Shown here in pieces: positions 1 to 48,719 of a DNA stretch of 48,719 bases. Positions within the stretch are counted from its first letter, which is position 1. Each line of letters starts with the position of its first letter. The stretch is taken from the IMG/VR virus record IMGVR_UViG_3300027819_000018, positions 1-48,719 of that record; one strand, 5' to 3'. A program made the position numbers and the translations under genes. The notes under the pieces were generated by a model that was given only the letters and a program-made list of their open reading frames with translations, was not told the DNA's origin and did no database searches. Origin of the DNA: a virus (Duplodnaviria > Caudoviricetes).

Positions 1-1
1 C

Positions 2-124
2 GGCTCGACCATCCTGCGCTCCCTGCCGCCGGCCACGCAGACGCGCTCGCTGGAGGCGGTCCGGACGTTCTTCGCGACGCACGGACGGGAGACGGGAGAG
101 GCGAGACAGGGGAGGTTGGTTTAG
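2..124 (+). CDS. 3' end of a truncated hypothetical gene
   Basis: Open frame GSTILRSLPPATQTRSLEAVRTFF...GRLV* with GC-rich third positions, running off the window edge. Confidence 0.4.
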   Translation, partial: GSTILRSLPPATQTRSLEAVRTFFATHGRETGEARQGRLV

Positions 125-141
125 TGAAGAAAGATGGCGGC

Positions 142-501
142 ATGGCAAAAGTAGAATTATCCGAAGAAGCACAGAACTGGCTTGCAACAGGGGATCGCGG
201 CCAGAGTAGCAATACGTTGTTCGGAGTTATGACAGGCATCCCGCTATGGGGGCGCTGGGGTAAAGATCATCCTTGGGATCCTGATGACTTTGTGCGTTGC
301 GAAAAGCTATTGCGAGCCGTACCTGAGTTTCGACCACGCTTGCAGGAAATGGCGGCGGTATCGCCGGTATGGGCAAGGCTGGTTGAGAACTGGCAACACA
401 TAGTGTCATTGATTGAGGCTGAAGCGTCTGGGGCTTTTGATGGACACAGGGGGACAGCACCTGAAGCGTATAAGTTAATGAAAACACTGATTGACAAATG
501 A
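142..501 (+). CDS. Phage hypothetical protein
   Basis: ORF with WL..GDRGQSS and HPWDPDDF.RC..LL motifs resembling a common phage family; ATG 142 or GTG 124. Confidence 0.65.
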   Translation: MAKVELSEEAQNWLATGDRGQSSNTLFGVMTGIPLWGRWGKDHPWDPDDFVRCEKLLRAVPEFRPRLQEMAAVSPVWARLVENWQHIVSLIEAEASGAFDGHRGTAPEAYKLMKTLIDK

Positions 502-521
502 ATCTGTGATGGGCAAACCCG

Positions 522-540
522 CCTAGCCCTTCGGCTGGGG
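522..540. terminator. GC hairpin between convergent genes
   Basis: CCTAGCC-CTTC-GGCTGGG stem-loop; no clear U-tract. Confidence 0.35.
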
Positions 541-604
541 CTTGCTGAGCTCGTCCAGCTCGGAGCGGCGCAGCAGGGTGTCGCGGGGGATGGGGATGTG
601 GGGG

Positions 605-793
605 CTACTTGGGTTGACGAAGGGATTCAACCTGGGCACGCGAAATCTTAACAGGGCCATGCTTGTCATAGAGTGGATTACGGATCAGCGTTAGCTGACC
701 GCGTTGGATAAGGCGGTAGATGTGGGAACGGGATACTTCAAGAATGCTAGCGGCTTCCTGCACGGAAACGGTATCTTTCTCCTTCATACTCAA
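605..793 (-). CDS. Excisionase/MerR-like HTH DNA-binding protein (HTH_17)
   Basis: VSVQEAASILEVSRSHIYRLIQRGQL signature. Confidence 0.85.
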   Translation of the reverse strand: MSMKEKDTVSVQEAASILEVSRSHIYRLIQRGQLTLIRNPLYDKHGPVKISRAQVESLRQPK

Positions 794-802
794 ATTATAC
801 CA

Positions 803-890
803 TACACTCGCAACACTGGCGCAACTAATTACAGTCTTGACACTGGGAATTCTGCATGCTACACTGACGACACTAAAGACACTAAAGACA
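803..890. repeat. 9-bp-period ACACT direct repeats (putative operator array)
   Basis: tacactcgc, aacactggc, gacactggg, tacactgac, gacactaaa, gacactaaa in the divergent intergenic region. Confidence 0.6.
837..865 (+). promoter_or_regulatory. Sigma70-type promoter of the replication operon
   Basis: TTGACA(837-842)-N17-TACACT(860-865). Confidence 0.75.
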
Positions 891-902
891 GAGGACAGCG
901 CA

Positions 903-1433
903 GTGATACCGACGTTGCATAGGTTTGAGAGCCCAATAGAAGAGAAGATGTCGGCGATCCTGGATGAGCTAAGGGTCGCCTATACAGCACAATTCGAGGT
1001 CGGTGAACAAAAGTTCGGCGGAGAATGCCGTAGCCATCGGTGGTGCGAATGGAAGGACAACGACAATTATTCATCTTATGATCCGGGAACAGGACCAGTG
1101 TGCCAGGTGGAAGGACATCCCGACAGCGAAGATGTATGCTCCTGGTTTTCAGAGATTAAGATCTACCCTTTGTATCGACTTGACTTTGCCATTGAGATCA
1201 AGGAACAGAAGATAGCCATAGAATGTGATGGGTACGACTACCATAAGCGAACCACTGAGCAAGCACAATCTGACATCAAAAGAGATAAGTGGCTGCGGGA
1301 CAACGGTTGGATCGTGAAGCGTTACAGTGGAACCTTCATCGTTAATCATCGCAGCAAGGTCAAGCGTGAAATCCAAGAGATTATTGACAAGCTCACTAGA
1401 ACCGGGGAACCCAAGCAAAATTTGTTATGGTGA
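903..1433 (+). CDS. DUF559/Vsr-like PD-(D/E)XK endonuclease-domain protein
   Basis: ESPIE...YRLDFAI...IAIECDGYDYH...DIKRDKWLRDNGWIVKRYSG; GTG 903 after GAGGA. Confidence 0.8.
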   Translation: MIPTLHRFESPIEEKMSAILDELRVAYTAQFEVGEQKFGGECRSHRWCEWKDNDNYSSYDPGTGPVCQVEGHPDSEDVCSWFSEIKIYPLYRLDFAIEIKEQKIAIECDGYDYHKRTTEQAQSDIKRDKWLRDNGWIVKRYSGTFIVNHRSKVKREIQEIIDKLTRTGEPKQNLLW

Positions 1434-1451
1434 TGTAGTGGGGCAGGGACG

Positions 1452-4382
1452 TTGGCAAATCTCGACGAACTCAAGGCTAGAATTAGCCTGATAGACATAG
1501 CCAGCCAGACAGTAACGCTGCGAGGAAGCGGCAGGGAACGCACCGGGAAGTGCCCCTTCCATGAAGATACGCACGAAAGCCTATCCGTGTCAGATAAGCT
1601 CTTTAACTGCTTTGCTTGCGGTAAGGCAGGGAGCATCTTCGATTGGTTGCAAGGAATCTATAATATCGACCTACCCCAGGCGATCCGCAAAGCTGAAGAA
1701 TTGGCCAATATGCCGACTTCACTTAGGCCAACGCCACCAGCCCCGCCGAAAGCCGAGAAGCCCAAGCCTGTGAAGCTCCTCACCCTGCCGATGGAAATAG
1801 CCGAGAAATATCATAACGAGATGCCTCCCGAGCGCCGCGAGTATTTCCGCAAGCGAGGACTCAGTGACGAAACTATTAACCGTTTCAAGCTCGGATGGGA
1901 TGATAGGCGCTACACCATTCCGATCGTAGTAAACGGCGAGTTGGTTAACATCCGTCGACGCAAGGATGACGTTAACCGAAAAGACCCTGGTGTCAAGATG
2001 TTGCCTTACAAGAGTGACTATGGAACAGCAGTTATATTTAACGAGACAGCAATCAAGGATGCCGACAACGTCATCATAACCGAGGGTGAGTTTGACGCGA
2101 TGCTGCTCTGCCAGCACGGATGGGCGGCTGTTTCTGGAACTGGCGGGGCTGGAACCTTCAAGCCCGAGTGGGTACCGCTTTTCGATTCCTGTCAGATAGT
2201 CTACGTCTGTTATGACAATGATCTCCCTGGGCAGAGCGGCAGTAGCAAGGCGGCGGCTTTTTTCGGAGACCGAGCCAGGATCGTTACGCTTCCCGACGAA
2301 GTAGGCGAGCATGGCGACTTGACCGACTTCTTCGTCAAGCTCGGCAAAACCGACGCCGACTTTGCCGAATTGCTCGAGGAAGCCAAGCCGTATGAACCGC
2401 CCCCGCCGTTGCCCAAGGAAGAAACCAAGACCGTACATCTGGCTCAGTCGGCTCACAGCGAGCTCGTCGGCAAGAAAGTCGAGGTCAAGGTCCTGTGCGC
2501 GGGCAAACTTGACGCGCCGTACATCGTGCCGCGAAAAGTGCGATATAGTTGCTATGCTAACGACAAGGATCGTGAGATATGCGGAGCGGCTGCCGACGAG
2601 GAACGCGGGGCCGGTTCGTGGGACAAGTCTTTCGACGATCGGGACAGCACCTTTATCGACCTCTGCCATAAAAAGAAGACGCAACTGGGGGGTATCCTCA
2701 AAGCAGCGGCGGGATGCCAGGGGAATTGCCAGAAATTTAGCTACCAGGTGCTCGAGTATTCCAACATCGAAGAGGTCTTAGCTGTGCCGATGGCTGATCG
2801 GGTAATGCCCGCCGTCAACGGCAATGGTCATCAGTCGGACATGGATGAGAGCGGTAACGAGTACGTGGCACGCAATGTCTACTTACTGGATTATAGATCG
2901 ACGGTCAACCAATATTACCAGATCACTGGGCGCGTTTACCCCCACCCCAACACGCAACTTGGCACGATCTTGGTGACTGACGCTGGCCCGATGCAGGATA
3001 GTATCAGTCAATTCACCTTAACTGACAAGATGCGCGAAACCTTCAATGTCTTTCAGTTCACGGGTGCTGGCAAAGCTGCTTTCAAGGCGCACGTCGATTC
3101 TCTATTGGAAGACCTTACCTTAAACGTCACAAGAATCTATAAGCGAGATGAAGCACTGTTAGGGATCTTGCTCGGGTATCATTCAGTGCTCAATTTCAAA
3201 TTTGAGGGTCGCCCAATTAGAAGAGGTTGGCTAGAGGTCCTTTTGCTGGGGGACACCGGCATGGCTAAAACAGAAATGGTCAGAAGCCTGATGGAGTTTT
3301 GCGGGCTGGGGATGCTCATCAGCGGCGAGTCTGCAAGGCGTACAGGCATTTGCTATAGTGTGCAGCAAGTGGGGGAGAGATGGTTTGTTAAGTGGGGAAA
3401 GTACGTCCTGAATGACCGTCGCCTACTCGCCATTGATGAGGTATCCGAGTTGCCCGAAGAGGACTTAGGGCGAATGACCCAGGGACGCAATGACGGAATA
3501 ATGCGAGTCGAGCAAGCTGGGGTAGGGGAAGCTAACTGTCGCACGCGATTGATTTGGATGAGTAATCCACGCTGGGGTAAAGGACTCTATAACTTTTCCC
3601 ACGGCATCGAGTCGCTTAAGGGACTCTTCCCCACTCCCGCCGATCTGCGTCGCCTGGATCTGGCCATATTTCTTTCCAACAAAGACATTAACCTGAACGA
3701 AATCAACAAAATGAGAACCGAACCAGAGCAACAACTAATCAGTGCCGAAGCACTCAAGCAATCTATTCTGTGGGCGTGGTCACGCCGTACCGATGACGTG
3801 GTGATTGATCACCAGGCGACCGAGACGATATTCAGTGAAAGCAGCCGTTTAAGTGCCGTCTACGGCGCTGCGGAGGACGTACCCCTGGTTTCCCCGGCAG
3901 ATATGCGCAATAAACTCGCTCGACTCTGTGTGGCTTTGGCAGCATTGATACACTCGACTGACGAAGCCCATGAGAAAGTGATCGTCAGTCCTATGCACGT
4001 ACTATTTGTTGGGAAGTATCTTGATCTTGTGTATCAAGCTAAGAACTGCCGCTACGACATCTACGCTGGTTACGCCGCCAAGAAGTCCACACTGGATAAT
4101 GTGGAAGCCGAAGAAATCAGGATAGAGCTGCAAAACCTGGATGTCAACACCAAAGACGAGGACCGGGACAAAGATAAGCGGACAATTTCGCAAGACATCC
4201 TAGCACTGTACCGTCGACACGATATTCTGACGGCCAGCGAGCTTGCCGATCTACTAGACGTACACCGGACGACGATAGCCAAGCGACTGCGCGTGCTGCA
4301 ACGGCACGGCCTGATTACCAAGGCGCGTTACGGATATCATAAGACGCCCAAATTCGTGGAGTACCTGAGCAGTACCGAATGA
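1452..4382 (+). CDS. DnaG-type primase (CHC2 zinc finger + TOPRIM) fused to MCM-like AAA+ helicase with C-terminal wHTH
   Basis: CPFHED..CFAC zinc finger; ITEGEFDA and CYDND TOPRIM; GDTGMAKT Walker A; LAIDE Walker B; SNPRWGK and LRRLDL MCM-like motifs; terminal HTH. Confidence 0.88.
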   Translation: MANLDELKARISLIDIASQTVTLRGSGRERTGKCPFHEDTHESLSVSDKLFNCFACGKAGSIFDWLQGIYNIDLPQAIRKAEELANMPTSLRPTPPAPPKAEKPKPVKLLTLPMEIAEKYHNEMPPERREYFRKRGLSDETINRFKLGWDDRRYTIPIVVNGELVNIRRRKDDVNRKDPGVKMLPYKSDYGTAVIFNETAIKDADNVIITEGEFDAMLLCQHGWAAVSGTGGAGTFKPEWVPLFDSCQIVYVCYDNDLPGQSGSSKAAAFFGDRARIVTLPDEVGEHGDLTDFFVKLGKTDADFAELLEEAKPYEPPPPLPKEETKTVHLAQSAHSELVGKKVEVKVLCAGKLDAPYIVPRKVRYSCYANDKDREICGAAADEERGAGSWDKSFDDRDSTFIDLCHKKKTQLGGILKAAAGCQGNCQKFSYQVLEYSNIEEVLAVPMADRVMPAVNGNGHQSDMDESGNEYVARNVYLLDYRSTVNQYYQITGRVYPHPNTQLGTILVTDAGPMQDSISQFTLTDKMRETFNVFQFTGAGKAAFKAHVDSLLEDLTLNVTRIYKRDEALLGILLGYHSVLNFKFEGRPIRRGWLEVLLLGDTGMAKTEMVRSLMEFCGLGMLISGESARRTGICYSVQQVGERWFVKWGKYVLNDRRLLAIDEVSELPEEDLGRMTQGRNDGIMRVEQAGVGEANCRTRLIWMSNPRWGKGLYNFSHGIESLKGLFPTPADLRRLDLAIFLSNKDINLNEINKMRTEPEQQLISAEALKQSILWAWSRRTDDVVIDHQATETIFSESSRLSAVYGAAEDVPLVSPADMRNKLARLCVALAALIHSTDEAHEKVIVSPMHVLFVGKYLDLVYQAKNCRYDIYAGYAAKKSTLDNVEAEEIRIELQNLDVNTKDEDRDKDKRTISQDILALYRRHDILTASELADLLDVHRTTIAKRLRVLQRHGLITKARYGYHKTPKFVEYLSSTE

Positions 4383-4672
4383 TAGCGAGTAAACGAGCAA
4401 CCGACGACAACAGGCGCAAATACGGGCAAATGGAAGCTATGGCAGCCAAGCTAACACAAGATATAGTATCAATAGCAGGCTAGAGAGCAATCGACAAGAG
4501 TGGTAATTTTTGAAATCAATGTTTGAGTCTGTGTTTTTATGCCAAACAAATGATGCTCGTCAAAAAAATAGCCGCCAGTTTTTTCGGGCGACGAGTCGTG
4601 GCAAAACATCATTTTTGAAAAAGTTGAGTGTTGTCGATTGGTTGGCAGGATGCTTAGAAGGTAGGTGAAATT
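4383..4672. other. Putative replication origin (non-coding, AT-rich, nested inverted repeats)
   Basis: CAATCGACAA(4488)/TTGTCGATTG(4631), AAATGATG/CATCATTT and CTCGTC/GACGAG inverted repeats directly after the primase-helicase. Confidence 0.45.
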
Positions 4673-5269
4673 GTGGCGCTAAAAATGAAATTCGATGATG
4701 AGATAGAGGAGCAGGTTGTCCCCTCATCCCCTGCCCTCGTCCTCCAGGGCAAAGTCACCGAGGTTCCCGCCCAGCTCGTCTTTCTCGCCGACAACGGCCA
4801 GGTCGAGATCAGGGTGACTTTGGAAGATCAGAACACAACGCAGGAAAGCAATGACGTGTCTACGCTCGACCAATTCAAGGCCGCCTACTACACCTGGTTC
4901 CTTCTTACCCAGGAGGAAGGGCATCTCCGCAACCAGCAAAAGCAACTCCAAGCCGACCGCCAGGAGCTGAAGGTCCGCATCATCAAGGGCCAGAATTACT
5001 GCGCGCTGCACAAAGACTCAACAGAAGGCAAGGCGCTGCTGGCCAAGCTCAAGGCCGAGGCGGGTTTGATTGACACAGAACTACCAAAGATAGAGGCCAA
5101 GCTGCGCAGTATCGAGGAGCGAGAAAGGGATGAGGCGGAGAGGATGACGGAGGCGGAGCAACTGGTTGCAGGACCCGGAAAGCTGATTTGCGGGGGCTGT
5201 TTCGGTATATACCCAATCGACCAGGGCTGTAAGTGTTGGTGGGAGGGGATGCAAGGTGCCAAGAACTGA
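4673..5269 (+). CDS. Hypothetical coiled-coil protein with C-terminal Cys cluster
   Basis: RBS-preceded ORF; heptad-rich; CGGC...CKC at end. Confidence 0.65.
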   Translation: MALKMKFDDEIEEQVVPSSPALVLQGKVTEVPAQLVFLADNGQVEIRVTLEDQNTTQESNDVSTLDQFKAAYYTWFLLTQEEGHLRNQQKQLQADRQELKVRIIKGQNYCALHKDSTEGKALLAKLKAEAGLIDTELPKIEAKLRSIEERERDEAERMTEAEQLVAGPGKLICGGCFGIYPIDQGCKCWWEGMQGAKN

Positions 5270-5567
5270 TCAGTGGAAGTCCACAGAGAAAACCATCGCG
5301 CGTCGTTTGGGTGGCCGGCGCATCGGTATCACCGGCCTGAAGACCGAGGACGTTAGCACTGACTGGTTGTGTTGTGAGGTCAAGCACAGAAAGACCTTGC
5401 CGGCTTGGCTGAAAGCAGCCTTACAGCAAGCCATCAGCGCGGCCAAGGATGGACGGTTGCCGATAGCGATCCTCCACGAGGCGGGCAGGCGGCACGACAA
5501 CGACATTGTGTGCTTGAGGTTTGCCGACTTTGTGAACTGGTTTGGTGATATCGAGGTTCCGGAATGA
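5256..5567 (+). CDS. Holliday junction resolvase-like PD-(D/E)XK nuclease
   Basis: WKSTEKTIARRLGGRR...EDV...CEVKHRK...QA pattern of phage Hjc-like resolvases. Confidence 0.75.
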   Translation: MPRTDQWKSTEKTIARRLGGRRIGITGLKTEDVSTDWLCCEVKHRKTLPAWLKAALQQAISAAKDGRLPIAILHEAGRRHDNDIVCLRFADFVNWFGDIEVPE

Positions 5568-5797
5568 ATAAGGCCTACTCCCCAATCCAAGGGCTTTACT
5601 ATGCCCGCCTGGTTAGGCTAGTTGGCCTGCGTGCGATATGGGAGTCGAGCGCGGCGCACCAGCGGTATTTCCCGGCAGATGGCCCGCACGTGCGGATGCT
5701 CAATCACGCTATCTTCGCCACGCTGCGGGCGGGCGAGGAACTGGGGATAGCGGAGGATATGCGGGGAGTGGTGGAGAAGCAGGGGGTAAGGAAGTGA
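5564..5797 (+). CDS. Hypothetical protein
   Basis: ATGA overlap with upstream gene and GTGA overlap with downstream gene. Confidence 0.6.
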   Translation: MNKAYSPIQGLYYARLVRLVGLRAIWESSAAHQRYFPADGPHVRMLNHAIFATLRAGEELGIAEDMRGVVEKQGVRK

Positions 5798-7203
5798 AGC
5801 CATACTATCAGCACAACGGAATAACGCTCTATCACGGGAATAGCCTTGACGTGCTGGCAGGGATGGAAGCGGAGAGCATAGATGCAGTTGTGTGTGACCC
5901 GCCATATGAACTTGGGTTTATGGGCAAGTCGTGGGATTCTAAGGGCATTGCCTATAACGTAGGGTTGTGGCGCGAAGTTCTGCGCATCCTTAAGCCGGGC
6001 GGTCATCTACTCGCCTTTGGTGGTACTCGCACCTATCACCGAATGACTTGCGCTATTGAAGATGCAGGATTCGAGATACGCGATTGTATTCAGTGGTGGT
6101 ACGGCTCGGGCTTCCCCAAGAGCCTGGATGTGAGCAAGGCGATTGATAAGGCGGCGGGAGCAGAGCGCGCCGGTGCGTTGAGTGGGGGGCATATGGGATA
6201 CGCCACAAGCGCGGGTGACAAGGCCAACGGCAATGAGTTTGGTACATCCGTGCCGCATTCTATCGGCAAAGGCTCATTCACTCGTGGCACACCTTCCACC
6301 GAGGATGCTCAACAATGGTCCGGATGGGGCACGGCACTAAAACCCGCCAATGAGCCTATCGTGATGGCTCGCAAACCCCTATCTGAGCCGAATGTAGCTA
6401 GCAATGTGCTGAAGTGGGGAACAGGCGCTATCAACGTAGATGGGTGCAGAATTGGCTTCTCAGGTCAGGAAGACGAAGCGGAAAGCAAAGCTAAGAATCG
6501 GCACGCTGACTTCGATTCAGGTGCGCGAGAGAATCGCATTTATGGGGCCGACCAACGCACTAGGGCTGAGCAAGGTAACTATGATGCTTCTGGCCGTTGG
6601 CCTGCCAATGTCATTCTATCCTGTTGTTGTGAGAATGAGCACGAAGACGGATGCCCTATCAAGAAATTGGATGGGCAAAGCGGAATAAGCACGAGCAGTG
6701 GTGGCATAAATAGCGGCACGTTGGGCAAACGCACATATGGCAAATTCGCCAACGAGGGGATACACGCTAATGCTGGCGGGTTAGGCGATGTAGGGGGAGC
6801 AAGTAGATTCTTCTACATTGCCAAGGCTTCTAGGGCCGAACGTGATGAGGGACTTGATAGTTTGCACCTGCAACGCAGCGACTACCGACCGAACGATCCA
6901 ACTGGGAATAGCCTCCGAACCCGTTTACACAACAACATCCCACAACGCAACCACCACCCAACAGTCAAGCCTGTTGAGCTTATGCGCTATTTGTGCCGGT
7001 TGGTGACACCCAAAGGAGGGACGGTACTCGATTCATTCATGGGTAGTGGGACCACGGGGGTAGCGTGCGTGTTGGAAGGGTTAAACTTTGTTGGAATTGA
7101 TATGGACGAGCAGTATTGCCAGATTGCCCAGAAGCGCATTGTGCATTGGACAATTGAGGGACTGCCGTTATTTGCATCTGCGTCGCCGGAGGTCTCCCGA
7201 TAA
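5794..7203 (+). CDS. DNA N4-cytosine/N6-adenine methyltransferase (beta class)
   Basis: DPPY catalytic motif; HPTVKP..LMRYL; VLDSFMGSGTTG SAM-binding motif; GTG start 5794. Confidence 0.92.
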   Translation: MKPYYQHNGITLYHGNSLDVLAGMEAESIDAVVCDPPYELGFMGKSWDSKGIAYNVGLWREVLRILKPGGHLLAFGGTRTYHRMTCAIEDAGFEIRDCIQWWYGSGFPKSLDVSKAIDKAAGAERAGALSGGHMGYATSAGDKANGNEFGTSVPHSIGKGSFTRGTPSTEDAQQWSGWGTALKPANEPIVMARKPLSEPNVASNVLKWGTGAINVDGCRIGFSGQEDEAESKAKNRHADFDSGARENRIYGADQRTRAEQGNYDASGRWPANVILSCCCENEHEDGCPIKKLDGQSGISTSSGGINSGTLGKRTYGKFANEGIHANAGGLGDVGGASRFFYIAKASRAERDEGLDSLHLQRSDYRPNDPTGNSLRTRLHNNIPQRNHHPTVKPVELMRYLCRLVTPKGGTVLDSFMGSGTTGVACVLEGLNFVGIDMDEQYCQIAQKRIVHWTIEGLPLFASASPEVSR

Positions 7204-7295
7204 TGTTATTAACTGAGTTGCCCGCTAGCCCCTTACCCTGCCGGGAGCGGGACAAGGCGCAGGCGGCAGCACGGCGAGAGCAGAGGGTGGCGTGA
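7203..7295 (+). CDS. 30-aa ORF ending ARREQRVA (possibly relic)
   Basis: TAATG and TGATG couplings at both ends. Confidence 0.3.
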   Translation: MLLTELPASPLPCRERDKAQAAARREQRVA

Positions 7296-7473
7296 TGAGA
7301 ACTTGCAAGGATATTCGGACCGATCAATCAGCCTACTGCCGAGCGTGCCAGCAGGTGAATGATGAAGTGGCCTGGCACGCGAAGTACCCGAAGTTGACGC
7401 ACTCTTGTAGCCATTGGCGCAAGGTGCAGAATGAGACGCTAAAAGCACGGCGAGAGCAGAGGGTGGCGTGATG
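7268..7473 (+). repeat. 30-bp perfect direct repeat AGCACGGCGAGAGCAGAGGGTGGCGTGATG (7268-7297, 7444-7473)
   Basis: Read directly from the sequence; each copy spans a TGATG stop/start junction. Confidence 0.9.
7295..7471 (+). CDS. 58-aa Cys/His hypothetical protein
   Basis: MRTCKDIRTDQSAYCRACQQ...ARREQRVA*, translationally coupled at both ends. Confidence 0.5.
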   Translation: MRTCKDIRTDQSAYCRACQQVNDEVAWHAKYPKLTHSCSHWRKVQNETLKARREQRVA

Positions 7474-7689
7474 GCATACGAATCCAGAGAGTTTGCCTAC
7501 TACGAAGCACACGTTGATGAGGTAGAGCGAGTACGGCAGGCGGTCCAAGATTGGAGTGACAACGACCTAGAGCGGATGTATCGGGTATTTGTAAGGCAGT
7601 GTGAGCCGGGAGCGGCGTCCTGCTGTTTGGCCGAACTGAAGCGCAGAGGTAAGGGGATATGGATAGAGACGCAACCGACAAATGGGTAG
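7471..7689 (+). CDS. Hypothetical protein
   Basis: Coupled ORF in small-gene array. Confidence 0.55.
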   Translation: MAYESREFAYYEAHVDEVERVRQAVQDWSDNDLERMYRVFVRQCEPGAASCCLAELKRRGKGIWIETQPTNG

Positions 7690-7820
7690 CAAAACTCAAC
7701 AAACTAGCTAGCGAGATTGACGAAGACGCAGCCCCGACGCATCCGTCGGCGTGGAAGGAGCAGTTGGGAGACTTGCACGAGAAGTATAGGAAGTTGGCAG
7801 AAAGGGGGCCGAATGAGTAG
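7659..7820 (+). CDS. 53-aa hypothetical protein
   Basis: MDRDATDKWVAKLNKL... after AAGGGG RBS; fills the gap to the next gene. Confidence 0.45.
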   Translation: MDRDATDKWVAKLNKLASEIDEDAAPTHPSAWKEQLGDLHEKYRKLAERGPNE

Positions 7821-8025
7821 CTATACCGTGAGGGCGCTCGCTCAATACTACAGGGAGCTACGGGACGCCGAGAGGGAAACGGGCAGACATGCCTGCTGTG
7901 ACCTAGCCGAGACAAAGATAATACTTGATGAGAAGAAGGGCTGGATGTTGATGTTCGGGAACGTCGGCTATTGGGAGTACAAGCCCATACGATTCTGCCC
8001 TTTTTGCGGATGGGAATTGGAATGA
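7813..8025 (+). CDS. Hypothetical protein with C-terminal FCPFCG zinc motif
   Basis: HACC...IRFCPFCG; RBS AAAGGGGG. Confidence 0.6.
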   Translation: MSSYTVRALAQYYRELRDAERETGRHACCDLAETKIILDEKKGWMLMFGNVGYWEYKPIRFCPFCGWELE

Positions 8026-8047
8026 TGGAAACCATAGGAGGAAGCCG

Positions 8048-8302
8048 ATGTTAGCGAGGATTGTTTTCAACCTGCCAATGCCTATTCTTCAAGCTTGGCG
8101 TTGGGTAGGGTTGCCAATGCCCCATAAGGAACTAAACGGCACCTATCGTCTGCTATGGGTTGGGAGATACACGTCCAGGCAGCATTCAGCGTTGTATTGC
8201 TGGCTGATGAACCTGATTGATTTTCGATATTGGCGCTGTGAGTGTCATTATCGATCGCCCTATGGACTTTCCATTATGGGCGGTTGCGAATGGCACGATT
8301 AG
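8048..8302 (+). CDS. Hypothetical protein
   Basis: AGGAGG RBS before ATG. Confidence 0.55.
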   Translation: MLARIVFNLPMPILQAWRWVGLPMPHKELNGTYRLLWVGRYTSRQHSALYCWLMNLIDFRYWRCECHYRSPYGLSIMGGCEWHD

Positions 8303-8336
8303 CCCTACTAATAAATCGTAGAGGGAGGGAGACAGA

Positions 8337-8738
8337 ATGGACGCACGGGATGCCTATGGAGAATCCGACAGGCCGAATACTCGGACACTAGCCGATATTA
8401 CACTTGAGTCAGAGACAAGGCGCTTAGAGATTAATGCATTGAAGGCAGATTTACGGCGGGCAAGGGAGACCAGAGCCGATACAGCAGAACAAGGATTGAC
8501 AAAAGAGAGAATCGACGCGTGGTGGACCTGCTACTACCTTAAGCGAATGGCACAGGAAGGCTCTGCTGTCTCGCTATCCTGGGACGAAGAGGCGCAAATG
8601 TGGGAATGTTCGTGGATAGCAGGCGGCAAGCGAGCTACGGGCTTTGACCGAAATATGCTACAGGCGATTAGCAAGGCAATCAAGGCGACCGGGAACCCTG
8701 ATGTATTATGTGGAAAATCGATGCAGCCAGGCAGTTGA
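8337..8738 (+). CDS. Hypothetical protein
   Basis: GGGAGG RBS; 133-aa ORF. Confidence 0.6.
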   Translation: MDARDAYGESDRPNTRTLADITLESETRRLEINALKADLRRARETRADTAEQGLTKERIDAWWTCYYLKRMAQEGSAVSLSWDEEAQMWECSWIAGGKRATGFDRNMLQAISKAIKATGNPDVLCGKSMQPGS

Positions 8739-8751
8739 GAGAGTATAGGTC

Positions 8752-8994
8752 GTGAAGCAGCAATTCTATCACGCAACCACCACCATAACCAACAAGGCAA
8801 CCGGCGAGCGCCAAGAATACGAGGTCTACGCCGCCGTGGCAACCGTGCGCGATATAGGCTCGCAGGATTGTCAAGAGGTGTGGGGCGTGCTCAGGCGGCA
8901 GGTTACGCGGCTTGCCACGCTGCACTGTGATGCCTGCTATATGCACAATTGCTGTGGGCCAGAGAACGCCGGGCAGTGTCCGAGGTATAAATGA
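8752..8994 (+). CDS. Cys-rich hypothetical protein
   Basis: ATGA overlap with next gene. Confidence 0.5.
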   Translation: MKQQFYHATTTITNKATGERQEYEVYAAVATVRDIGSQDCQEVWGVLRRQVTRLATLHCDACYMHNCCGPENAGQCPRYK

Positions 8995-9215
8995 TGGGCA
9001 TGACCCAATCCGCCGCAACAAAACGCGCCCGATACGGCCCCGACTACTACCAGCAGTTTGGCCGCAAGGGCGGGACTGCAACCAAAGAGCGGTACGGCGA
9101 GGAATACTACGAGAGGCTAGGCAGCCTTGTATTGGAGATGTACGGCGTCGAGCATTACCGGGAGATGGGGCGACGGAGTGCGGAGAAGAGGAAGGCAAGG
9201 AGAGCAGGAGAATGA
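8991..9215 (+). CDS. KGG-motif (GsiB/Em-like) stress hydrophilin
   Basis: YGPDYYQQFGRKGG..TKERYGEEYYERLG..YGVEHYREMGRR repeats. Confidence 0.75.
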   Translation: MMGMTQSAATKRARYGPDYYQQFGRKGGTATKERYGEEYYERLGSLVLEMYGVEHYREMGRRSAEKRKARRAGE

Positions 9216-9709
9216 CAGAGCTAACAGGCAGGGAGCTTGATGCGGCGGTAGGGCGCAAGGTCATGCAACTCAACATTGTGGCTATGGATTGGCCGTGTGG
9301 AACTGGTCCTGATAGTGGTGATTACACAGCATCACACAGACGAGATGACCCGGCAACTTGGTTTGATGAGCGAGGCCCCGTATATGTCATCGACTCTGAT
9401 GACTGGCCTCCGCGCCCAACCGAGGGAGCAGGGGACGAGTGTGCAATGGTCCTTCCTGTCCCCCATTACAGCACCAACATAGCCGATGCCTGGCAGGTAG
9501 TGATTCGTATAACAGACCGCGATGGAACTTATGGCGATCAGAAATGGTCGTTTGGCCTAGAGTTTTCAAGCATCATTGATTGGCATGCCGACTTCACTCC
9601 TCGTCGCCATCATCCAAAAGCGCGCCAATATGGCAGTTATGTCGGGTCAGGAATCACTGCACCTGAAGCCATCTGCCGAGCCGCCCTAGTTGCCGTGGAG
9701 GCACAATGA
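9212..9709 (+). CDS. Phage ABA-sandwich domain protein
   Basis: GRELDAAV..KVM, VPHYSTNIADAWQVV and TAPEAICRAAL motifs. Confidence 0.75.
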   Translation: MTELTGRELDAAVGRKVMQLNIVAMDWPCGTGPDSGDYTASHRRDDPATWFDERGPVYVIDSDDWPPRPTEGAGDECAMVLPVPHYSTNIADAWQVVIRITDRDGTYGDQKWSFGLEFSSIIDWHADFTPRRHHPKARQYGSYVGSGITAPEAICRAALVAVEAQ

Positions 9710-10113
9710 CACCACCCACCGACCTACCCTGGGTGAGGGAGATAGAGCAGGCAAGGGAGAGGATAGAGCAGCTCGAACGGGAACGCAGTGAATACCGACA
9801 ATTGGCCGGATACAAGCGCAGCAAAACATTCAAGGAAAATTGGGAAGGCGTGATCGAGGAACTGCTTGAAACCGTTGGACGAGCGGGCGCGGCAGAAGAG
9901 CAGGCCAAGGAGTTGGAGGCCAACAACGAGCAGCTACGGGGAGCATTAGTGCCACTGTTGAACTACTACAAGCGTACTCTGAGAGCCGCCAACAAGGATT
10001 TGCGGGGGATAGAGTTCAATCGCTCACTTAGAGAGGATAAGATGTACCAGCAGATAGTGGAGGCACTGAGGCCGATTCACCCCAAGGGGGAAGAAGGAGA
10101 GCAGCTAGAATGA
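9706..10113 (+). CDS. Hypothetical coiled-coil protein
   Basis: ATGA-coupled ORF. Confidence 0.6.
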   Translation: MTPPTDLPWVREIEQARERIEQLERERSEYRQLAGYKRSKTFKENWEGVIEELLETVGRAGAAEEQAKELEANNEQLRGALVPLLNYYKRTLRAANKDLRGIEFNRSLREDKMYQQIVEALRPIHPKGEEGEQLE

Positions 10114-10697
10114 CTGGGTTTGAGTATATCCGGCAATTCTATAGAGTGCCTGCCAAGCGGCTAGGCAGGGTGCGTTATTGGGGTGGCAAAGAACCGCGAG
10201 AGGGCACGATTACAGGGACCAGTGGCCCAGGTTTGACGATACGTCTTGATGGAGAGAAGCACGCGAGGCCTTATCATCCGACGTGGGCATTGGAGTATTT
10301 GGACCCCGAGGCCAGCTTGAGATCAGACACCATCGACCTTCGAGACAAGCTCCAGGCGGCAGAGCAGGAACTAGAGGTCACTCAGACAGAATTTAACAAG
10401 CGTCGTCGGTGGTTGGATGATGCCAATAAACGTGTAGTCGAACTGAATGAACAACGCGCTGATGCTTTGGTGAGAGCAGAGAAGGCCGAAACACAGGTAG
10501 CCAGCCTCATAGAGTCCCTGCTAGATGTGGTCAACCAGTCCTGTCAGGTAGAGTATACCGTTGATCAGTGCATCGTCCACGATTGCGGCACGAGCGCCTA
10601 TGAGGATGCCTGCGAATTGTTGAATGACTTGGGATACGCCAAGCCGGTAGATCAATCTAGGCACAGATGGGAGTTGACATGGCCGAAGAAGGTTTGA
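10110..10697 (+). CDS. Phage hypothetical protein (conserved N-terminal domain + coiled coil)
   Basis: FEYIRQFYRVPAKR.GRV...GTITG...YHPTWALEY phage-type N-terminus. Confidence 0.65.
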   Translation: MTGFEYIRQFYRVPAKRLGRVRYWGGKEPREGTITGTSGPGLTIRLDGEKHARPYHPTWALEYLDPEASLRSDTIDLRDKLQAAEQELEVTQTEFNKRRRWLDDANKRVVELNEQRADALVRAEKAETQVASLIESLLDVVNQSCQVEYTVDQCIVHDCGTSAYEDACELLNDLGYAKPVDQSRHRWELTWPKKV

Positions 10698-11473
10698 GAC
10701 AACAGGTAGCCGACCTCCCCAGGGGAAAGGATGACCTCACCCGCCAACTAGTCGAGATGACGACGGAGAGAAATAAACTTAGGGCAAACTTATTCGGTAC
10801 AGAGTATTGGTATCGGGAGCTTCAAAAGGCTGACCGCACGTGGAAAGACTTACAGCGGGAAGTGGATACCCTCAAAGATGAGCGTCGAGAACTTGTAGTG
10901 GGGCAGAAAGATGCTAGGGATAAGCTAGCCGAGGCACAGGACACTATAGAAATTCTGCGGCACCAGAATACTTGTGCTGCTCGTAGCATACGATATGCAG
11001 AGGAAGACAAAGAGAAAGCGCAGGAACAGCTAGCCCAGTCCGATGCTGAGTGTGAAATCCAGCGCCGGATGACACACGCATTTAGGTTGAGGACACAGGA
11101 AGCCGAGGCTGATGCGGCGGCGATGAGGCTGGCGCTCGAGGGAGCCAACTGGATTATTGGCAAACTAGCACCGCACGAGGCATTAGCAATACAAATTCGG
11201 GGCTACCAGGTAGACCCAATGGATGTGGAACAAGGAGCCAAGTATCGGGCAATGATTGATGATGCCCTCTCCTCCCCCACCGGCCAGGAGTTGGCAGAGA
11301 GGGTCAGGTTGTTGGAGGATGTGGCAGAGAAGGCCCTATCTCTAGCACGTAATCTGCCCGACTGTACGATTGATTGGGCTAGGGCGGGCATCGGCAATAG
11401 TAACGCCAATGTTATCCAGCACTGGCGAGATGAGTTGATGGCAGCCCTGGCCAAGCTGGACAAGAAGGAGTAA
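10679..11473 (+). CDS. Hypothetical coiled-coil protein
   Basis: Long heptad-rich ORF; start 10667 or 10679. Confidence 0.6.
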   Translation: MAEEGLRQQVADLPRGKDDLTRQLVEMTTERNKLRANLFGTEYWYRELQKADRTWKDLQREVDTLKDERRELVVGQKDARDKLAEAQDTIEILRHQNTCAARSIRYAEEDKEKAQEQLAQSDAECEIQRRMTHAFRLRTQEAEADAAAMRLALEGANWIIGKLAPHEALAIQIRGYQVDPMDVEQGAKYRAMIDDALSSPTGQELAERVRLLEDVAEKALSLARNLPDCTIDWARAGIGNSNANVIQHWRDELMAALAKLDKKE

Positions 11474-11476
11474 CGG

Positions 11477-11641
11477 GTGGAAATCTATAAGCAATGCCCC
11501 AAGTGCGGCCATACCAGGGCCATACGCCATTATGAACGCGATGGGTTTGGACAAGAGTCGCTGAAGGTAACCTGCCTCGGATGTAGGTATGTCTCATACG
11601 AGCCGTGCAAGGATGCCAAGATGGACAAGGGGGGAGAATGA
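11477..11641 (+). CDS. 54-aa zinc-ribbon protein
   Basis: GTG after AAGGAG; CPKCG...CLGC. Confidence 0.55.
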   Translation: MEIYKQCPKCGHTRAIRHYERDGFGQESLKVTCLGCRYVSYEPCKDAKMDKGGE

Positions 11642-11904
11642 GTGAGAAGCCACTGACACGAAAGCAACTAAAGAGCATTGCCAATAGAGCAGAGCGCCCT
11701 TATGAGGAATTCGGAGGGCAGATTGTTTCCGAGCTAGTCCGTGACCTCACAGCGGCGAGGGATGCGCTGCAGGTAGTAGCGGAGATTTGTGAACAATCAC
11801 TAGCGGATTTGGAGTCGGATGGTTGGCCTGATACGTGTGAAACAGGGGCGTTTTGGCGAGAGAAGCTAGCCATATTCAAAGCCCAACTACCAGAGGACTG
11901 GTAG
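11638..11904 (+). CDS. Hypothetical protein
   Basis: GGGGAG RBS; ATGA overlap. Confidence 0.6.
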   Translation: MSEKPLTRKQLKSIANRAERPYEEFGGQIVSELVRDLTAARDALQVVAEICEQSLADLESDGWPDTCETGAFWREKLAIFKAQLPEDW

Positions 11905-11925
11905 AGCAAGAGAGAGGATAGAGGG

Positions 11926-12381
11926 ATGACAGGTAAACAAGAACATTGGACAGAGATCGTCAAGAAGGCAGATGCCTACAAATCAATCGGTCAGGAGGAG
12001 GTATATCTCTACGGACAGGACAATGACGACTACCCTTGGGAATTTGTAGTGTCAGTTGAAAGTGGTGGCTCCCATCGGTTCGACATAAATACCGATGTGT
12101 GGTTCAGGGCAGAGCATCCAAGTGGGCTGAAACTACGTTGGAGCTTTGATATTGAGCCGAGTAACGCGAATGGTAAGGGCCACTACGAGATAGACACAGA
12201 TGGGTGTAAGCAGGTGCTCAAGTTGCTGCCTTTGGATGCCCGACAAGCCTTCCAGGATTACCTGACTAACTGTTCACAAAAAGTACATGAAAAGGCCGAG
12301 GAACAGTGGCAATGGGTACAGAGGCAATTCCAAGATGCTGAGACTTTACGGGTACTCGGTGATGCTCGATGGGATGTTTAG
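11926..12381 (+). CDS. Hypothetical protein
   Basis: 151-aa ORF with purine-rich RBS. Confidence 0.65.
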   Translation: MTGKQEHWTEIVKKADAYKSIGQEEVYLYGQDNDDYPWEFVVSVESGGSHRFDINTDVWFRAEHPSGLKLRWSFDIEPSNANGKGHYEIDTDGCKQVLKLLPLDARQAFQDYLTNCSQKVHEKAEEQWQWVQRQFQDAETLRVLGDARWDV

Positions 12382-12459
12382 GTTAGGCCATAACGACCCC
12401 AGCCAGGTGGGGCTTATGAGTATTAGCTGAAGGAAACACAGTTGCCAGTTTTACAAGTA

Positions 12460-12487
12460 GCCCCCTATCGCCTGGCAGGTAGGGGGC
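12460..12487 (+). promoter_or_regulatory. Strong hairpin just upstream of the sugar cluster
   Basis: GCCCCCTATC-N8-GGTAGGGGGC 10-bp stem, no U-tract. Confidence 0.35.
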
Positions 12488-12502
12488 AGAACGTAGCTAG
12501 AG

Positions 12503-13510
12503 GTGGTGAGGATGGCAGAGATGGTTGACTCAATTCTAAACGGCAGCAGCCTTCTAATCACGGGGGGAACGGGCTCATTCGGGAATAAATTCATCGAGAT
12601 GGTATATCGGGACTATCATCCTCGACGCATTATCATTTTTTCGCGCGACGAGCTCAAACAGCACATCATGCGCCAGCGTTGGCCGGATAGTGCCGAGTCT
12701 TCTATCAGATATTTTATCGGCGACGTGCGGGACCATCAAAGACTCAAACGTGCTTTCGAGGGCGTTGATGTGGTCATCCATGCTGCGGCACTCAAACAGG
12801 TGCCCGCTTGCGAATATAATCCCTCCGAGGCAGTGCGGACTAACGTGCTCGGGGCGCTGAACGTCATAGAGGCGGCGCTCGACTGCGGGGTCAAGCAAGT
12901 GCTCGCACTCAGTAGCGATAAGGCGACTTCGCCGTATAACCTCTACGGGGCAACCAAGCTGGTCGCCGAAAAGCTGTTTGTGCAGGCCAACTCCTACCGC
13001 GGTGAACACGGGACCCGCTTCGCCTGTGTCAGATATGGGAATGTGGTCGGCTCGCGGGGTTCAGTCGTGCCGCTATTTCGCGAGCAAGCCAAAGCCGGGC
13101 GAATCACCATCACAGATCCCCGAATGACCCGCTTCTGGATAACGCTACCGCAAGCGGCGCAGTTCGTCGTGTCGTGCCTGACCATTATGCAGGGCGGGGA
13201 AGTATTTATCCCCCGCCTGCCTAGCTGCCGGATCGCTGACTTGGCTGAAGCCGTCGCTCCTGGCTGTGGGGTAGAGCATATCGGCATTCGGCCCGGGGAA
13301 AAATTGGCCGAATCCATGCTATCGGAAGACGAGAGTTTTTCCACGGTGGACCTGGGCGACCGCTATGCCATCCTGCCAACACATCCGTGGTGGAGTAATG
13401 GCAATCACGCGGGAGCAAAGCCGGTGCCTGATGGCTGGTGCTATCGCAGTGACCTAAACGATAGGTGGCTGGACGTGGCCGAGTTGAGGAGAATGATCGA
13501 TGCAGGATAG
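12503..13510 (+). CDS. pseB: UDP-N-acetylglucosamine 4,6-dehydratase (inverting)
   Basis: ITGGTGSFG, FSRDELKQ, HAAALKQVPACEYNP, LYGATKL, VRYGNVVGSRGSV, MTRFWITL, GIRPGEKL; start may be 12512 or 12521. Confidence 0.95.
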   Translation: MVRMAEMVDSILNGSSLLITGGTGSFGNKFIEMVYRDYHPRRIIIFSRDELKQHIMRQRWPDSAESSIRYFIGDVRDHQRLKRAFEGVDVVIHAAALKQVPACEYNPSEAVRTNVLGALNVIEAALDCGVKQVLALSSDKATSPYNLYGATKLVAEKLFVQANSYRGEHGTRFACVRYGNVVGSRGSVVPLFREQAKAGRITITDPRMTRFWITLPQAAQFVVSCLTIMQGGEVFIPRLPSCRIADLAEAVAPGCGVEHIGIRPGEKLAESMLSEDESFSTVDLGDRYAILPTHPWWSNGNHAGAKPVPDGWCYRSDLNDRWLDVAELRRMIDAG

Positions 13511-14144
13511 GGCGTTCTTAGACGGCGAGGCCGATGCTTACCACCAGCGCAATCATCACAAGTACGCGGCGCTGATCGAGAAGGACCCGCCGCTCTCGGT
13601 GCTCTCTGCGGCAGGGATCCGAGCCACAAGGGTACTCGAAATCGGGGCGGCTACAGGTTGGCGGCTGGAAGAGATTCGCCGGCGGTACGGGGCTGAATGC
13701 TGGGGAATCGAGCCATCACGGCAGGCGGCAGAGGAAGGTAAGCGCCTGTACCCCGGTATCACGATCTATCACGGCATACTGGACAATATATACCTCTCGA
13801 CTGCCAGCTTTGATCTAATCGTCCTATCCTTCGTGCTGCACTGGGTGCCACGAGAGAAGCTGCTCGCCACCCTGGCCGAAGTCGACCGGATGCTGGCCGA
13901 TGGGGGGCATCTGATCATCAGCGACTTTTGGGTGCCGGAGCCAACCAAGGTGCCGTACCACCATCAGGAAGGATTGTGGACCTATAAGGCGCGCTATTGC
14001 GAGATGTTTGAGCTTACCGGCCGCTACCTCACGCTTATTGCAACGCTATTCGACGCGGACACATTGCAGACGGGTCACGCGGCCGAATCCAGTCTAGCCA
14101 ATTGCACCATCCTCCAAAAGGGGGACTTCTTCCGATGCGTGTAG
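13500..14144 (+). CDS. Class I SAM-dependent methyltransferase (pseudaminic-acid-cluster type)
   Basis: FLDGEADAYHQRN, VLEIGAATG, GIEPS, FDLIVLSFVLHWV, L.DGGHLIISDF. Confidence 0.85.
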   Translation: MQDRAFLDGEADAYHQRNHHKYAALIEKDPPLSVLSAAGIRATRVLEIGAATGWRLEEIRRRYGAECWGIEPSRQAAEEGKRLYPGITIYHGILDNIYLSTASFDLIVLSFVLHWVPREKLLATLAEVDRMLADGGHLIISDFWVPEPTKVPYHHQEGLWTYKARYCEMFELTGRYLTLIATLFDADTLQTGHAAESSLANCTILQKGDFFRCV

Positions 14145-15067
14145 GTATCCTGGGAATGGGTTCTATCGGCTGTCGACACGCCGCCAACGTCAAGGCGCTG
14201 GGACACGAGGTGATAGCCTATGACTATAGCATCCAGGTACAGGAAGCCATCAAGCGGGATTACGCGATGTGCGTAACACTGCGGGACGTTTGGACTACGA
14301 AGCCGCAGGCCGTCCTCATCTGCACTCTGCCATCGAGTCACCTGGAATTAGCTTATGAAGCATTCAGGCACGGGTGCCACACCTTCATCGAGAAGCCGCT
14401 AGGGTTGTCTTTGGATGGATGGAAGGAACTGGGGCGAGAGTTTGACAGGGCTGAGTTGGTGGACATGGTAGCGTGTAATTGGCGATGGCACGAAGGGTTG
14501 CTACGTCTGAAAAAGGCGCGAGAACTCGGCTTCCCGCATAACCCGCGATCGCTTACTATATGGCACTATTCCTATCTGCCCGGCTGGGTTAAGGGGCGGA
14601 ATTGGCGCGAGCACTACAGCGCATCGAAGGAGCAAGGCGGGGTGCTGTTTGAGGCCGCTTGGCACCTGGTAGACCTCGCAGTCTGGATGTTCGGCAGCGC
14701 TCACGTTGAGGAAGCGTTTTTAGAGCCGTCCACCCCGCTGGGCCTTGACTGCGATGGCTACGCTGGATTGACTTTGCGACACACGGCCAAGCGTAAAACG
14801 ATTATCGAGACAGACTGGCGCTACAAACAGCGTAGTATGGCGGTCATCGTGGAGGGAGAGAGAGCAGAGAAAATAGCCTGGTATCTACGGGATAGCAAAG
14901 ACTATGACGATAACGAGATGTATAAGGCAGAGATAGCGGAGTTTTTGGGATGCTGCTCACTGAGAGTACCGAGCCCTAACCCCATTAACTCGGCGGTCAA
15001 GACATTACAAATATTATTGGAGGCGAAAACGTGGGAACAACAGCAGCTATCATCGCAGCGCGACTAG
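14135..15067 (+). CDS. Gfo/Idh/MocA family oxidoreductase
   Basis: MRVGILGMGSIGCRH Rossmann motif; HTFIEKPL; GGVL....HLVDLA. Confidence 0.9.
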   Translation: MRVGILGMGSIGCRHAANVKALGHEVIAYDYSIQVQEAIKRDYAMCVTLRDVWTTKPQAVLICTLPSSHLELAYEAFRHGCHTFIEKPLGLSLDGWKELGREFDRAELVDMVACNWRWHEGLLRLKKARELGFPHNPRSLTIWHYSYLPGWVKGRNWREHYSASKEQGGVLFEAAWHLVDLAVWMFGSAHVEEAFLEPSTPLGLDCDGYAGLTLRHTAKRKTIIETDWRYKQRSMAVIVEGERAEKIAWYLRDSKDYDDNEMYKAEIAEFLGCCSLRVPSPNPINSAVKTLQILLEAKTWEQQQLSSQRD

Positions 15068-15735
15068 GGAGCAGCAGGCTCCCAAACAAGGCGTTGGCCG
15101 ACATCAACGGCCATCCTATGCTCTGGCACGTCGTCAACCGTGCCCGGCGTATCCCCGGCGTTGACCAGGTCGTCGTGGCGACCTCGTTTAGCGCGGCCGA
15201 CCAGCGGCTCATTAGCTGGTGCCAGCGCGAGGGCATCCCGGTTTACCGTGGCGGGGCTCACGAGAACGACGTGCTCGGCAGGTATTTCGACGTAGCCACG
15301 CAGCTCGGGGCGGATACCATCGTCAGGCTGACGGGGGATTGTCCGTGTTTTATGCCCGAGATCGGCACCGGAGTTCTTAGGGCCCTCATCGAGCAGGACG
15401 CTTCGTATGCATCGAACGTCGAAAACGACCGGTACATTGATGGGTTCGATTGCGAAGCCTTGACCATGGAGCTCTTGGAACAATCACACTATAAGGCGCT
15501 CAAGCCGGCCGAGCGGGAACACGTCACACTATGGGCACGGAAGCACGCCAAGAAGAAGGCCGACTACGTGCCGGATGTAGTTCTTCCCAAGGTTAAGCTA
15601 TCGGTTGACACGCTAGAAGAGCTGGACCTCGTTCGCGCCATGTTCGCGGACCTGGGGGACGACTTCGGGCTAGCCGAGGTGCTGGCGTGGTGTGAGAAGA
15701 GGGAGGCGAAGGATGACGCAGCCAAAGACGCTTGA
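15031..15735 (+). CDS. SpsF/PseF-like cytidylyltransferase (CMP-nonulosonate synthetase-like)
   Basis: IIAARLGSSRLPNKALADING.PML, DVLGRY, IVRLTGDCP, REHVT, LSVDT. Confidence 0.88.
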   Translation: MGTTAAIIAARLGSSRLPNKALADINGHPMLWHVVNRARRIPGVDQVVVATSFSAADQRLISWCQREGIPVYRGGAHENDVLGRYFDVATQLGADTIVRLTGDCPCFMPEIGTGVLRALIEQDASYASNVENDRYIDGFDCEALTMELLEQSHYKALKPAEREHVTLWARKHAKKKADYVPDVVLPKVKLSVDTLEELDLVRAMFADLGDDFGLAEVLAWCEKREAKDDAAKDA

Positions 15736-16978
15736 TCCTCTGCCGACAGCGGCGACATTCTCGAAGTCGCCGCGAATGTGGGGCAAGGACTTCGAGCTGT
15801 CAGACGTTCTCTATGGCGAGGGAGCGCAAATTTGTGGCGGCGATGGCCGTACTTATCTGGATTGGGTTTCCGCACTTGGTGCAAATCTTCTAGGATATGC
15901 TAAAGCAGCGGATGGCTCCCCGCAGTTCCGCTGGCTAAATGAGGTGCAAATAAGGCTGAATGATGGCGTTGCTTTCTCTCTGCCGCACAGATTAGAGCAT
16001 ACCGTCGCCTGCAAGCTCGTGGAATTGCTCGGCTCCCGCGTCCCCGGCTGGACGCCGGAAGGGCTGGGCGTGCGCTGGGGGCTCTCGGGCAGCGATGCCT
16101 GCAATATGGCGATACGCCTAGCACGGGCAGTGACCGGCAGGAAAAGGGTACTCAGTAGTGGTTACCACGGTTATCTTGACGCCTTTGTGTCTGTCACACC
16201 GCCGGCCTGGGGCATAACCCAACCGCAATATGTGGAGGATTTTGACTTCTTCAATCAGGTATCTTTACTCAAGGCGCTGGACGATGGCGAGCCCGTGGCG
16301 GCGGTCATTGTCGAGCACCCGATGCCGGGCCACGACCGAGAATGGTATCGAATAGGCTATGAGGCGCTGCGTAACGCCTGCACATCACACGGGGCGTTGT
16401 TAATTCAAGATGAGGTAGTTACCGGCTTTCGCTGGGCTCCTGCTGGTGCCTGCGAATACTACGGCATAACCCCGGACATCGCCACCTATTCTAAGGCGCT
16501 CGGGAATGGCGTCCCTGTCTCCGCGATGGTGTTCCGCAAAGAGTACGGGGAATGGTTCTTTCGCAACGACCCAGTATTCGTCAGCTCCACCGGCTTCGGT
16601 AATGCCCTATCTCTCGCCGCTGCCGATGCCGTTTTGGACATATGGACCCAGGAATGCGTCGACCACCTCTGGGCTATCGGCAAGGCCCTGATGGATGGCC
16701 TGCGGCAAGCGGGCTACAGTGTGGCGGGTTGCCCGCCGCGCTCGCTCATCCAATTCAGCAGCAACGCCGAGCGGGGATACTTCATTGCCGGCATGCGGGA
16801 TCGGGGCATTCTCATGAACCGACCAAACCTGCCAAACCTGGCACACAGCCAAGCAGACGTGGAGCTCACGGTCAAGGCAGCACGCGAAGTCAAGGCAGAG
16901 ATAGACGCGATGGGGCCGGATGGGGTAGCCGAGAGGATGAAGGGCAAAGAGCCGATGGTGTTGTTTCAAGGGAGGTGA
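15713..16978 (+). CDS. Class III PLP-dependent aminotransferase (GSA-aminomutase-like)
   Basis: YLDW....GANLLGY, SGSDA..MAIRLARAVTGR, GYHG, LIQDEVVTGFR, PDIATYSKALGNG (PLP Lys). Confidence 0.9.
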   Translation: MTQPKTLDPLPTAATFSKSPRMWGKDFELSDVLYGEGAQICGGDGRTYLDWVSALGANLLGYAKAADGSPQFRWLNEVQIRLNDGVAFSLPHRLEHTVACKLVELLGSRVPGWTPEGLGVRWGLSGSDACNMAIRLARAVTGRKRVLSSGYHGYLDAFVSVTPPAWGITQPQYVEDFDFFNQVSLLKALDDGEPVAAVIVEHPMPGHDREWYRIGYEALRNACTSHGALLIQDEVVTGFRWAPAGACEYYGITPDIATYSKALGNGVPVSAMVFRKEYGEWFFRNDPVFVSSTGFGNALSLAAADAVLDIWTQECVDHLWAIGKALMDGLRQAGYSVAGCPPRSLIQFSSNAERGYFIAGMRDRGILMNRPNLPNLAHSQADVELTVKAAREVKAEIDAMGPDGVAERMKGKEPMVLFQGR

Positions 16979-16984
16979 AAAAGA

Positions 16985-17218
16985 GTGAAGGAGATCAAGT
17001 GCACAGCCGAGTCCATTGAAGTGCCAATCGATGATACCCGTTGCATGCTCGTTGTCAGAATAGAAGCGCAATTGACCGAGCAAGAGGCGCGCCTTATTCA
17101 GACAGGATTACAAGACAAGCTCAGTCAGTGGTGGCCGACAAACGAGAAGTTCCTAGTCCTGGTAGTGGATGGGAATGTGCCCATTCAAGTGCAGCTTGAG
17201 AGAATTAGCAGGGAATAA
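16985..17218 (+). CDS. Hypothetical protein
   Basis: GGAGGTG RBS; GTG start. Confidence 0.55.
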   Translation: MKEIKCTAESIEVPIDDTRCMLVVRIEAQLTEQEARLIQTGLQDKLSQWWPTNEKFLVLVVDGNVPIQVQLERISRE

Positions 17219-17231
17219 GGATTCATTTAGG

Positions 17232-17474
17232 ATGGTAGAGCAGATAAGCCTGGGCTTTGAGGCGGTATGGGAGCCATGCGATGTAGAGTTGTGGGCTAAT
17301 TGGCCGTTACCGGCAGGTGGGCTACGCGGCAACGATAAATACACTTGCCCACACGTTCACGAGGATATAGTGCCCCGCGTGGTCGTTGCCTACAACGAAG
17401 GCGGCTACAATTCAGTCGGCATCTGTGCGGATTGCCTGCTTGAGGCATTGCAGAAATTGGAGGTAACATCCTAA
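17232..17474 (+). CDS. Hypothetical protein (CxxC at C-terminus)
   Basis: ORF tiling the array; ICADCL. Confidence 0.5.
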   Translation: MVEQISLGFEAVWEPCDVELWANWPLPAGGLRGNDKYTCPHVHEDIVPRVVVAYNEGGYNSVGICADCLLEALQKLEVTS

Positions 17475-17475
17475 T

Positions 17476-17667
17476 ATGATTGGTTGGTTGGCCCGCCTGA
17501 TATGCCAACATAATTACATCGAAGATTCGACTACTCGATATTGTCATATGCTCGCCCCATTTTCGCATTGGCCGAGCAATATACCCATAGGAGCGCTTGT
17601 TCGCAGATGGTCAACCTGTGCGAAGTGTGGCCGCAGAAAAAAGGAAGAGTGGATTGAGGGGGTATAG
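17476..17667 (+). CDS. Small Cys/His hypothetical protein
   Basis: GGAGGT RBS; LICQHNY...CAKCG. Confidence 0.55.
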   Translation: MIGWLARLICQHNYIEDSTTRYCHMLAPFSHWPSNIPIGALVRRWSTCAKCGRRKKEEWIEGV

Positions 17668-17669
17668 CC

Positions 17670-17948
17670 ATGTGGTTTACCAGGAACGACCTGACCGGCG
17701 CCATAACCGTTGACGAATGGGACAGCGAAACGATGTTCGACTATTATGTCGGACTGCCTGACAAATTTGTGCTCGACCAGGCTGATAACAAGGTACTGCG
17801 GCGCGAAGGCGATGACATCTACTTCGACATAGCTAACGGCTTCGCTCACTATCGGATAACCGAGCATCAGCCGGAGCGCGGATGCTGCAAGGCGGTATTG
17901 GTCACGGGTGGCATAGGCGATGCGCTAGCAGGGAAGGGGATAGCCTGA
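17670..17948 (+). CDS. Hypothetical protein
   Basis: GAGGGGG RBS; TGATG coupling. Confidence 0.55.
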   Translation: MWFTRNDLTGAITVDEWDSETMFDYYVGLPDKFVLDQADNKVLRREGDDIYFDIANGFAHYRITEHQPERGCCKAVLVTGGIGDALAGKGIA

Positions 17949-18214
17949 TGGCCTACCGAGTCCACTACCGCGATCTAGCCAACCATCTAAGCGAGCTAGA
18001 CATAACCGCGACTTGCGCTGATTTGGCGGCCAAACTACGCGCCTACGAGCACACGGACGCGGAATATCGAGAGCGGCTAGCCGAGGCGGTAGAGACGTTG
18101 CCGCCGGGGGCTTGCTGGATAGACGGCCTGGTCGCGTTGTGCGAGGCGCTGAGGGAAGATAACCCGAGGTTCGTGCCGGCGTTGATGATGGAATGGTGTT
18201 TGGAGGATATCTAG
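17948..18214 (+). CDS. Hypothetical protein
   Basis: Coupled ORF; DNPRF motif. Confidence 0.55.
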   Translation: MAYRVHYRDLANHLSELDITATCADLAAKLRAYEHTDAEYRERLAEAVETLPPGACWIDGLVALCEALREDNPRFVPALMMEWCLEDI

Positions 18215-18220
18215 GGAGGG

Positions 18221-19015
18221 ATGATGGACAATAAAGTCTTTTGGGAACAACAGGCCACGCTGGGCTCGGAATCCGGCACGCGAGACCGGATAGCCAAGCA
18301 ATTGGAAATCCAGGCCATAGCCAAACACGTCAAGGACGGGATGCACGTTCTCGACCTCGGCTGCGGCGACGGCGAGACTTTGCTCGAGCTATGCCGGCGC
18401 TACGAGATACAAGTCGTGGGGGCCGATCGCTCGGAGTCGATGATTCGCGCGGCAACACACAACGCCGGGATAGCCACTGCCGAGGGGCTGAAAAGCGGGC
18501 AGCCCAGGTTTTACCGGGGACCGTTCGACGTGCTGGACATTCCGGAACTGTTGGCGAGTGAGCGTTTCGACCTATGTTACACTGAGCGGGTATTGATAAA
18601 CCTAGCGAACTGGGAAGAGCAGGCGCAGGCTATCCGGAATATCGTTAGTCTACTCAAGCCGGGGGGATTAGCGGTATTCTGCGAGTGTAGCCAGGACGGA
18701 TTAGACCGCATCAATGAATTGCGCGTACAGGTAGGACTAAAGTCTATTAGTCCCGCGTGGCATAATCTATACCTCACAGAGGGCCGGATGTGCGACTTAC
18801 TCGCAACCCTCGACGGCTGCTTAGAATGGACCTGGGCGGACTACTTCGCTTCGACCTACGCTTACCATTCACGGGTAGTCAACGCCTATCTTGCCAAGCA
18901 GGAAGGGCGGGATCCGAGCTATGATGCGCCGGTCAACGCGATGGCCTTGAAGCTGCCACCGATGTTTGGGTATATGGGCCAGAACGCCATCTGGACGTGG
19001 AGGAAGGCGGGATGA
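18221..19015 (+). CDS. Class I SAM-dependent methyltransferase
   Basis: VLDLGCGDG, GADRSESMI, FDLCYTERVLINL, LKPGG. Confidence 0.9.
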   Translation: MMDNKVFWEQQATLGSESGTRDRIAKQLEIQAIAKHVKDGMHVLDLGCGDGETLLELCRRYEIQVVGADRSESMIRAATHNAGIATAEGLKSGQPRFYRGPFDVLDIPELLASERFDLCYTERVLINLANWEEQAQAIRNIVSLLKPGGLAVFCECSQDGLDRINELRVQVGLKSISPAWHNLYLTEGRMCDLLATLDGCLEWTWADYFASTYAYHSRVVNAYLAKQEGRDPSYDAPVNAMALKLPPMFGYMGQNAIWTWRKAG

Positions 19016-19257
19016 GGATTCACTCCTTTTGTAAGGTGTCCAACGTAACGATCGACGGAGGCGACCTCGGCATGCTCACCTTCCCGAATGCAAAATGCCG
19101 TTATTGCGGCAGGCTCTATGGGCTAAACGAAGAGGAATTGATGTCACTACCGACACAGATGGCTCGTTGCCCGAATGGCCGCGAGTTATCCTTGCGGGAA
19201 ACGATAGCGGGGCTGATACGGGGGTGCTTCAATTGTTGGGAGGGAAAACAGCGATGA
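19012..19257 (+). CDS. Cys-rich hypothetical protein
   Basis: ATGA overlaps at both ends; CRYCG. Confidence 0.55.
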   Translation: MRIHSFCKVSNVTIDGGDLGMLTFPNAKCRYCGRLYGLNEEELMSLPTQMARCPNGRELSLRETIAGLIRGCFNCWEGKQR

Positions 19258-20303
19258 GCCATATCACGATAGCCGGCCGCCAGATAGGGCCAGGAAACCC
19301 GGTATGGATAGTGGCCGAAATAGGAGCCAACGCCAGAACCTACTATGATGCGGAGCGCCTTATCATCGAAGCGCACGAAGCCGGGGCCGACGCGGTCAAG
19401 GTGCAGGCAATCCGACCAGACGGAATAACCCTCGATTGCGATAACGAGCACTTCCAAATCAAAGACGGGCCCTGGAAGGGGCGCACCCTGTGGGACCTGT
19501 ACGAGGAATGCGCCATGCCGTGGTTATGGTTCGATGGACTAAAGCGAGTGACCGAAGCGCTCGGGATGACGTTCTTTGCGTCGGTGTTCTGCAAAGAGAG
19601 TGTTGACTTCTGTGAGTCGTTGGGGATGCCCGCATACAAGATAGCCAGTTTTGAGCTGGTAGATTTGCCTCTCATTCGTTACGCCGCCAGCAAAGGGCGT
19701 CCGGTGATACTGTCAACGGGGATGGCAACGAAAGAGGAAATCAAGGAAGCGCTATGCCTGTTCAGGGGGCGCTCATCGTCTGAATATGATCCTGTGGCTG
19801 TTCTGCATTGCGTCAGCGCATACCCGGCTAATCCTGTTGATGCAAATCTAGAGAGGATAAGGGCGGATGGCGAGTTCTTTGTGATGGGCCTCTCCGACCA
19901 CACTCTCGGCATAGCCGTGCCCGTGGCCGCAGTGGCGCTCGGAGCCTGCATCATCGAGAAGCACCTGTGCCTGGACCGGAGCGCAGGCGGGCCGGATAGC
20001 GCCTTTTCCTTGGAGCCTGCCGAGTTCAAGGCGATGGTCGATGCGGTTAGGGTGGCAGAGCAGGCGATGGGAGAGGTGAAGTATGGAGCGACGGAATCAG
20101 AGCGAGCCAATTTGCAATTCAGGCGATCGTTATTCGTCGTTGCTGACGTCAGAGCAGGCGAACGATATAGCCCGGAGAATGTGCGCAGCATTAGGCCCGC
20201 ATCTGGCCTACACCCACGATTCTTTGATGAGGTTTGCGGACGCCGTGCGGCAAGAGATGTTGCGCGAGGAACGCCGTTGGGGTGGGAGATGGTAGCGAAG
20301 TAG
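19254..20303 (+). CDS. pseI: Pseudaminic acid synthase-like (NeuB family with SAF domain)
   Basis: IVAEIGAN, ADAVKVQ, YKIASFELVDLPLI, LSTGMA, LHCVSAYPA, GLSDHTLG, IIEKH, GPDSAFSLEP, FRRSLFVV, RSIRP..GLHP. Confidence 0.92.
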   Translation: MSHITIAGRQIGPGNPVWIVAEIGANARTYYDAERLIIEAHEAGADAVKVQAIRPDGITLDCDNEHFQIKDGPWKGRTLWDLYEECAMPWLWFDGLKRVTEALGMTFFASVFCKESVDFCESLGMPAYKIASFELVDLPLIRYAASKGRPVILSTGMATKEEIKEALCLFRGRSSSEYDPVAVLHCVSAYPANPVDANLERIRADGEFFVMGLSDHTLGIAVPVAAVALGACIIEKHLCLDRSAGGPDSAFSLEPAEFKAMVDAVRVAEQAMGEVKYGATESERANLQFRRSLFVVADVRAGERYSPENVRSIRPASGLHPRFFDEVCGRRAARDVARGTPLGWEMVAK

Positions 20304-20354
20304 GCCATTACGCCGAGAGGCGATGAGCGTAGATAGAAGGGGGAAAAGAGGAAA

Positions 20355-21272
20355 ATGGCTAGGAGTCCGTTTATTGAGAACTGGTTGGATCATCAGAAGG
20401 TCGATTGGCAGTACATTGCAGAGATGCCTATTGAGTCAATCGACAAAGAGAAGAGTTTAGCGAATCAATCTCGGTTAGGAGAAAAACTTGACAAGAACTA
20501 TGTTGACCGGCTCATTCAAGCCAAAATCGATCAAATGTTGATACCGGCGCTAATTGGCCATTATGAGGGGTCAAAGATAGTTCTGAACGACGGGAACCAC
20601 CGATTAGATGCAGCGGTTGCCGTAGGCGACAAGGCTATCGATGTCTACCTTATCAAGGGTGACGATTCACGGGGACAAGAGCGAATCACAAGAGCCGCTA
20701 ATTTGCCTGGATCAAAAGGGATGCCTCACGAGCATGTTATAGAACACGCCAAGTGGTATGTGCGAGATCGAGGATGGGCAATCAAGGCGGCAGCAGCATA
20801 TTGGGGGCTAAAAGAGTATGTTCTAAAAGCGGCACTTGATGTAGATGCAGCTAGGCTACGGATGGGGGAGTTAGGTGTATCAGAGAAAAAACATTCAGCA
20901 GCGATGATGATGCGCATTGCGGACATTCCGTCGAATCCTGTAGCTACAGAGATGGAGAAATTGGTTTCTGAGGCTCGGCTTACTGTCGAAGAAGCAAGTC
21001 CGCATATTTCTAAGGTGCGCCAAGCACGCAGTGATCTTGACGGGATCAAAATGGTGAAAGAATGGCGAAAGGGATATGCGGATCGCATCGGAGCTATACC
21101 GCCAGTTGGAACCAAAAAACCGTTACGATCCCTGACGCCAGAAAGGAAGTTTATGCGCGGATTGCGTCAGGTGGTTTGGGCATCGGAAGACTTATCTGAC
21201 TATATTCCGGGAAGTGATGCTATGGCTCTAATTGATGCTGCAATTGCAAGGTTAGTGAGGATGAGGAGATAG
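20355..21272 (+). CDS. ParB/Srx N-terminal-domain protein
   Basis: IVLNDGNHRLDAA ParB-like motif followed by helical/HTH region. Confidence 0.7.
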   Translation: MARSPFIENWLDHQKVDWQYIAEMPIESIDKEKSLANQSRLGEKLDKNYVDRLIQAKIDQMLIPALIGHYEGSKIVLNDGNHRLDAAVAVGDKAIDVYLIKGDDSRGQERITRAANLPGSKGMPHEHVIEHAKWYVRDRGWAIKAAAAYWGLKEYVLKAALDVDAARLRMGELGVSEKKHSAAMMMRIADIPSNPVATEMEKLVSEARLTVEEASPHISKVRQARSDLDGIKMVKEWRKGYADRIGAIPPVGTKKPLRSLTPERKFMRGLRQVVWASEDLSDYIPGSDAMALIDAAIARLVRMRR

Positions 21273-21279
21273 AGTAAGA

Positions 21280-21672
21280 ATGAGCAGTCTGACGAGAGGG
21301 CTAAGGCAACGGTTAAGATCGGTGCTAGCTGATGGTGAATGGCATTCAATGGTTGAATTGTTGAAGGCGTGTGACGGCTTGATTCGGCCAGAGGTGGCAT
21401 TCCGATCTGGCTCTAAGGCATTGAAAAATAGTTATAGAGCTGACTACATTGTTTTGATTGGCAAAGTGAGGACTATTCGCTTAGACCTTTGTAAAATTGG
21501 AGTAGATAGTGAAGGGCAAGGGCTAACAGCGCGATTTCGCTTAAAGGAGGAAAGGCGACTTGAAGATAGAACAGATAATAGTCTCGCAGCGGCGGCGCGA
21601 GGACTTGGGCGACTTGGCAGGACTGGCGGAGAGCATCGAGAGGTACGGACTGATTCACCCGATAGTGATTGA
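21280..21672 (+). CDS. Hypothetical protein (possible wHTH)
   Basis: VLADGEWHSMVELL; 3' end overlaps the next gene by ~110 bp. Confidence 0.5.
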   Translation: MSSLTRGLRQRLRSVLADGEWHSMVELLKACDGLIRPEVAFRSGSKALKNSYRADYIVLIGKVRTIRLDLCKIGVDSEGQGLTARFRLKEERRLEDRTDNSLAAAARGLGRLGRTGGEHREVRTDSPDSD

Positions 21673-22309
21673 TGCCTCCAACAACCTAGTAGCCGGTGAG
21701 CGTCGTCTCCGTGCCTGCCAAATTCTAGGCTGGAAAGAGATTGAGGTACGTCCATTCGGGGAACTGTCAGAAGCCGAGCGCCGAGAGATCGAGCTAGAGG
21801 AAAATCTACGGCACAAGGACTTGACGGAGAGTGAGCAGTCAAGGCTAATGACCCAAAGGGCTGACGTTGTGGCCGAAGTGCTACGCGAAAAAGCAGACGA
21901 GGAAGCAAGTCCATTATTCAACGTGAATGATAGACCTGCTGGGCCGCCTGCTAAACCTGACAGCCAAGAAAAGGTTGCTGACTATCTAGGGGTAAGCCAA
22001 TCGACTATCAGCCGAGCCCGCCAGCACGTCACGGCTGTTGAGCGACACCCTGAGCTAGTAGACAAATCTCAAGCCGAAGCACTTCGAGAAGCAAAGCGAT
22101 TGGAGGAACCGACGCCAAAACCGGTCGATACCAGCAAGGCTTGGCTCAAGAACCTGCGAATGTTCCGCGATGCCTTTGCCGAGATCGAGCAGGGCGGTGG
22201 CATCGGTCGCATTGCTCAGTCTTGGACTATTGAGGGCCGCAAGCAGATTCTTGACGAGATTGCCTACATTCAGGCTGAGTTTCAACGCTGGGTTAGCGTG
22301 TTGGCATAG
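21560..22309 (+). CDS. ParB/RepB/Spo0J-like protein
   Basis: LAESIERYGLIHPIVI...LVAGERRLRA...ELEENL.HKDL; HTH SQEKVADYLGVSQSTISR; TTG after AGGAGG. Confidence 0.88.
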   Translation: MKIEQIIVSQRRREDLGDLAGLAESIERYGLIHPIVIDASNNLVAGERRLRACQILGWKEIEVRPFGELSEAERREIELEENLRHKDLTESEQSRLMTQRADVVAEVLREKADEEASPLFNVNDRPAGPPAKPDSQEKVADYLGVSQSTISRARQHVTAVERHPELVDKSQAEALREAKRLEEPTPKPVDTSKAWLKNLRMFRDAFAEIEQGGGIGRIAQSWTIEGRKQILDEIAYIQAEFQRWVSVLA

Positions 22310-22312
22310 CGA

Positions 22313-22342
22313 GCCCGGTAGTCTCTGAACCGGCTACCGGGC
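22313..22342 (+). terminator. Hairpin after the ParB-like gene
   Basis: GCCCGGTAGTC-N8-GGCTACCGGGC; no U-tract. Confidence 0.4.
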
Positions 22343-22375
22343 ACCAAGGAATCAAGGCTAATTGAGGGTGGTGGA

Positions 22376-22579
22376 ATGATACAAGCGACTACGGGCGCAA
22401 TTGGGCTGATATGCCCTAACTGCAGGGCCGATGAATCGGTGTGGCTGCACCAGCGGCTCAAGAGCTACAGAGGCAGGCCGCCTATTCATAAATGCCACAA
22501 TTGCAAGAATTTTTTTACCGAGCCGCTGGCCGACTTACTGCGGGAAGCAGGAGGGCTTGACAAGCCAGCAGGCGGGTGA
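22376..22579 (+). CDS. Zinc-ribbon protein
   Basis: CPNC...HKCHNCKNFF. Confidence 0.6.
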   Translation: MIQATTGAIGLICPNCRADESVWLHQRLKSYRGRPPIHKCHNCKNFFTEPLADLLREAGGLDKPAGG

Positions 22580-22585
22580 TAGACT
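22557..22585 (+). promoter_or_regulatory. Putative late promoter
   Basis: TTGACA(22557)-N17-TAGACT(22580) with TGn extension. Confidence 0.7.
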
Positions 22586-22631
22586 TTACATAGTTAAATA
22601 TACCAGCCTTTAGTGCCAGTAGTCTGGATTG

Positions 22632-22676
22632 AGGCGCAGCTTCCCCTTTCGGGTGGGCTGCGCCTTTTGGCATTTT
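22632..22676 (+). terminator. Intrinsic terminator in the late leader
   Basis: AGGCGCAGC...GCTGCGCCT stem followed by TTTGGCATTTT. Confidence 0.65.
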
Positions 22677-22695
22677 CGTGGAGTGGTGATGCGAC

Positions 22696-22884
22696 GTGCC
22701 ACAAGTCGAGCGATGTCCACGGTGCGGATACGGGCAGGTGATTGTGTTCTGGGGCTGGCGGCAGTGTGTCCAGTGTGGATGGGAAATTGTTGAACACCAT
22801 GACTCTGAATTACAAGGGTGGCAGCCCAAACAACCGAGGCGGCAGCAAGGCCAATCGAGTCAATTTCGAGATCATCAAAGCTAG
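22696..22884 (+). CDS. Small zinc-finger ORF
   Basis: CPRCG...CVQCG; overlaps the terS start. Confidence 0.35.
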   Translation: MPQVERCPRCGYGQVIVFWGWRQCVQCGWEIVEHHDSELQGWQPKQPRRQQGQSSQFRDHQS

Positions 22885-23314
22885 GCGTCGGCTGGTAGCT
22901 TCCCTTCGGCTGCGCGGACTGAGCCAATATGAGATACACGCGATGTTCGGAAAGTCGGAATTAGCGGGAAGCAAGAACCCCAAGGATGGTAAGCCGTGGT
23001 CTATCGGCACTGTCAACGCCGACTGCCAAGCGCTAGAGCGTCAGTGGCACGCCGAATCCCTGGAGGATACCAACCGGCTCAAAGCCAAAGTGCTAGCCGA
23101 GTTGCGAGAAGCCCGGCGCAAGGCGTGGCAGGACGGCGATCTGAAATGGGTACTGCAATCACTCAAGCAGGAGTGCGAGCTGCTGGGCCTGGATGCCCCG
23201 ACCAAAATAGACATAGAGACCCGCATCCGAATAATGGCCGAGGCCGAGGGGCTGGACCCGGACGAGGTTCTGAAGGAAGCGCAAAGGATAATGAATGCCG
23301 CTCGTAGTCGATAG
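22799..23314 (+). CDS. Terminase small subunit (putative)
   Basis: RRRLVASLRLRGLSQYEI HTH; ELLGLDAPTKID motif; immediately upstream of terL. Confidence 0.75.
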   Translation: MTLNYKGGSPNNRGGSKANRVNFEIIKARRRLVASLRLRGLSQYEIHAMFGKSELAGSKNPKDGKPWSIGTVNADCQALERQWHAESLEDTNRLKAKVLAELREARRKAWQDGDLKWVLQSLKQECELLGLDAPTKIDIETRIRIMAEAEGLDPDEVLKEAQRIMNAARSR

Positions 23315-24815
23315 GGCGCAAGCTGACATAACGATAACCGAGGCTATCCTGCGGGTAAAGGCCAGACATCAGAACCGCCAACTTGGCGGCTCAACCGACG
23401 GCCTCGACGCCGACTGGCGCACCTGGCTGACGTCCCTCTTCCCCGGCTACGTGCAGCACGGCTTTGCCGCGCACCACGTCGACCTATGGGAGTGGGTTTG
23501 GTCGCTAGTGAAGGGCACGCGCTCAGCGCCCTTCGTGGCTATCTGGCCAAGAGGCGGGGCGAAGTCGACCAGCGCAGAGATGGCTTGCGCGGCACTGGCT
23601 GCCAGGAAGGCCAGGCGCTACGTGCTGTACGTTTGCCAGACGCAGGACCAAAGTGATGACCACGTGCAGAACATCGCCGGAATGCTCGAATCCTCGAACG
23701 TCGAGCGGCACTATCCCGAGCTAGCTAGCAGGCTTGTCGGCAAGTACGGCAACAGCAAGGGCTGGCGTAGGAACAGGCTTAGAACCGCTTCTGGCTTCAC
23801 CGTGGATGCCATCGGGCTAGACTCCGCCGCACGCGGGGCCAAGCTGGACGAGGATCGGCCCGACCTGATGGTATTCGACGACCTCGACTCCGAGCTAGAT
23901 AGCGCAGTCACTACTCAGAAGAAGATCCTCACGCTCACTCGCAAGCTGATACCCGCCGGCGCTGCCGACCTAGCTATCCTGGCCATTCAGAACCTGGTCC
24001 ACCCCGATTCGATATTCTCGCGTCTGTGCGATGGGCGGGCCGACTTCATGGCCGATAGGATAGTCTCAGGGCCACACCCGGCGTTGCATAACATCGCCTA
24101 CGAGCAGAAGAACGGTAAATATGTCCTGGTAGCGGGTGAGCCAACTTGGGAGGGGATGAGCCTGGCTCGCTGTCAGGAAATGGTTGACGATATGGGGCTC
24201 TCGGCATTTCTTGCGGAATGCCAGCACTCGGTAGAGGCACCGCCGGGCGGTATGTTTGACCACCTTGATTTTCTCCACTGCAAGTGGGACGAACTGCCGG
24301 AACTGGTTAGGATAGTGGTGTGGGCGGACCCGGCGGTGACCTCTACCGACGATAGCGATGCACACGGCATACAAGCTGATGGCCTGGGCGTGGACGGCAA
24401 GTTGTACCGGCTGTGGTCCTGGGAGGATAGGACTTCTCCCGAGGACTGTCTGAAGCGGGCCATCCGTAAGGCCGTGGAGCTCAAGGCCGAGAGCGTCGGC
24501 GTCGAGACCGACCAGGGGGGCGACGCCTGGCAGTCGGTCTACAAGCAGGCGGTGCAGGACTTGAAGCTCGAACGACCGCCGAAGTTCCGCAGCGAAAAGG
24601 CCGGGGCGGGCCACGGGCCGAAGGCCGAGCGGGCTAGCCGTATGCTGGTGGACTACGAGCGGGGAAGGATCGTGCACGTCCTGGGCACGCACCAGATACT
24701 AGAGCGGGCCTTGCGGCGCTTTCCCAAGACTAAGCCCTTTGACTTGACCGACGCCTGCTATTGGGGCTGGAACGATTTAATGAGGGCTAAGAAAATACCC
24801 TACGGGGGACGATGA
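23295..24815 (+). CDS. terL: Terminase large subunit
   Basis: PRGGAKST Walker A; LMVFDD Walker B; VWADPA and D..DA RNase H-like nuclease motifs. Confidence 0.9.
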   Translation: MPLVVDRAQADITITEAILRVKARHQNRQLGGSTDGLDADWRTWLTSLFPGYVQHGFAAHHVDLWEWVWSLVKGTRSAPFVAIWPRGGAKSTSAEMACAALAARKARRYVLYVCQTQDQSDDHVQNIAGMLESSNVERHYPELASRLVGKYGNSKGWRRNRLRTASGFTVDAIGLDSAARGAKLDEDRPDLMVFDDLDSELDSAVTTQKKILTLTRKLIPAGAADLAILAIQNLVHPDSIFSRLCDGRADFMADRIVSGPHPALHNIAYEQKNGKYVLVAGEPTWEGMSLARCQEMVDDMGLSAFLAECQHSVEAPPGGMFDHLDFLHCKWDELPELVRIVVWADPAVTSTDDSDAHGIQADGLGVDGKLYRLWSWEDRTSPEDCLKRAIRKAVELKAESVGVETDQGGDAWQSVYKQAVQDLKLERPPKFRSEKAGAGHGPKAERASRMLVDYERGRIVHVLGTHQILERALRRFPKTKPFDLTDACYWGWNDLMRAKKIPYGGR

Positions 24816-26914
24816 CAATGCTCGACCGACTAAGAACCGCCATATCCACTCTAGGCCGCACGACCAAGGCCGCGGCCAACCGGACCATATCGCTGGTATC
24901 CTCCTATCTCTATGACGCCAAATGGCTCATCGACACCACCTGGACCAGCCTCATCAAGGAGACCTACGGCAAAAACTCGGTGGTCTATGCCTGCATCAAG
25001 GAGCTGTGCCGGGGCGTGCCGGAAGCGACGCTCAGAGCCTACACCGGCGAGGACGACGACAAGAAGGCGCTGGACCGCCAACACGAGCTGATGCAACTTA
25101 TCCGCCGACCCAACGAGCTGATGACCGAGTACGAGATGTTGGAGCTGGCTACCATCCACCTGGCCGTAGTCGGTAAGACCGTCTGGTGGAAGGAGCGCAA
25201 TAACCTGGGCCGACCGATAGCATTATGGCCGCTCAGGCCGGACCGAGTAGGGCCTATCTACGCGCCGCTCGACGGCAAGCCGGGGCAAAAGCTGTTAGCG
25301 GGCTGGTCCTACCAGGACCCGACGACCGGGGGCTACATCGGCATCCCGAGGCGCGATACCTTCACCATCAATTTCCCCGACCCGGACGGCGAGAGCGGCG
25401 GCATCGTCGAAGGGCTGGGGCCGCTCTCGGTGCTCTCGCGCGAGGTGGCCGCCGACAACAAAGCCACCGAGCACGTCGGGGCGCTGATGGCCAACCACGC
25501 TCAGCCGACGGTAGTTATACTGGTCAAGGAGTCGGGGCTCACCGAGGAAGATGCCAAGCTCATCAAGGCCAAGTTCCGCTCCGACTTCGGAGGCAGCAAC
25601 CTAGGCACGCCAGGGGTAATGGACGGCGAGAGCGACGTTAAGATACTCGGCTTCTCGCTCAAAGACCTGGAGTTTCCCGGGCTACGCGACAACGCCGAAG
25701 CGAGGATCTGCTCGGTGCTCGGCGTGCCTGCCGTGCTCGCGGGCGTACACGTGGGGCTGAAAGAATCCAACCAGCGGGCTACTACCAAGGAGCTGCGCGA
25801 ATACTTCACCGAGACGACCCTCTCCGCCTACTGGCGCCGCTACGCCGACCAGTTCACCTTAGAGCTAGCCGCCGACTTTGGCGAGGGCATCTACTGCGAG
25901 TTCGATACCTCCACGGTCAAGGCCCTGGCCGGACAGCGCTTAGAGGCCATGCAGCCTATCAAGGAAGGCTTTGCGGCCGGTATCGTGATGGTCAACCAGT
26001 ACCGCGAGAAGCTGTCCCTGCCGTCACTACCTCCAGAGTACGGCGAGGTGTTCTACATTCCCAACAGTGTGACGGTGGTCCCGGCGACCGACGCGGCCAA
26101 GGCGGTGCTCGACCAGCGGGCACAGGAGAATATCGAGCGGCAGCAGGAGCGGATGGCCTTGCAGGAGCCGAGACCGGAAGAGGGCGAGGGAAGGGACGAC
26201 GAAGCGCAGAAGCCGACCAAATCCATCAAGGCCGTCGACCCGCGCGAGGAAGCCGAGCGACGGCTACAGAAGGCCCTTGAAGCCCTATTTTCCAAGCTGG
26301 CGTCTGACATCGCCGGGAAGATCGTCAAGGGCGAGGCGGTAGATGATACATTCCTGGCGGTGGCCTTCGGCTCTGTCATCGAGCCGCAACTAGTAGAGGC
26401 GGCCACGGCCGAGGGGATACGGATAGCGGCGGAGGTGGTAGTTGCCTTCGATCCCGCCGTGATTAACCAGGCTGCGGTGGATTGGGCTAGAGCGCATGCG
26501 GGGGAGATGATACCCAAAATAGCCGAAACTACTCGTAAGGCCGTGGGCGACACCGTTGCTAAGTACGCAGCCACGCCGGGGATGACCAGGGGCGAACTAG
26601 AAGCGATGCTCAGGCAGAGCGGCTTCAGCGCTGTTCGAGCCGAGGCTATCGCGGTATCTGAGGTTACCGATGCCTACTCAGCCGCTACAGATTCTTACCA
26701 GGCAATGCTCAAGGAAGCGGGCTTGGACATGGAGCGCGTCTGGCATGCCAGTGGGGATGAACTGGTCTGTCCGCTTTGCGGTCCGCTTAACAACAAGCCG
26801 GAGTCTGAATGGGAAAAGGCATCACCGGGGACAGGAACGAAGGGGCCTAAGCGGCACGTGCGCTGTAGGTGTAAGACGACGTTACGGATGAGGAAGGGCC
26901 AACCCAATGCCTAA
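24812..26914 (+). CDS. HK97-type portal protein fused to Mu gpF-like minor head domain
   Basis: VYACI, LWPLRPDRV, GLGPL, ICSVLGVP portal motifs; RAEAIAVSEV, WHASGDELVCPLC and RHVRCRC MuF motifs. Confidence 0.88.
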   Translation: MTMLDRLRTAISTLGRTTKAAANRTISLVSSYLYDAKWLIDTTWTSLIKETYGKNSVVYACIKELCRGVPEATLRAYTGEDDDKKALDRQHELMQLIRRPNELMTEYEMLELATIHLAVVGKTVWWKERNNLGRPIALWPLRPDRVGPIYAPLDGKPGQKLLAGWSYQDPTTGGYIGIPRRDTFTINFPDPDGESGGIVEGLGPLSVLSREVAADNKATEHVGALMANHAQPTVVILVKESGLTEEDAKLIKAKFRSDFGGSNLGTPGVMDGESDVKILGFSLKDLEFPGLRDNAEARICSVLGVPAVLAGVHVGLKESNQRATTKELREYFTETTLSAYWRRYADQFTLELAADFGEGIYCEFDTSTVKALAGQRLEAMQPIKEGFAAGIVMVNQYREKLSLPSLPPEYGEVFYIPNSVTVVPATDAAKAVLDQRAQENIERQQERMALQEPRPEEGEGRDDEAQKPTKSIKAVDPREEAERRLQKALEALFSKLASDIAGKIVKGEAVDDTFLAVAFGSVIEPQLVEAATAEGIRIAAEVVVAFDPAVINQAAVDWARAHAGEMIPKIAETTRKAVGDTVAKYAATPGMTRGELEAMLRQSGFSAVRAEAIAVSEVTDAYSAATDSYQAMLKEAGLDMERVWHASGDELVCPLCGPLNNKPESEWEKASPGTGTKGPKRHVRCRCKTTLRMRKGQPNA

Positions 26915-27098
26915 ACTGCCTGCCTATCTGAATGTTTCGGGCGCTCGCATAGTTGATAATCGCTTCGAGCTATCCGTCAAGCTGAATGCCAAACACCCCG
27001 CTCTCTGGCGCGAGTTGTGGTACTGGCTGGACATCAAGCCACGCTGGCTCAAGCCGATAGCTTGGGTTTGGATGATTTGGAGGTTAGGAAGGGGATGA
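26907..27098 (+). CDS. Trp-rich hypothetical protein
   Basis: Overlapping, coupled ORF. Confidence 0.55.
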   Translation: MPKLPAYLNVSGARIVDNRFELSVKLNAKHPALWRELWYWLDIKPRWLKPIAWVWMIWRLGRG

Positions 27099-27631
27099 CG
27101 TGTATTGTTGGACTTGTCGATAATGGCAAGGTTTACGTGGGTGGTGATAGCGCCGGGGTGGCGGGTTGGAACTTGACAGTCCGCGCAGATCAGAAGGTAT
27201 TCAAGAATGGCTCGATGATTATGGGTTTTACATCGTCGTTTAGGATGGGGCAGTTACTGCGTCACGCTTTTACTGTGCCCGATCACGACCCAAGGACTGA
27301 CATTGATAAATACATGGTCACGACATTCATCAATGCAGTCCGTCAGTGCCTCAAGGATGGGGGGATGGCCAGCAAGAGCAATGAGGTAGAGCAAGGGGGC
27401 TGCTTCTTGGTAGGCTACCGGGGGCAGTTATTCGAGATTGATTCCGATTATCAGGTAGGCAAGCCCATTGATGGTTTTGCGGCTGTTGGCTGTGGCGCAC
27501 AGGTAGCACACGGGGCGCTTTATGCTACATCGGAACTGGACCCGAGAAAGCGTGTCTTATTGGCTCTCGAAGCTGCTGAGCGATTTAGTGCCGGGGTGCG
27601 CGGACCGTTCATAGTTGAGGTATCCTCATGA
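27095..27631 (+). CDS. HslV/proteasome-beta-like Ntn-hydrolase peptidase
   Basis: N-terminal MTCIVG (Thr nucleophile), GGDS, KVF, AVGCG...A.GAL, ALEAA. Confidence 0.8.
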   Translation: MTCIVGLVDNGKVYVGGDSAGVAGWNLTVRADQKVFKNGSMIMGFTSSFRMGQLLRHAFTVPDHDPRTDIDKYMVTTFINAVRQCLKDGGMASKSNEVEQGGCFLVGYRGQLFEIDSDYQVGKPIDGFAAVGCGAQVAHGALYATSELDPRKRVLLALEAAERFSAGVRGPFIVEVSS

Positions 27632-27957
27632 CCCGCTGGCAGAAAATAGCTGATGATCTATCGCGGCTGGCCCGAGACCAACAAGGCAAGCCGGAAGGCG
27701 AAGCGGCTAGGGCAAAGTTGACCGAAATCATAAAGAACCACCCAGAAGCGCGGCACTATGAGCCGGTAGCACGTCTGATCGAGGACGACATTCTCACCAA
27801 TCAAGACCTGGCCTTCATAGCGCGGAACCGCGTCAGCCTTGAGGGAACGTGGACGGCGGACAGCGTAGAAGGCGCTATGAAGATGATGCAGGCAGTGTTA
27901 GCGGGACGGATACGCGAGTTCAAGAGTAGGGCAAGGCTGGAGGCGAAAAGCCAATGA
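27628..27957 (+). CDS. Hypothetical protein
   Basis: ATGA-coupled ORF. Confidence 0.55.
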   Translation: MTRWQKIADDLSRLARDQQGKPEGEAARAKLTEIIKNHPEARHYEPVARLIEDDILTNQDLAFIARNRVSLEGTWTADSVEGAMKMMQAVLAGRIREFKSRARLEAKSQ

Positions 27958-28169
27958 AGTTCCGCCTAGAGCGTAGAACAATAAGCACAAAAGATACTGA
28001 ATGGAATGCACAATGCCTGAGATGCGGGCGCAAGATATATGACACCATGCAGCAGAAGGCGATTGCCAACTTCGTAGGGGACAAGTGTATTAACGTGCTC
28101 TGCTGGGATTGCGCTGGGTTGATGGGCGAAGACATTATGAATTATACCAGAAGGGTGTTGCAGCAATGA
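27954..28169 (+). CDS. Small zinc-binding hypothetical protein
   Basis: CLRCG...LCWDC. Confidence 0.55.
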   Translation: MKFRLERRTISTKDTEWNAQCLRCGRKIYDTMQQKAIANFVGDKCINVLCWDCAGLMGEDIMNYTRRVLQQ

Positions 28170-28636
28170 CCATCGGCATTCGCATCGTTGGCCTGCGTGA
28201 GGTACAGCGCACGCTGGGCGTGGACATCAAGCCTGCCCTCCAGGCCGCGACCAAGGCCATTGCACTTGAGGTACAGGGGGAGATAGCGCCCTATCCGCCG
28301 GCGACGATGGCCAACAGCCCCAGCAACCCGACGGGCAAGTGGTATCAGCGGGAATATGGTCCTAGGTGGCGACGCAAGGACGGCACGATAGGCGGGCGCA
28401 AGACCAGCGAGACATTAACCAAGGTATGGGGCATCAAGGCAACGGGCGGGATCGGCGCGGTGCTTGGCAATAAAGCCAGCTACGCCGAGTTCGTGCATAG
28501 CAAGACCAAGCAGGCGCGGTGGATGGCCCGCATAGGCTGGGTGACCGATGAGGCCGCGGTGGACAAGGTGGTTCGCTCTGGCCGGGTGCAGGCGCACGTG
28601 ACGAAGGCGATTATGGCGAGATTGAGGAGGGGATGA
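28166..28636 (+). CDS. HK97 gp10-like neck/morphogenesis protein
   Basis: IRIVGLREV..., VLGNKASYAEFVH motif. Confidence 0.65.
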   Translation: MTIGIRIVGLREVQRTLGVDIKPALQAATKAIALEVQGEIAPYPPATMANSPSNPTGKWYQREYGPRWRRKDGTIGGRKTSETLTKVWGIKATGGIGAVLGNKASYAEFVHSKTKQARWMARIGWVTDEAAVDKVVRSGRVQAHVTKAIMARLRRG

Positions 28637-28800
28637 TCATGAATATGATAGTTGGACATTGTCCTAAATGTGGGGCGCCGATTTATGCGCCCACGGTATG
28701 GATGGGCATTACTCCGCCACCGTCGATGTATTCATGTATGTGCTATGCGGCGATGGGGGCAAGAACTGTGACCACGAATGGCACTGGAGAAGTAGTGTGA
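28633..28800 (+). CDS. 55-aa zinc-ribbon hypothetical protein
   Basis: GAGGAGG RBS; GHCPKCGAPIY...YSCMC. Confidence 0.5.
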   Translation: MIMNMIVGHCPKCGAPIYAPTVWMGITPPPSMYSCMCYAAMGARTVTTNGTGEVV

Positions 28801-29027
28801 ACGCGACCATACCAACCATCCGGCAGTGTAGGTTCTGCCGATTCTGGCGGGGCAGCAGCCAGGTTTACCGCGCCTGTGAGCTAGGGCGGGAACTGCTGAT
28901 AACCACCAGCGCCGATGAGCGGTGCCACCGGTTCGAGTCGGGCGGGGTGTTGCCGGAATCCTACGTCGACCAGGTCAACATCACTGAGAGCGAAGCTGCG
29001 CTACGGTTGTGCGAGGTGGGAGGGTGA
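28797..29027 (+). CDS. Cys-rich hypothetical protein
   Basis: GTGA coupling; CRFCRFW...C...C. Confidence 0.5.
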   Translation: MNATIPTIRQCRFCRFWRGSSQVYRACELGRELLITTSADERCHRFESGGVLPESYVDQVNITESEAALRLCEVGG

Positions 29028-29028
29028 T

Positions 29029-29205
29029 ATGTGCCGCGAGCACGCAGAGCAACTACGCAAGCTAATAGAGGACAATCCAGACTGTAATATGTTTTGGGCA
29101 CCCTGTCCAGACCTAGCTGAGTCTGAGAACGCAACGCATATGCTAGTCAAATGGCAGGGGATAATCACGACTAGCACAGATGCGTATACGGTGGTGGAAG
29201 CGTGA
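29029..29205 (+). CDS. Hypothetical protein
   Basis: GGAGGG RBS. Confidence 0.45.
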   Translation: MCREHAEQLRKLIEDNPDCNMFWAPCPDLAESENATHMLVKWQGIITTSTDAYTVVEA

Positions 29206-29417
29206 TGCAACAAGGGAGCACACAACTGAAGGTAGTCCGCTGTCAGGATTGCGGCACGATACTATTCAAGGCCGACTTGGGGCCGGGGACGACCATCGAA
29301 GCGAAGTGTGCCAAGTGCAACACGTTCACACTGCTGCACACCTGGCCTAGATCGAGAGCGAATTGCACAGTTAGCGCGAGTATAGAACATAACATAACCA
29401 TCTGTACAAGCGCCTGA
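29202..29417 (+). CDS. Mu Com-like zinc-ribbon regulator
   Basis: VRCQDCGTILFKA...IEAKCAKCNT matches the Com family pattern. Confidence 0.7.
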   Translation: MMQQGSTQLKVVRCQDCGTILFKADLGPGTTIEAKCAKCNTFTLLHTWPRSRANCTVSASIEHNITICTSA

Positions 29418-29422
29418 CAGTA

Positions 29423-29431
29423 TGTTATAAT
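29423..29431 (+). promoter_or_regulatory. Extended -10 promoter upstream of the head operon
   Basis: TG-T-TATAAT; weak -35 TGTACA at 29403 with 17-bp spacer. Confidence 0.6.
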
Positions 29432-29454
29432 CAAGGCAACAAAATAGGCATATA

Positions 29455-29498
29455 TAAAGACCGCTTAAAGGCCGGGTAAAGGCCGCGCAAAGGTCGGA
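29455..29498 (+). repeat. Four tandem 11-nt repeats (consensus TAAAGGCCG..)
   Basis: taaagaccgct taaaggccggg taaaggccgcg caaaggtcgga. Confidence 0.85.
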
Positions 29499-29521
29499 AG
29501 TTTTTCCGGCCTTTTTTGTTT
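29489..29521 (+). terminator. Intrinsic terminator whose 5' arm is the last repeat
   Basis: AAAGGTCGGAA-GTT-TTCCGGCCTTT followed by TTTGTTT. Confidence 0.7.
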
Positions 29522-29545
29522 GCTCCCGAAAAGGAGGCGGTCAAA

Positions 29546-30817
29546 ATGCCCTACGAGATACGCGAGAACGATGCCAAGGCCGTCAAGTTCGTCGACGGCA
29601 GCCAATCGGAGGTTACTGGCCTTCTGGCTCCTTACGGGGGCTTGTTTAACGGACGGGACCTTGACGGGCAGTTTTTTAGCAAGAACACTGATTTCTGCTT
29701 GAGTTGGTTCGAGGGCGACAGGCCACTACTGTACCATCACGGATTGGATGCAGATGCAGGCGTTTCGGTTATTGGCCGCATCAAGTCTGTCTCTCAGGAT
29801 GACATTGGGCTGTGGATGCGCGCCCAGCTGGATGAGTCCAACAAATACTTCAACGCCATTCAGCAGCTAATCAAGCAGGGCAAGCTCTTCCTGTCTTCCG
29901 GCGCTATGTCCCACCTCGTGCAAGTCAATGGCAAAAGTGGCGAGATACTGCGCTGGCCGCTAGTCGAAGGCAGCACGACCCCCACGCCGAGCAATCTACT
30001 AGCTCACGTTGACCTGGCTACCGCCGAAAAGCGCTTCAAGGCCATCGACACAGCCTTGCCTGAATCGCTCAAGCTCTCCTCGGCCGACATGCCGGAAGAC
30101 GAAGAGATGCCCAGTCGGATGGTTCAGAAAAAGCCAGCCAAGATGATGATGACCAAGCCTCAGATGCGCAAGCTCGCCAAAGAGATGGCTCAGGACATGG
30201 GCGTCGAAATGTCCAGCGACGAAATGGACGCGATGATGGACAAGATGCCCGCCGAGATGGACGAGGCCACGGCCAAAGAGAAGCTACGCGGGATGATGGG
30301 GAAGAAGAAGTCGGTCAAAATGTCGATGACGATGGGTCGACGGATGATGGGCGAAATGGCTGAGCAGATGGGAATGCCGATGTCCGAGTCCGACATGGAC
30401 AGGATGATGGGCCAAATGGGCGATATGTCCGAAATGGACGAGGACCAGGCCAAGGACAAAATGCGGGCGATGTTGCGCCGCGAAATGAACAAATCCGCCA
30501 ACCTACTCGACCTCATCGAAACCACCGAATTTAGCAATGTTCCCCTGGCCGACCAGGCCGAGGGGCTGAACATAATCGCCGCCAGCCTGTTTGAGCGAAC
30601 GAAAGACCTCAATCAGCGGCGCGTCAAAGAAGGGCGGGTATTATCCACCGTCAACCGCAAGCGGCTGCGCGAAAGCATTGCAGCGATGCGGGCGGCTATG
30701 GACGAAACCTGTACCTGGCTTGACAGCACGGAGCCCACGCCGGAAGGCAAGTCGGCAGACGTGCGGCGGCTGCGGACCGAAATCTATCAGACCTACATCG
30801 CGGCAAACGCAAGTTAG
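29546..30817 (+). CDS. HK97-family prohead protease fused to Met-rich scaffold-like region
   Basis: RDLDGQFF, PLLYHHG, IGR, DDIGLW, LSSGA, EGSTTPTP protease motifs; KEGRVLS..N scaffold motif; AGGAGG RBS. Confidence 0.85.
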   Translation: MPYEIRENDAKAVKFVDGSQSEVTGLLAPYGGLFNGRDLDGQFFSKNTDFCLSWFEGDRPLLYHHGLDADAGVSVIGRIKSVSQDDIGLWMRAQLDESNKYFNAIQQLIKQGKLFLSSGAMSHLVQVNGKSGEILRWPLVEGSTTPTPSNLLAHVDLATAEKRFKAIDTALPESLKLSSADMPEDEEMPSRMVQKKPAKMMMTKPQMRKLAKEMAQDMGVEMSSDEMDAMMDKMPAEMDEATAKEKLRGMMGKKKSVKMSMTMGRRMMGEMAEQMGMPMSESDMDRMMGQMGDMSEMDEDQAKDKMRAMLRREMNKSANLLDLIETTEFSNVPLADQAEGLNIIAASLFERTKDLNQRRVKEGRVLSTVNRKRLRESIAAMRAAMDETCTWLDSTEPTPEGKSADVRRLRTEIYQTYIAANAS

Positions 30818-30831
30818 GAGAAAAGCAAACT

Positions 30832-32172
30832 ATGGAAAAAGCACTGAAGGACATCGAAGGGCGGATGGCCGCTCTTCTGAGAGAGTCCGACGAGATAGCT
30901 ACCAAGGGGCTTGAGGGCGACTTCGAGCGACTGAAGACTATCAACGTCGAGATGACCGACCTGAAGGGCAAGAAAGAAACCCTCAAGTCATCCCTGGAAA
31001 ACGCCCAGTGGGCGCGAATGTCGGCGGGAATGCTGCCGCTCACCGGCAACCCCGGCGAAGTCACGGTACAGGGCGTCAAGAAAACCGGCGAGACGGTTAT
31101 CGAGGACCAAGGCAACAACATCCTCATCAACCAGGACGGCGAGGGCCTACTCCCGGCGGAGAAGGTCAAGCTCATCCGCTCGGCGGAGTACAAGTCGGCT
31201 GTCAAGTCCTACATGCGCAAGCTGGGCGAGTGGAATCTCGGCTACGACGCCTTGAAGGTCTTGCAAGAGGGTGCCGACACTTCCGGCGGCTACCTGGTGC
31301 CCGAGGACATGCTCAACCGGCTCATCGCCAAGGAGCCCGCACCGACCACGATAGGCGGGCGCGTGTCCCGGCTGACCACCTCCAAGGACGTGCTGAGTGT
31401 CCCCCGCGTGGTCTACACCACGGACAACCAGTACACCTCGGGCATGCGCGTGACCTGGACCGGCGAGGTCCCGGCGTCCGCGACCACGCACCGAGTTACC
31501 GAGCCTAGCTTCGGGCAGGTTCGTATTCCCATCTTCACGGCCATGATGAGCCTACCGCTCACCAACGACCTGATTGACGATGCGTCCTATCCGCTGATGT
31601 CCTGGTGTACCAGCAAGTTTGAGGAAACTATTCGCTTGCTGCAATCCAACATGATCATCAATGGCGGCGGGGCGACCGAGCCGCAGGGCATTCTCGTCAA
31701 CTCGCAGTTCATCGCCAACGACGTGCATACCGGCACTAGCGGGGCGTTGACCTGGGACGGCATTCTCAACACCGCCTTTGCTCTGCCGGAACAATACGAC
31801 GAGAACGCCGTCTGGGTCATGAACAAGGCTTCCGGGGCGCTGAACCTCTCGAAACTTCAGGATGGCGAGGGTCGGCCTTACTGGTCGATGGGCACCGGGG
31901 ACAGCGGCCTGGTGGGGATGCGCATCAAGCGCGACCTGATCGGCTATCCCGTCATCTTCGACAGCTTCATGCCCAACGTCTCGGCGGGGCTCTACCCCAT
32001 CATCTTCGGGGATCTACGCGGCTACTACCTGGTCAACCGGGCCGCGTTCTCGGTCCAATACCTGCGTGAGCTTTACGCCGAAACCGGCCAGATCGTGCTC
32101 CTGGGCAAGATTCGCTTCGGCGGCCAGCTAGTCGAGGACTACAGAGTCGTCGGCCACGTGGCGAGCGCGTAA
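30832..32172 (+). CDS. Major capsid protein (HK97 fold)
   Basis: SGGYLVPED, WTGE, EPQGI, NAVWVMN, LQDGEGRPYW, LIGYPV, IIFGDL, RFGG. Confidence 0.93.
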   Translation: MEKALKDIEGRMAALLRESDEIATKGLEGDFERLKTINVEMTDLKGKKETLKSSLENAQWARMSAGMLPLTGNPGEVTVQGVKKTGETVIEDQGNNILINQDGEGLLPAEKVKLIRSAEYKSAVKSYMRKLGEWNLGYDALKVLQEGADTSGGYLVPEDMLNRLIAKEPAPTTIGGRVSRLTTSKDVLSVPRVVYTTDNQYTSGMRVTWTGEVPASATTHRVTEPSFGQVRIPIFTAMMSLPLTNDLIDDASYPLMSWCTSKFEETIRLLQSNMIINGGGATEPQGILVNSQFIANDVHTGTSGALTWDGILNTAFALPEQYDENAVWVMNKASGALNLSKLQDGEGRPYWSMGTGDSGLVGMRIKRDLIGYPVIFDSFMPNVSAGLYPIIFGDLRGYYLVNRAAFSVQYLRELYAETGQIVLLGKIRFGGQLVEDYRVVGHVASA

Positions 32173-32196
32173 GGCGCAGAAAGGGAGAATTTGACA

Positions 32197-32652
32197 ATGC
32201 ACAACCTGACTAAAAACGTCCGCATCGACCCGGCGTTCATCAACGCTGTTGCTGGCTCGACGTTTAAGTACTCCGTCGTGTTCGACATGCAGGGGTACGA
32301 GGGGATCGCCGGCATTCTCAACATTGGCGACGTAACCACCGGCGCGGCCTGCCCGTTCTACGCCGAAGGCTCGACCGCGAGTGACGGCACGTTCGTCAGC
32401 TTCTACGGCTCGACGGCTGCCTTCACGGTAGCGGGGGCATCCGGAGATGTGTGGCTCATTTCAGAGGTCTACCGGCCCAACAAGCGCTATGTGCGCTTCG
32501 TGGCTGGCCGGGCCACGGCCAACACCGTAATCAATGGCGGGCTGGCCTTGCGCTATCGGGCCGACGAGCTGCCAGTGGCCGAGTCGACGTCCATCGCCGG
32601 GACCGGCTGGGTCCAGGACTACGCACTGGCGGTCAACGCGACTTCCAGCTAA
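32197..32652 (+). CDS. Capsid decoration/cement-like protein
   Basis: Directly after the MCP; beta-rich; DMQGYEG...KRYVR pattern. Confidence 0.6.
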   Translation: MHNLTKNVRIDPAFINAVAGSTFKYSVVFDMQGYEGIAGILNIGDVTTGAACPFYAEGSTASDGTFVSFYGSTAAFTVAGASGDVWLISEVYRPNKRYVRFVAGRATANTVINGGLALRYRADELPVAESTSIAGTGWVQDYALAVNATSS

Positions 32653-32748
32653 TAGTCGAATTACTCCAACGTCCCCCGGCCAGGCTGGGAGGAATAGAGG
32701 TTGGCGGACTTGGCATTCCGCCAACCTCGTAGCAAAGGAGGTGCCAAA

Positions 32749-33621
32749 TTGAGTTATGTCCCACTCGTTTACAAGACCAGCGGGGGCGATCAACTCACCG
32801 TCGCTAGTGGCGGAGTCCTCGAACTGGAATCCGGCGCAACCCTATCCCTCGATGGGCAGGATATTAGTAGCACTGGAGGCATAGAGGCTTCCAGCGGAAC
32901 CTTTACCGCCGACATCGCGCTCACATCGGGCATCAGCGCGTCGACAGGTATATTCACCGGGGGCGTGCAGCTATCCAGCACGTTGACCGCGGTACACGGC
33001 ACGTTCTCGAGCGGCATCACGGCGACCACCGGGAACTTTTCTGGCGACATAGCCGTAACGTCCGGCATTACTGCCACCACGGGCAACTTCTCCGGGGGTA
33101 TCGCGCTCACCTCGGGAATATCAGGAACTACCGGCAACTTCTCGTCGGGCGCCAGCTTCGGGGGAGCGGTCTCGTTCACCAGTGGCATTAGCGCTACAAC
33201 GGGTAATTTCTCGGCTGGCATCGCCGTATCCTCGGCGGCATCGGTAGCCAACACGTTCACGATGTCTAGCGCGATGGTCCGACCCTTCGAGACGTTCGCC
33301 ACGGGCGTATCTAGCGGGCAGGCCATCAAGACATATGGCGTTTCTCAAATCTGGTCCTGTGGCCTAGAGACCGGGCGGCTCTGGTCGATGGGCGCGGGCG
33401 TGGCCGGCTACGAGAAGTGGATTTACAACGTCGGGGCGGCCTCGACGGCTGCGGCTATCGTGCAGACGAGCGGCAGCGCAGCAATGATCAATGGCACCAA
33501 CACATCGCTCATATTCTCGACCGGCGGGACCAATCGCCAATGGGCGTTCCTGCTCTGCGAGAACTCGACCAACTGGATGCTCTTAGCAGCGTCCACCGAC
33601 GTGACACTCAGCGCATCATAA
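32749..33621 (+). CDS. Head-fiber-like Ser/Thr/Gly-rich repeat protein
   Basis: TTG after AAGGAGGT; N-terminal SYVPLVYKTSGGDQLTVASGG.LELESG resembles head fibers; ~17-aa SGITATTGNFSG repeats. Confidence 0.7.
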   Translation: MSYVPLVYKTSGGDQLTVASGGVLELESGATLSLDGQDISSTGGIEASSGTFTADIALTSGISASTGIFTGGVQLSSTLTAVHGTFSSGITATTGNFSGDIAVTSGITATTGNFSGGIALTSGISGTTGNFSSGASFGGAVSFTSGISATTGNFSAGIAVSSAASVANTFTMSSAMVRPFETFATGVSSGQAIKTYGVSQIWSCGLETGRLWSMGAGVAGYEKWIYNVGAASTAAAIVQTSGSAAMINGTNTSLIFSTGGTNRQWAFLLCENSTNWMLLAASTDVTLSAS

Positions 33622-33630
33622 CACATAGAA

Positions 33631-33684
33631 ACCTGGCCGGGGCTGGCGGGGCATCCCTTCCTGCTTGCGCGGTCCCGGCCGGGT
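33631..33684 (+). promoter_or_regulatory. Long GC hairpin containing an anti-SD segment
   Basis: ACCTGGCCGGG/CCCGGCCGGGT stem; internal TCCCTTCCT complementary to RBS AGGAAGGGG (33692-33700). Confidence 0.4.
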
Positions 33685-33704
33685 CAAACGAAGGAAGGGG
33701 AGAA

Positions 33705-34784
33705 ATGGAAGAAGGGACGACAAGCGGATTGGGTATCGTTTATTTCAGCACTGCCGTCAACAACGCAGGCAGCAGTAAACCCAAACGAAAAAAGGCAAAA
33801 AGAGCGTTGCCGAAAGTAGCGATACCAGAACCATCAGCGGAAGCAGTTGAGTTAGTTCAAGTCAGTGAGAAATTGCCTGTGGTGGCAAACTCAACGGCCG
33901 AAGTACAGGCGATACCGGAAGCAACAGCGACGGCGGCAATCGTACAGGTAGAAGGCGAAGTCAAGGCTGCGGAGACTGTCTCAATCAGCAACGAGACGGC
34001 GACGGTCGCATTCAAGCCGATGACCAAAGAGGAGCTTGAAGCGGCTGCACCAACCCTACCAGTCGAGCAGAAAGCCAAGCGCACCAAAGTGGCGATACTC
34101 GGCTTCACCGACTCATGGAAGCTGGCGCCGTTCCAGGACCCGGAATACGAGATATGGGGCCTCAACGAACTATACCAGTTCATTCCGAGATGGGATAGGT
34201 GGTTTGAGTTGCACAGCAGGCGCGTCTACGAGAATGACCGCAACCGGGTGAGCGACCATATCCAGAAGTTGAAGGCGATGACCTGCCCGGTCTACATGCA
34301 TCAGAAGTGGGACGACATCCCGGCCAGCGTGCCCTATCCGTTGCAGGAAGTGGCGCAGTGCATCCCGAATCCCAGTCCGGGGGCCAAGCCGTATCTGACG
34401 AACACCATATCGTACATGATTGCCTTGGCAATTATCGAGGGGTTCACGGACATCGGAGTGTTCGGCGTGGATATGGCACATTCAACTGAGTACGGCCAAC
34501 AACGCCCAAGCTGCGAGTTCTACGTCGGCATCGCCATGGGCCGCGGTATTCGCGTCTACATCCCGCCTGAAGCGGACCTGCTCAAAACGCCGTTCCTGTA
34601 CGGCTACGAGGAAGAGGCCGCTAACGCCTTCGACGTAAAGCTCAAGGCGCGCAAGGCCGAAATCGAGCAGAAGATAGCGGGCTTGGACAATCAGATCACG
34701 CAACTGGTCGAGGCGCGGGCCCAGTACCGCGGGGCACACCAGGATACCGACTATATGCTCAGCAACTGGAAATCACAGCACTAG
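33705..34784 (+). CDS. Putative sialyl/nonulosonyl-transferase-like glycosyltransferase (CstII/GT42/Maf-like fold)
   Basis: KVAILG...IWGLN...TNTISYMIALAIIEGFTDIGVFGVDM..STEY parallels CstII KVIIAG...VFRCN...TSGVYMCAVAIALGYKEIYLSGIDF (recalled from memory). Confidence 0.7.
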   Translation: MEEGTTSGLGIVYFSTAVNNAGSSKPKRKKAKRALPKVAIPEPSAEAVELVQVSEKLPVVANSTAEVQAIPEATATAAIVQVEGEVKAAETVSISNETATVAFKPMTKEELEAAAPTLPVEQKAKRTKVAILGFTDSWKLAPFQDPEYEIWGLNELYQFIPRWDRWFELHSRRVYENDRNRVSDHIQKLKAMTCPVYMHQKWDDIPASVPYPLQEVAQCIPNPSPGAKPYLTNTISYMIALAIIEGFTDIGVFGVDMAHSTEYGQQRPSCEFYVGIAMGRGIRVYIPPEADLLKTPFLYGYEEEAANAFDVKLKARKAEIEQKIAGLDNQITQLVEARAQYRGAHQDTDYMLSNWKSQH

Positions 34785-34822
34785 ACATAACGCCATAGTG
34801 TGAGCACAGATGGAGGTGCAAC

Positions 34823-35530
34823 TTGGCAAATTCCACGGGGTTCGTAGGCACGCAAAAAGTCTGGCAGGAGTGGTACGAGGTATCGACCGGCCTGCATGCC
34901 CGGCTCATCGCTGGGGCGCTCATCGGCCTGACCACCGATGACGAGCTAGTCCAAATCAAGATGACCACAGCGGGCAATATCCACGTCGAAATGCAGCCGA
35001 GCACGGAGAGTGTTGGCTACGTCACCCTCGGGTCCAGCAACAACCACGCGGGACAGGTCGGGGGCAACTCGGCGTTTCCCAGTGCGGCCATTGCGGTGAC
35101 CACCTCAGGAGCTTATTCGAGCGGCGACGTGATGGGCGCCTCGGTGACGTTCTCTGGCTGCTTCCGCTCGACGGACATAATGTCGGGCATCCTCCAAAGC
35201 GTCGTCGTCACCGACCTTTCCACTGCGGCGCAATCGGCTATCGACCTCTGGCTGTTTCAGACCGTCACGACTGGCACGACGTACACCAACGATTCTGCGC
35301 TCACCCTGGCAGACGCGGACATTGCCAAACTGGTAGCCAAGGTCAGCATTTCCAGCGGTGATTACTACCAGTTTGCCAACAACGCCGCGGCGGTAGTCAG
35401 TAATCTCGGTTTGCCGATTCGTGCCACGACGGGCACCGGCTTGACCGGGGTAGCCATCTGCCGTTCGACGGGGCCGCAGTACGCGAGTACCGGGGACCTG
35501 AATGTAACGTTGGGGATTTTGCAGGATTGA
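34823..35530 (+). CDS. Ser/Thr-rich putative virion protein
   Basis: TTG after GGAGGT; beta-rich; AYSSGDVMG; in the morphogenesis operon. Confidence 0.6.
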   Translation: MANSTGFVGTQKVWQEWYEVSTGLHARLIAGALIGLTTDDELVQIKMTTAGNIHVEMQPSTESVGYVTLGSSNNHAGQVGGNSAFPSAAIAVTTSGAYSSGDVMGASVTFSGCFRSTDIMSGILQSVVVTDLSTAAQSAIDLWLFQTVTTGTTYTNDSALTLADADIAKLVAKVSISSGDYYQFANNAAAVVSNLGLPIRATTGTGLTGVAICRSTGPQYASTGDLNVTLGILQD

Positions 35531-35534
35531 CATA

Positions 35535-36773
35535 ATGCGACTACTAACCGAGCACGCCGAAATAGAAGAACTAGGCAACGGCAGAGAGCAGCAGGCCATT
35601 GGCATCGCACCGATAGCTTACCGGCGCAACGGCAGCCTGACGCGTATTGTCAACCAGTTGGGAGCATCGGGCGATCCGTCGCTGCCGCTGGGCGTTTCCG
35701 AGTTGGTGAATTTCCGCGTCCGTGACCGCCTCAGTGGTAACGCTCCCTTGGTGCATTTTGGCAAGGGGCAGAGTCACGTCCGGTTCACCCCGCTGAACAC
35801 CAACAATATCAATGGCGTGGTCGCAGGCAATACTGTCACTTTCCCGAACGCCTGGAACAACGCTGACCTCAGATTGTCCATCGGGGGGCATATCCTGCAC
35901 AAGCGCTGCCCGCTCAGAACGGGACACCCACGCACCTGGAACTTCCGGTTTGACGACCATCAGAATTTCAACTTCGACACGCTCAGTTCGGAGGAGTTTC
36001 GCATCCTGCCGCCGAGTCTACACAGAGGCATAGAAACTATCCCCCTCTCCTGGGTCAAATCTGTGCAAGGCGGCAAGAACATCCTATCCGTGACTCTGCC
36101 CGATGGAGACTTCGCCGGATGGGAGTTGGACCCGACGATTACCCTGCAGCCTGGCTCGGCTGGCATCGATACGCTGATTCAGAGCAATGCGCCGAATAAC
36201 AACTGGGGGGCTTACAACACGCTGGCTATCGGCCAGGTGGGGGTGGGCACTTATCGCGGGCTTATCAAGTTTGACCTGTCTAGCATTCCAAGCGGCGCTC
36301 TTGTCAGTGCGGCTACCCTGTCACTCTACTGTCTGGCCGATGCGTCCACCAACGCGCGTACCTTTCGTGTGTTTCGCCAAAAGCGAGCCTGGACGGAAGG
36401 CACTGGCTCGGGCTCGGCCACTGGCGACGGTGCTACCTGGGATACCTACGACGGTAGTCAAGCCTGGCAAACCGCCGGGGGCTTTGGGGCCAACGATTGC
36501 GAGCAGACCGACATTGGCAGCCGCGATTTCACCGCTTCCGAGACGGTCAACGAGTTCAAGGATTTTGTTCTCATCGCCAGCGCGGTGCAGGCGTGGATCG
36601 CCGGGACGTTTACCAACAACGGAGCCTTGATAAAGCCCGACACCGAGGATAGCGACGAGTACGATTTCGCCAGCTCCGACAACGCCACAGCTGGCAACCG
36701 GCCCAGTCTGGCGGTGGGGTATGTGATGCCTCGGCGCGGCATGTTCCACTTCCAAGGCTGGAGGAGGGTCTAA
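35535..36773 (+). CDS. DNRLRE/CBM96-like domain virion protein
   Basis: DTLIQSNAPNNNWG, RGLIKFDLSSIPSGA.VSAATLSLY, GATW, FASSDNATAGNRPSL. Confidence 0.75.
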   Translation: MRLLTEHAEIEELGNGREQQAIGIAPIAYRRNGSLTRIVNQLGASGDPSLPLGVSELVNFRVRDRLSGNAPLVHFGKGQSHVRFTPLNTNNINGVVAGNTVTFPNAWNNADLRLSIGGHILHKRCPLRTGHPRTWNFRFDDHQNFNFDTLSSEEFRILPPSLHRGIETIPLSWVKSVQGGKNILSVTLPDGDFAGWELDPTITLQPGSAGIDTLIQSNAPNNNWGAYNTLAIGQVGVGTYRGLIKFDLSSIPSGALVSAATLSLYCLADASTNARTFRVFRQKRAWTEGTGSGSATGDGATWDTYDGSQAWQTAGGFGANDCEQTDIGSRDFTASETVNEFKDFVLIASAVQAWIAGTFTNNGALIKPDTEDSDEYDFASSDNATAGNRPSLAVGYVMPRRGMFHFQGWRRV

Positions 36774-37393
36774 TGGCCTACGTCACCGTGCCGGACCTAC
36801 TCAAGTATCTCGGCAGCACCAACACGACCAGCTCCGTCAGCACCGGCGAGTATGAGACTCTCGATGCCTGTGTCAGTGCGGCCCAGCAGGAGATCGACAA
36901 CTACTGCCGCCGCTCCTTCGAGGAAACCACCGGCACGCGCTACTACCGCTCGGACGACCTGGTTGACCTACCCGGCCTGGGCGGCAGCGGCAACGTGCTC
37001 TGGCTGGGCGAGGACTGCCTAGCCGTCGACGCGCTGACCAACGGGGACGAGACGACCCTAACCAGCACTGAGTATTGGTTGGAGCCGCGCAACTCGTCGG
37101 CGCGCGGCAAGCCCTATCAGTATATCAGGCTTAGGACCGGCCAGTCGTGGATCTTCGACACCGACGGGGAGCTCAACGTCGCCGCGTCATGGGGCTACAG
37201 CAGCACTCCGGACGATACGATAGTGCAGCTGACCAAGGAAACGGCAGCTTTTCTGTACCGCAACCGTGATAACCCCGTGTTCGATGTCACGGCCAACCCG
37301 GAGCTCGGGATTATCACCACGCCGAAGGGCATGCCGGCGCACGTCAAGGTGGCGCTCTCGCAGGGCGGCTATCGCAAGAAGAGGATCGTATGA
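36773..37393 (+). CDS. Head-tail adaptor (gp6/gp15-like)
   Basis: MAYVTV.DL..YLG, AA..EIDNYCRRSF, WGYS..PD. Confidence 0.8.
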   Translation: MAYVTVPDLLKYLGSTNTTSSVSTGEYETLDACVSAAQQEIDNYCRRSFEETTGTRYYRSDDLVDLPGLGGSGNVLWLGEDCLAVDALTNGDETTLTSTEYWLEPRNSSARGKPYQYIRLRTGQSWIFDTDGELNVAASWGYSSTPDDTIVQLTKETAAFLYRNRDNPVFDVTANPELGIITTPKGMPAHVKVALSQGGYRKKRIV

Positions 37394-37842
37394 CGCTCGC
37401 CAGCACGCTGACTAAGTTACAGGCATTGAACCGGGGGAGCAGCGGCATCGCCACGGCGCCAACCGCGTACCCGACGGCACTCAACGCCGCCGACTTGCCG
37501 TGTGCTTTGACCCTGGTCGGCGCGGGGGACTGCAACGAGCAGGCGGTCGGACTGAAGCGCACCGACACAATGTATCACATCATCACCTACGTCAAGCCGG
37601 TGGCGCACGGAGTAGGCATCGATGAAGGAGTACAGGTCTGTCTACCCATCCTGCAAGCGATGATAAACACCTATCTGGACAACCCGACGCTGGACGGCAC
37701 CATCGACCACATCGGCGAGCAGGGGGAGTTCAGCCATAGCGGCATACAGAGCGGAGATAGCGACCGGCGGCTCATTTACGGGGGCACGAGCTATCACGGC
37801 TTCATCGTATCGTTACGGATAACCGAAAAGACCAGTTCATAG
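37390..37842 (+). CDS. Tail terminator/completion protein (putative)
   Basis: Position before the tail tube; LPCAL, NPTLDG pattern. Confidence 0.6.
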   Translation: MTLASTLTKLQALNRGSSGIATAPTAYPTALNAADLPCALTLVGAGDCNEQAVGLKRTDTMYHIITYVKPVAHGVGIDEGVQVCLPILQAMINTYLDNPTLDGTIDHIGEQGEFSHSGIQSGDSDRRLIYGGTSYHGFIVSLRITEKTSS

Positions 37843-37854
37843 GAGGTAAACAAA

Positions 37855-38850
37855 ATGGGAGCTTCTGCAGCACTTAGATTGATGCTCTCGACCGATGAAG
37901 GAACCTGGGGCACCGACACGGCGACCACCAGGAAATTGCACGGGCTCACGGACGCATCGCTCAGCGCCAACCAGACGGTCGAAGTCGTGCCGACGGTGGG
38001 CAACTTCGGCCCCGGCACGGTCTCGGCACGAACCGCCCAATCGGGCGAGGGCAGTATCGAGTTCGTGGCAACTTACGAGGAATTGCCCATCATTTACAAC
38101 GGGCTGTTCACGGCCATCGATGCATCGAGCATCACCTCGGGCTCGCCGTACAACTATCCGTACACGGCGCCCAACGCCAGCACGCAGGTGGTCAACAGCT
38201 ATACCATGGAGTTCGGGACCACCGGGCAGTGCTACCAGATGACCGGCAGCGTGTTCAACACCCTGACATTGAAGGGCGAAGCCGGCGGACTCTGGACCGG
38301 CAGTGTTGACGTGCTCGGCAAGCGCGTTGACCCGGCCACGATGACTACCGAAGGCGTCAACCGCGGCGTCAACCCGATTCGCATGGCCGACACGTCGCTG
38401 TACGTCGACGCTTTTAGCACGGGCACTATCGGCACGACGTTGACCAGCGGTACGCTGATCTCGTTCGAGCTTTCCGTCAACCCGAACCGGCACCTCAAGA
38501 CCTTCGCGGGCTCGGAAGCCCCTGCGAGCTGGGGCGATGGCAGGTGGGAAGGCTCACTCAAGACGGTCGTGGAATTTAATAGCTCGGCGAAGGCACTGAT
38601 CGATGAGATGCTGGGCTCCACGGGCGTGCAGCTACAGAAGCAGGTTAGGCTCTACGCCACCGAGGGCAGCAGCGCGAGCGTGCGCAGCGCCACCGTGGAC
38701 TTTGCCGGGGTAGTCTCCGATCCGGTCAAGTTCTTCGACGATCGGGACGGGAACATGACCATCGAAGTCACCTGGCAGGGCAAGTACAGCACGGGCCTGG
38801 GAAATTGGCTCGGAGTCGCCTGTCAGAACGGCACGTCGAGCACAACCTAA
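37855..38850 (+). CDS. Tail tube (major tail) protein, Ser/Thr-rich
   Basis: E.TWGT N-terminal motif; SYTMEFG; position before chaperone and TMP. Confidence 0.75.
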   Translation: MGASAALRLMLSTDEGTWGTDTATTRKLHGLTDASLSANQTVEVVPTVGNFGPGTVSARTAQSGEGSIEFVATYEELPIIYNGLFTAIDASSITSGSPYNYPYTAPNASTQVVNSYTMEFGTTGQCYQMTGSVFNTLTLKGEAGGLWTGSVDVLGKRVDPATMTTEGVNRGVNPIRMADTSLYVDAFSTGTIGTTLTSGTLISFELSVNPNRHLKTFAGSEAPASWGDGRWEGSLKTVVEFNSSAKALIDEMLGSTGVQLQKQVRLYATEGSSASVRSATVDFAGVVSDPVKFFDDRDGNMTIEVTWQGKYSTGLGNWLGVACQNGTSSTT

Positions 38851-38873
38851 TACAGGAATGAGGAAGGGGAAAT

Positions 38874-39218
38874 ATGACTAAGTTAATCGTTAAACCGATC
38901 GCGCTATCCGAGCCGGGCAGCTACCGGGAGCGCAACCAGTTTTTCAAAGTAATTCGGCGATTCAATGGCCTGAAGGACTCGGAAGACGGTCTGGCCGTGG
39001 TCGACGCCTATGACGAGGTGGAAAGGCTCATCCTGCCCCGGCTCAAGACCGCCGACGGCACACCGGTTGAGGCGGCGCTAGACAGGCTGTCGGCGCAGGA
39101 GTTTGATGCCCTGCTATCGGCGATCGCGTTTGAAGCGGGGGAGACAGTCCCCCCAGCGAACGCCAGCAGCTCGACCGCTGCGCGCGCGGGCACTCGAAAG
39201 AAGCGCCTGAATGGGTAG
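38874..39218 (+). CDS. Tail assembly chaperone (gpG-like)
   Basis: Between tail tube and TMP; carries slippery C CCC CCA. Confidence 0.7.
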   Translation: MTKLIVKPIALSEPGSYRERNQFFKVIRRFNGLKDSEDGLAVVDAYDEVERLILPRLKTADGTPVEAALDRLSAQEFDALLSAIAFEAGETVPPANASSSTAARAGTRKKRLNG

Positions 39219-39406
39219 AGGTCCTGTTGCTGGCTGAAATGGGGTACTGGGGCGGTGACCCCGAGCGGATAGCGGGGCAGGCGTCGGCGCTATGGTTTGA
39301 CCGGGCTATGGCCCTGCAAGAGGCCAGAGCTAGCGCCAAGCCGCAGACGCACGGCGGGGCGGCTACGCAGACTCACGGCGGAGTGCAAAAACAGAGGCTG
39401 ATCTGA
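39149..39406 (+). CDS. -1 frameshift extension of the tail chaperone (gpGT-like)
   Basis: -1 frame open from 39134 to TGA 39404-39406, which overlaps the TMP ATG; PPSERQQLDR...WFDRAMAL...RLI*. Confidence 0.7.
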   Translation, partial: PPSERQQLDRCARGHSKEAPEWVEVLLLAEMGYWGGDPERIAGQASALWFDRAMALQEARASAKPQTHGGAATQTHGGVQKQRLI

Positions 39407-42400
39407 TGGCAGAGAAAATCGAGATATGGATCGAAGGGCATGATGGTCTCTCCAGGGTTGCACAGGGGGCGTCTAAGCAGCTAGGTGTCCTGGAAGGCCA
39501 TAGTCGCAAATCGGCGGCGGGAATGAACCTGATGGCCGAGCACATGGACCACGCTCAGCATAGTATGGCTGGTATGAACCTGATGATGAAGGGGATGAGC
39601 ATGACAATGCTCTCCCTGCCCTTCCTGGCCGTAGCCGGGGGATCGCTCAAATCCGCCGCGGCCTTCGAGCAGACGGCCAACGTCACGCAACAGGTAACGC
39701 ACGCCACTGACGCTCAGCGGATAGCTCTGGAAAAGCTGGGGTTGCAACTAGGCAAGGACACCGTTTTTTCGGCAGGCGAGGCCATGCAGGGAGAGCTTGC
39801 ACTAGCAAAGGCGGGCCTAGACGTTAATGAGGTGATGGCAGCCATGCCGGGCGTCATGGACCTGGCTGCAGCAGGCGAACTAAGTATAGCGGCGGCGGCA
39901 GAAACGGCCGCCACAGCAGTCAACGCCTTCGGGTTGGATGCCAGTAAGACAATGGACGTAGCTAATATGCTGGCAGCCGCAGCCAACGCCTCGTCAGTGG
40001 AAGTCAAAGACTTGCGTGATTCATTCCAAATGGCGAGTGCCGTGGCATCCAAGGCAGGAATCCCCGTTGATGCTTTAACGACTTCACTGGCTTTACTGGG
40101 CAACGCTGGAATAAAGGGCTCGGATGCTGGTACATCCTTTAAGCAGATGCTCCTGGCCCTCCAAGCACCGAGCAAGCAAGCCAAGGGCATTCTCAAAGAA
40201 TTGGGTATCTCGATTTACGATACATCTGGGCGTATGCGTGACCAACGGGATATTATCGACCAGTTCACGAAAGCTACAGGTAAGCTAACTCAGAAGTCGC
40301 GGGATGAAGCGCTGGCGATCATTTTTGGCTCAGATGCCGTGCGGGCAGCCAATATCCTATTGACTGAGGGCGTGGAAAAGTACGACGCCATGTCCAAAGC
40401 AGTCGGCAAAGCCGGGGCAGCGCAGGAAGTGGCCAACGCCCGCATGAAGGGGTTGGCCGGGGCGGTAGAGTACCTGAAGGGCTCGGTGGATTCGTTTCTC
40501 ATCGGGCAGGGGCTTCCCTTCACACAGACTATCGGGGACTGGGCACGTGGCCTAGCCGACTTGATTAATGCATTTGACAAGATCCCGCCATCGGTGCAAC
40601 AGGGATTAGCGGTGATAGTTGGCTTGACCGGTGCACTCCTAGCTACCGGCGGCGTCATCGCCGGGATGATAGCCTCCATAACTATGATCGGTGCGCCAAT
40701 TCTGATGGTGAGCGCGGCCATCGTCGGCTTAGCCACTGCTTGGGCTACGAACTGGAACGGGATGCGGGACCGGACAATAGAAGCAGTCAACGGGATACGC
40801 CCCTACCTCCAAACACTGACGGAATGGCTCGACCGAAACCTTGGCACAGTGCTACAGGTGAGCAGTGTTGCCGTGGGTGCTTGGGCCGCTTTTACTGTGG
40901 GACGCTTTGCCTGGACAGCGGCACAAGCTACAATCCACGCCGCTACAGTCGCCCAAGCGTTCACGGTGACGATGGTGGGCTCCATAGCTTCGGCCATTCC
41001 GGCTATTATTGCGATACTTGCCCCACTACTACCGGCACTCATACTCGTCGGTGCGTGGGTTTACACTCTCAAGACGGCCTGGGACAAGAATTTCCTTGAC
41101 ATTCAAGGCATTACCCAACGCTTTGTGAGCACAATTAAGTACCACTGGCAAGAGTTAATGGCTGATGCAATCAGCATCACACCAATGGTCAAAATTATCT
41201 CGGTTGCTTGGAATAGCGATATGCAGAATCTGATGACCACCGTTCAGACATTTGCTAAGTACGTGGGGGATACCTTGGGGAAGATGCATGACGATGCAGT
41301 GGAAGCACAGACGGGCATCGCTGGCAGTCGTGAATCTGTACTGGGGGGCAAGTACCGCGGGACTGATTTGACAAAACTGAGTCCGTCCCATGGGATTGTA
41401 GCACCTCCTCCCAATTTGTCAGCTTCTCACAAATCAGGAAGAGACACAGCTAAAAGTTTTTGGGATGGATGGCTCGATGAATGGAAACAGGGGCTACCTG
41501 ATTTACAGAAACTGCTAAGAGGTATGACCGGTGATATTAGCGCTTCGCTCAGCCAGAAGGGCGTGTTCTTGACGCAAGAGGACATGGACCGTATTGAACA
41601 GGCGCGGAAGTGGGCCGAGGAATATAAGGAATTTTACCACGGCACGACTGGCGACATATCACTACCCAAGCCGCCTGGCTTAGACATCGATTGGGACGAC
41701 TTACTTAAGAAAGCGAAAAAGACAGCTAAAGAGGCGGGCTTGTCGATGCAGGACTTCACGCGGGCACTCATCGCTACCCATCCGGCTACCCTGGCAGCCG
41801 CCGCAGCGGTCGATACCCTCAAGAGGCGTATTGGGGATATGGGCCTGGCTATCATTGCCAACAAGGACCAGCTCAAAGCCGCTCAAGATGAGTTCGGGCG
41901 TATGGGCGACAAGCTCACTCGCTTGAATGACAAGCTGAGCGTAGCCAAACAGCGATTATCCGACCTGGCTACCCCCCGCCTTACCGGGCAGGGCGCTATG
42001 GATAAACAGATAGCTCAACTGGAGGGCTATCTAAAGCGGGTGGAGCTGGCAAAGCTCACCGGAAAACCGATCGGTGACATTCTCAAACAATTCCCCTCGG
42101 CATTACCTCCCGGCTTCGAGTGGATTTTCAATCTGCCGACTGAGCAAATCGAAGATGCGGTACGTAACCTCTTGCAGCAGATGCAGCTAACCAGGGACAT
42201 TGACTTCGGAGAGCAGTTAGCTAAAATCCGCGAAGCCGCCGAGGGGATCGAGGACGAGATGTCGTTCGATGATGCTCTACGGAGTATCACCAATACGAAG
42301 GGGGAAATAGCTGACCTAACTACCGCTGTCGGCATACAGGAAATAGCGATGCAGGCACAGAAGGAAGTCATGCAAGGGTTGACCGACGAGGGCGAGAGGC

Positions 42401-42993
42401 TGAATGCGGCACTAGCGACTATGCAAGAGCAACTCAAGGGAGTTGAGGCCGACCAGACAGCCGTCAATGCCGCCCTCGAAGACGCCTATCAGTGGTTACT
42501 GGACGATCGACAGAAGATGATCGAAATGGGCGGCGAGGCGGCAACGCAGGCCGGCATCATCAGCGATAAGACGCAGGGCCTCCTGGCTGCGATGGATACC
42601 TACGCCAGCGATATTAGCAGCTCGGTAGGCGGGGCGCTAGGTGGGGTAGTAAGCGAATATCGGACGGCGGTTGATAACATCCTGGCTGAATTATCCCGAG
42701 TGCCGGGGATGTCGCCCCTTGCACCCGCTGCCCTGCCAGTGACTAAGCCGTACATTCCCCAGGCACAGGGGGGTTCAGGCGTCGTGACCAAGCCGACGCT
42801 CTTCCTAGCGGGCGAGGCAGGGCCGGAATCATATTGGTTCGGCGGGGCCAACGGCAGGGGGGCGGGGCCGGGCATGGTCTGGACCGGGGACGTAATTGTC
42901 CACGGCACTGTAGTCACCGAGCGACAACTGGTCGAAGCAGTCCGGCAGGGTCTCATCAGGACCGACCGCCGCAACGTAACGTCGGGGGTGTAG
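39406..42993 (+). CDS. Tape measure protein (TP901-family core)
   Basis: LGKDTVFSAGEA, LAKAG, LGNAGIKGSDAGT, IFGSDAVRAA; 1195 aa helical; C-terminal AGEAGPE. Confidence 0.93.
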   Translation: MAEKIEIWIEGHDGLSRVAQGASKQLGVLEGHSRKSAAGMNLMAEHMDHAQHSMAGMNLMMKGMSMTMLSLPFLAVAGGSLKSAAAFEQTANVTQQVTHATDAQRIALEKLGLQLGKDTVFSAGEAMQGELALAKAGLDVNEVMAAMPGVMDLAAAGELSIAAAAETAATAVNAFGLDASKTMDVANMLAAAANASSVEVKDLRDSFQMASAVASKAGIPVDALTTSLALLGNAGIKGSDAGTSFKQMLLALQAPSKQAKGILKELGISIYDTSGRMRDQRDIIDQFTKATGKLTQKSRDEALAIIFGSDAVRAANILLTEGVEKYDAMSKAVGKAGAAQEVANARMKGLAGAVEYLKGSVDSFLIGQGLPFTQTIGDWARGLADLINAFDKIPPSVQQGLAVIVGLTGALLATGGVIAGMIASITMIGAPILMVSAAIVGLATAWATNWNGMRDRTIEAVNGIRPYLQTLTEWLDRNLGTVLQVSSVAVGAWAAFTVGRFAWTAAQATIHAATVAQAFTVTMVGSIASAIPAIIAILAPLLPALILVGAWVYTLKTAWDKNFLDIQGITQRFVSTIKYHWQELMADAISITPMVKIISVAWNSDMQNLMTTVQTFAKYVGDTLGKMHDDAVEAQTGIAGSRESVLGGKYRGTDLTKLSPSHGIVAPPPNLSASHKSGRDTAKSFWDGWLDEWKQGLPDLQKLLRGMTGDISASLSQKGVFLTQEDMDRIEQARKWAEEYKEFYHGTTGDISLPKPPGLDIDWDDLLKKAKKTAKEAGLSMQDFTRALIATHPATLAAAAAVDTLKRRIGDMGLAIIANKDQLKAAQDEFGRMGDKLTRLNDKLSVAKQRLSDLATPRLTGQGAMDKQIAQLEGYLKRVELAKLTGKPIGDILKQFPSALPPGFEWIFNLPTEQIEDAVRNLLQQMQLTRDIDFGEQLAKIREAAEGIEDEMSFDDALRSITNTKGEIADLTTAVGIQEIAMQAQKEVMQGLTDEGERLNAALATMQEQLKGVEADQTAVNAALEDAYQWLLDDRQKMIEMGGEAATQAGIISDKTQGLLAAMDTYASDISSSVGGALGGVVSEYRTAVDNILAELSRVPGMSPLAPAALPVTKPYIPQAQGGSGVVTKPTLFLAGEAGPESYWFGGANGRGAGPGMVWTGDVIVHGTVVTERQLVEAVRQGLIRTDRRNVTSGV

Positions 42994-42994
42994 C

Positions 42995-44809
42995 TTGCCT
43001 TTTAATTACGTCTTCCCCTTCGACTTTGACACTGAAGACCTGACCATAAGAATAGCCTTCGACTCGACGCCCTTCGCCGCTACTCTGCGCTGGACGGACA
43101 TCAGCGCGGACGTGGAATCCGGCACCATCAAGAAGGGGCGCCAGCACGACCTGGATCGCATCGAGGCGGGGGTGTGCACCCTGGTGGTCGACAACGCCAG
43201 CGGGAACTACTGGCCGGACAATGCCAGCGGTGCATACTACGGCAACCTCAAGCCGGGCAAGCGGATCAACGTCCGCAAGACTTACGGCGGCACCACCTAT
43301 GACGTGTTCACCGGCTTCATCGAGAGCTATAGGCCGTATTTCCCCGGCGTGGCCAGCGAGTCAAAAATAGAGATAACCGCGGTCGACTTGTTCAAAAATC
43401 TGGCACTGACGGAGTTGAACGAACGCAATGTCACACTGACCAACGCGGGGAACTATGCGTATCGAGCTGACAACGCTGACCTGTCGATGGGAGATATTGA
43501 TTTTGCGATTGCGGGGTGGTTCCGGCTGTACGACAAATCCGTTGATCGTCCGCTGGTTTGCAAATCCGCAAACAACACCAATATGGAATACGGCCTGTAC
43601 TACGATCAATCCGTTGACCGATTTGCTATGGAGATGAGTAGCTCGGGGGCAATCGGTGGCCTTCAACAGGCAGTCGGCGGCTCATCTCCATCAACCCTCA
43701 CCTGGTATTTCGTGGTGGGGCAATACGATGCGGCCAATAACAACATTGAGGTATCGGTCAATGGTGGCTCACTGGGCAGCCAGTCTCATTCGGGCGGCGC
43801 CTACAACGGGACCAGTGCGTTGCGGGTGGGCTCAATCGAGTACGGGATGCTCAGCGGAGTAGCCGAGTACAATGATGGCTGGTTCGGGCCGGTAGGCATC
43901 TATAAAAAGGTGCTTACGTCAGCGCAAATTGCTGCACTCTATAACAACGGGCGATGGTTGTATTACTCCGACCTGAGCGCCGATATGAAAACCTCTCTGG
44001 TAGCCTGGTGGGACAATGACGAGGACGGCAACGCTACGCGGGTAGATTCAGCGGGAGCCAACGATTTGACGGCAACTGCGAGCTTGCAATCGGCTACGAT
44101 AGGTTGGGATTCTGAGCGATCCGACCTACGCATAGGGCGAGTACTCGATAACATCGGCTGGCCGTCCGCAAATCGCGACCTCGATACCGGCGCGGCCACG
44201 ATACAGGCCCTCAATCCGGTAACCAACACAAACGCACTGACGCACCTACAGGCGGTTGGACAGAGCGAGAATGGGTTGATCTTCATTCAGGGCGACGGCG
44301 ACGTAGAGTTTCAGAACCGGACCGCTCGCGCCAATTCGCCTTATGATACCAGCCAGGCCACATTTGGCGAGGACGCGGGGGAGATCGGTTACGAGGACAT
44401 GGAGCTCAGCTATGACGATTCATTCATTTACAACGAGGTGCGCTTAACCCGGACCGGCGGAACGGAAGTCGTAGCAGGGGACGTGGACTCACAGAATGCC
44501 TACGGCAAGCGCACGCTATCCCGCACCGGGCTGCTGAATTCGACCGATGCCGACGTGCTGACGGTGGCGCAGACGCTGAGGAACGCCTACAAGGACCCGG
44601 CCCAGCGCATCGAGTACATCATCGTCGATCCGGTGGCCAACCCAACAAACCTATGGGCCAAGGTGCTGACCTACGATATATCGACCAGGATAACCGTCCG
44701 ACTGAACGAGGCTTCGCTCGACAGCGAGTTCCACATCGAGGGCATCGAGCATAGGTTTGGGCCGGCGAAGGAATGGAAAACCAAATGGCAACTGAGCAAG
44801 GCGGGTTAG
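42995..44809 (+). CDS. Minor tail/baseplate hub protein with inserted LamG (ConA-like lectin) domain
   Basis: WTDIS..V...GRQ..LDR..AG...DN..G hub N-terminus; FAIAGWF...WYFVVGQYD...IYKKVLTSAQI..LYN LamG (~43420-44105); SQNAYG. Confidence 0.75.
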   Translation: MPFNYVFPFDFDTEDLTIRIAFDSTPFAATLRWTDISADVESGTIKKGRQHDLDRIEAGVCTLVVDNASGNYWPDNASGAYYGNLKPGKRINVRKTYGGTTYDVFTGFIESYRPYFPGVASESKIEITAVDLFKNLALTELNERNVTLTNAGNYAYRADNADLSMGDIDFAIAGWFRLYDKSVDRPLVCKSANNTNMEYGLYYDQSVDRFAMEMSSSGAIGGLQQAVGGSSPSTLTWYFVVGQYDAANNNIEVSVNGGSLGSQSHSGGAYNGTSALRVGSIEYGMLSGVAEYNDGWFGPVGIYKKVLTSAQIAALYNNGRWLYYSDLSADMKTSLVAWWDNDEDGNATRVDSAGANDLTATASLQSATIGWDSERSDLRIGRVLDNIGWPSANRDLDTGAATIQALNPVTNTNALTHLQAVGQSENGLIFIQGDGDVEFQNRTARANSPYDTSQATFGEDAGEIGYEDMELSYDDSFIYNEVRLTRTGGTEVVAGDVDSQNAYGKRTLSRTGLLNSTDADVLTVAQTLRNAYKDPAQRIEYIIVDPVANPTNLWAKVLTYDISTRITVRLNEASLDSEFHIEGIEHRFGPAKEWKTKWQLSKAG

Positions 44810-44818
44810 AGGTGAGGA

Positions 44819-45391
44819 ATGGCTAACGAATTTAAACACGCGACCGCGGGAACGGCACTAACACAAGCTGAATTTGAGGCTACCGATAGGCATACCGCCG
44901 ATTCTCAGGCGCAAGGGGATATTCTGTATTGTGATGGTACTTATTGGAAGCGGCTGGGCGCGGGGACAAGCGGGCAATTCTTAAAAACCCAGGGCGCGGG
45001 GGCAAATCCGGTTTGGGACGATGCGACATTTATACCGCTATCTATCCCACTGACATCAACATCATGGGACGGCGACAGCTTCAGTACAACCGCTGCGACA
45101 CTCATCGACCTGTCGGCAGTCTTCAGCGTACCGGCAGGAGTTAGAGCTATATCTGTATCGGTAGCCTTCCGCGATTCAGCCAGCGCTGCTAATGAGGTTG
45201 CCATTAATCTAGGACCAGCTGCGGCAGTAGGTGCCCTGGAAATTCGGGCCAGTGGCATCGCTAACGACTTTTGGACCGCTGGAAGCGGCATAGTTCCGTG
45301 TGATGCTAACGGGGATATTTACTACACCATCACCGCGTCGGGAGCGAGCACAGCAGAAGTTACTATGCGCATTTGGGGATATTGGCTATAG
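44819..45391 (+). CDS. Tail fiber/receptor-binding-like protein
   Basis: QGDILY...RLGAGTSGQFLKTQGAGANPVW fiber motif; C-terminal beta domain. Confidence 0.65.
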   Translation: MANEFKHATAGTALTQAEFEATDRHTADSQAQGDILYCDGTYWKRLGAGTSGQFLKTQGAGANPVWDDATFIPLSIPLTSTSWDGDSFSTTAATLIDLSAVFSVPAGVRAISVSVAFRDSASAANEVAINLGPAAAVGALEIRASGIANDFWTAGSGIVPCDANGDIYYTITASGASTAEVTMRIWGYWL

Positions 45392-45413
45392 ATTTAGTGG
45401 GGAGGTAAGAACA

Positions 45414-45809
45414 ATGGACCGTATCACATTCTGGGCAAAAGTTGCCGTAGGGGGCGCAGCGGCGATTTGGGGAGGAATTACCCCGATGATCCAATTACTG
45501 CTGATCCTGATGATCCTCGACATTGCAACGGGACTCCTAGCGGGATTTGTCACTAAGGAATTATCGTCTGACGTATCGTTCCGAGGGGTGGCAAAAAAGG
45601 CAATCGTGCTTTTGGTGGTAGCGGCGGCGGTATTTGGCGAACCGACTACGGGGCTACCGCTAGGGCAGGTTGTGGCGGGATTCTACGCAGCGCACGAGTT
45701 ATTGAGTATCCTAGAGAATTCGGGCCGCGCGGGGCTGCCGGTGCCGACGATACTACAGGATGCGCTGAAGAAACTTAGCCCGCAGGATACGATGGAGCCG
45801 AGAGGGTAG
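45414..45809 (+). CDS. Phage holin (holin_4_1 type)
   Basis: TM helices; DIATG, SS...RG..KK, E.LSILEN.GR.GLPVP. Confidence 0.88.
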   Translation: MDRITFWAKVAVGGAAAIWGGITPMIQLLLILMILDIATGLLAGFVTKELSSDVSFRGVAKKAIVLLVVAAAVFGEPTTGLPLGQVVAGFYAAHELLSILENSGRAGLPVPTILQDALKKLSPQDTMEPRG

Positions 45810-45812
45810 AGT

Positions 45813-46706
45813 ATGCAAGTCGGCTGGCACTACCTCACCGACGACGACCCACTGCCCGCGCTCGCCTCGGCCTGTTTTCTCGACGCGGCCGGCGCTGGCA
45901 AGGGGATGCAAAGCCCGCTCAGGCTCTGCCGGCTCTACTACAAGGGACGGCCCAACCTGGACGATACCATTACCAAGGCGCTCGGCTGGGCGCGGATGGG
46001 GTGCAAGGTGCAGTTGGGGAACGAGCCGAACCATCCCATCGAGGAATGGAGCGGCACGCCGGAGGATTACGCCGAGTGGTATTACCGCGTCAAGGCGTAT
46101 TGTCCAGATGTACAGTTGTACTGGGCGGCACCGTCGCCGGGCTTGCCGTACTGGGAAGAGTGGTACACGGGGGCCGACAACGCTGATGGGCTGACGGTCC
46201 ACGCCTACGGCAGCTATGCCGAGATGCGGGCAGTCGTCGAGTATGTGCTGGGGCGATTTCCAGGCAAGCCGGTGTGGATTTCAGAGGTAAACTTTGGCCC
46301 TGGCCCTGGTCGCGTCATCGACCGCAACGCCTGGGCGCACGATCACTTGCAGCCGTTTCTCGACTGGTGCGCGACTAAGCCGCAGATAGAGGCGGTGTCA
46401 TACTTCGCCTACGTCTGGCCGAACCCGGACCTAGCCAGCCCGACGCCGGTGGACGGCCAGGGGACGCAGATTGAATTTGTTTTGCGGACGTGGAAACAGG
46501 AGGAACCTATGGGACTACCAGAACAGTATCCGGAACTATACCAACAGTGGGTAGCAGCCGGGGGAATAGAAAACAATCTGAGATCGCACCTGTTAGCACT
46601 TGGCGTGCTCCCACCCACCAAGGACGACGTGCGCCTACTCGGGGAGGAACTGAAGGTGAAGGTCAACCAGCTTGCCAACGTGGTGAATTCACTCCCTTTA
46701 GCGTAA
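45813..46706 (+). CDS. Endolysin component: clan GH-A-like glycoside hydrolase + short C-terminal helical domain
   Basis: VQLGNEPN (acid/base), VHAY, PVWISEVN (nucleophile); follows the holin. Confidence 0.75.
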   Translation: MQVGWHYLTDDDPLPALASACFLDAAGAGKGMQSPLRLCRLYYKGRPNLDDTITKALGWARMGCKVQLGNEPNHPIEEWSGTPEDYAEWYYRVKAYCPDVQLYWAAPSPGLPYWEEWYTGADNADGLTVHAYGSYAEMRAVVEYVLGRFPGKPVWISEVNFGPGPGRVIDRNAWAHDHLQPFLDWCATKPQIEAVSYFAYVWPNPDLASPTPVDGQGTQIEFVLRTWKQEEPMGLPEQYPELYQQWVAAGGIENNLRSHLLALGVLPPTKDDVRLLGEELKVKVNQLANVVNSLPLA

Positions 46707-47191
46707 CCGCCCCCGCCTGGCAGGATTTACGGGGCACGCTTCCGGGCCCGGAAACCTACGCCTCGCGCGAGCTATCGGACATCGAGCGCATAGTCATCCA
46801 TCACGTCGGGGCGGGCATCAACCGCGACTTCACGGCGCAGGAGCTGGCCGAGTATCACGTCAACTCGCAGAAGTGGCCCGGCATCGGATACCATTTCCTG
46901 GCCCATCCGGATGGACGGCTAGACTACGTGGGGGATATTACCACCGTGCGCTATCACGTGGGTCTCATCAATGGTTCGAGCGTCGGGGTCTGTCTGGCCG
47001 GGGATTTCACCAGCGAGGAACCGACCCTGCCGATGCTGGCCGTCGTCAGGGGGCTCAAGCAGTGGCTCAATGGCGCACTCGGGCGCGAGGTGCCTGTGGT
47101 CGGGCATCGTGACGTGTGGGAGTTGACCGGGCGCGGGTTGACCTCGTGCCCCGGTGATACCTTCGAAGAGTGGCGCGGAGTAATAGGATAG
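46694..47191 (+). CDS. N-acetylmuramoyl-L-alanine amidase (Amidase_2), probably reached by -1 frameshift
   Basis: IVIHH, IGYHF, YHV, SVGVCLAGDF, VVGHRD, TSCPG; no plausible own start; slippery C CCT TTA at 46694-46700. Confidence 0.85.
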   Translation, partial: PFSVTAPAWQDLRGTLPGPETYASRELSDIERIVIHHVGAGINRDFTAQELAEYHVNSQKWPGIGYHFLAHPDGRLDYVGDITTVRYHVGLINGSSVGVCLAGDFTSEEPTLPMLAVVRGLKQWLNGALGREVPVVGHRDVWELTGRGLTSCPGDTFEEWRGVIG

Positions 47192-47248
47192 CTTCTTCCT
47201 CCTTTCCCTGGGGCTGCTGGCTTCACCGCGGCAGTCCGTAAACATTGC

Positions 47249-47279
47249 AAAGGCCGCATCGTAAGGTGCGGCCTTTTCT
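47249..47279. terminator. Bidirectional intrinsic terminator
   Basis: AAAGGCCGCATC-GTAA-GGTGCGGCCTTT between convergent operons. Confidence 0.85.
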
Positions 47280-47286
47280 CTCTCCC

Positions 47287-47556
47287 CTAAAACGGCACTT
47301 CATCCGGCCCTTCGTACGGCCTGGCTTCCGCTTCCCGAGCCTGCGTCATCGCCAAGCTCCTCCGCCGCGCGCGCAGATCAGGACAGCCGAGCCGCGCCCA
47401 CCAGGTGCGCCAGGCCTCCGTGCCGACCGGCGCGTCGGGGTGGGTCATCTCGTAGACCGCCTGGGCCGCTTCCTCCAGGAGCATAGAGCGATAGGTCTTG
47501 TCGTCGTACCACCGGCGCTGGGTCCCGCTCGGGGTGCCAACTACAGTATAGCTCAT
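47287..47556 (-). CDS. Hypothetical protein ending in acidic DEVPF tip
   Basis: ATGA-coupled to the upstream gene on the minus strand. Confidence 0.6.
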   Translation of the reverse strand: MSYTVVGTPSGTQRRWYDDKTYRSMLLEEAAQAVYEMTHPDAPVGTEAWRTWWARLGCPDLRARRRSLAMTQAREAEARPYEGPDEVPF

Positions 47557-47984
47557 CGGAGCACCCAACTCTCGAGCCTTTCGGCCAGGGCTATCACCTC
47601 GTCTGGATTGGCTCGGCCCGTGCTGCCGGCAATGATAGCGGTCGAAGTATTCAGGCAAGCCAACCGGGTTATCCTCAGGTCCTTGGCATCGACTTGGCTC
47701 ATTATAGCCTCTGTACGGGGCTCTGGTGCAGCCTCTGGCTGGGCTTCCTGAGCTCCCGGCTGCGCTTCCCCGCCAGCGACCGGCAGACCGGCGACGCTGC
47801 GGACAAAGTTGCTGTTATCCACCTTCACCCGGACGTGCTCCCCGACGCGGGGGACAAACACGTCGGCAGGCTTGGCGTACTTGCTCAAATTCAGCCAGTC
47901 TGCCACGTTGTGCAGCTTGAATCCGTTGCCATTGGCCGCGGTGACTCGGCCTTCGAGGAAGGTTGCCGTGACGGTGTTAGCCAT
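47553..47984 (-). CDS. Putative OB-fold ssDNA-binding/annealing protein
   Basis: Beta-rich N-domain, P/A/E/Q linker, C-terminal DLRITRLACL...AERLESWV helices; GGAGGT RBS. Confidence 0.5.
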   Translation of the reverse strand: MANTVTATFLEGRVTAANGNGFKLHNVADWLNLSKYAKPADVFVPRVGEHVRVKVDNSNFVRSVAGLPVAGGEAQPGAQEAQPEAAPEPRTEAIMSQVDAKDLRITRLACLNTSTAIIAGSTGRANPDEVIALAERLESWVLR

Positions 47985-48169
47985 TAGAGCACCTCCCGGC
48001 CAAGCCTGGCTACTGGGCAATCATCGGCGTGGGCTGGGGCCTCTCGGTCCTGGCTGACCTGACAGAGCCGGCAGTATGTGTAGCCATCGCCGTCATTGTA
48101 GAGCACGGCCTTGCTGATGGCTACCACGTCTTCGAGGGTGATGGTTGCGGTTCTCTGGAGCGTTTGCAT
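47984..48169 (-). CDS. Hypothetical protein (C..C...H...C)
   Basis: AAGGAG RBS; YCRLC...HADDCPV. Confidence 0.55.
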   Translation of the reverse strand: MQTLQRTATITLEDVVAISKAVLYNDGDGYTYCRLCQVSQDREAPAHADDCPVARLGREVL

Positions 48170-48186
48170 AGCGAGTTCTCCTTCTC

Positions 48187-48215
48187 TTGCTTTGCGCTTG
48201 GAGCCCCGCTATAAT
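48187..48215 (+). promoter_or_regulatory. Rightward promoter within the leftward operon leader
   Basis: TTGCTT-N17-TATAAT; -10 flanked by AGCCCCGC/GCGGGGCT inverted repeat. Confidence 0.6.
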
Positions 48216-48221
48216 CAAATT

Positions 48222-48296
48222 TGCGGGGCTTCCTGGAATGGGTTGCTCTTGCATTTGCGCCGCGGTGTTGGTAGCACTGCGGCGCGTTTGTTTTCT
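48222..48296 (+). ncRNA. Putative ~75-nt antisense sRNA
   Basis: Between the promoter and terminator GCGCCGCGGTGTT-GGT-AGCACTGCGGCGC-GTTTGTTTT; no ORF. Confidence 0.45.
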
Positions 48297-48308
48297 CCTT
48301 TCGAGAGT

Positions 48309-48337
48309 ATCTTACTACTTCTTGCGCTTATTGTCAA
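48309..48337 (-). promoter_or_regulatory. Leftward sigma70 promoter
   Basis: Minus strand TTGACA-N17-TAAGAT; overlapped by TCTTACTA and TGCGCTTA direct repeats. Confidence 0.7.
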
Positions 48338-48398
48338 TACTTTTCTTACTATTTTTCAAAAGTTCGTGCGCTTACATATATTGTTTGTGTATTTCTTG

Positions 48399-48407
48399 TG
48401 GTATAAT
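48399..48407 (+). promoter_or_regulatory. Extended -10 promoter of the HTH gene
   Basis: TG-G-TATAAT 35 bp upstream of ATG 48442. Confidence 0.6.
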
Positions 48408-48441
48408 CCAGTCAAACAACCATCAAGCAAGGTGAGGGAGA

Positions 48442-48630
48442 ATGACAGAAGACGAACTGCTTACAGTGCCAGAGGTAGCACGGCGTTTGCGAGTAGGAGA
48501 TGAGACAGTCCGTCGATGGATTCGGCAAGGACGGATTCAAGGAATGAGACTCGGTGGCACAAAGGCTGGTTATCGAGTGCCGGCAAGTGAAGTCGAACGA
48601 TTCTTGAGGGTAGCGCAGAGGATTAACTGA
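48442..48630 (+). CDS. Excisionase-family HTH DNA-binding protein (HTH_17)
   Basis: LLTVPEVARRLRV..ETVRRWIRQGRI.G......YRVP.SEV. Confidence 0.9.
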   Translation: MTEDELLTVPEVARRLRVGDETVRRWIRQGRIQGMRLGGTKAGYRVPASEVERFLRVAQRIN

Positions 48631-48719
48631 AGCGAGTTACCCTACCTCACCCACACCCGCTGCATCTCTAGTGCAACGCGGTCTTGTGAACTCCGGACGG
48701 TTCAAGGTCTACGCGCCGG

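Follow-up and report, generated by a model that had tools for sequence, protein, structure and literature searches.

The locus studied here raises the question of whether a tailed phage can make its own sialic-acid-like sugar and attach it to its own particle. Sugar chemistry of the sialic-acid type is usually linked to the surfaces of bacteria and to animal cells. No description of a phage system for nonulosonate synthesis and virion attachment was found in the literature searched. The window analyzed is the whole 48,719-nucleotide IMG/VR virus record IMGVR_UViG_3300027819_000018, whose completeness is estimated at 59%.

The named genes are intact open reading frames, all on the plus strand and at or near the positions originally predicted (Table 1). 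Two steps of the canonical CMP-pseudaminic acid pathway, PseB and PseI, were both found above the model cut-offs. The first five pathway genes form an overlapping chain with overlaps of 11, 10, 37 and 23 nt; the second methyltransferase and PseI follow after a stretch of roughly 1.2 kb that holds small ORFs of phage type. The G+C content of the pathway genes (about 0.52-0.60) is in line with the remaining record. The cytidylyltransferase scored over the PF02348 cut-off and is nearer to the KdsB/SpsF-type models, with 26 bits against the PseF model TIGR03584 (cut-off 206); it is predicted to perform the CMP-activation of the nonulosonate. The cluster of the first methyltransferase is present in 21 of 33 records and that of the oxidoreductase in 10 of 33. 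The aminotransferase and the cytidylyltransferase are fused in some relatives (L239:1561-3603), and one relative (G100) carries, directly before NeuB, a gene whose N-terminus resembles the second methyltransferase.

Table 1 Coordinates of the pathway, head, neck and tail features in the window.
Feature	Position	Strand	Evidence
PseB, UDP-GlcNAc 4,6-dehydratase (inverting)	12512..13510	+	TIGR03589 475 bits, cut-off 408; PF02719 E 5e-100
SAM methyltransferase, weak likeness to Pse-associated methylase	13500..14144	+	Methyltransf_23/25/11; TIGR03587 E 2e-9, under cut-off
GFO/IDH/MocA oxidoreductase	14135..15067	+	PF01408 E 2e-12
SpsF-type cytidylyltransferase	15031..15735	+	PF02348 E 4e-24
Class III PLP aminotransferase	15713..16978	+	PF00202 E 2e-28
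Second SAM methyltransferase	18221..19015	+	PF13847 E 7e-17
PseI-type nonulosonate synthase (NeuB + SAF)	19254..20303	+	TIGR03586 394 bits, cut-off 340; start and RBS
HK97-type major capsid protein	30832..32172	+	PF05065
Small gene after capsid gene, putative decoration protein; 17% Ser+Thr, Ser/Thr C-terminus	32197..32652	+	
Prime candidate acceptor, 290 aa, 30% Ser+Thr	32749..33621	+	Five Ser/Thr/Gly repeats; C-terminal domain of transferase-partner family
Unnamed Maf/GT42-fold protein, predicted CMP-nonulosonate:protein transferase	33705..34784	+	Fold and profile evidence
Ser/Thr-rich (23%) neck-region protein, candidate acceptor	34823..35530	+	Composition
Head-tail adaptor, Ser/Thr-enriched	36773..37393	+	phrog_442; 18.9% vs 9.3-15.2% (5 control homologues)
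Neck/tail-completion-position gene, Ser/Thr-enriched	37390..37842	+	18.0% vs 9.5-13.5% (2 control homologues)
Tail protein (probable tail tube), candidate acceptor	37855..38850	+	phrog_290; 23.6% Ser+Thr vs 17.2-20.7% (3 control homologues)

The original prediction placed the pathway in the phage transcription unit with coupled overlaps. The overlaps stood for the five-gene chain, but the second methyltransferase and PseI lie apart, and a promoter-like site was found at 22557-22585, before terS. The call of this site is weak because 12 such sites were found against 6.7 expected. Such a site before terS suggests that the pathway and head genes need not share one transcript.

In this record, at its estimated 59% completeness, no match was found to PF01041 for the DegT-family aminotransferase PseC (control 14/14), to the GNAT or hexapeptide acetyltransferases of the PseH step (PF13302, PF00132), or to NeuC. 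The aminotransferase at 15713 belongs to class III and is not of the PseC/DegT type. The PseG UDP-sugar hydrolase model TIGR03590 was over its cut-off in none of 50 records, the present one included; one weak match falls inside a NeuC gene. With PseC, PseH and PseG absent, the sugar would therefore be a pseudaminic-like variant. The claim that donor synthesis is wholly phage-encoded is not supported.

The gene at 33705 had been called sialyltransferase-like. Its protein has a 124-aa variable N-terminus, a Rossmann-like core and a long C-terminal helix. It belongs to no named family: no support was obtained from PHROG, NCBIfam or Pfam at E 0.01, PF01973 (MptE-like/Maf) included, and the call thus rests on fold and profile evidence. 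A confident structure model was obtained, with Maf and the GT42 sialyltransferases as the closest matches, and model comparison identified both the Maf catalytic-domain fold and the GT42 core fold. The family profile matched GT42 chains weakly (E 0.06-0.6). Comparison with MptE-like HPPK and thiamine pyrophosphokinase gave no clear ranking of these folds against the transferases. The CMP-sugar fold proposed for this protein was therefore found, but named-family support was not. As a separate lead only, the nearest named cluster in the Atlas is PF01973 (0.80).

The best Foldseek matches were the GT42 enzymes CstII and Cst-I of Campylobacter jejuni (1ro7, 2p56; E 1.4e-5), at 14-16% identity and a TM of about 0.44. 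Two motif blocks are aligned, one with the invariant Asn30 and the other with a Gly-x-Asp strand. Unlike GT42, the phage proteins conserve His46 and a Glu138-Tyr-x-x-Gln-Arg-Pro-Ser-Cys-Glu147 block of their own. The substrates of GT42 enzymes are galactosides of lipooligosaccharide. The fold is also shared with Maf of Magnetospirillum (PDB 5mu5), which O-glycosylates flagellin with CMP-pseudaminic or legionaminic acid. Maf has 632 residues, whereas 33705 has a core of about 175 residues plus the long helix, at 14% identity; the system here is viral, has no flagellin and no PseC/H/G, and its predicted acceptors are virion proteins. The 33705 product is predicted, from its modeled fold, to be a CMP-nonulosonate:protein transferase with O-transfer to Ser/Thr.

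The expected co-occurrence of the transferase family with the donor pathway was borne out in both directions across unrelated phages. The family was found in 40 of 48 PseI-bearing viral records. Of 50 records that carry the family, 21 also had NeuB (7 of the 8 near-complete ones) and all 50 had the cytidylyltransferase family; the controls gave 0/47. The gene is usually located in the head block, adjoining a Ser/Thr-rich gene. A short transferase paralogue lies within the pathway cluster of three relatives (G078, G086, G100). This paralogue, and the absence of PseG from all 50 records, 38 of them with a PseB-like gene, would fit 33705 being a pathway enzyme, namely the missing UDP-sugar hydrolase, with the sugar attached by a host transferase or put to another use. 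Such a role is quite unlikely: six records with the hydrolysing epimerase NeuC and without PseB still retain the gene (two of them, G007 and G022, are near-complete), in G025 it adjoins a cytidylyltransferase although NeuB is absent, and both the CMP-sugar transferase type of fold and the usual place by a Ser/Thr-rich head gene argue against it.

The order of the head operon is terL, portal, protease, HK97-type capsid, 32197, 32749, 33705, 34823, adaptor and tail tube 37855. As predicted, the transferase gene sits amid Ser/Thr-rich structural genes, with 32749 and 34823 on its two sides. The capsid protein is not enriched (13.7% Ser+Thr against a median of 13.2% in 73 control homologues), nor is the portal, nor the 32197 product against nine control homologues; counterparts of 32197 in G001 and L427 reach 26-27%. 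The tail protein at 37855 ends in a Ser/Thr C-terminus, and its G001 orthologue has Ser/Thr-rich insertions. The median Ser+Thr content of genes downstream of the capsid gene is 18% with the transferase and 13.4% without it, and Ser/Thr runs end 19 of 186 proteins against 9 of 372. In L403 and L404, as judged by position and inspection, the gene after the transferase is likewise Ser/Thr-rich and comparable to 34823. Since the capsid and portal are unenriched, the sugar is more likely to go onto accessory, neck and tail proteins, with the 32749 product first. The proposal of phage-encoded acceptors is thus supported by an enrichment of particle genes that tracks the transferase, but it does not extend to the capsid protein. 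The 32749 product was assigned to the transferase-partner family by an iterated profile (E 5e-13); it was missed by the direct partner-family profile, hhalign gave P 0.001 and a probability of 21%, and its structure model has low confidence.

Ser/Thr/Gly richness is frequent in fibre and spike proteins. The composition might accordingly reflect the structure of beta-rich fibre proteins in these lineages, and the transferase might modify a small glycan or a single narrow acceptor and not the particle at large. The unenriched capsid and portal are compatible with this, as is the podovirus-type lineage, where the gene is fixed (26/26 informative loci) and there is so no within-lineage control. 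Within the HK97-like capsid family, however, the bias tracks the transferase gene and not kinship: carriers (23-51% capsid identity) have Ser/Thr fractions of 0.20-0.26 and non-carriers (34-42%) of 0.12-0.16. Together with the enrichment of orthologous adaptor and tail proteins over control homologues, this makes such a reading very unlikely.

These data support, with a probability of about 0.7, the reading that the phage makes a CMP pseudaminic-like sugar, which 33705 attaches to Ser/Thr of the phage's own accessory, neck and tail proteins. The transferase activity and the acceptor are themselves quite probable. PseB would convert host UDP-GlcNAc to a 4-keto-6-deoxy sugar, which the class III aminotransferase and/or the oxidoreductase and methyltransferases would tailor; given these tailoring enzymes, the end product probably differs from plain Pse5Ac7Ac. 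A host or non-orthologous hydrolase would free the hexose from UDP, PseI would condense it with PEP, and the cytidylyltransferase would make the CMP donor. The soluble transferase, co-made with the head genes, would then O-link single residues to Ser/Thr-rich virion proteins in the cytoplasm, beginning with 32749. The outcome would be an acidic, hydrophilic coat, with less particle sticking, aggregation, proteolysis or decoy binding.

Placement of the sugar on host structures instead (flagellin, pilin, S-layer, LPS or capsule), for a superinfection block or a host surface change, is unlikely. Cell surfaces are decorated by bacterial Pse/Leg systems, according to the available parts of two sources (PMC7591256, PMC7439481), chromosomal copies in Acidobacteriota adjoin predicted membrane and secreted proteins, and the pathway genes lie upstream of the possible late promoter. 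However, the transferase sits within the head genes on the lytic strand, no strongly hydrophobic segment was found in it or in 6 of 7 pathway proteins (PseI has one internal window, 2.05), and a search of four related viral records, two of them complete, found no tyrosine integrase. Nor does this reading account for the Ser/Thr bias of the phage's particle genes. The same bias is unexplained if the sugar hypermodifies phage DNA against restriction, a highly improbable use. It would agree with the pathway often adjoining the terminase genes, with the TET-associated glycosyltransferase (TAGT) of the closest relative, G001, and with published DNA-glycosylation clusters near structural genes. TAGT, however, occurs in 1 of 50 records, and the present record is not that one. 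The DNA transferases in the published work are of the GT-A/GT-B type and come with 5mYOX and a C5-methyltransferase as partners; neither 'sialic' nor 'CMP' appears in that paper. The TET/JBP dioxygenase model PF12851 matched 0 of 50 records, and the positive controls were likewise without a match.

A virion coat made by the phage itself has partial counterparts elsewhere. Giant viruses (chloroviruses, mimiviruses) have their own donor synthesis and transferases for their own particle; they have eukaryotic hosts, hundreds of kb and neutral or amino sugars. In contrast, the carriers here are tailed phages of 37-94 kb with CMP-nonulosonates, as predicted from their genes. The Bacillus subtilis sps legionaminic acid pathway shares the SpsF-type nonulosonate activation and serves the spore crust, which likewise covers a dormant particle on the outside; spores that lose the pathway are less hydrophilic and adhere more (PMC7439481, in the part available). 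That system is cellular and has SpsC, SpsD and SpsG, and the same part identifies no transferase. In the mycobacteriophages Che8, Corndog and Myrna, phage-encoded transferases modify the capsid and tail tube, with glycans reported at C-termini (Freeman et al. 2023, via parts of PMC12363180 and PMC12619734). The many Ser/Thr-run C-termini found here are similar. A phage-made donor or a nonulosonate is not mentioned in those parts. Here the capsid is unenriched, and the transferase family matches 1 of 50,697 GenBank phage records, that of Microcystis phage Mvi-Yong1342-1, where the gene lies at 34781-35584 of PP496355.

With 2,988 clusters at 50% identity this is a large family, yet hardly any cultured phage carries it. 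It thus points to a virion trait that is widespread in the environment but has gone unseen, and that would bear on persistence, recognition and adsorption to particles. Judging from gene content, unrelated phages with this recurring gene set likely sugar-coat their own particles. There is an even chance of a broader picture, in which a large, unnamed family of compact Maf-like transferases, accompanied by nonulosonate pathways that can stand in for one another, has spread across many tailed-phage lineages that are not related, another enzyme replaces PseG, and particle proteins have been driven from Glu/Lys to Ser/Thr under a dense phage-made sialic-acid-like coat. If true, small tailed phages make sialic-acid-type sugars and coat their own particles with them. 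A soluble Ser/Thr nonulosonyl-transferase of such compact size, should it prove real, would also be of use in glyco-engineering. Since the cultured Microcystis phage carries the gene, the acceptor question is open to test now.

A total of 82 loci bearing the predicted transferase family (the 33705 protein and its homologues) were found, and 50 were tested for NeuB, with the longest contigs taken first. NeuB was present in 21/50 of these records, in 16/18 of those of at least 35 kb, and in 7/8 of the near-complete ones. In reverse, 80 PseI loci were found and 48 of the 50 longest were examined. The transferase family was present in 40/48 PseI-bearing records and in 21/23 of the near-complete ones; two records were common to both sets. 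The co-occurrence of pathway and transferase across viral records, as expected from the original prediction, was thus seen in both directions. Among 47 controls picked by HK97-like capsid (many fragments, 5 near-complete), neither the transferase nor PseI was found. GenBank phages (50,697 records) gave 3 matches to PseI and 1 to the transferase.

Gene content was compared across a chosen set of 50 carriers, of which 49 had both genes and one lacked NeuB. All 50 had a cytidylyltransferase, 38 a PseB-like gene, 33 DegT, 7 NeuC, and 1 TAGT. PseG exceeded the cut-off in none of the 50, and its absence even beside the 38 PseB-like genes implies a hydrolase other than PseG, or host dependence. That 33705 itself frees the sugar from UDP as a pathway enzyme is quite unlikely, and six carriers that use the NeuC route and lack PseB count against this reading. 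The remaining pathway content varies, with HisF, GNAT, formyl- and methyltransferase genes and a gene which we take to be amidotransferase-like. Whole reading of 33 records showed mostly unrelated structural genes, which fell into five capsid clusters. Across the variable pathways the transferase and cytidylyltransferase are retained, as would be expected for a CMP-nonulosonate transferase. Four long transferase homologues (P0208, P0219, P0243, P0254) carry intein or LAGLIDADG domains.

The seven pathway genes in the window are real and intact, as originally reported. PseB and PseI scored above their NCBIfam equivalog cut-offs. Clear Pfam matches were obtained for the cytidylyltransferase, class III aminotransferase, GFO oxidoreductase, and two methyltransferases, and a chain of overlaps joins five of the genes. 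DegT/PseC, GNAT or hexapeptide acetyltransferase, PseG, and NeuC were not found in the window record (estimated 59% complete). The gene set therefore differs from the textbook Pse pathway, and the claim of phage-encoded donor synthesis stands for the seven genes but not for these steps. The most likely reading, with a probability of about 0.7, is that the phage directs the production of a CMP-activated, pseudaminic-like sugar with tailoring changes, which is then attached to Ser and Thr residues in accessory, neck, and tail proteins. Release from UDP would be a required step with no enzyme assigned, and transfer would precede particle assembly or accompany it.

The gene upstream of the transferase had at least 20% Ser+Thr in 24/33 cases, compared with 143/1302 ORFs of the same records; in one further case no upstream gene was found. 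It often belongs to a single unnamed family (18 records). The C-terminal domain of 32749, the prime candidate acceptor, is linked to this partner family by way of relatives (E 5e-13 with one round of iteration); a direct search with the family gave no match to 32749. In one lineage of podovirus type, selected by its capsid, partner and transferase were paired in 26/26 informative loci (81 examined), whereas among loci found by family search the partner lay directly upstream in only 13/65.

Over the 7 kb that follow the capsid gene, median Ser+Thr was 18% in 26 carriers (range 7.7-25.5%) and 13.4% in 48 control loci (10.5-20.4%), with a nominal p of 2e-8 that ignores kinship. Six of the 33 records had no assigned capsid, and the non-carrier G054 (0.15) was set aside; 49/80 control loci had enough sequence, and the single carrier among them, L427, scored 19.7%. 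Four pooled HK97-family carriers, a pool diluted by one included transferase, had 10.2% Ser and 11.6% Thr versus 6.7% and 7.2% in controls, with Ala unchanged and Glu and Lys about halved. Ser/Thr of the adaptor, 37390, and tail protein exceeded every one of their few control homologues, whereas capsid, portal, and 32197 did not. C-terminal Ser/Thr runs were found in 4/7 post-capsid window proteins (32197-38850), and in 19/186 carrier proteins versus 9/372 in controls. The adaptor and tail protein are identified as virion proteins by family match, and gene position suggests that 32749 and 34823 encode virion proteins too.

This hydroxyl-specific shift in particle genes tracks the transferase. 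Virion O-glycosylation predicts such a shift, and none of the alternatives does. Modification of the host surface is unlikely, and modification of phage DNA very improbable; both leave the Ser/Thr signal unexplained.

Among 185,579 prokaryote genomes scanned with two short patterns, at least 24 loci were found, all in MAGs and mostly on short contigs. Six were inspected: three (L403, L404, L413) represent phage head blocks, one (L414) a sugar-pathway block, and the other two (L411, L426) lie on Acidobacteriota chromosomes, with no phage genes in the stretch viewed. NeuB was not found in a cultured Microcystis phage with the transferase, which may use a host donor.

Maf acts on Ser/Thr (PMC7591256). 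The phage system would work like Maf-flagellin, but membership tests did not place it within Maf, within GT42, or in the canonical Pse pathway. Related work treats mycobacteriophage virion glycans (PMC12619734, PMC12363180), legionaminic acid in spore crust (PMC7439481), and DNA glycosylation (bioRxiv 10.1101/2023.12.21.572611), and the words virus, phage, and viral do not occur in a nonulosonate synthase survey (PMC8208679). Neither nonulosonate pathways in phages nor nonulosonylated virions were found described in literature mostly outside subscription journals. The system is real and widespread, apparently undescribed, and would represent virus-encoded virion glycosylation.

Features of the window and of other records
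Record	Position	Feature	Remark
Window	12512-20303	Seven pathway genes	
Window	20355-22309	ParB_N-domain gene 21560 and similar-looking unannotated gene 20355	Between PseI and terS
Window	27017-27631	HslV-family peptidase gene (phrog_1040)	Within head block
Window	33705-34784	Transferase	
Window	35535-36773	DNRLRE/disaggregatase-repeat (CBM96-like) protein	Adjoins neck genes; possible carbohydrate-binding particle protein
Window	48442-48630	Excisionase-like HTH_17 gene	At record end
G001, closest relative (L243)	12797-13651	TET-associated glycosyltransferase (PF20691)	Three ORFs after NeuB; no accompanying TET/JBP match in G001
G078, carrier	25086-25751	Second, shorter transferase paralogue	Inside pathway cluster, adjoining cytidylyltransferase or NeuB
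G086, carrier	9075-9707	Second, shorter transferase paralogue	As for G078
G100, carrier	3908-4471	Second, shorter transferase paralogue	As for G078
G096, carrier (L300)	7296-8768	SASA-family (sialate acetylesterase-like) gene	Near pathway, in this one carrier
L411, Acidobacteriota	9860-11665	Family gene at most 2 genes from cytidylyltransferase	PMT-type transferase or secreted proteins also nearby
L426, Acidobacteriota	8436-13142	Family gene at most 2 genes from cytidylyltransferase	As for L411
PP496355.1, Microcystis phage (L179)	34781-35584	Transferase gene, annotated as methyltransferase	Before terS

The window, a whole linear IMG/VR virus record with nearly all genes on the + strand, is a tailed phage by domain and PHROG matches (primase-helicase, terminase, portal, HK97-type capsid, tape measure, holin, amidase). 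No tyrosine integrase was found in it or in three relatives. Close homologues of the transferase lie on contigs labelled Chloroflexi or Dehalococcoidia, and one of PseI on a contig labelled Chloroflexi; these labels are weak host evidence because such bins often contain phage contigs. An identical PseI also occurs on a contig of 56,752 bases, so the missing part may be smaller than the completeness estimate implies.

Follow-up and report, generated by a model that had tools for sequence, protein, structure and literature searches.

How a gene whose product resembles bacterial sialyltransferases came to stand among the head genes of a tailed phage, and what it may do there, is the question raised by the locus described here; the product, a protein of 359 aa, had no significant match in Pfam, PHROGs, NCBIfam or PDB sequences in single-sequence searches. 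The window analyzed is a whole viral record of 48.7 kb with nearly all of its genes on the plus strand, and it reads as a tailed virus, judged from its set of head and tail genes (Table 1); a direct terminal repeat and a tRNA were both looked for in the window, and neither was found. How bacteria are recognized by immune systems, by phages and by lectins depends in part on the nonulosonic acids that decorate flagella, capsules and lipo-oligosaccharides; production of a sugar of this kind by a phage and its placement on the phage's own head would, if true, constitute a new case of virion glycosylation. The reading that we favor, to which we give a somewhat better than even chance, is that the enzyme is a CMP-pseudaminic-acid-type transferase, likely glycosylating a head protein during assembly; we place more trust in the chemistry by itself than in this reading as a whole, and less in any specific acceptor.

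The target gene opens with an ATG at 33705, with GGAAGGGGAG immediately 5' of it as ribosome-binding site, and its stop codon occupies 34782-34784. The mechanical ORF reaches back to a GTG at 33417 and thereby runs into the preceding gene, whose end is at 33621; further, a 351-aa version of the protein (P0002), starting 8 codons later, is present in the protein collection. A tandem DNA repeat was looked for in the gene and none was found. The preliminary description divided the product into a low-complexity N-terminal arm with the basic patch KPKRKKAKR, a catalytic-like core at ~34080-34615 and a C-terminal coiled coil, and this architecture was recovered here, with small shifts of the core limits and, as its last part, a long heptad-patterned helix that may pair into a coiled coil (Table 1). 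The composition of the arm is 17% Ala, 13% Glu and 12% Val; either it or the coiled coil had been proposed to dock on assembling particles; however, the stretch that precedes the KVAI strand has a median length of 20.5 aa in 112 relatives (maximum 104 aa) and reaches at least 60 aa in just 14 of them. The arm is no family-wide feature and probably a lineage-specific extension, and since it is not conserved it cannot be the docking device of the family. Conversely, the core is strongly conserved: in an alignment of 37 sequences with 40-68% identity to the query, 18 core residues are invariant (G133, P142, E149, W151, F167, H170, P212, Y230, A242, G254, V255, E262, Q266, P268, E271, G275, P287 and Y299), as is A344 in the C-terminal helix. 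In the structure model, this last region forms a single 53-residue helix (184-236 in core numbering, corresponding to protein residues 303-355), whose best heptad register has hydrophobic residues at 9 of 16 a/d positions, versus 8 of 15 in one register offset by 3-4 residues and 1-4 in the other five; in all 112 relatives the core is followed by a tail of 54 aa or more.

Table 1. Features of the 48.7-kb window, with coordinates, strand and supporting evidence.
Feature	Position	Strand	Evidence or remark
PseB, UDP-GlcNAc 4,6-dehydratase (inverting)	12503-13510	+	TIGR03589, 474.9 bits (cut-off 407.75)
Methyltransferase	13500-14144	+	sugar cluster
GFO/IDH/MocA oxidoreductase	14102-15067	+	sugar cluster
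CTP_transf_3 cytidylyltransferase	15031-15735	+	PF02348, E 4e-24; predicted activator of the sugar as CMP ester
Class-III aminotransferase	15692-16978	+	sugar cluster
Methyltransferase	18221-19015	+	sugar cluster
PseI, pseudaminic acid synthase, SAF domain	19095-20303	+	TIGR03586, 393.8 bits (cut-off 340.25); NeuB, SAF
Large terminase	23295-24815
Portal fused to Mu-F domain	24812-26914
Major capsid protein, HK97 type	30832-32172	+	PF05065, E 1e-43; phrog_10
153-aa protein 3' of the capsid gene	32191-32652	+	second candidate acceptor or putative decoration protein
306-aa Ser/Thr-rich repeat protein, directly upstream of the target	32701-33621	+	candidate acceptor
Target gene, sialyltransferase-fold enzyme (model), 359 aa	33705-34784	+	ORF, ribosome-binding site, 612 relatives at E<=1e-3, fold match of the model
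N-terminal arm, residues 1-127	33705-34085	+	Ala/Glu/Val-rich; KPKRKKAKR at residues 25-33
Catalytic-like core, residues ~128-302, about 175 aa	34086-34610	+	strong conservation
C-terminal long helix with heptad pattern, residues 303-359	34611-34781	+	kept in 112 of 112 aligned relatives
235-aa Ser/Thr-rich protein (S+T 0.23), directly downstream	34823-35530	+	no family match
Head-tail adaptor	36773-37393
Tail tube	37855-38850
Tape measure	39406-42993

Below significance, the searches with the target protein returned coiled-coil noise and nothing more in Pfam, endonuclease VII (E 0.059, within the low-complexity arm) as best match in PHROGs, and NAC1 (E 1.3) among PDB sequences. The protein nevertheless belongs to a large family: the protein collection contains at least 612 relatives (E<=1e-3), all of them lacking a Pfam domain and an informative name; in IMG/VR, ~680 stretches match the family motifs and about 533 were confirmed, on viral contigs, and the ESM Atlas search retrieved unnamed viral clusters and nothing else. 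Family proteins range from 227 to 360 aa and consist of the core plus one helix. When members were scanned against Pfam one by one, 16 of 113 weakly matched Auxin_BP (best E 0.007); these matches were put down to chance. Deposited phages contributed a single homolog, in Microcystis phage Mvi-Yong1342-1, where it precedes the terminase genes, outside the head module, and is annotated as 'type 11 methyltransferase', a name that found no support in this analysis.

The genome collection yielded 24 loci with homologs, all 24 from bacterial MAGs or genomes, and on these grounds an archaeal virus, a candidate raised by an MCM domain, an HVO_A0261-like HTH and a disaggregatase repeat, was rejected and no host is proposed; loci of prophage-like character occur among the MAGs. 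Two complete Acidobacteriota chromosomes carry homologs near a cytidylyltransferase, and phage head genes are absent from their surroundings: on one, the homolog is flanked by a PMT_2-type glycosyltransferase and the cytidylyltransferase, and on the other it is followed by a CarboxypepD_reg repeat protein, the cytidylyltransferase and a GNAT acetyltransferase. The preliminary proposal of a new viral family is consequently retained in its first part, as no Pfam, PHROG or NCBIfam model describes these proteins, and amended in its second, since the family is not purely viral. Given its size and the lack of an entry in Pfam, PHROGs or NCBIfam, giving the family a name would provide an annotation for an unknown gene that recurs in phage head modules.

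A comparison of folds with CstII, GT29 and Maf had been proposed as a check on the enzyme assignment, and the structure search with the target model ranked Cst-I and Maf first: C. jejuni Cst-I, an alpha-2,3-sialyltransferase (2p56; search values 10.7, 156 and 3.5), and the Maf flagellin glycosyltransferase (5mu5; 10.5, 151 and 2.8), with an archaeal MptE-type HPPK (8sd5; 9.2, 131 and 2.8) and SteA (9hmy; 9.1, 133 and 3.2) also retrieved. Both the single-domain Cst-I/CstII sialyltransferase fold and the Maf central-domain fold are present in the model, which supports a predicted fold of the type common to GT42, Maf and GT29 sialyltransferases. At the sequence level, a profile of the family run against PDB sequences placed CstII, Cst-I and a third CMP-Neu5Ac sialyltransferase on top, weakly (E 0.13-0.8), the match spanning YFTNSISYMIALAI..GF.EI..YGVDMA in the family versus YFNQRITSGVYMCAVAIALGYKEIYLSGIDFYQ in CstII. 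For a direct comparison, GT42 and Maf genes were collected from a sample of Campylobacterota genomes and aligned; hhalign related the family to 12 GT42 proteins with a probability of 59% (E 9.3e-5, 133 colinear columns), versus 4% and 21 columns for the Maf domain (PF01973), and a probability of 4% was also obtained in the control comparison of GT42 with Maf, which have a common fold. The motif order earlier described as that of CstII, GT42 and Maf is broadly in line with these rankings.

In the same 59% alignment, the target residues G133, S137, N154, E155 and Y230 pair with CstII G8, S12, N31, Q32 and Y125, respectively, and further N233/T234 with T131/S132, G254 with G152, and D256 with D154; GT42 residues N9, G10 and P11 are not kept, the target having F-T-D instead. 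The motifs G8-N-G-P-S12, N31/Q32, T131/S132 and G152-I-D154, which we take to be the N-terminal donor-binding motifs of GT42, are invariant in the 12-sequence GT42 alignment, and so are Y156, Y162 and H188, presumably the catalytic residues of CstII. At the position of Y156 the family has Ala (A258), and the hhalign alignment ends before Y162 and H188. The target protein did not match PF06002 (CST-I) even at E<=10, nor did it match PF01973 (MptE-like); scanned member by member, CST-I was weakly matched by 14 of 113 proteins (best E 0.0018) and MptE-like by 9 of 113 (best E 0.018). By the models of either family, the protein is not a member of GT42 or Maf. With the GT42 fold in the model and, by the 59% alignment, probably half of the GT42 donor-site motifs, but neither a match to the GT42 model nor, in the aligned part, its catalytic residues, the proteins are best regarded as a family of their own within this fold class.

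A further indication of where the active site may lie is provided by six longer relatives in which the loop with the strongest conservation in the family is interrupted by an intein, in the order GVDMAHD, C...HN and SEY..QRPSCE. The insertion comprises ~265 aa, with a Cys right after GVDMAHD and the end ...SHN before S-E-Y..QRPSCE; LAGLIDADG was weakly matched in two of the six relatives. The equivalent site in the window lies between 34484 and 34485, one residue ahead of the invariant E262. Inteins typically occupy functionally critical conserved sites, and this preference fits the GVDMAHD/SEY loop being part of the active site. For catalysis, the enzyme would rely on N154 and H170 and on the invariant polar residues that surround GVDMA..E262-Y..Q266-R-P-S-C-E271.

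The donor would be a CMP-nonulosonate, as suggested by the sugar cluster that extends over 12503-20303 of the window (Table 1). Among the 12 sugar-cluster ORFs of 11926-21272, NCBIfam models gave no match to the PseC, PseH or PseG equivalogs, and the cytidylyltransferase of the window scored 25.9 bits with the PseF model (cut-off 205.7) and also remained below the KdsB equivalog cut-off; consequently, the exact sugar is left at 'pseudaminic type'. Judged from these genes, the sugar of the window is probably of this type, with a derivative, or dependence on host enzymes, being possible.

Co-occurrence was surveyed in the 20 longest of 80 related viral records, namely all 17 of at least 35 kb and the next three. 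CTP_transf_3 was found in 17 of the 20 records and in all seven that are at least 90% complete, the three records without it being 29-60% complete, and NeuB in 15 of 20 and in six of the seven. One of the five records that lack NeuB is complete, and there the cytidylyltransferase directly adjoins the enzyme. In five loci the enzyme lies no more than two genes from CTP_transf_3 or NeuB, and in the genome collection, NeuB or the cytidylyltransferase was present within the fetched stretch in 6 of 10 loci of at least 10 kb. Searched by tblastn, PseI and the cytidylyltransferase of the window were each detected in at least 3 of 50,697 deposited phage records, a lower bound since each search used a single query. 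These observations support that the family travels with CMP-nonulosonate genes, and the Acidobacteriota homologs, standing beside or near a cytidylyltransferase, make the link between the family and CMP-sugar activation independent of the phage context.

The neighborhood of the enzyme was examined in 80 viral loci, in 73 of which the gene was recovered by the ORF caller. In these 73 loci the enzyme and the head genes lie on the same strand; a capsid gene is found no more than three ORFs upstream of the enzyme in 51 of 70 loci, and adaptor or head-completion genes lie downstream of it. Capsid proteins of distinct Pfam types are involved (Phage_capsid in 29 loci, Phage_capsid_4 in 19 and Mu gpT-like in 16), and when 60 enzymes were placed on a quick tree, the label for capsid type changed 6 times; shuffled labels gave 27.4 changes on average and never fewer than 21, the 13 loci without a single capsid type being excluded; from these few changes, the enzyme has been mostly inherited together with the capsid lineage.

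The acceptor would be the upstream 306-aa repeat protein, the 153-aa protein or the capsid protein itself. The ORF directly upstream of the enzyme has a median Ser plus Thr content (S+T) of 0.236, and of at least 0.20 in 48 of 70 loci, versus a median of 0.133, and at least 0.20 in 161 of 788, for other ORFs (Mann-Whitney p 3e-14); the downstream ORF attains 0.20 in 28 of 67 loci, less often than the upstream one, and in 22 of 70 loci the upstream ORF is not Ser/Thr-rich. In the window, the 306-aa protein contains five [TS]SG[IL]x[AG][ST][ST]G repeats, of the TSGI(S/T)A(S/T)TG type, with an S+T of 0.36 over residues 56-215, and its N-terminus and C-terminal domain are both conserved; its model, of low confidence (pLDDT 62), resembles a beta-solenoid followed by a phage tailspike- or baseplate-like C-terminal domain. 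It has only 14 relatives, five of which are encoded on contigs of the same size (14328, 6427, 5469, 3377 and 2316 bases) as contigs with enzyme homologs, a correspondence in size alone. In six related loci, the interval from the capsid gene to the target homolog contains a relative of the 153-aa protein (cluster 28). Ser/Thr-rich proteins are in general common among phage structural genes (20% of the other ORFs), and the neighbor pattern is a correlation.

The same chemistry could be directed at the host instead, with a glycoconjugate or surface protein such as lipo-oligosaccharide, capsule, flagellin or S-layer as acceptor and an altered surface of the infected or lysogenic cell that, for instance, blocks superinfection; we consider this unlikely. 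Cst-I and CstII modify lipo-oligosaccharide and Maf modifies flagellin, and that these are the closest solved relatives speaks for a host acceptor, as do the Acidobacteriota homologs, whose PMT_2-type membrane glycosyltransferase and CarboxypepD_reg repeat protein represent cellular surface contexts, and the Microcystis phage homolog located outside the head module. In the opposite direction point the proximity to the capsid gene (no more than three ORFs in 51 of 70 viral loci, on the head-gene strand), the inheritance with the capsid lineage (6 label changes on the quick tree versus the shuffled mean of 27.4), and the lack of any membrane or secretion domain in the enzyme by Pfam and NCBIfam models.

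Two other explanations dispense with sugar transfer altogether. The protein might be a nucleotide-using enzyme of MptE-like fold, for example a pyrophosphokinase acting on a small molecule, which we hold very unlikely in view of the top two structural matches being sialyltransferase-type enzymes, the profile comparison preferring GT42 (59%) to the Maf PF01973 domain (4%), the steady partners of the family being CTP_transf_3 and NeuB, and no folate or thiamin gene being named in the window or in the scanned neighbor clusters. Slightly less probable still is a function in head assembly or decoration, without catalysis, for a protein that has kept no more than a sialyltransferase-like fold: the head-gene position, the long C-terminal helix and the absence of GT42 Y156 and H188 from the aligned part agree with such a role, but it would account poorly for 18 core residues invariant in 37 sequences, many of them polar (E149, H170, E262, Q266, E271, Y230 and Y299), for inteins in the conserved loop, for the co-occurrence of the family with sugar-activation genes and for cellular homologs outside any head module. 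Modification of DNA with the sugar, considered after a 2026 paper on glycosylated 5-hydroxycytosine, was rejected, given the head-module position and no link to a DNA-modification gene.

According to the preferred reading, that of a transferase acting on a head protein, the virus would produce late in infection a CMP-activated pseudaminic-type sugar from its own genes. This donor would be bound by the N-terminal, Rossmann-like half of the enzyme through G133, S137, N154, the T/N-S turn and D256, and the sugar would be passed to Ser/Thr of a protein in the head, for which the product of the upstream repeat gene is the likeliest candidate; the base would be one of the invariant acidic or His residues (E262, E271 or H170). 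The conserved C-terminal helix may oligomerize the enzyme, or else position and hold it at its target. Extended to the family, this would mean that many uncultured tailed phages of several capsid lineages perform a self-contained 'virion sialylation', in which synthesis of a CMP-activated sugar akin to bacterial sialic acids and a dedicated minimal transferase of sialyltransferase fold, its gene placed immediately behind that of the capsid, serve to coat Ser/Thr-rich head fibers or decoration proteins; for this broader proposal we consider the chances evenly balanced. If true, it would add a new class of protein nonulosonyl-transferases and a new surface chemistry of phage particles, and would offer glycobiology a compact (~175 aa) protein-directed nonulosonate transferase with a defined neighbor as candidate substrate.

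In the literature, where subscription journals were thinly covered and absence is therefore unproven, no paper was found that describes a nonulosonate transferase encoded by a phage, or phage capsids bearing nonulosonates. An 'alpha-2,3-/2,8-sialyltransferase' is annotated in Azotobacter phage TayeBlu, without experiment (PMC12772287), and a further report (PMC8402811) is unrelated. Sialyltransferase-fold enzymes and protein nonulosonylation are known kinds; what would be new here is the setting and the minimal architecture.

Among known systems, Cst-I and CstII of C. jejuni (CMP-Neu5Ac sialyltransferases, GT42, PF06002; 2P56, 1RO7/1RO8) appear, by the 59% alignment, to be colinear with the phage enzyme in the N-terminal half, where a Gly-x-x-x-Ser strand, an Asn that follows strand 2, a T/S-rich turn leading into a long helix and a G-[VI]-D motif would correspond; they share with it a helical C-terminal tail outside the core and, by prediction for the phage enzyme, a CMP-activated nine-carbon sugar donor. 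They differ in that the phage protein has no Pfam match, a shorter core of about 175 aa, Ala at the Y156 position and no alignable Y162 or H188; in that its gene lies in a head module, unlike theirs in a lipo-oligosaccharide locus; and in the predicted donor, of pseudaminic type rather than Neu5Ac. By analogy, the phage enzyme most likely works like Maf (PF01973 core; 5MU5), which operates alongside Pse/Leg pathways and has as its target the Ser/Thr side chains of a surface protein that self-assembles; genomic linkage to such a pathway is found for the phage family as well. Maf frames in the Campylobacterota sample are, in contrast, mostly of about 570-710 aa with flanking domains, versus one domain plus a helix in the phage protein, and the profile comparison reached 4% over 21 columns. 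The virion glycosyltransferases of mycobacteriophages use ordinary nucleotide-hexose donors and have other folds, whereas the present phage would add a nonulosonic-acid donor pathway and an enzyme of sialyltransferase fold. Common to both are phage transferases in a structural operon that are thought to modify capsid proteins; in one report, two putative glycosyltransferases are said to suggest capsid glycosylation (PMC11256854). Finally, FlmG of Caulobacter and relatives is reported to be a dedicated protein glycosyltransferase that adds Pse or Leg to a structural protein, by O-glycosylation of flagellin in the cytoplasm (PMC7591256; bioRxiv 10.1101/2022.03.25.485807), and the same description sets it apart as another enzyme class, modular and with a separate substrate-binding part.

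The sugar cluster of the window (12503-21272) encodes both PseB and PseI equivalogs, and no PseC, PseH or PseG equivalog was found within these limits; in their place, the cluster carries a class-III (GSA-aminomutase-like) aminotransferase, and likewise a GFO/IDH/MocA oxidoreductase and two methyltransferases. This composition suggests that the product is a modified pseudaminic-type sugar or, alternatively, that host enzymes are needed.

Regarding relatives of the 359-aa sialyltransferase-fold protein of the head module (hereafter, the enzyme), Microcystis phage Mvi-Yong1342-1 provided the sole homolog among deposited phage genomes, located immediately 5' of the small terminase gene and not downstream of the capsid gene; its database name, type 11 methyltransferase, looks wrong for the fold of the enzyme. 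Homologs were also observed in complete Acidobacteriota chromosomes with no phage head module around them. One of these has a PMT_2-type glycosyltransferase gene on one side and a cytidylyltransferase gene on the other. Upstream of the second homolog are an integrase and an S24 repressor, while the genes after it encode a CarboxypepD_reg repeat protein, a cytidylyltransferase and a GNAT acetyltransferase.

Six relatives of the enzyme (P0021, P0033, P0044, P0048, P0051 and P0060) harbor an intein of ~265 aa, which begins with Cys and ends in HN followed by Ser, weak LAGLIDADG matches being detected in two of them. The insertion point corresponds to the most conserved loop of the enzyme family, at the GVDMAHD / SEY..QRPSCE junction; the enzyme gene of the window itself is devoid of an intein. 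When the family members of alignment A2 were scanned against Pfam, Auxin_BP was weakly matched by 16 of the 113 (best E 0.007), more than those matching CST-I, and these matches are probably due to chance.

Another gene of the head module, lying between the downstream neighbor of the enzyme and the head-tail adaptor gene, encodes a 412-aa DNRLRE protein that may be a carbohydrate-binding decoration protein. An HslV-family-like gene is placed between the portal and capsid genes. A fusion that is unusual for a bacterial virus is seen in the replication protein, where a CHC2 zinc finger of the DnaG type and a Toprim domain are joined to an MCM P-loop domain and to a winged-helix HTH at the C terminus.

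Coordinates of the features discussed (window positions, unless a fetched locus or accession is indicated)
Feature	Position	Remark
Replication protein, 976 aa	1452-4382	
ORF of the sugar cluster, 305 aa	20355-21272	Without family
Protein of 204 aa	27017-27631	HslV-family peptidase PHROG match, E 1.8e-23
Head-maturation-protease match	29516-30817	Weak
Intein insertion point, projected on the enzyme gene	34484/34485	Equivalent to the site in the six homologs
Head-module protein, 412 aa	35535-36773	DNRLRE / disaggregatase-repeat / CBM96-like domain
Mvi-Yong1342-1 homolog	L081:7902-8705	PP496355.1 34781-35584
Acidobacteriota homologs	L091:9860-11665; L103:9977-13788
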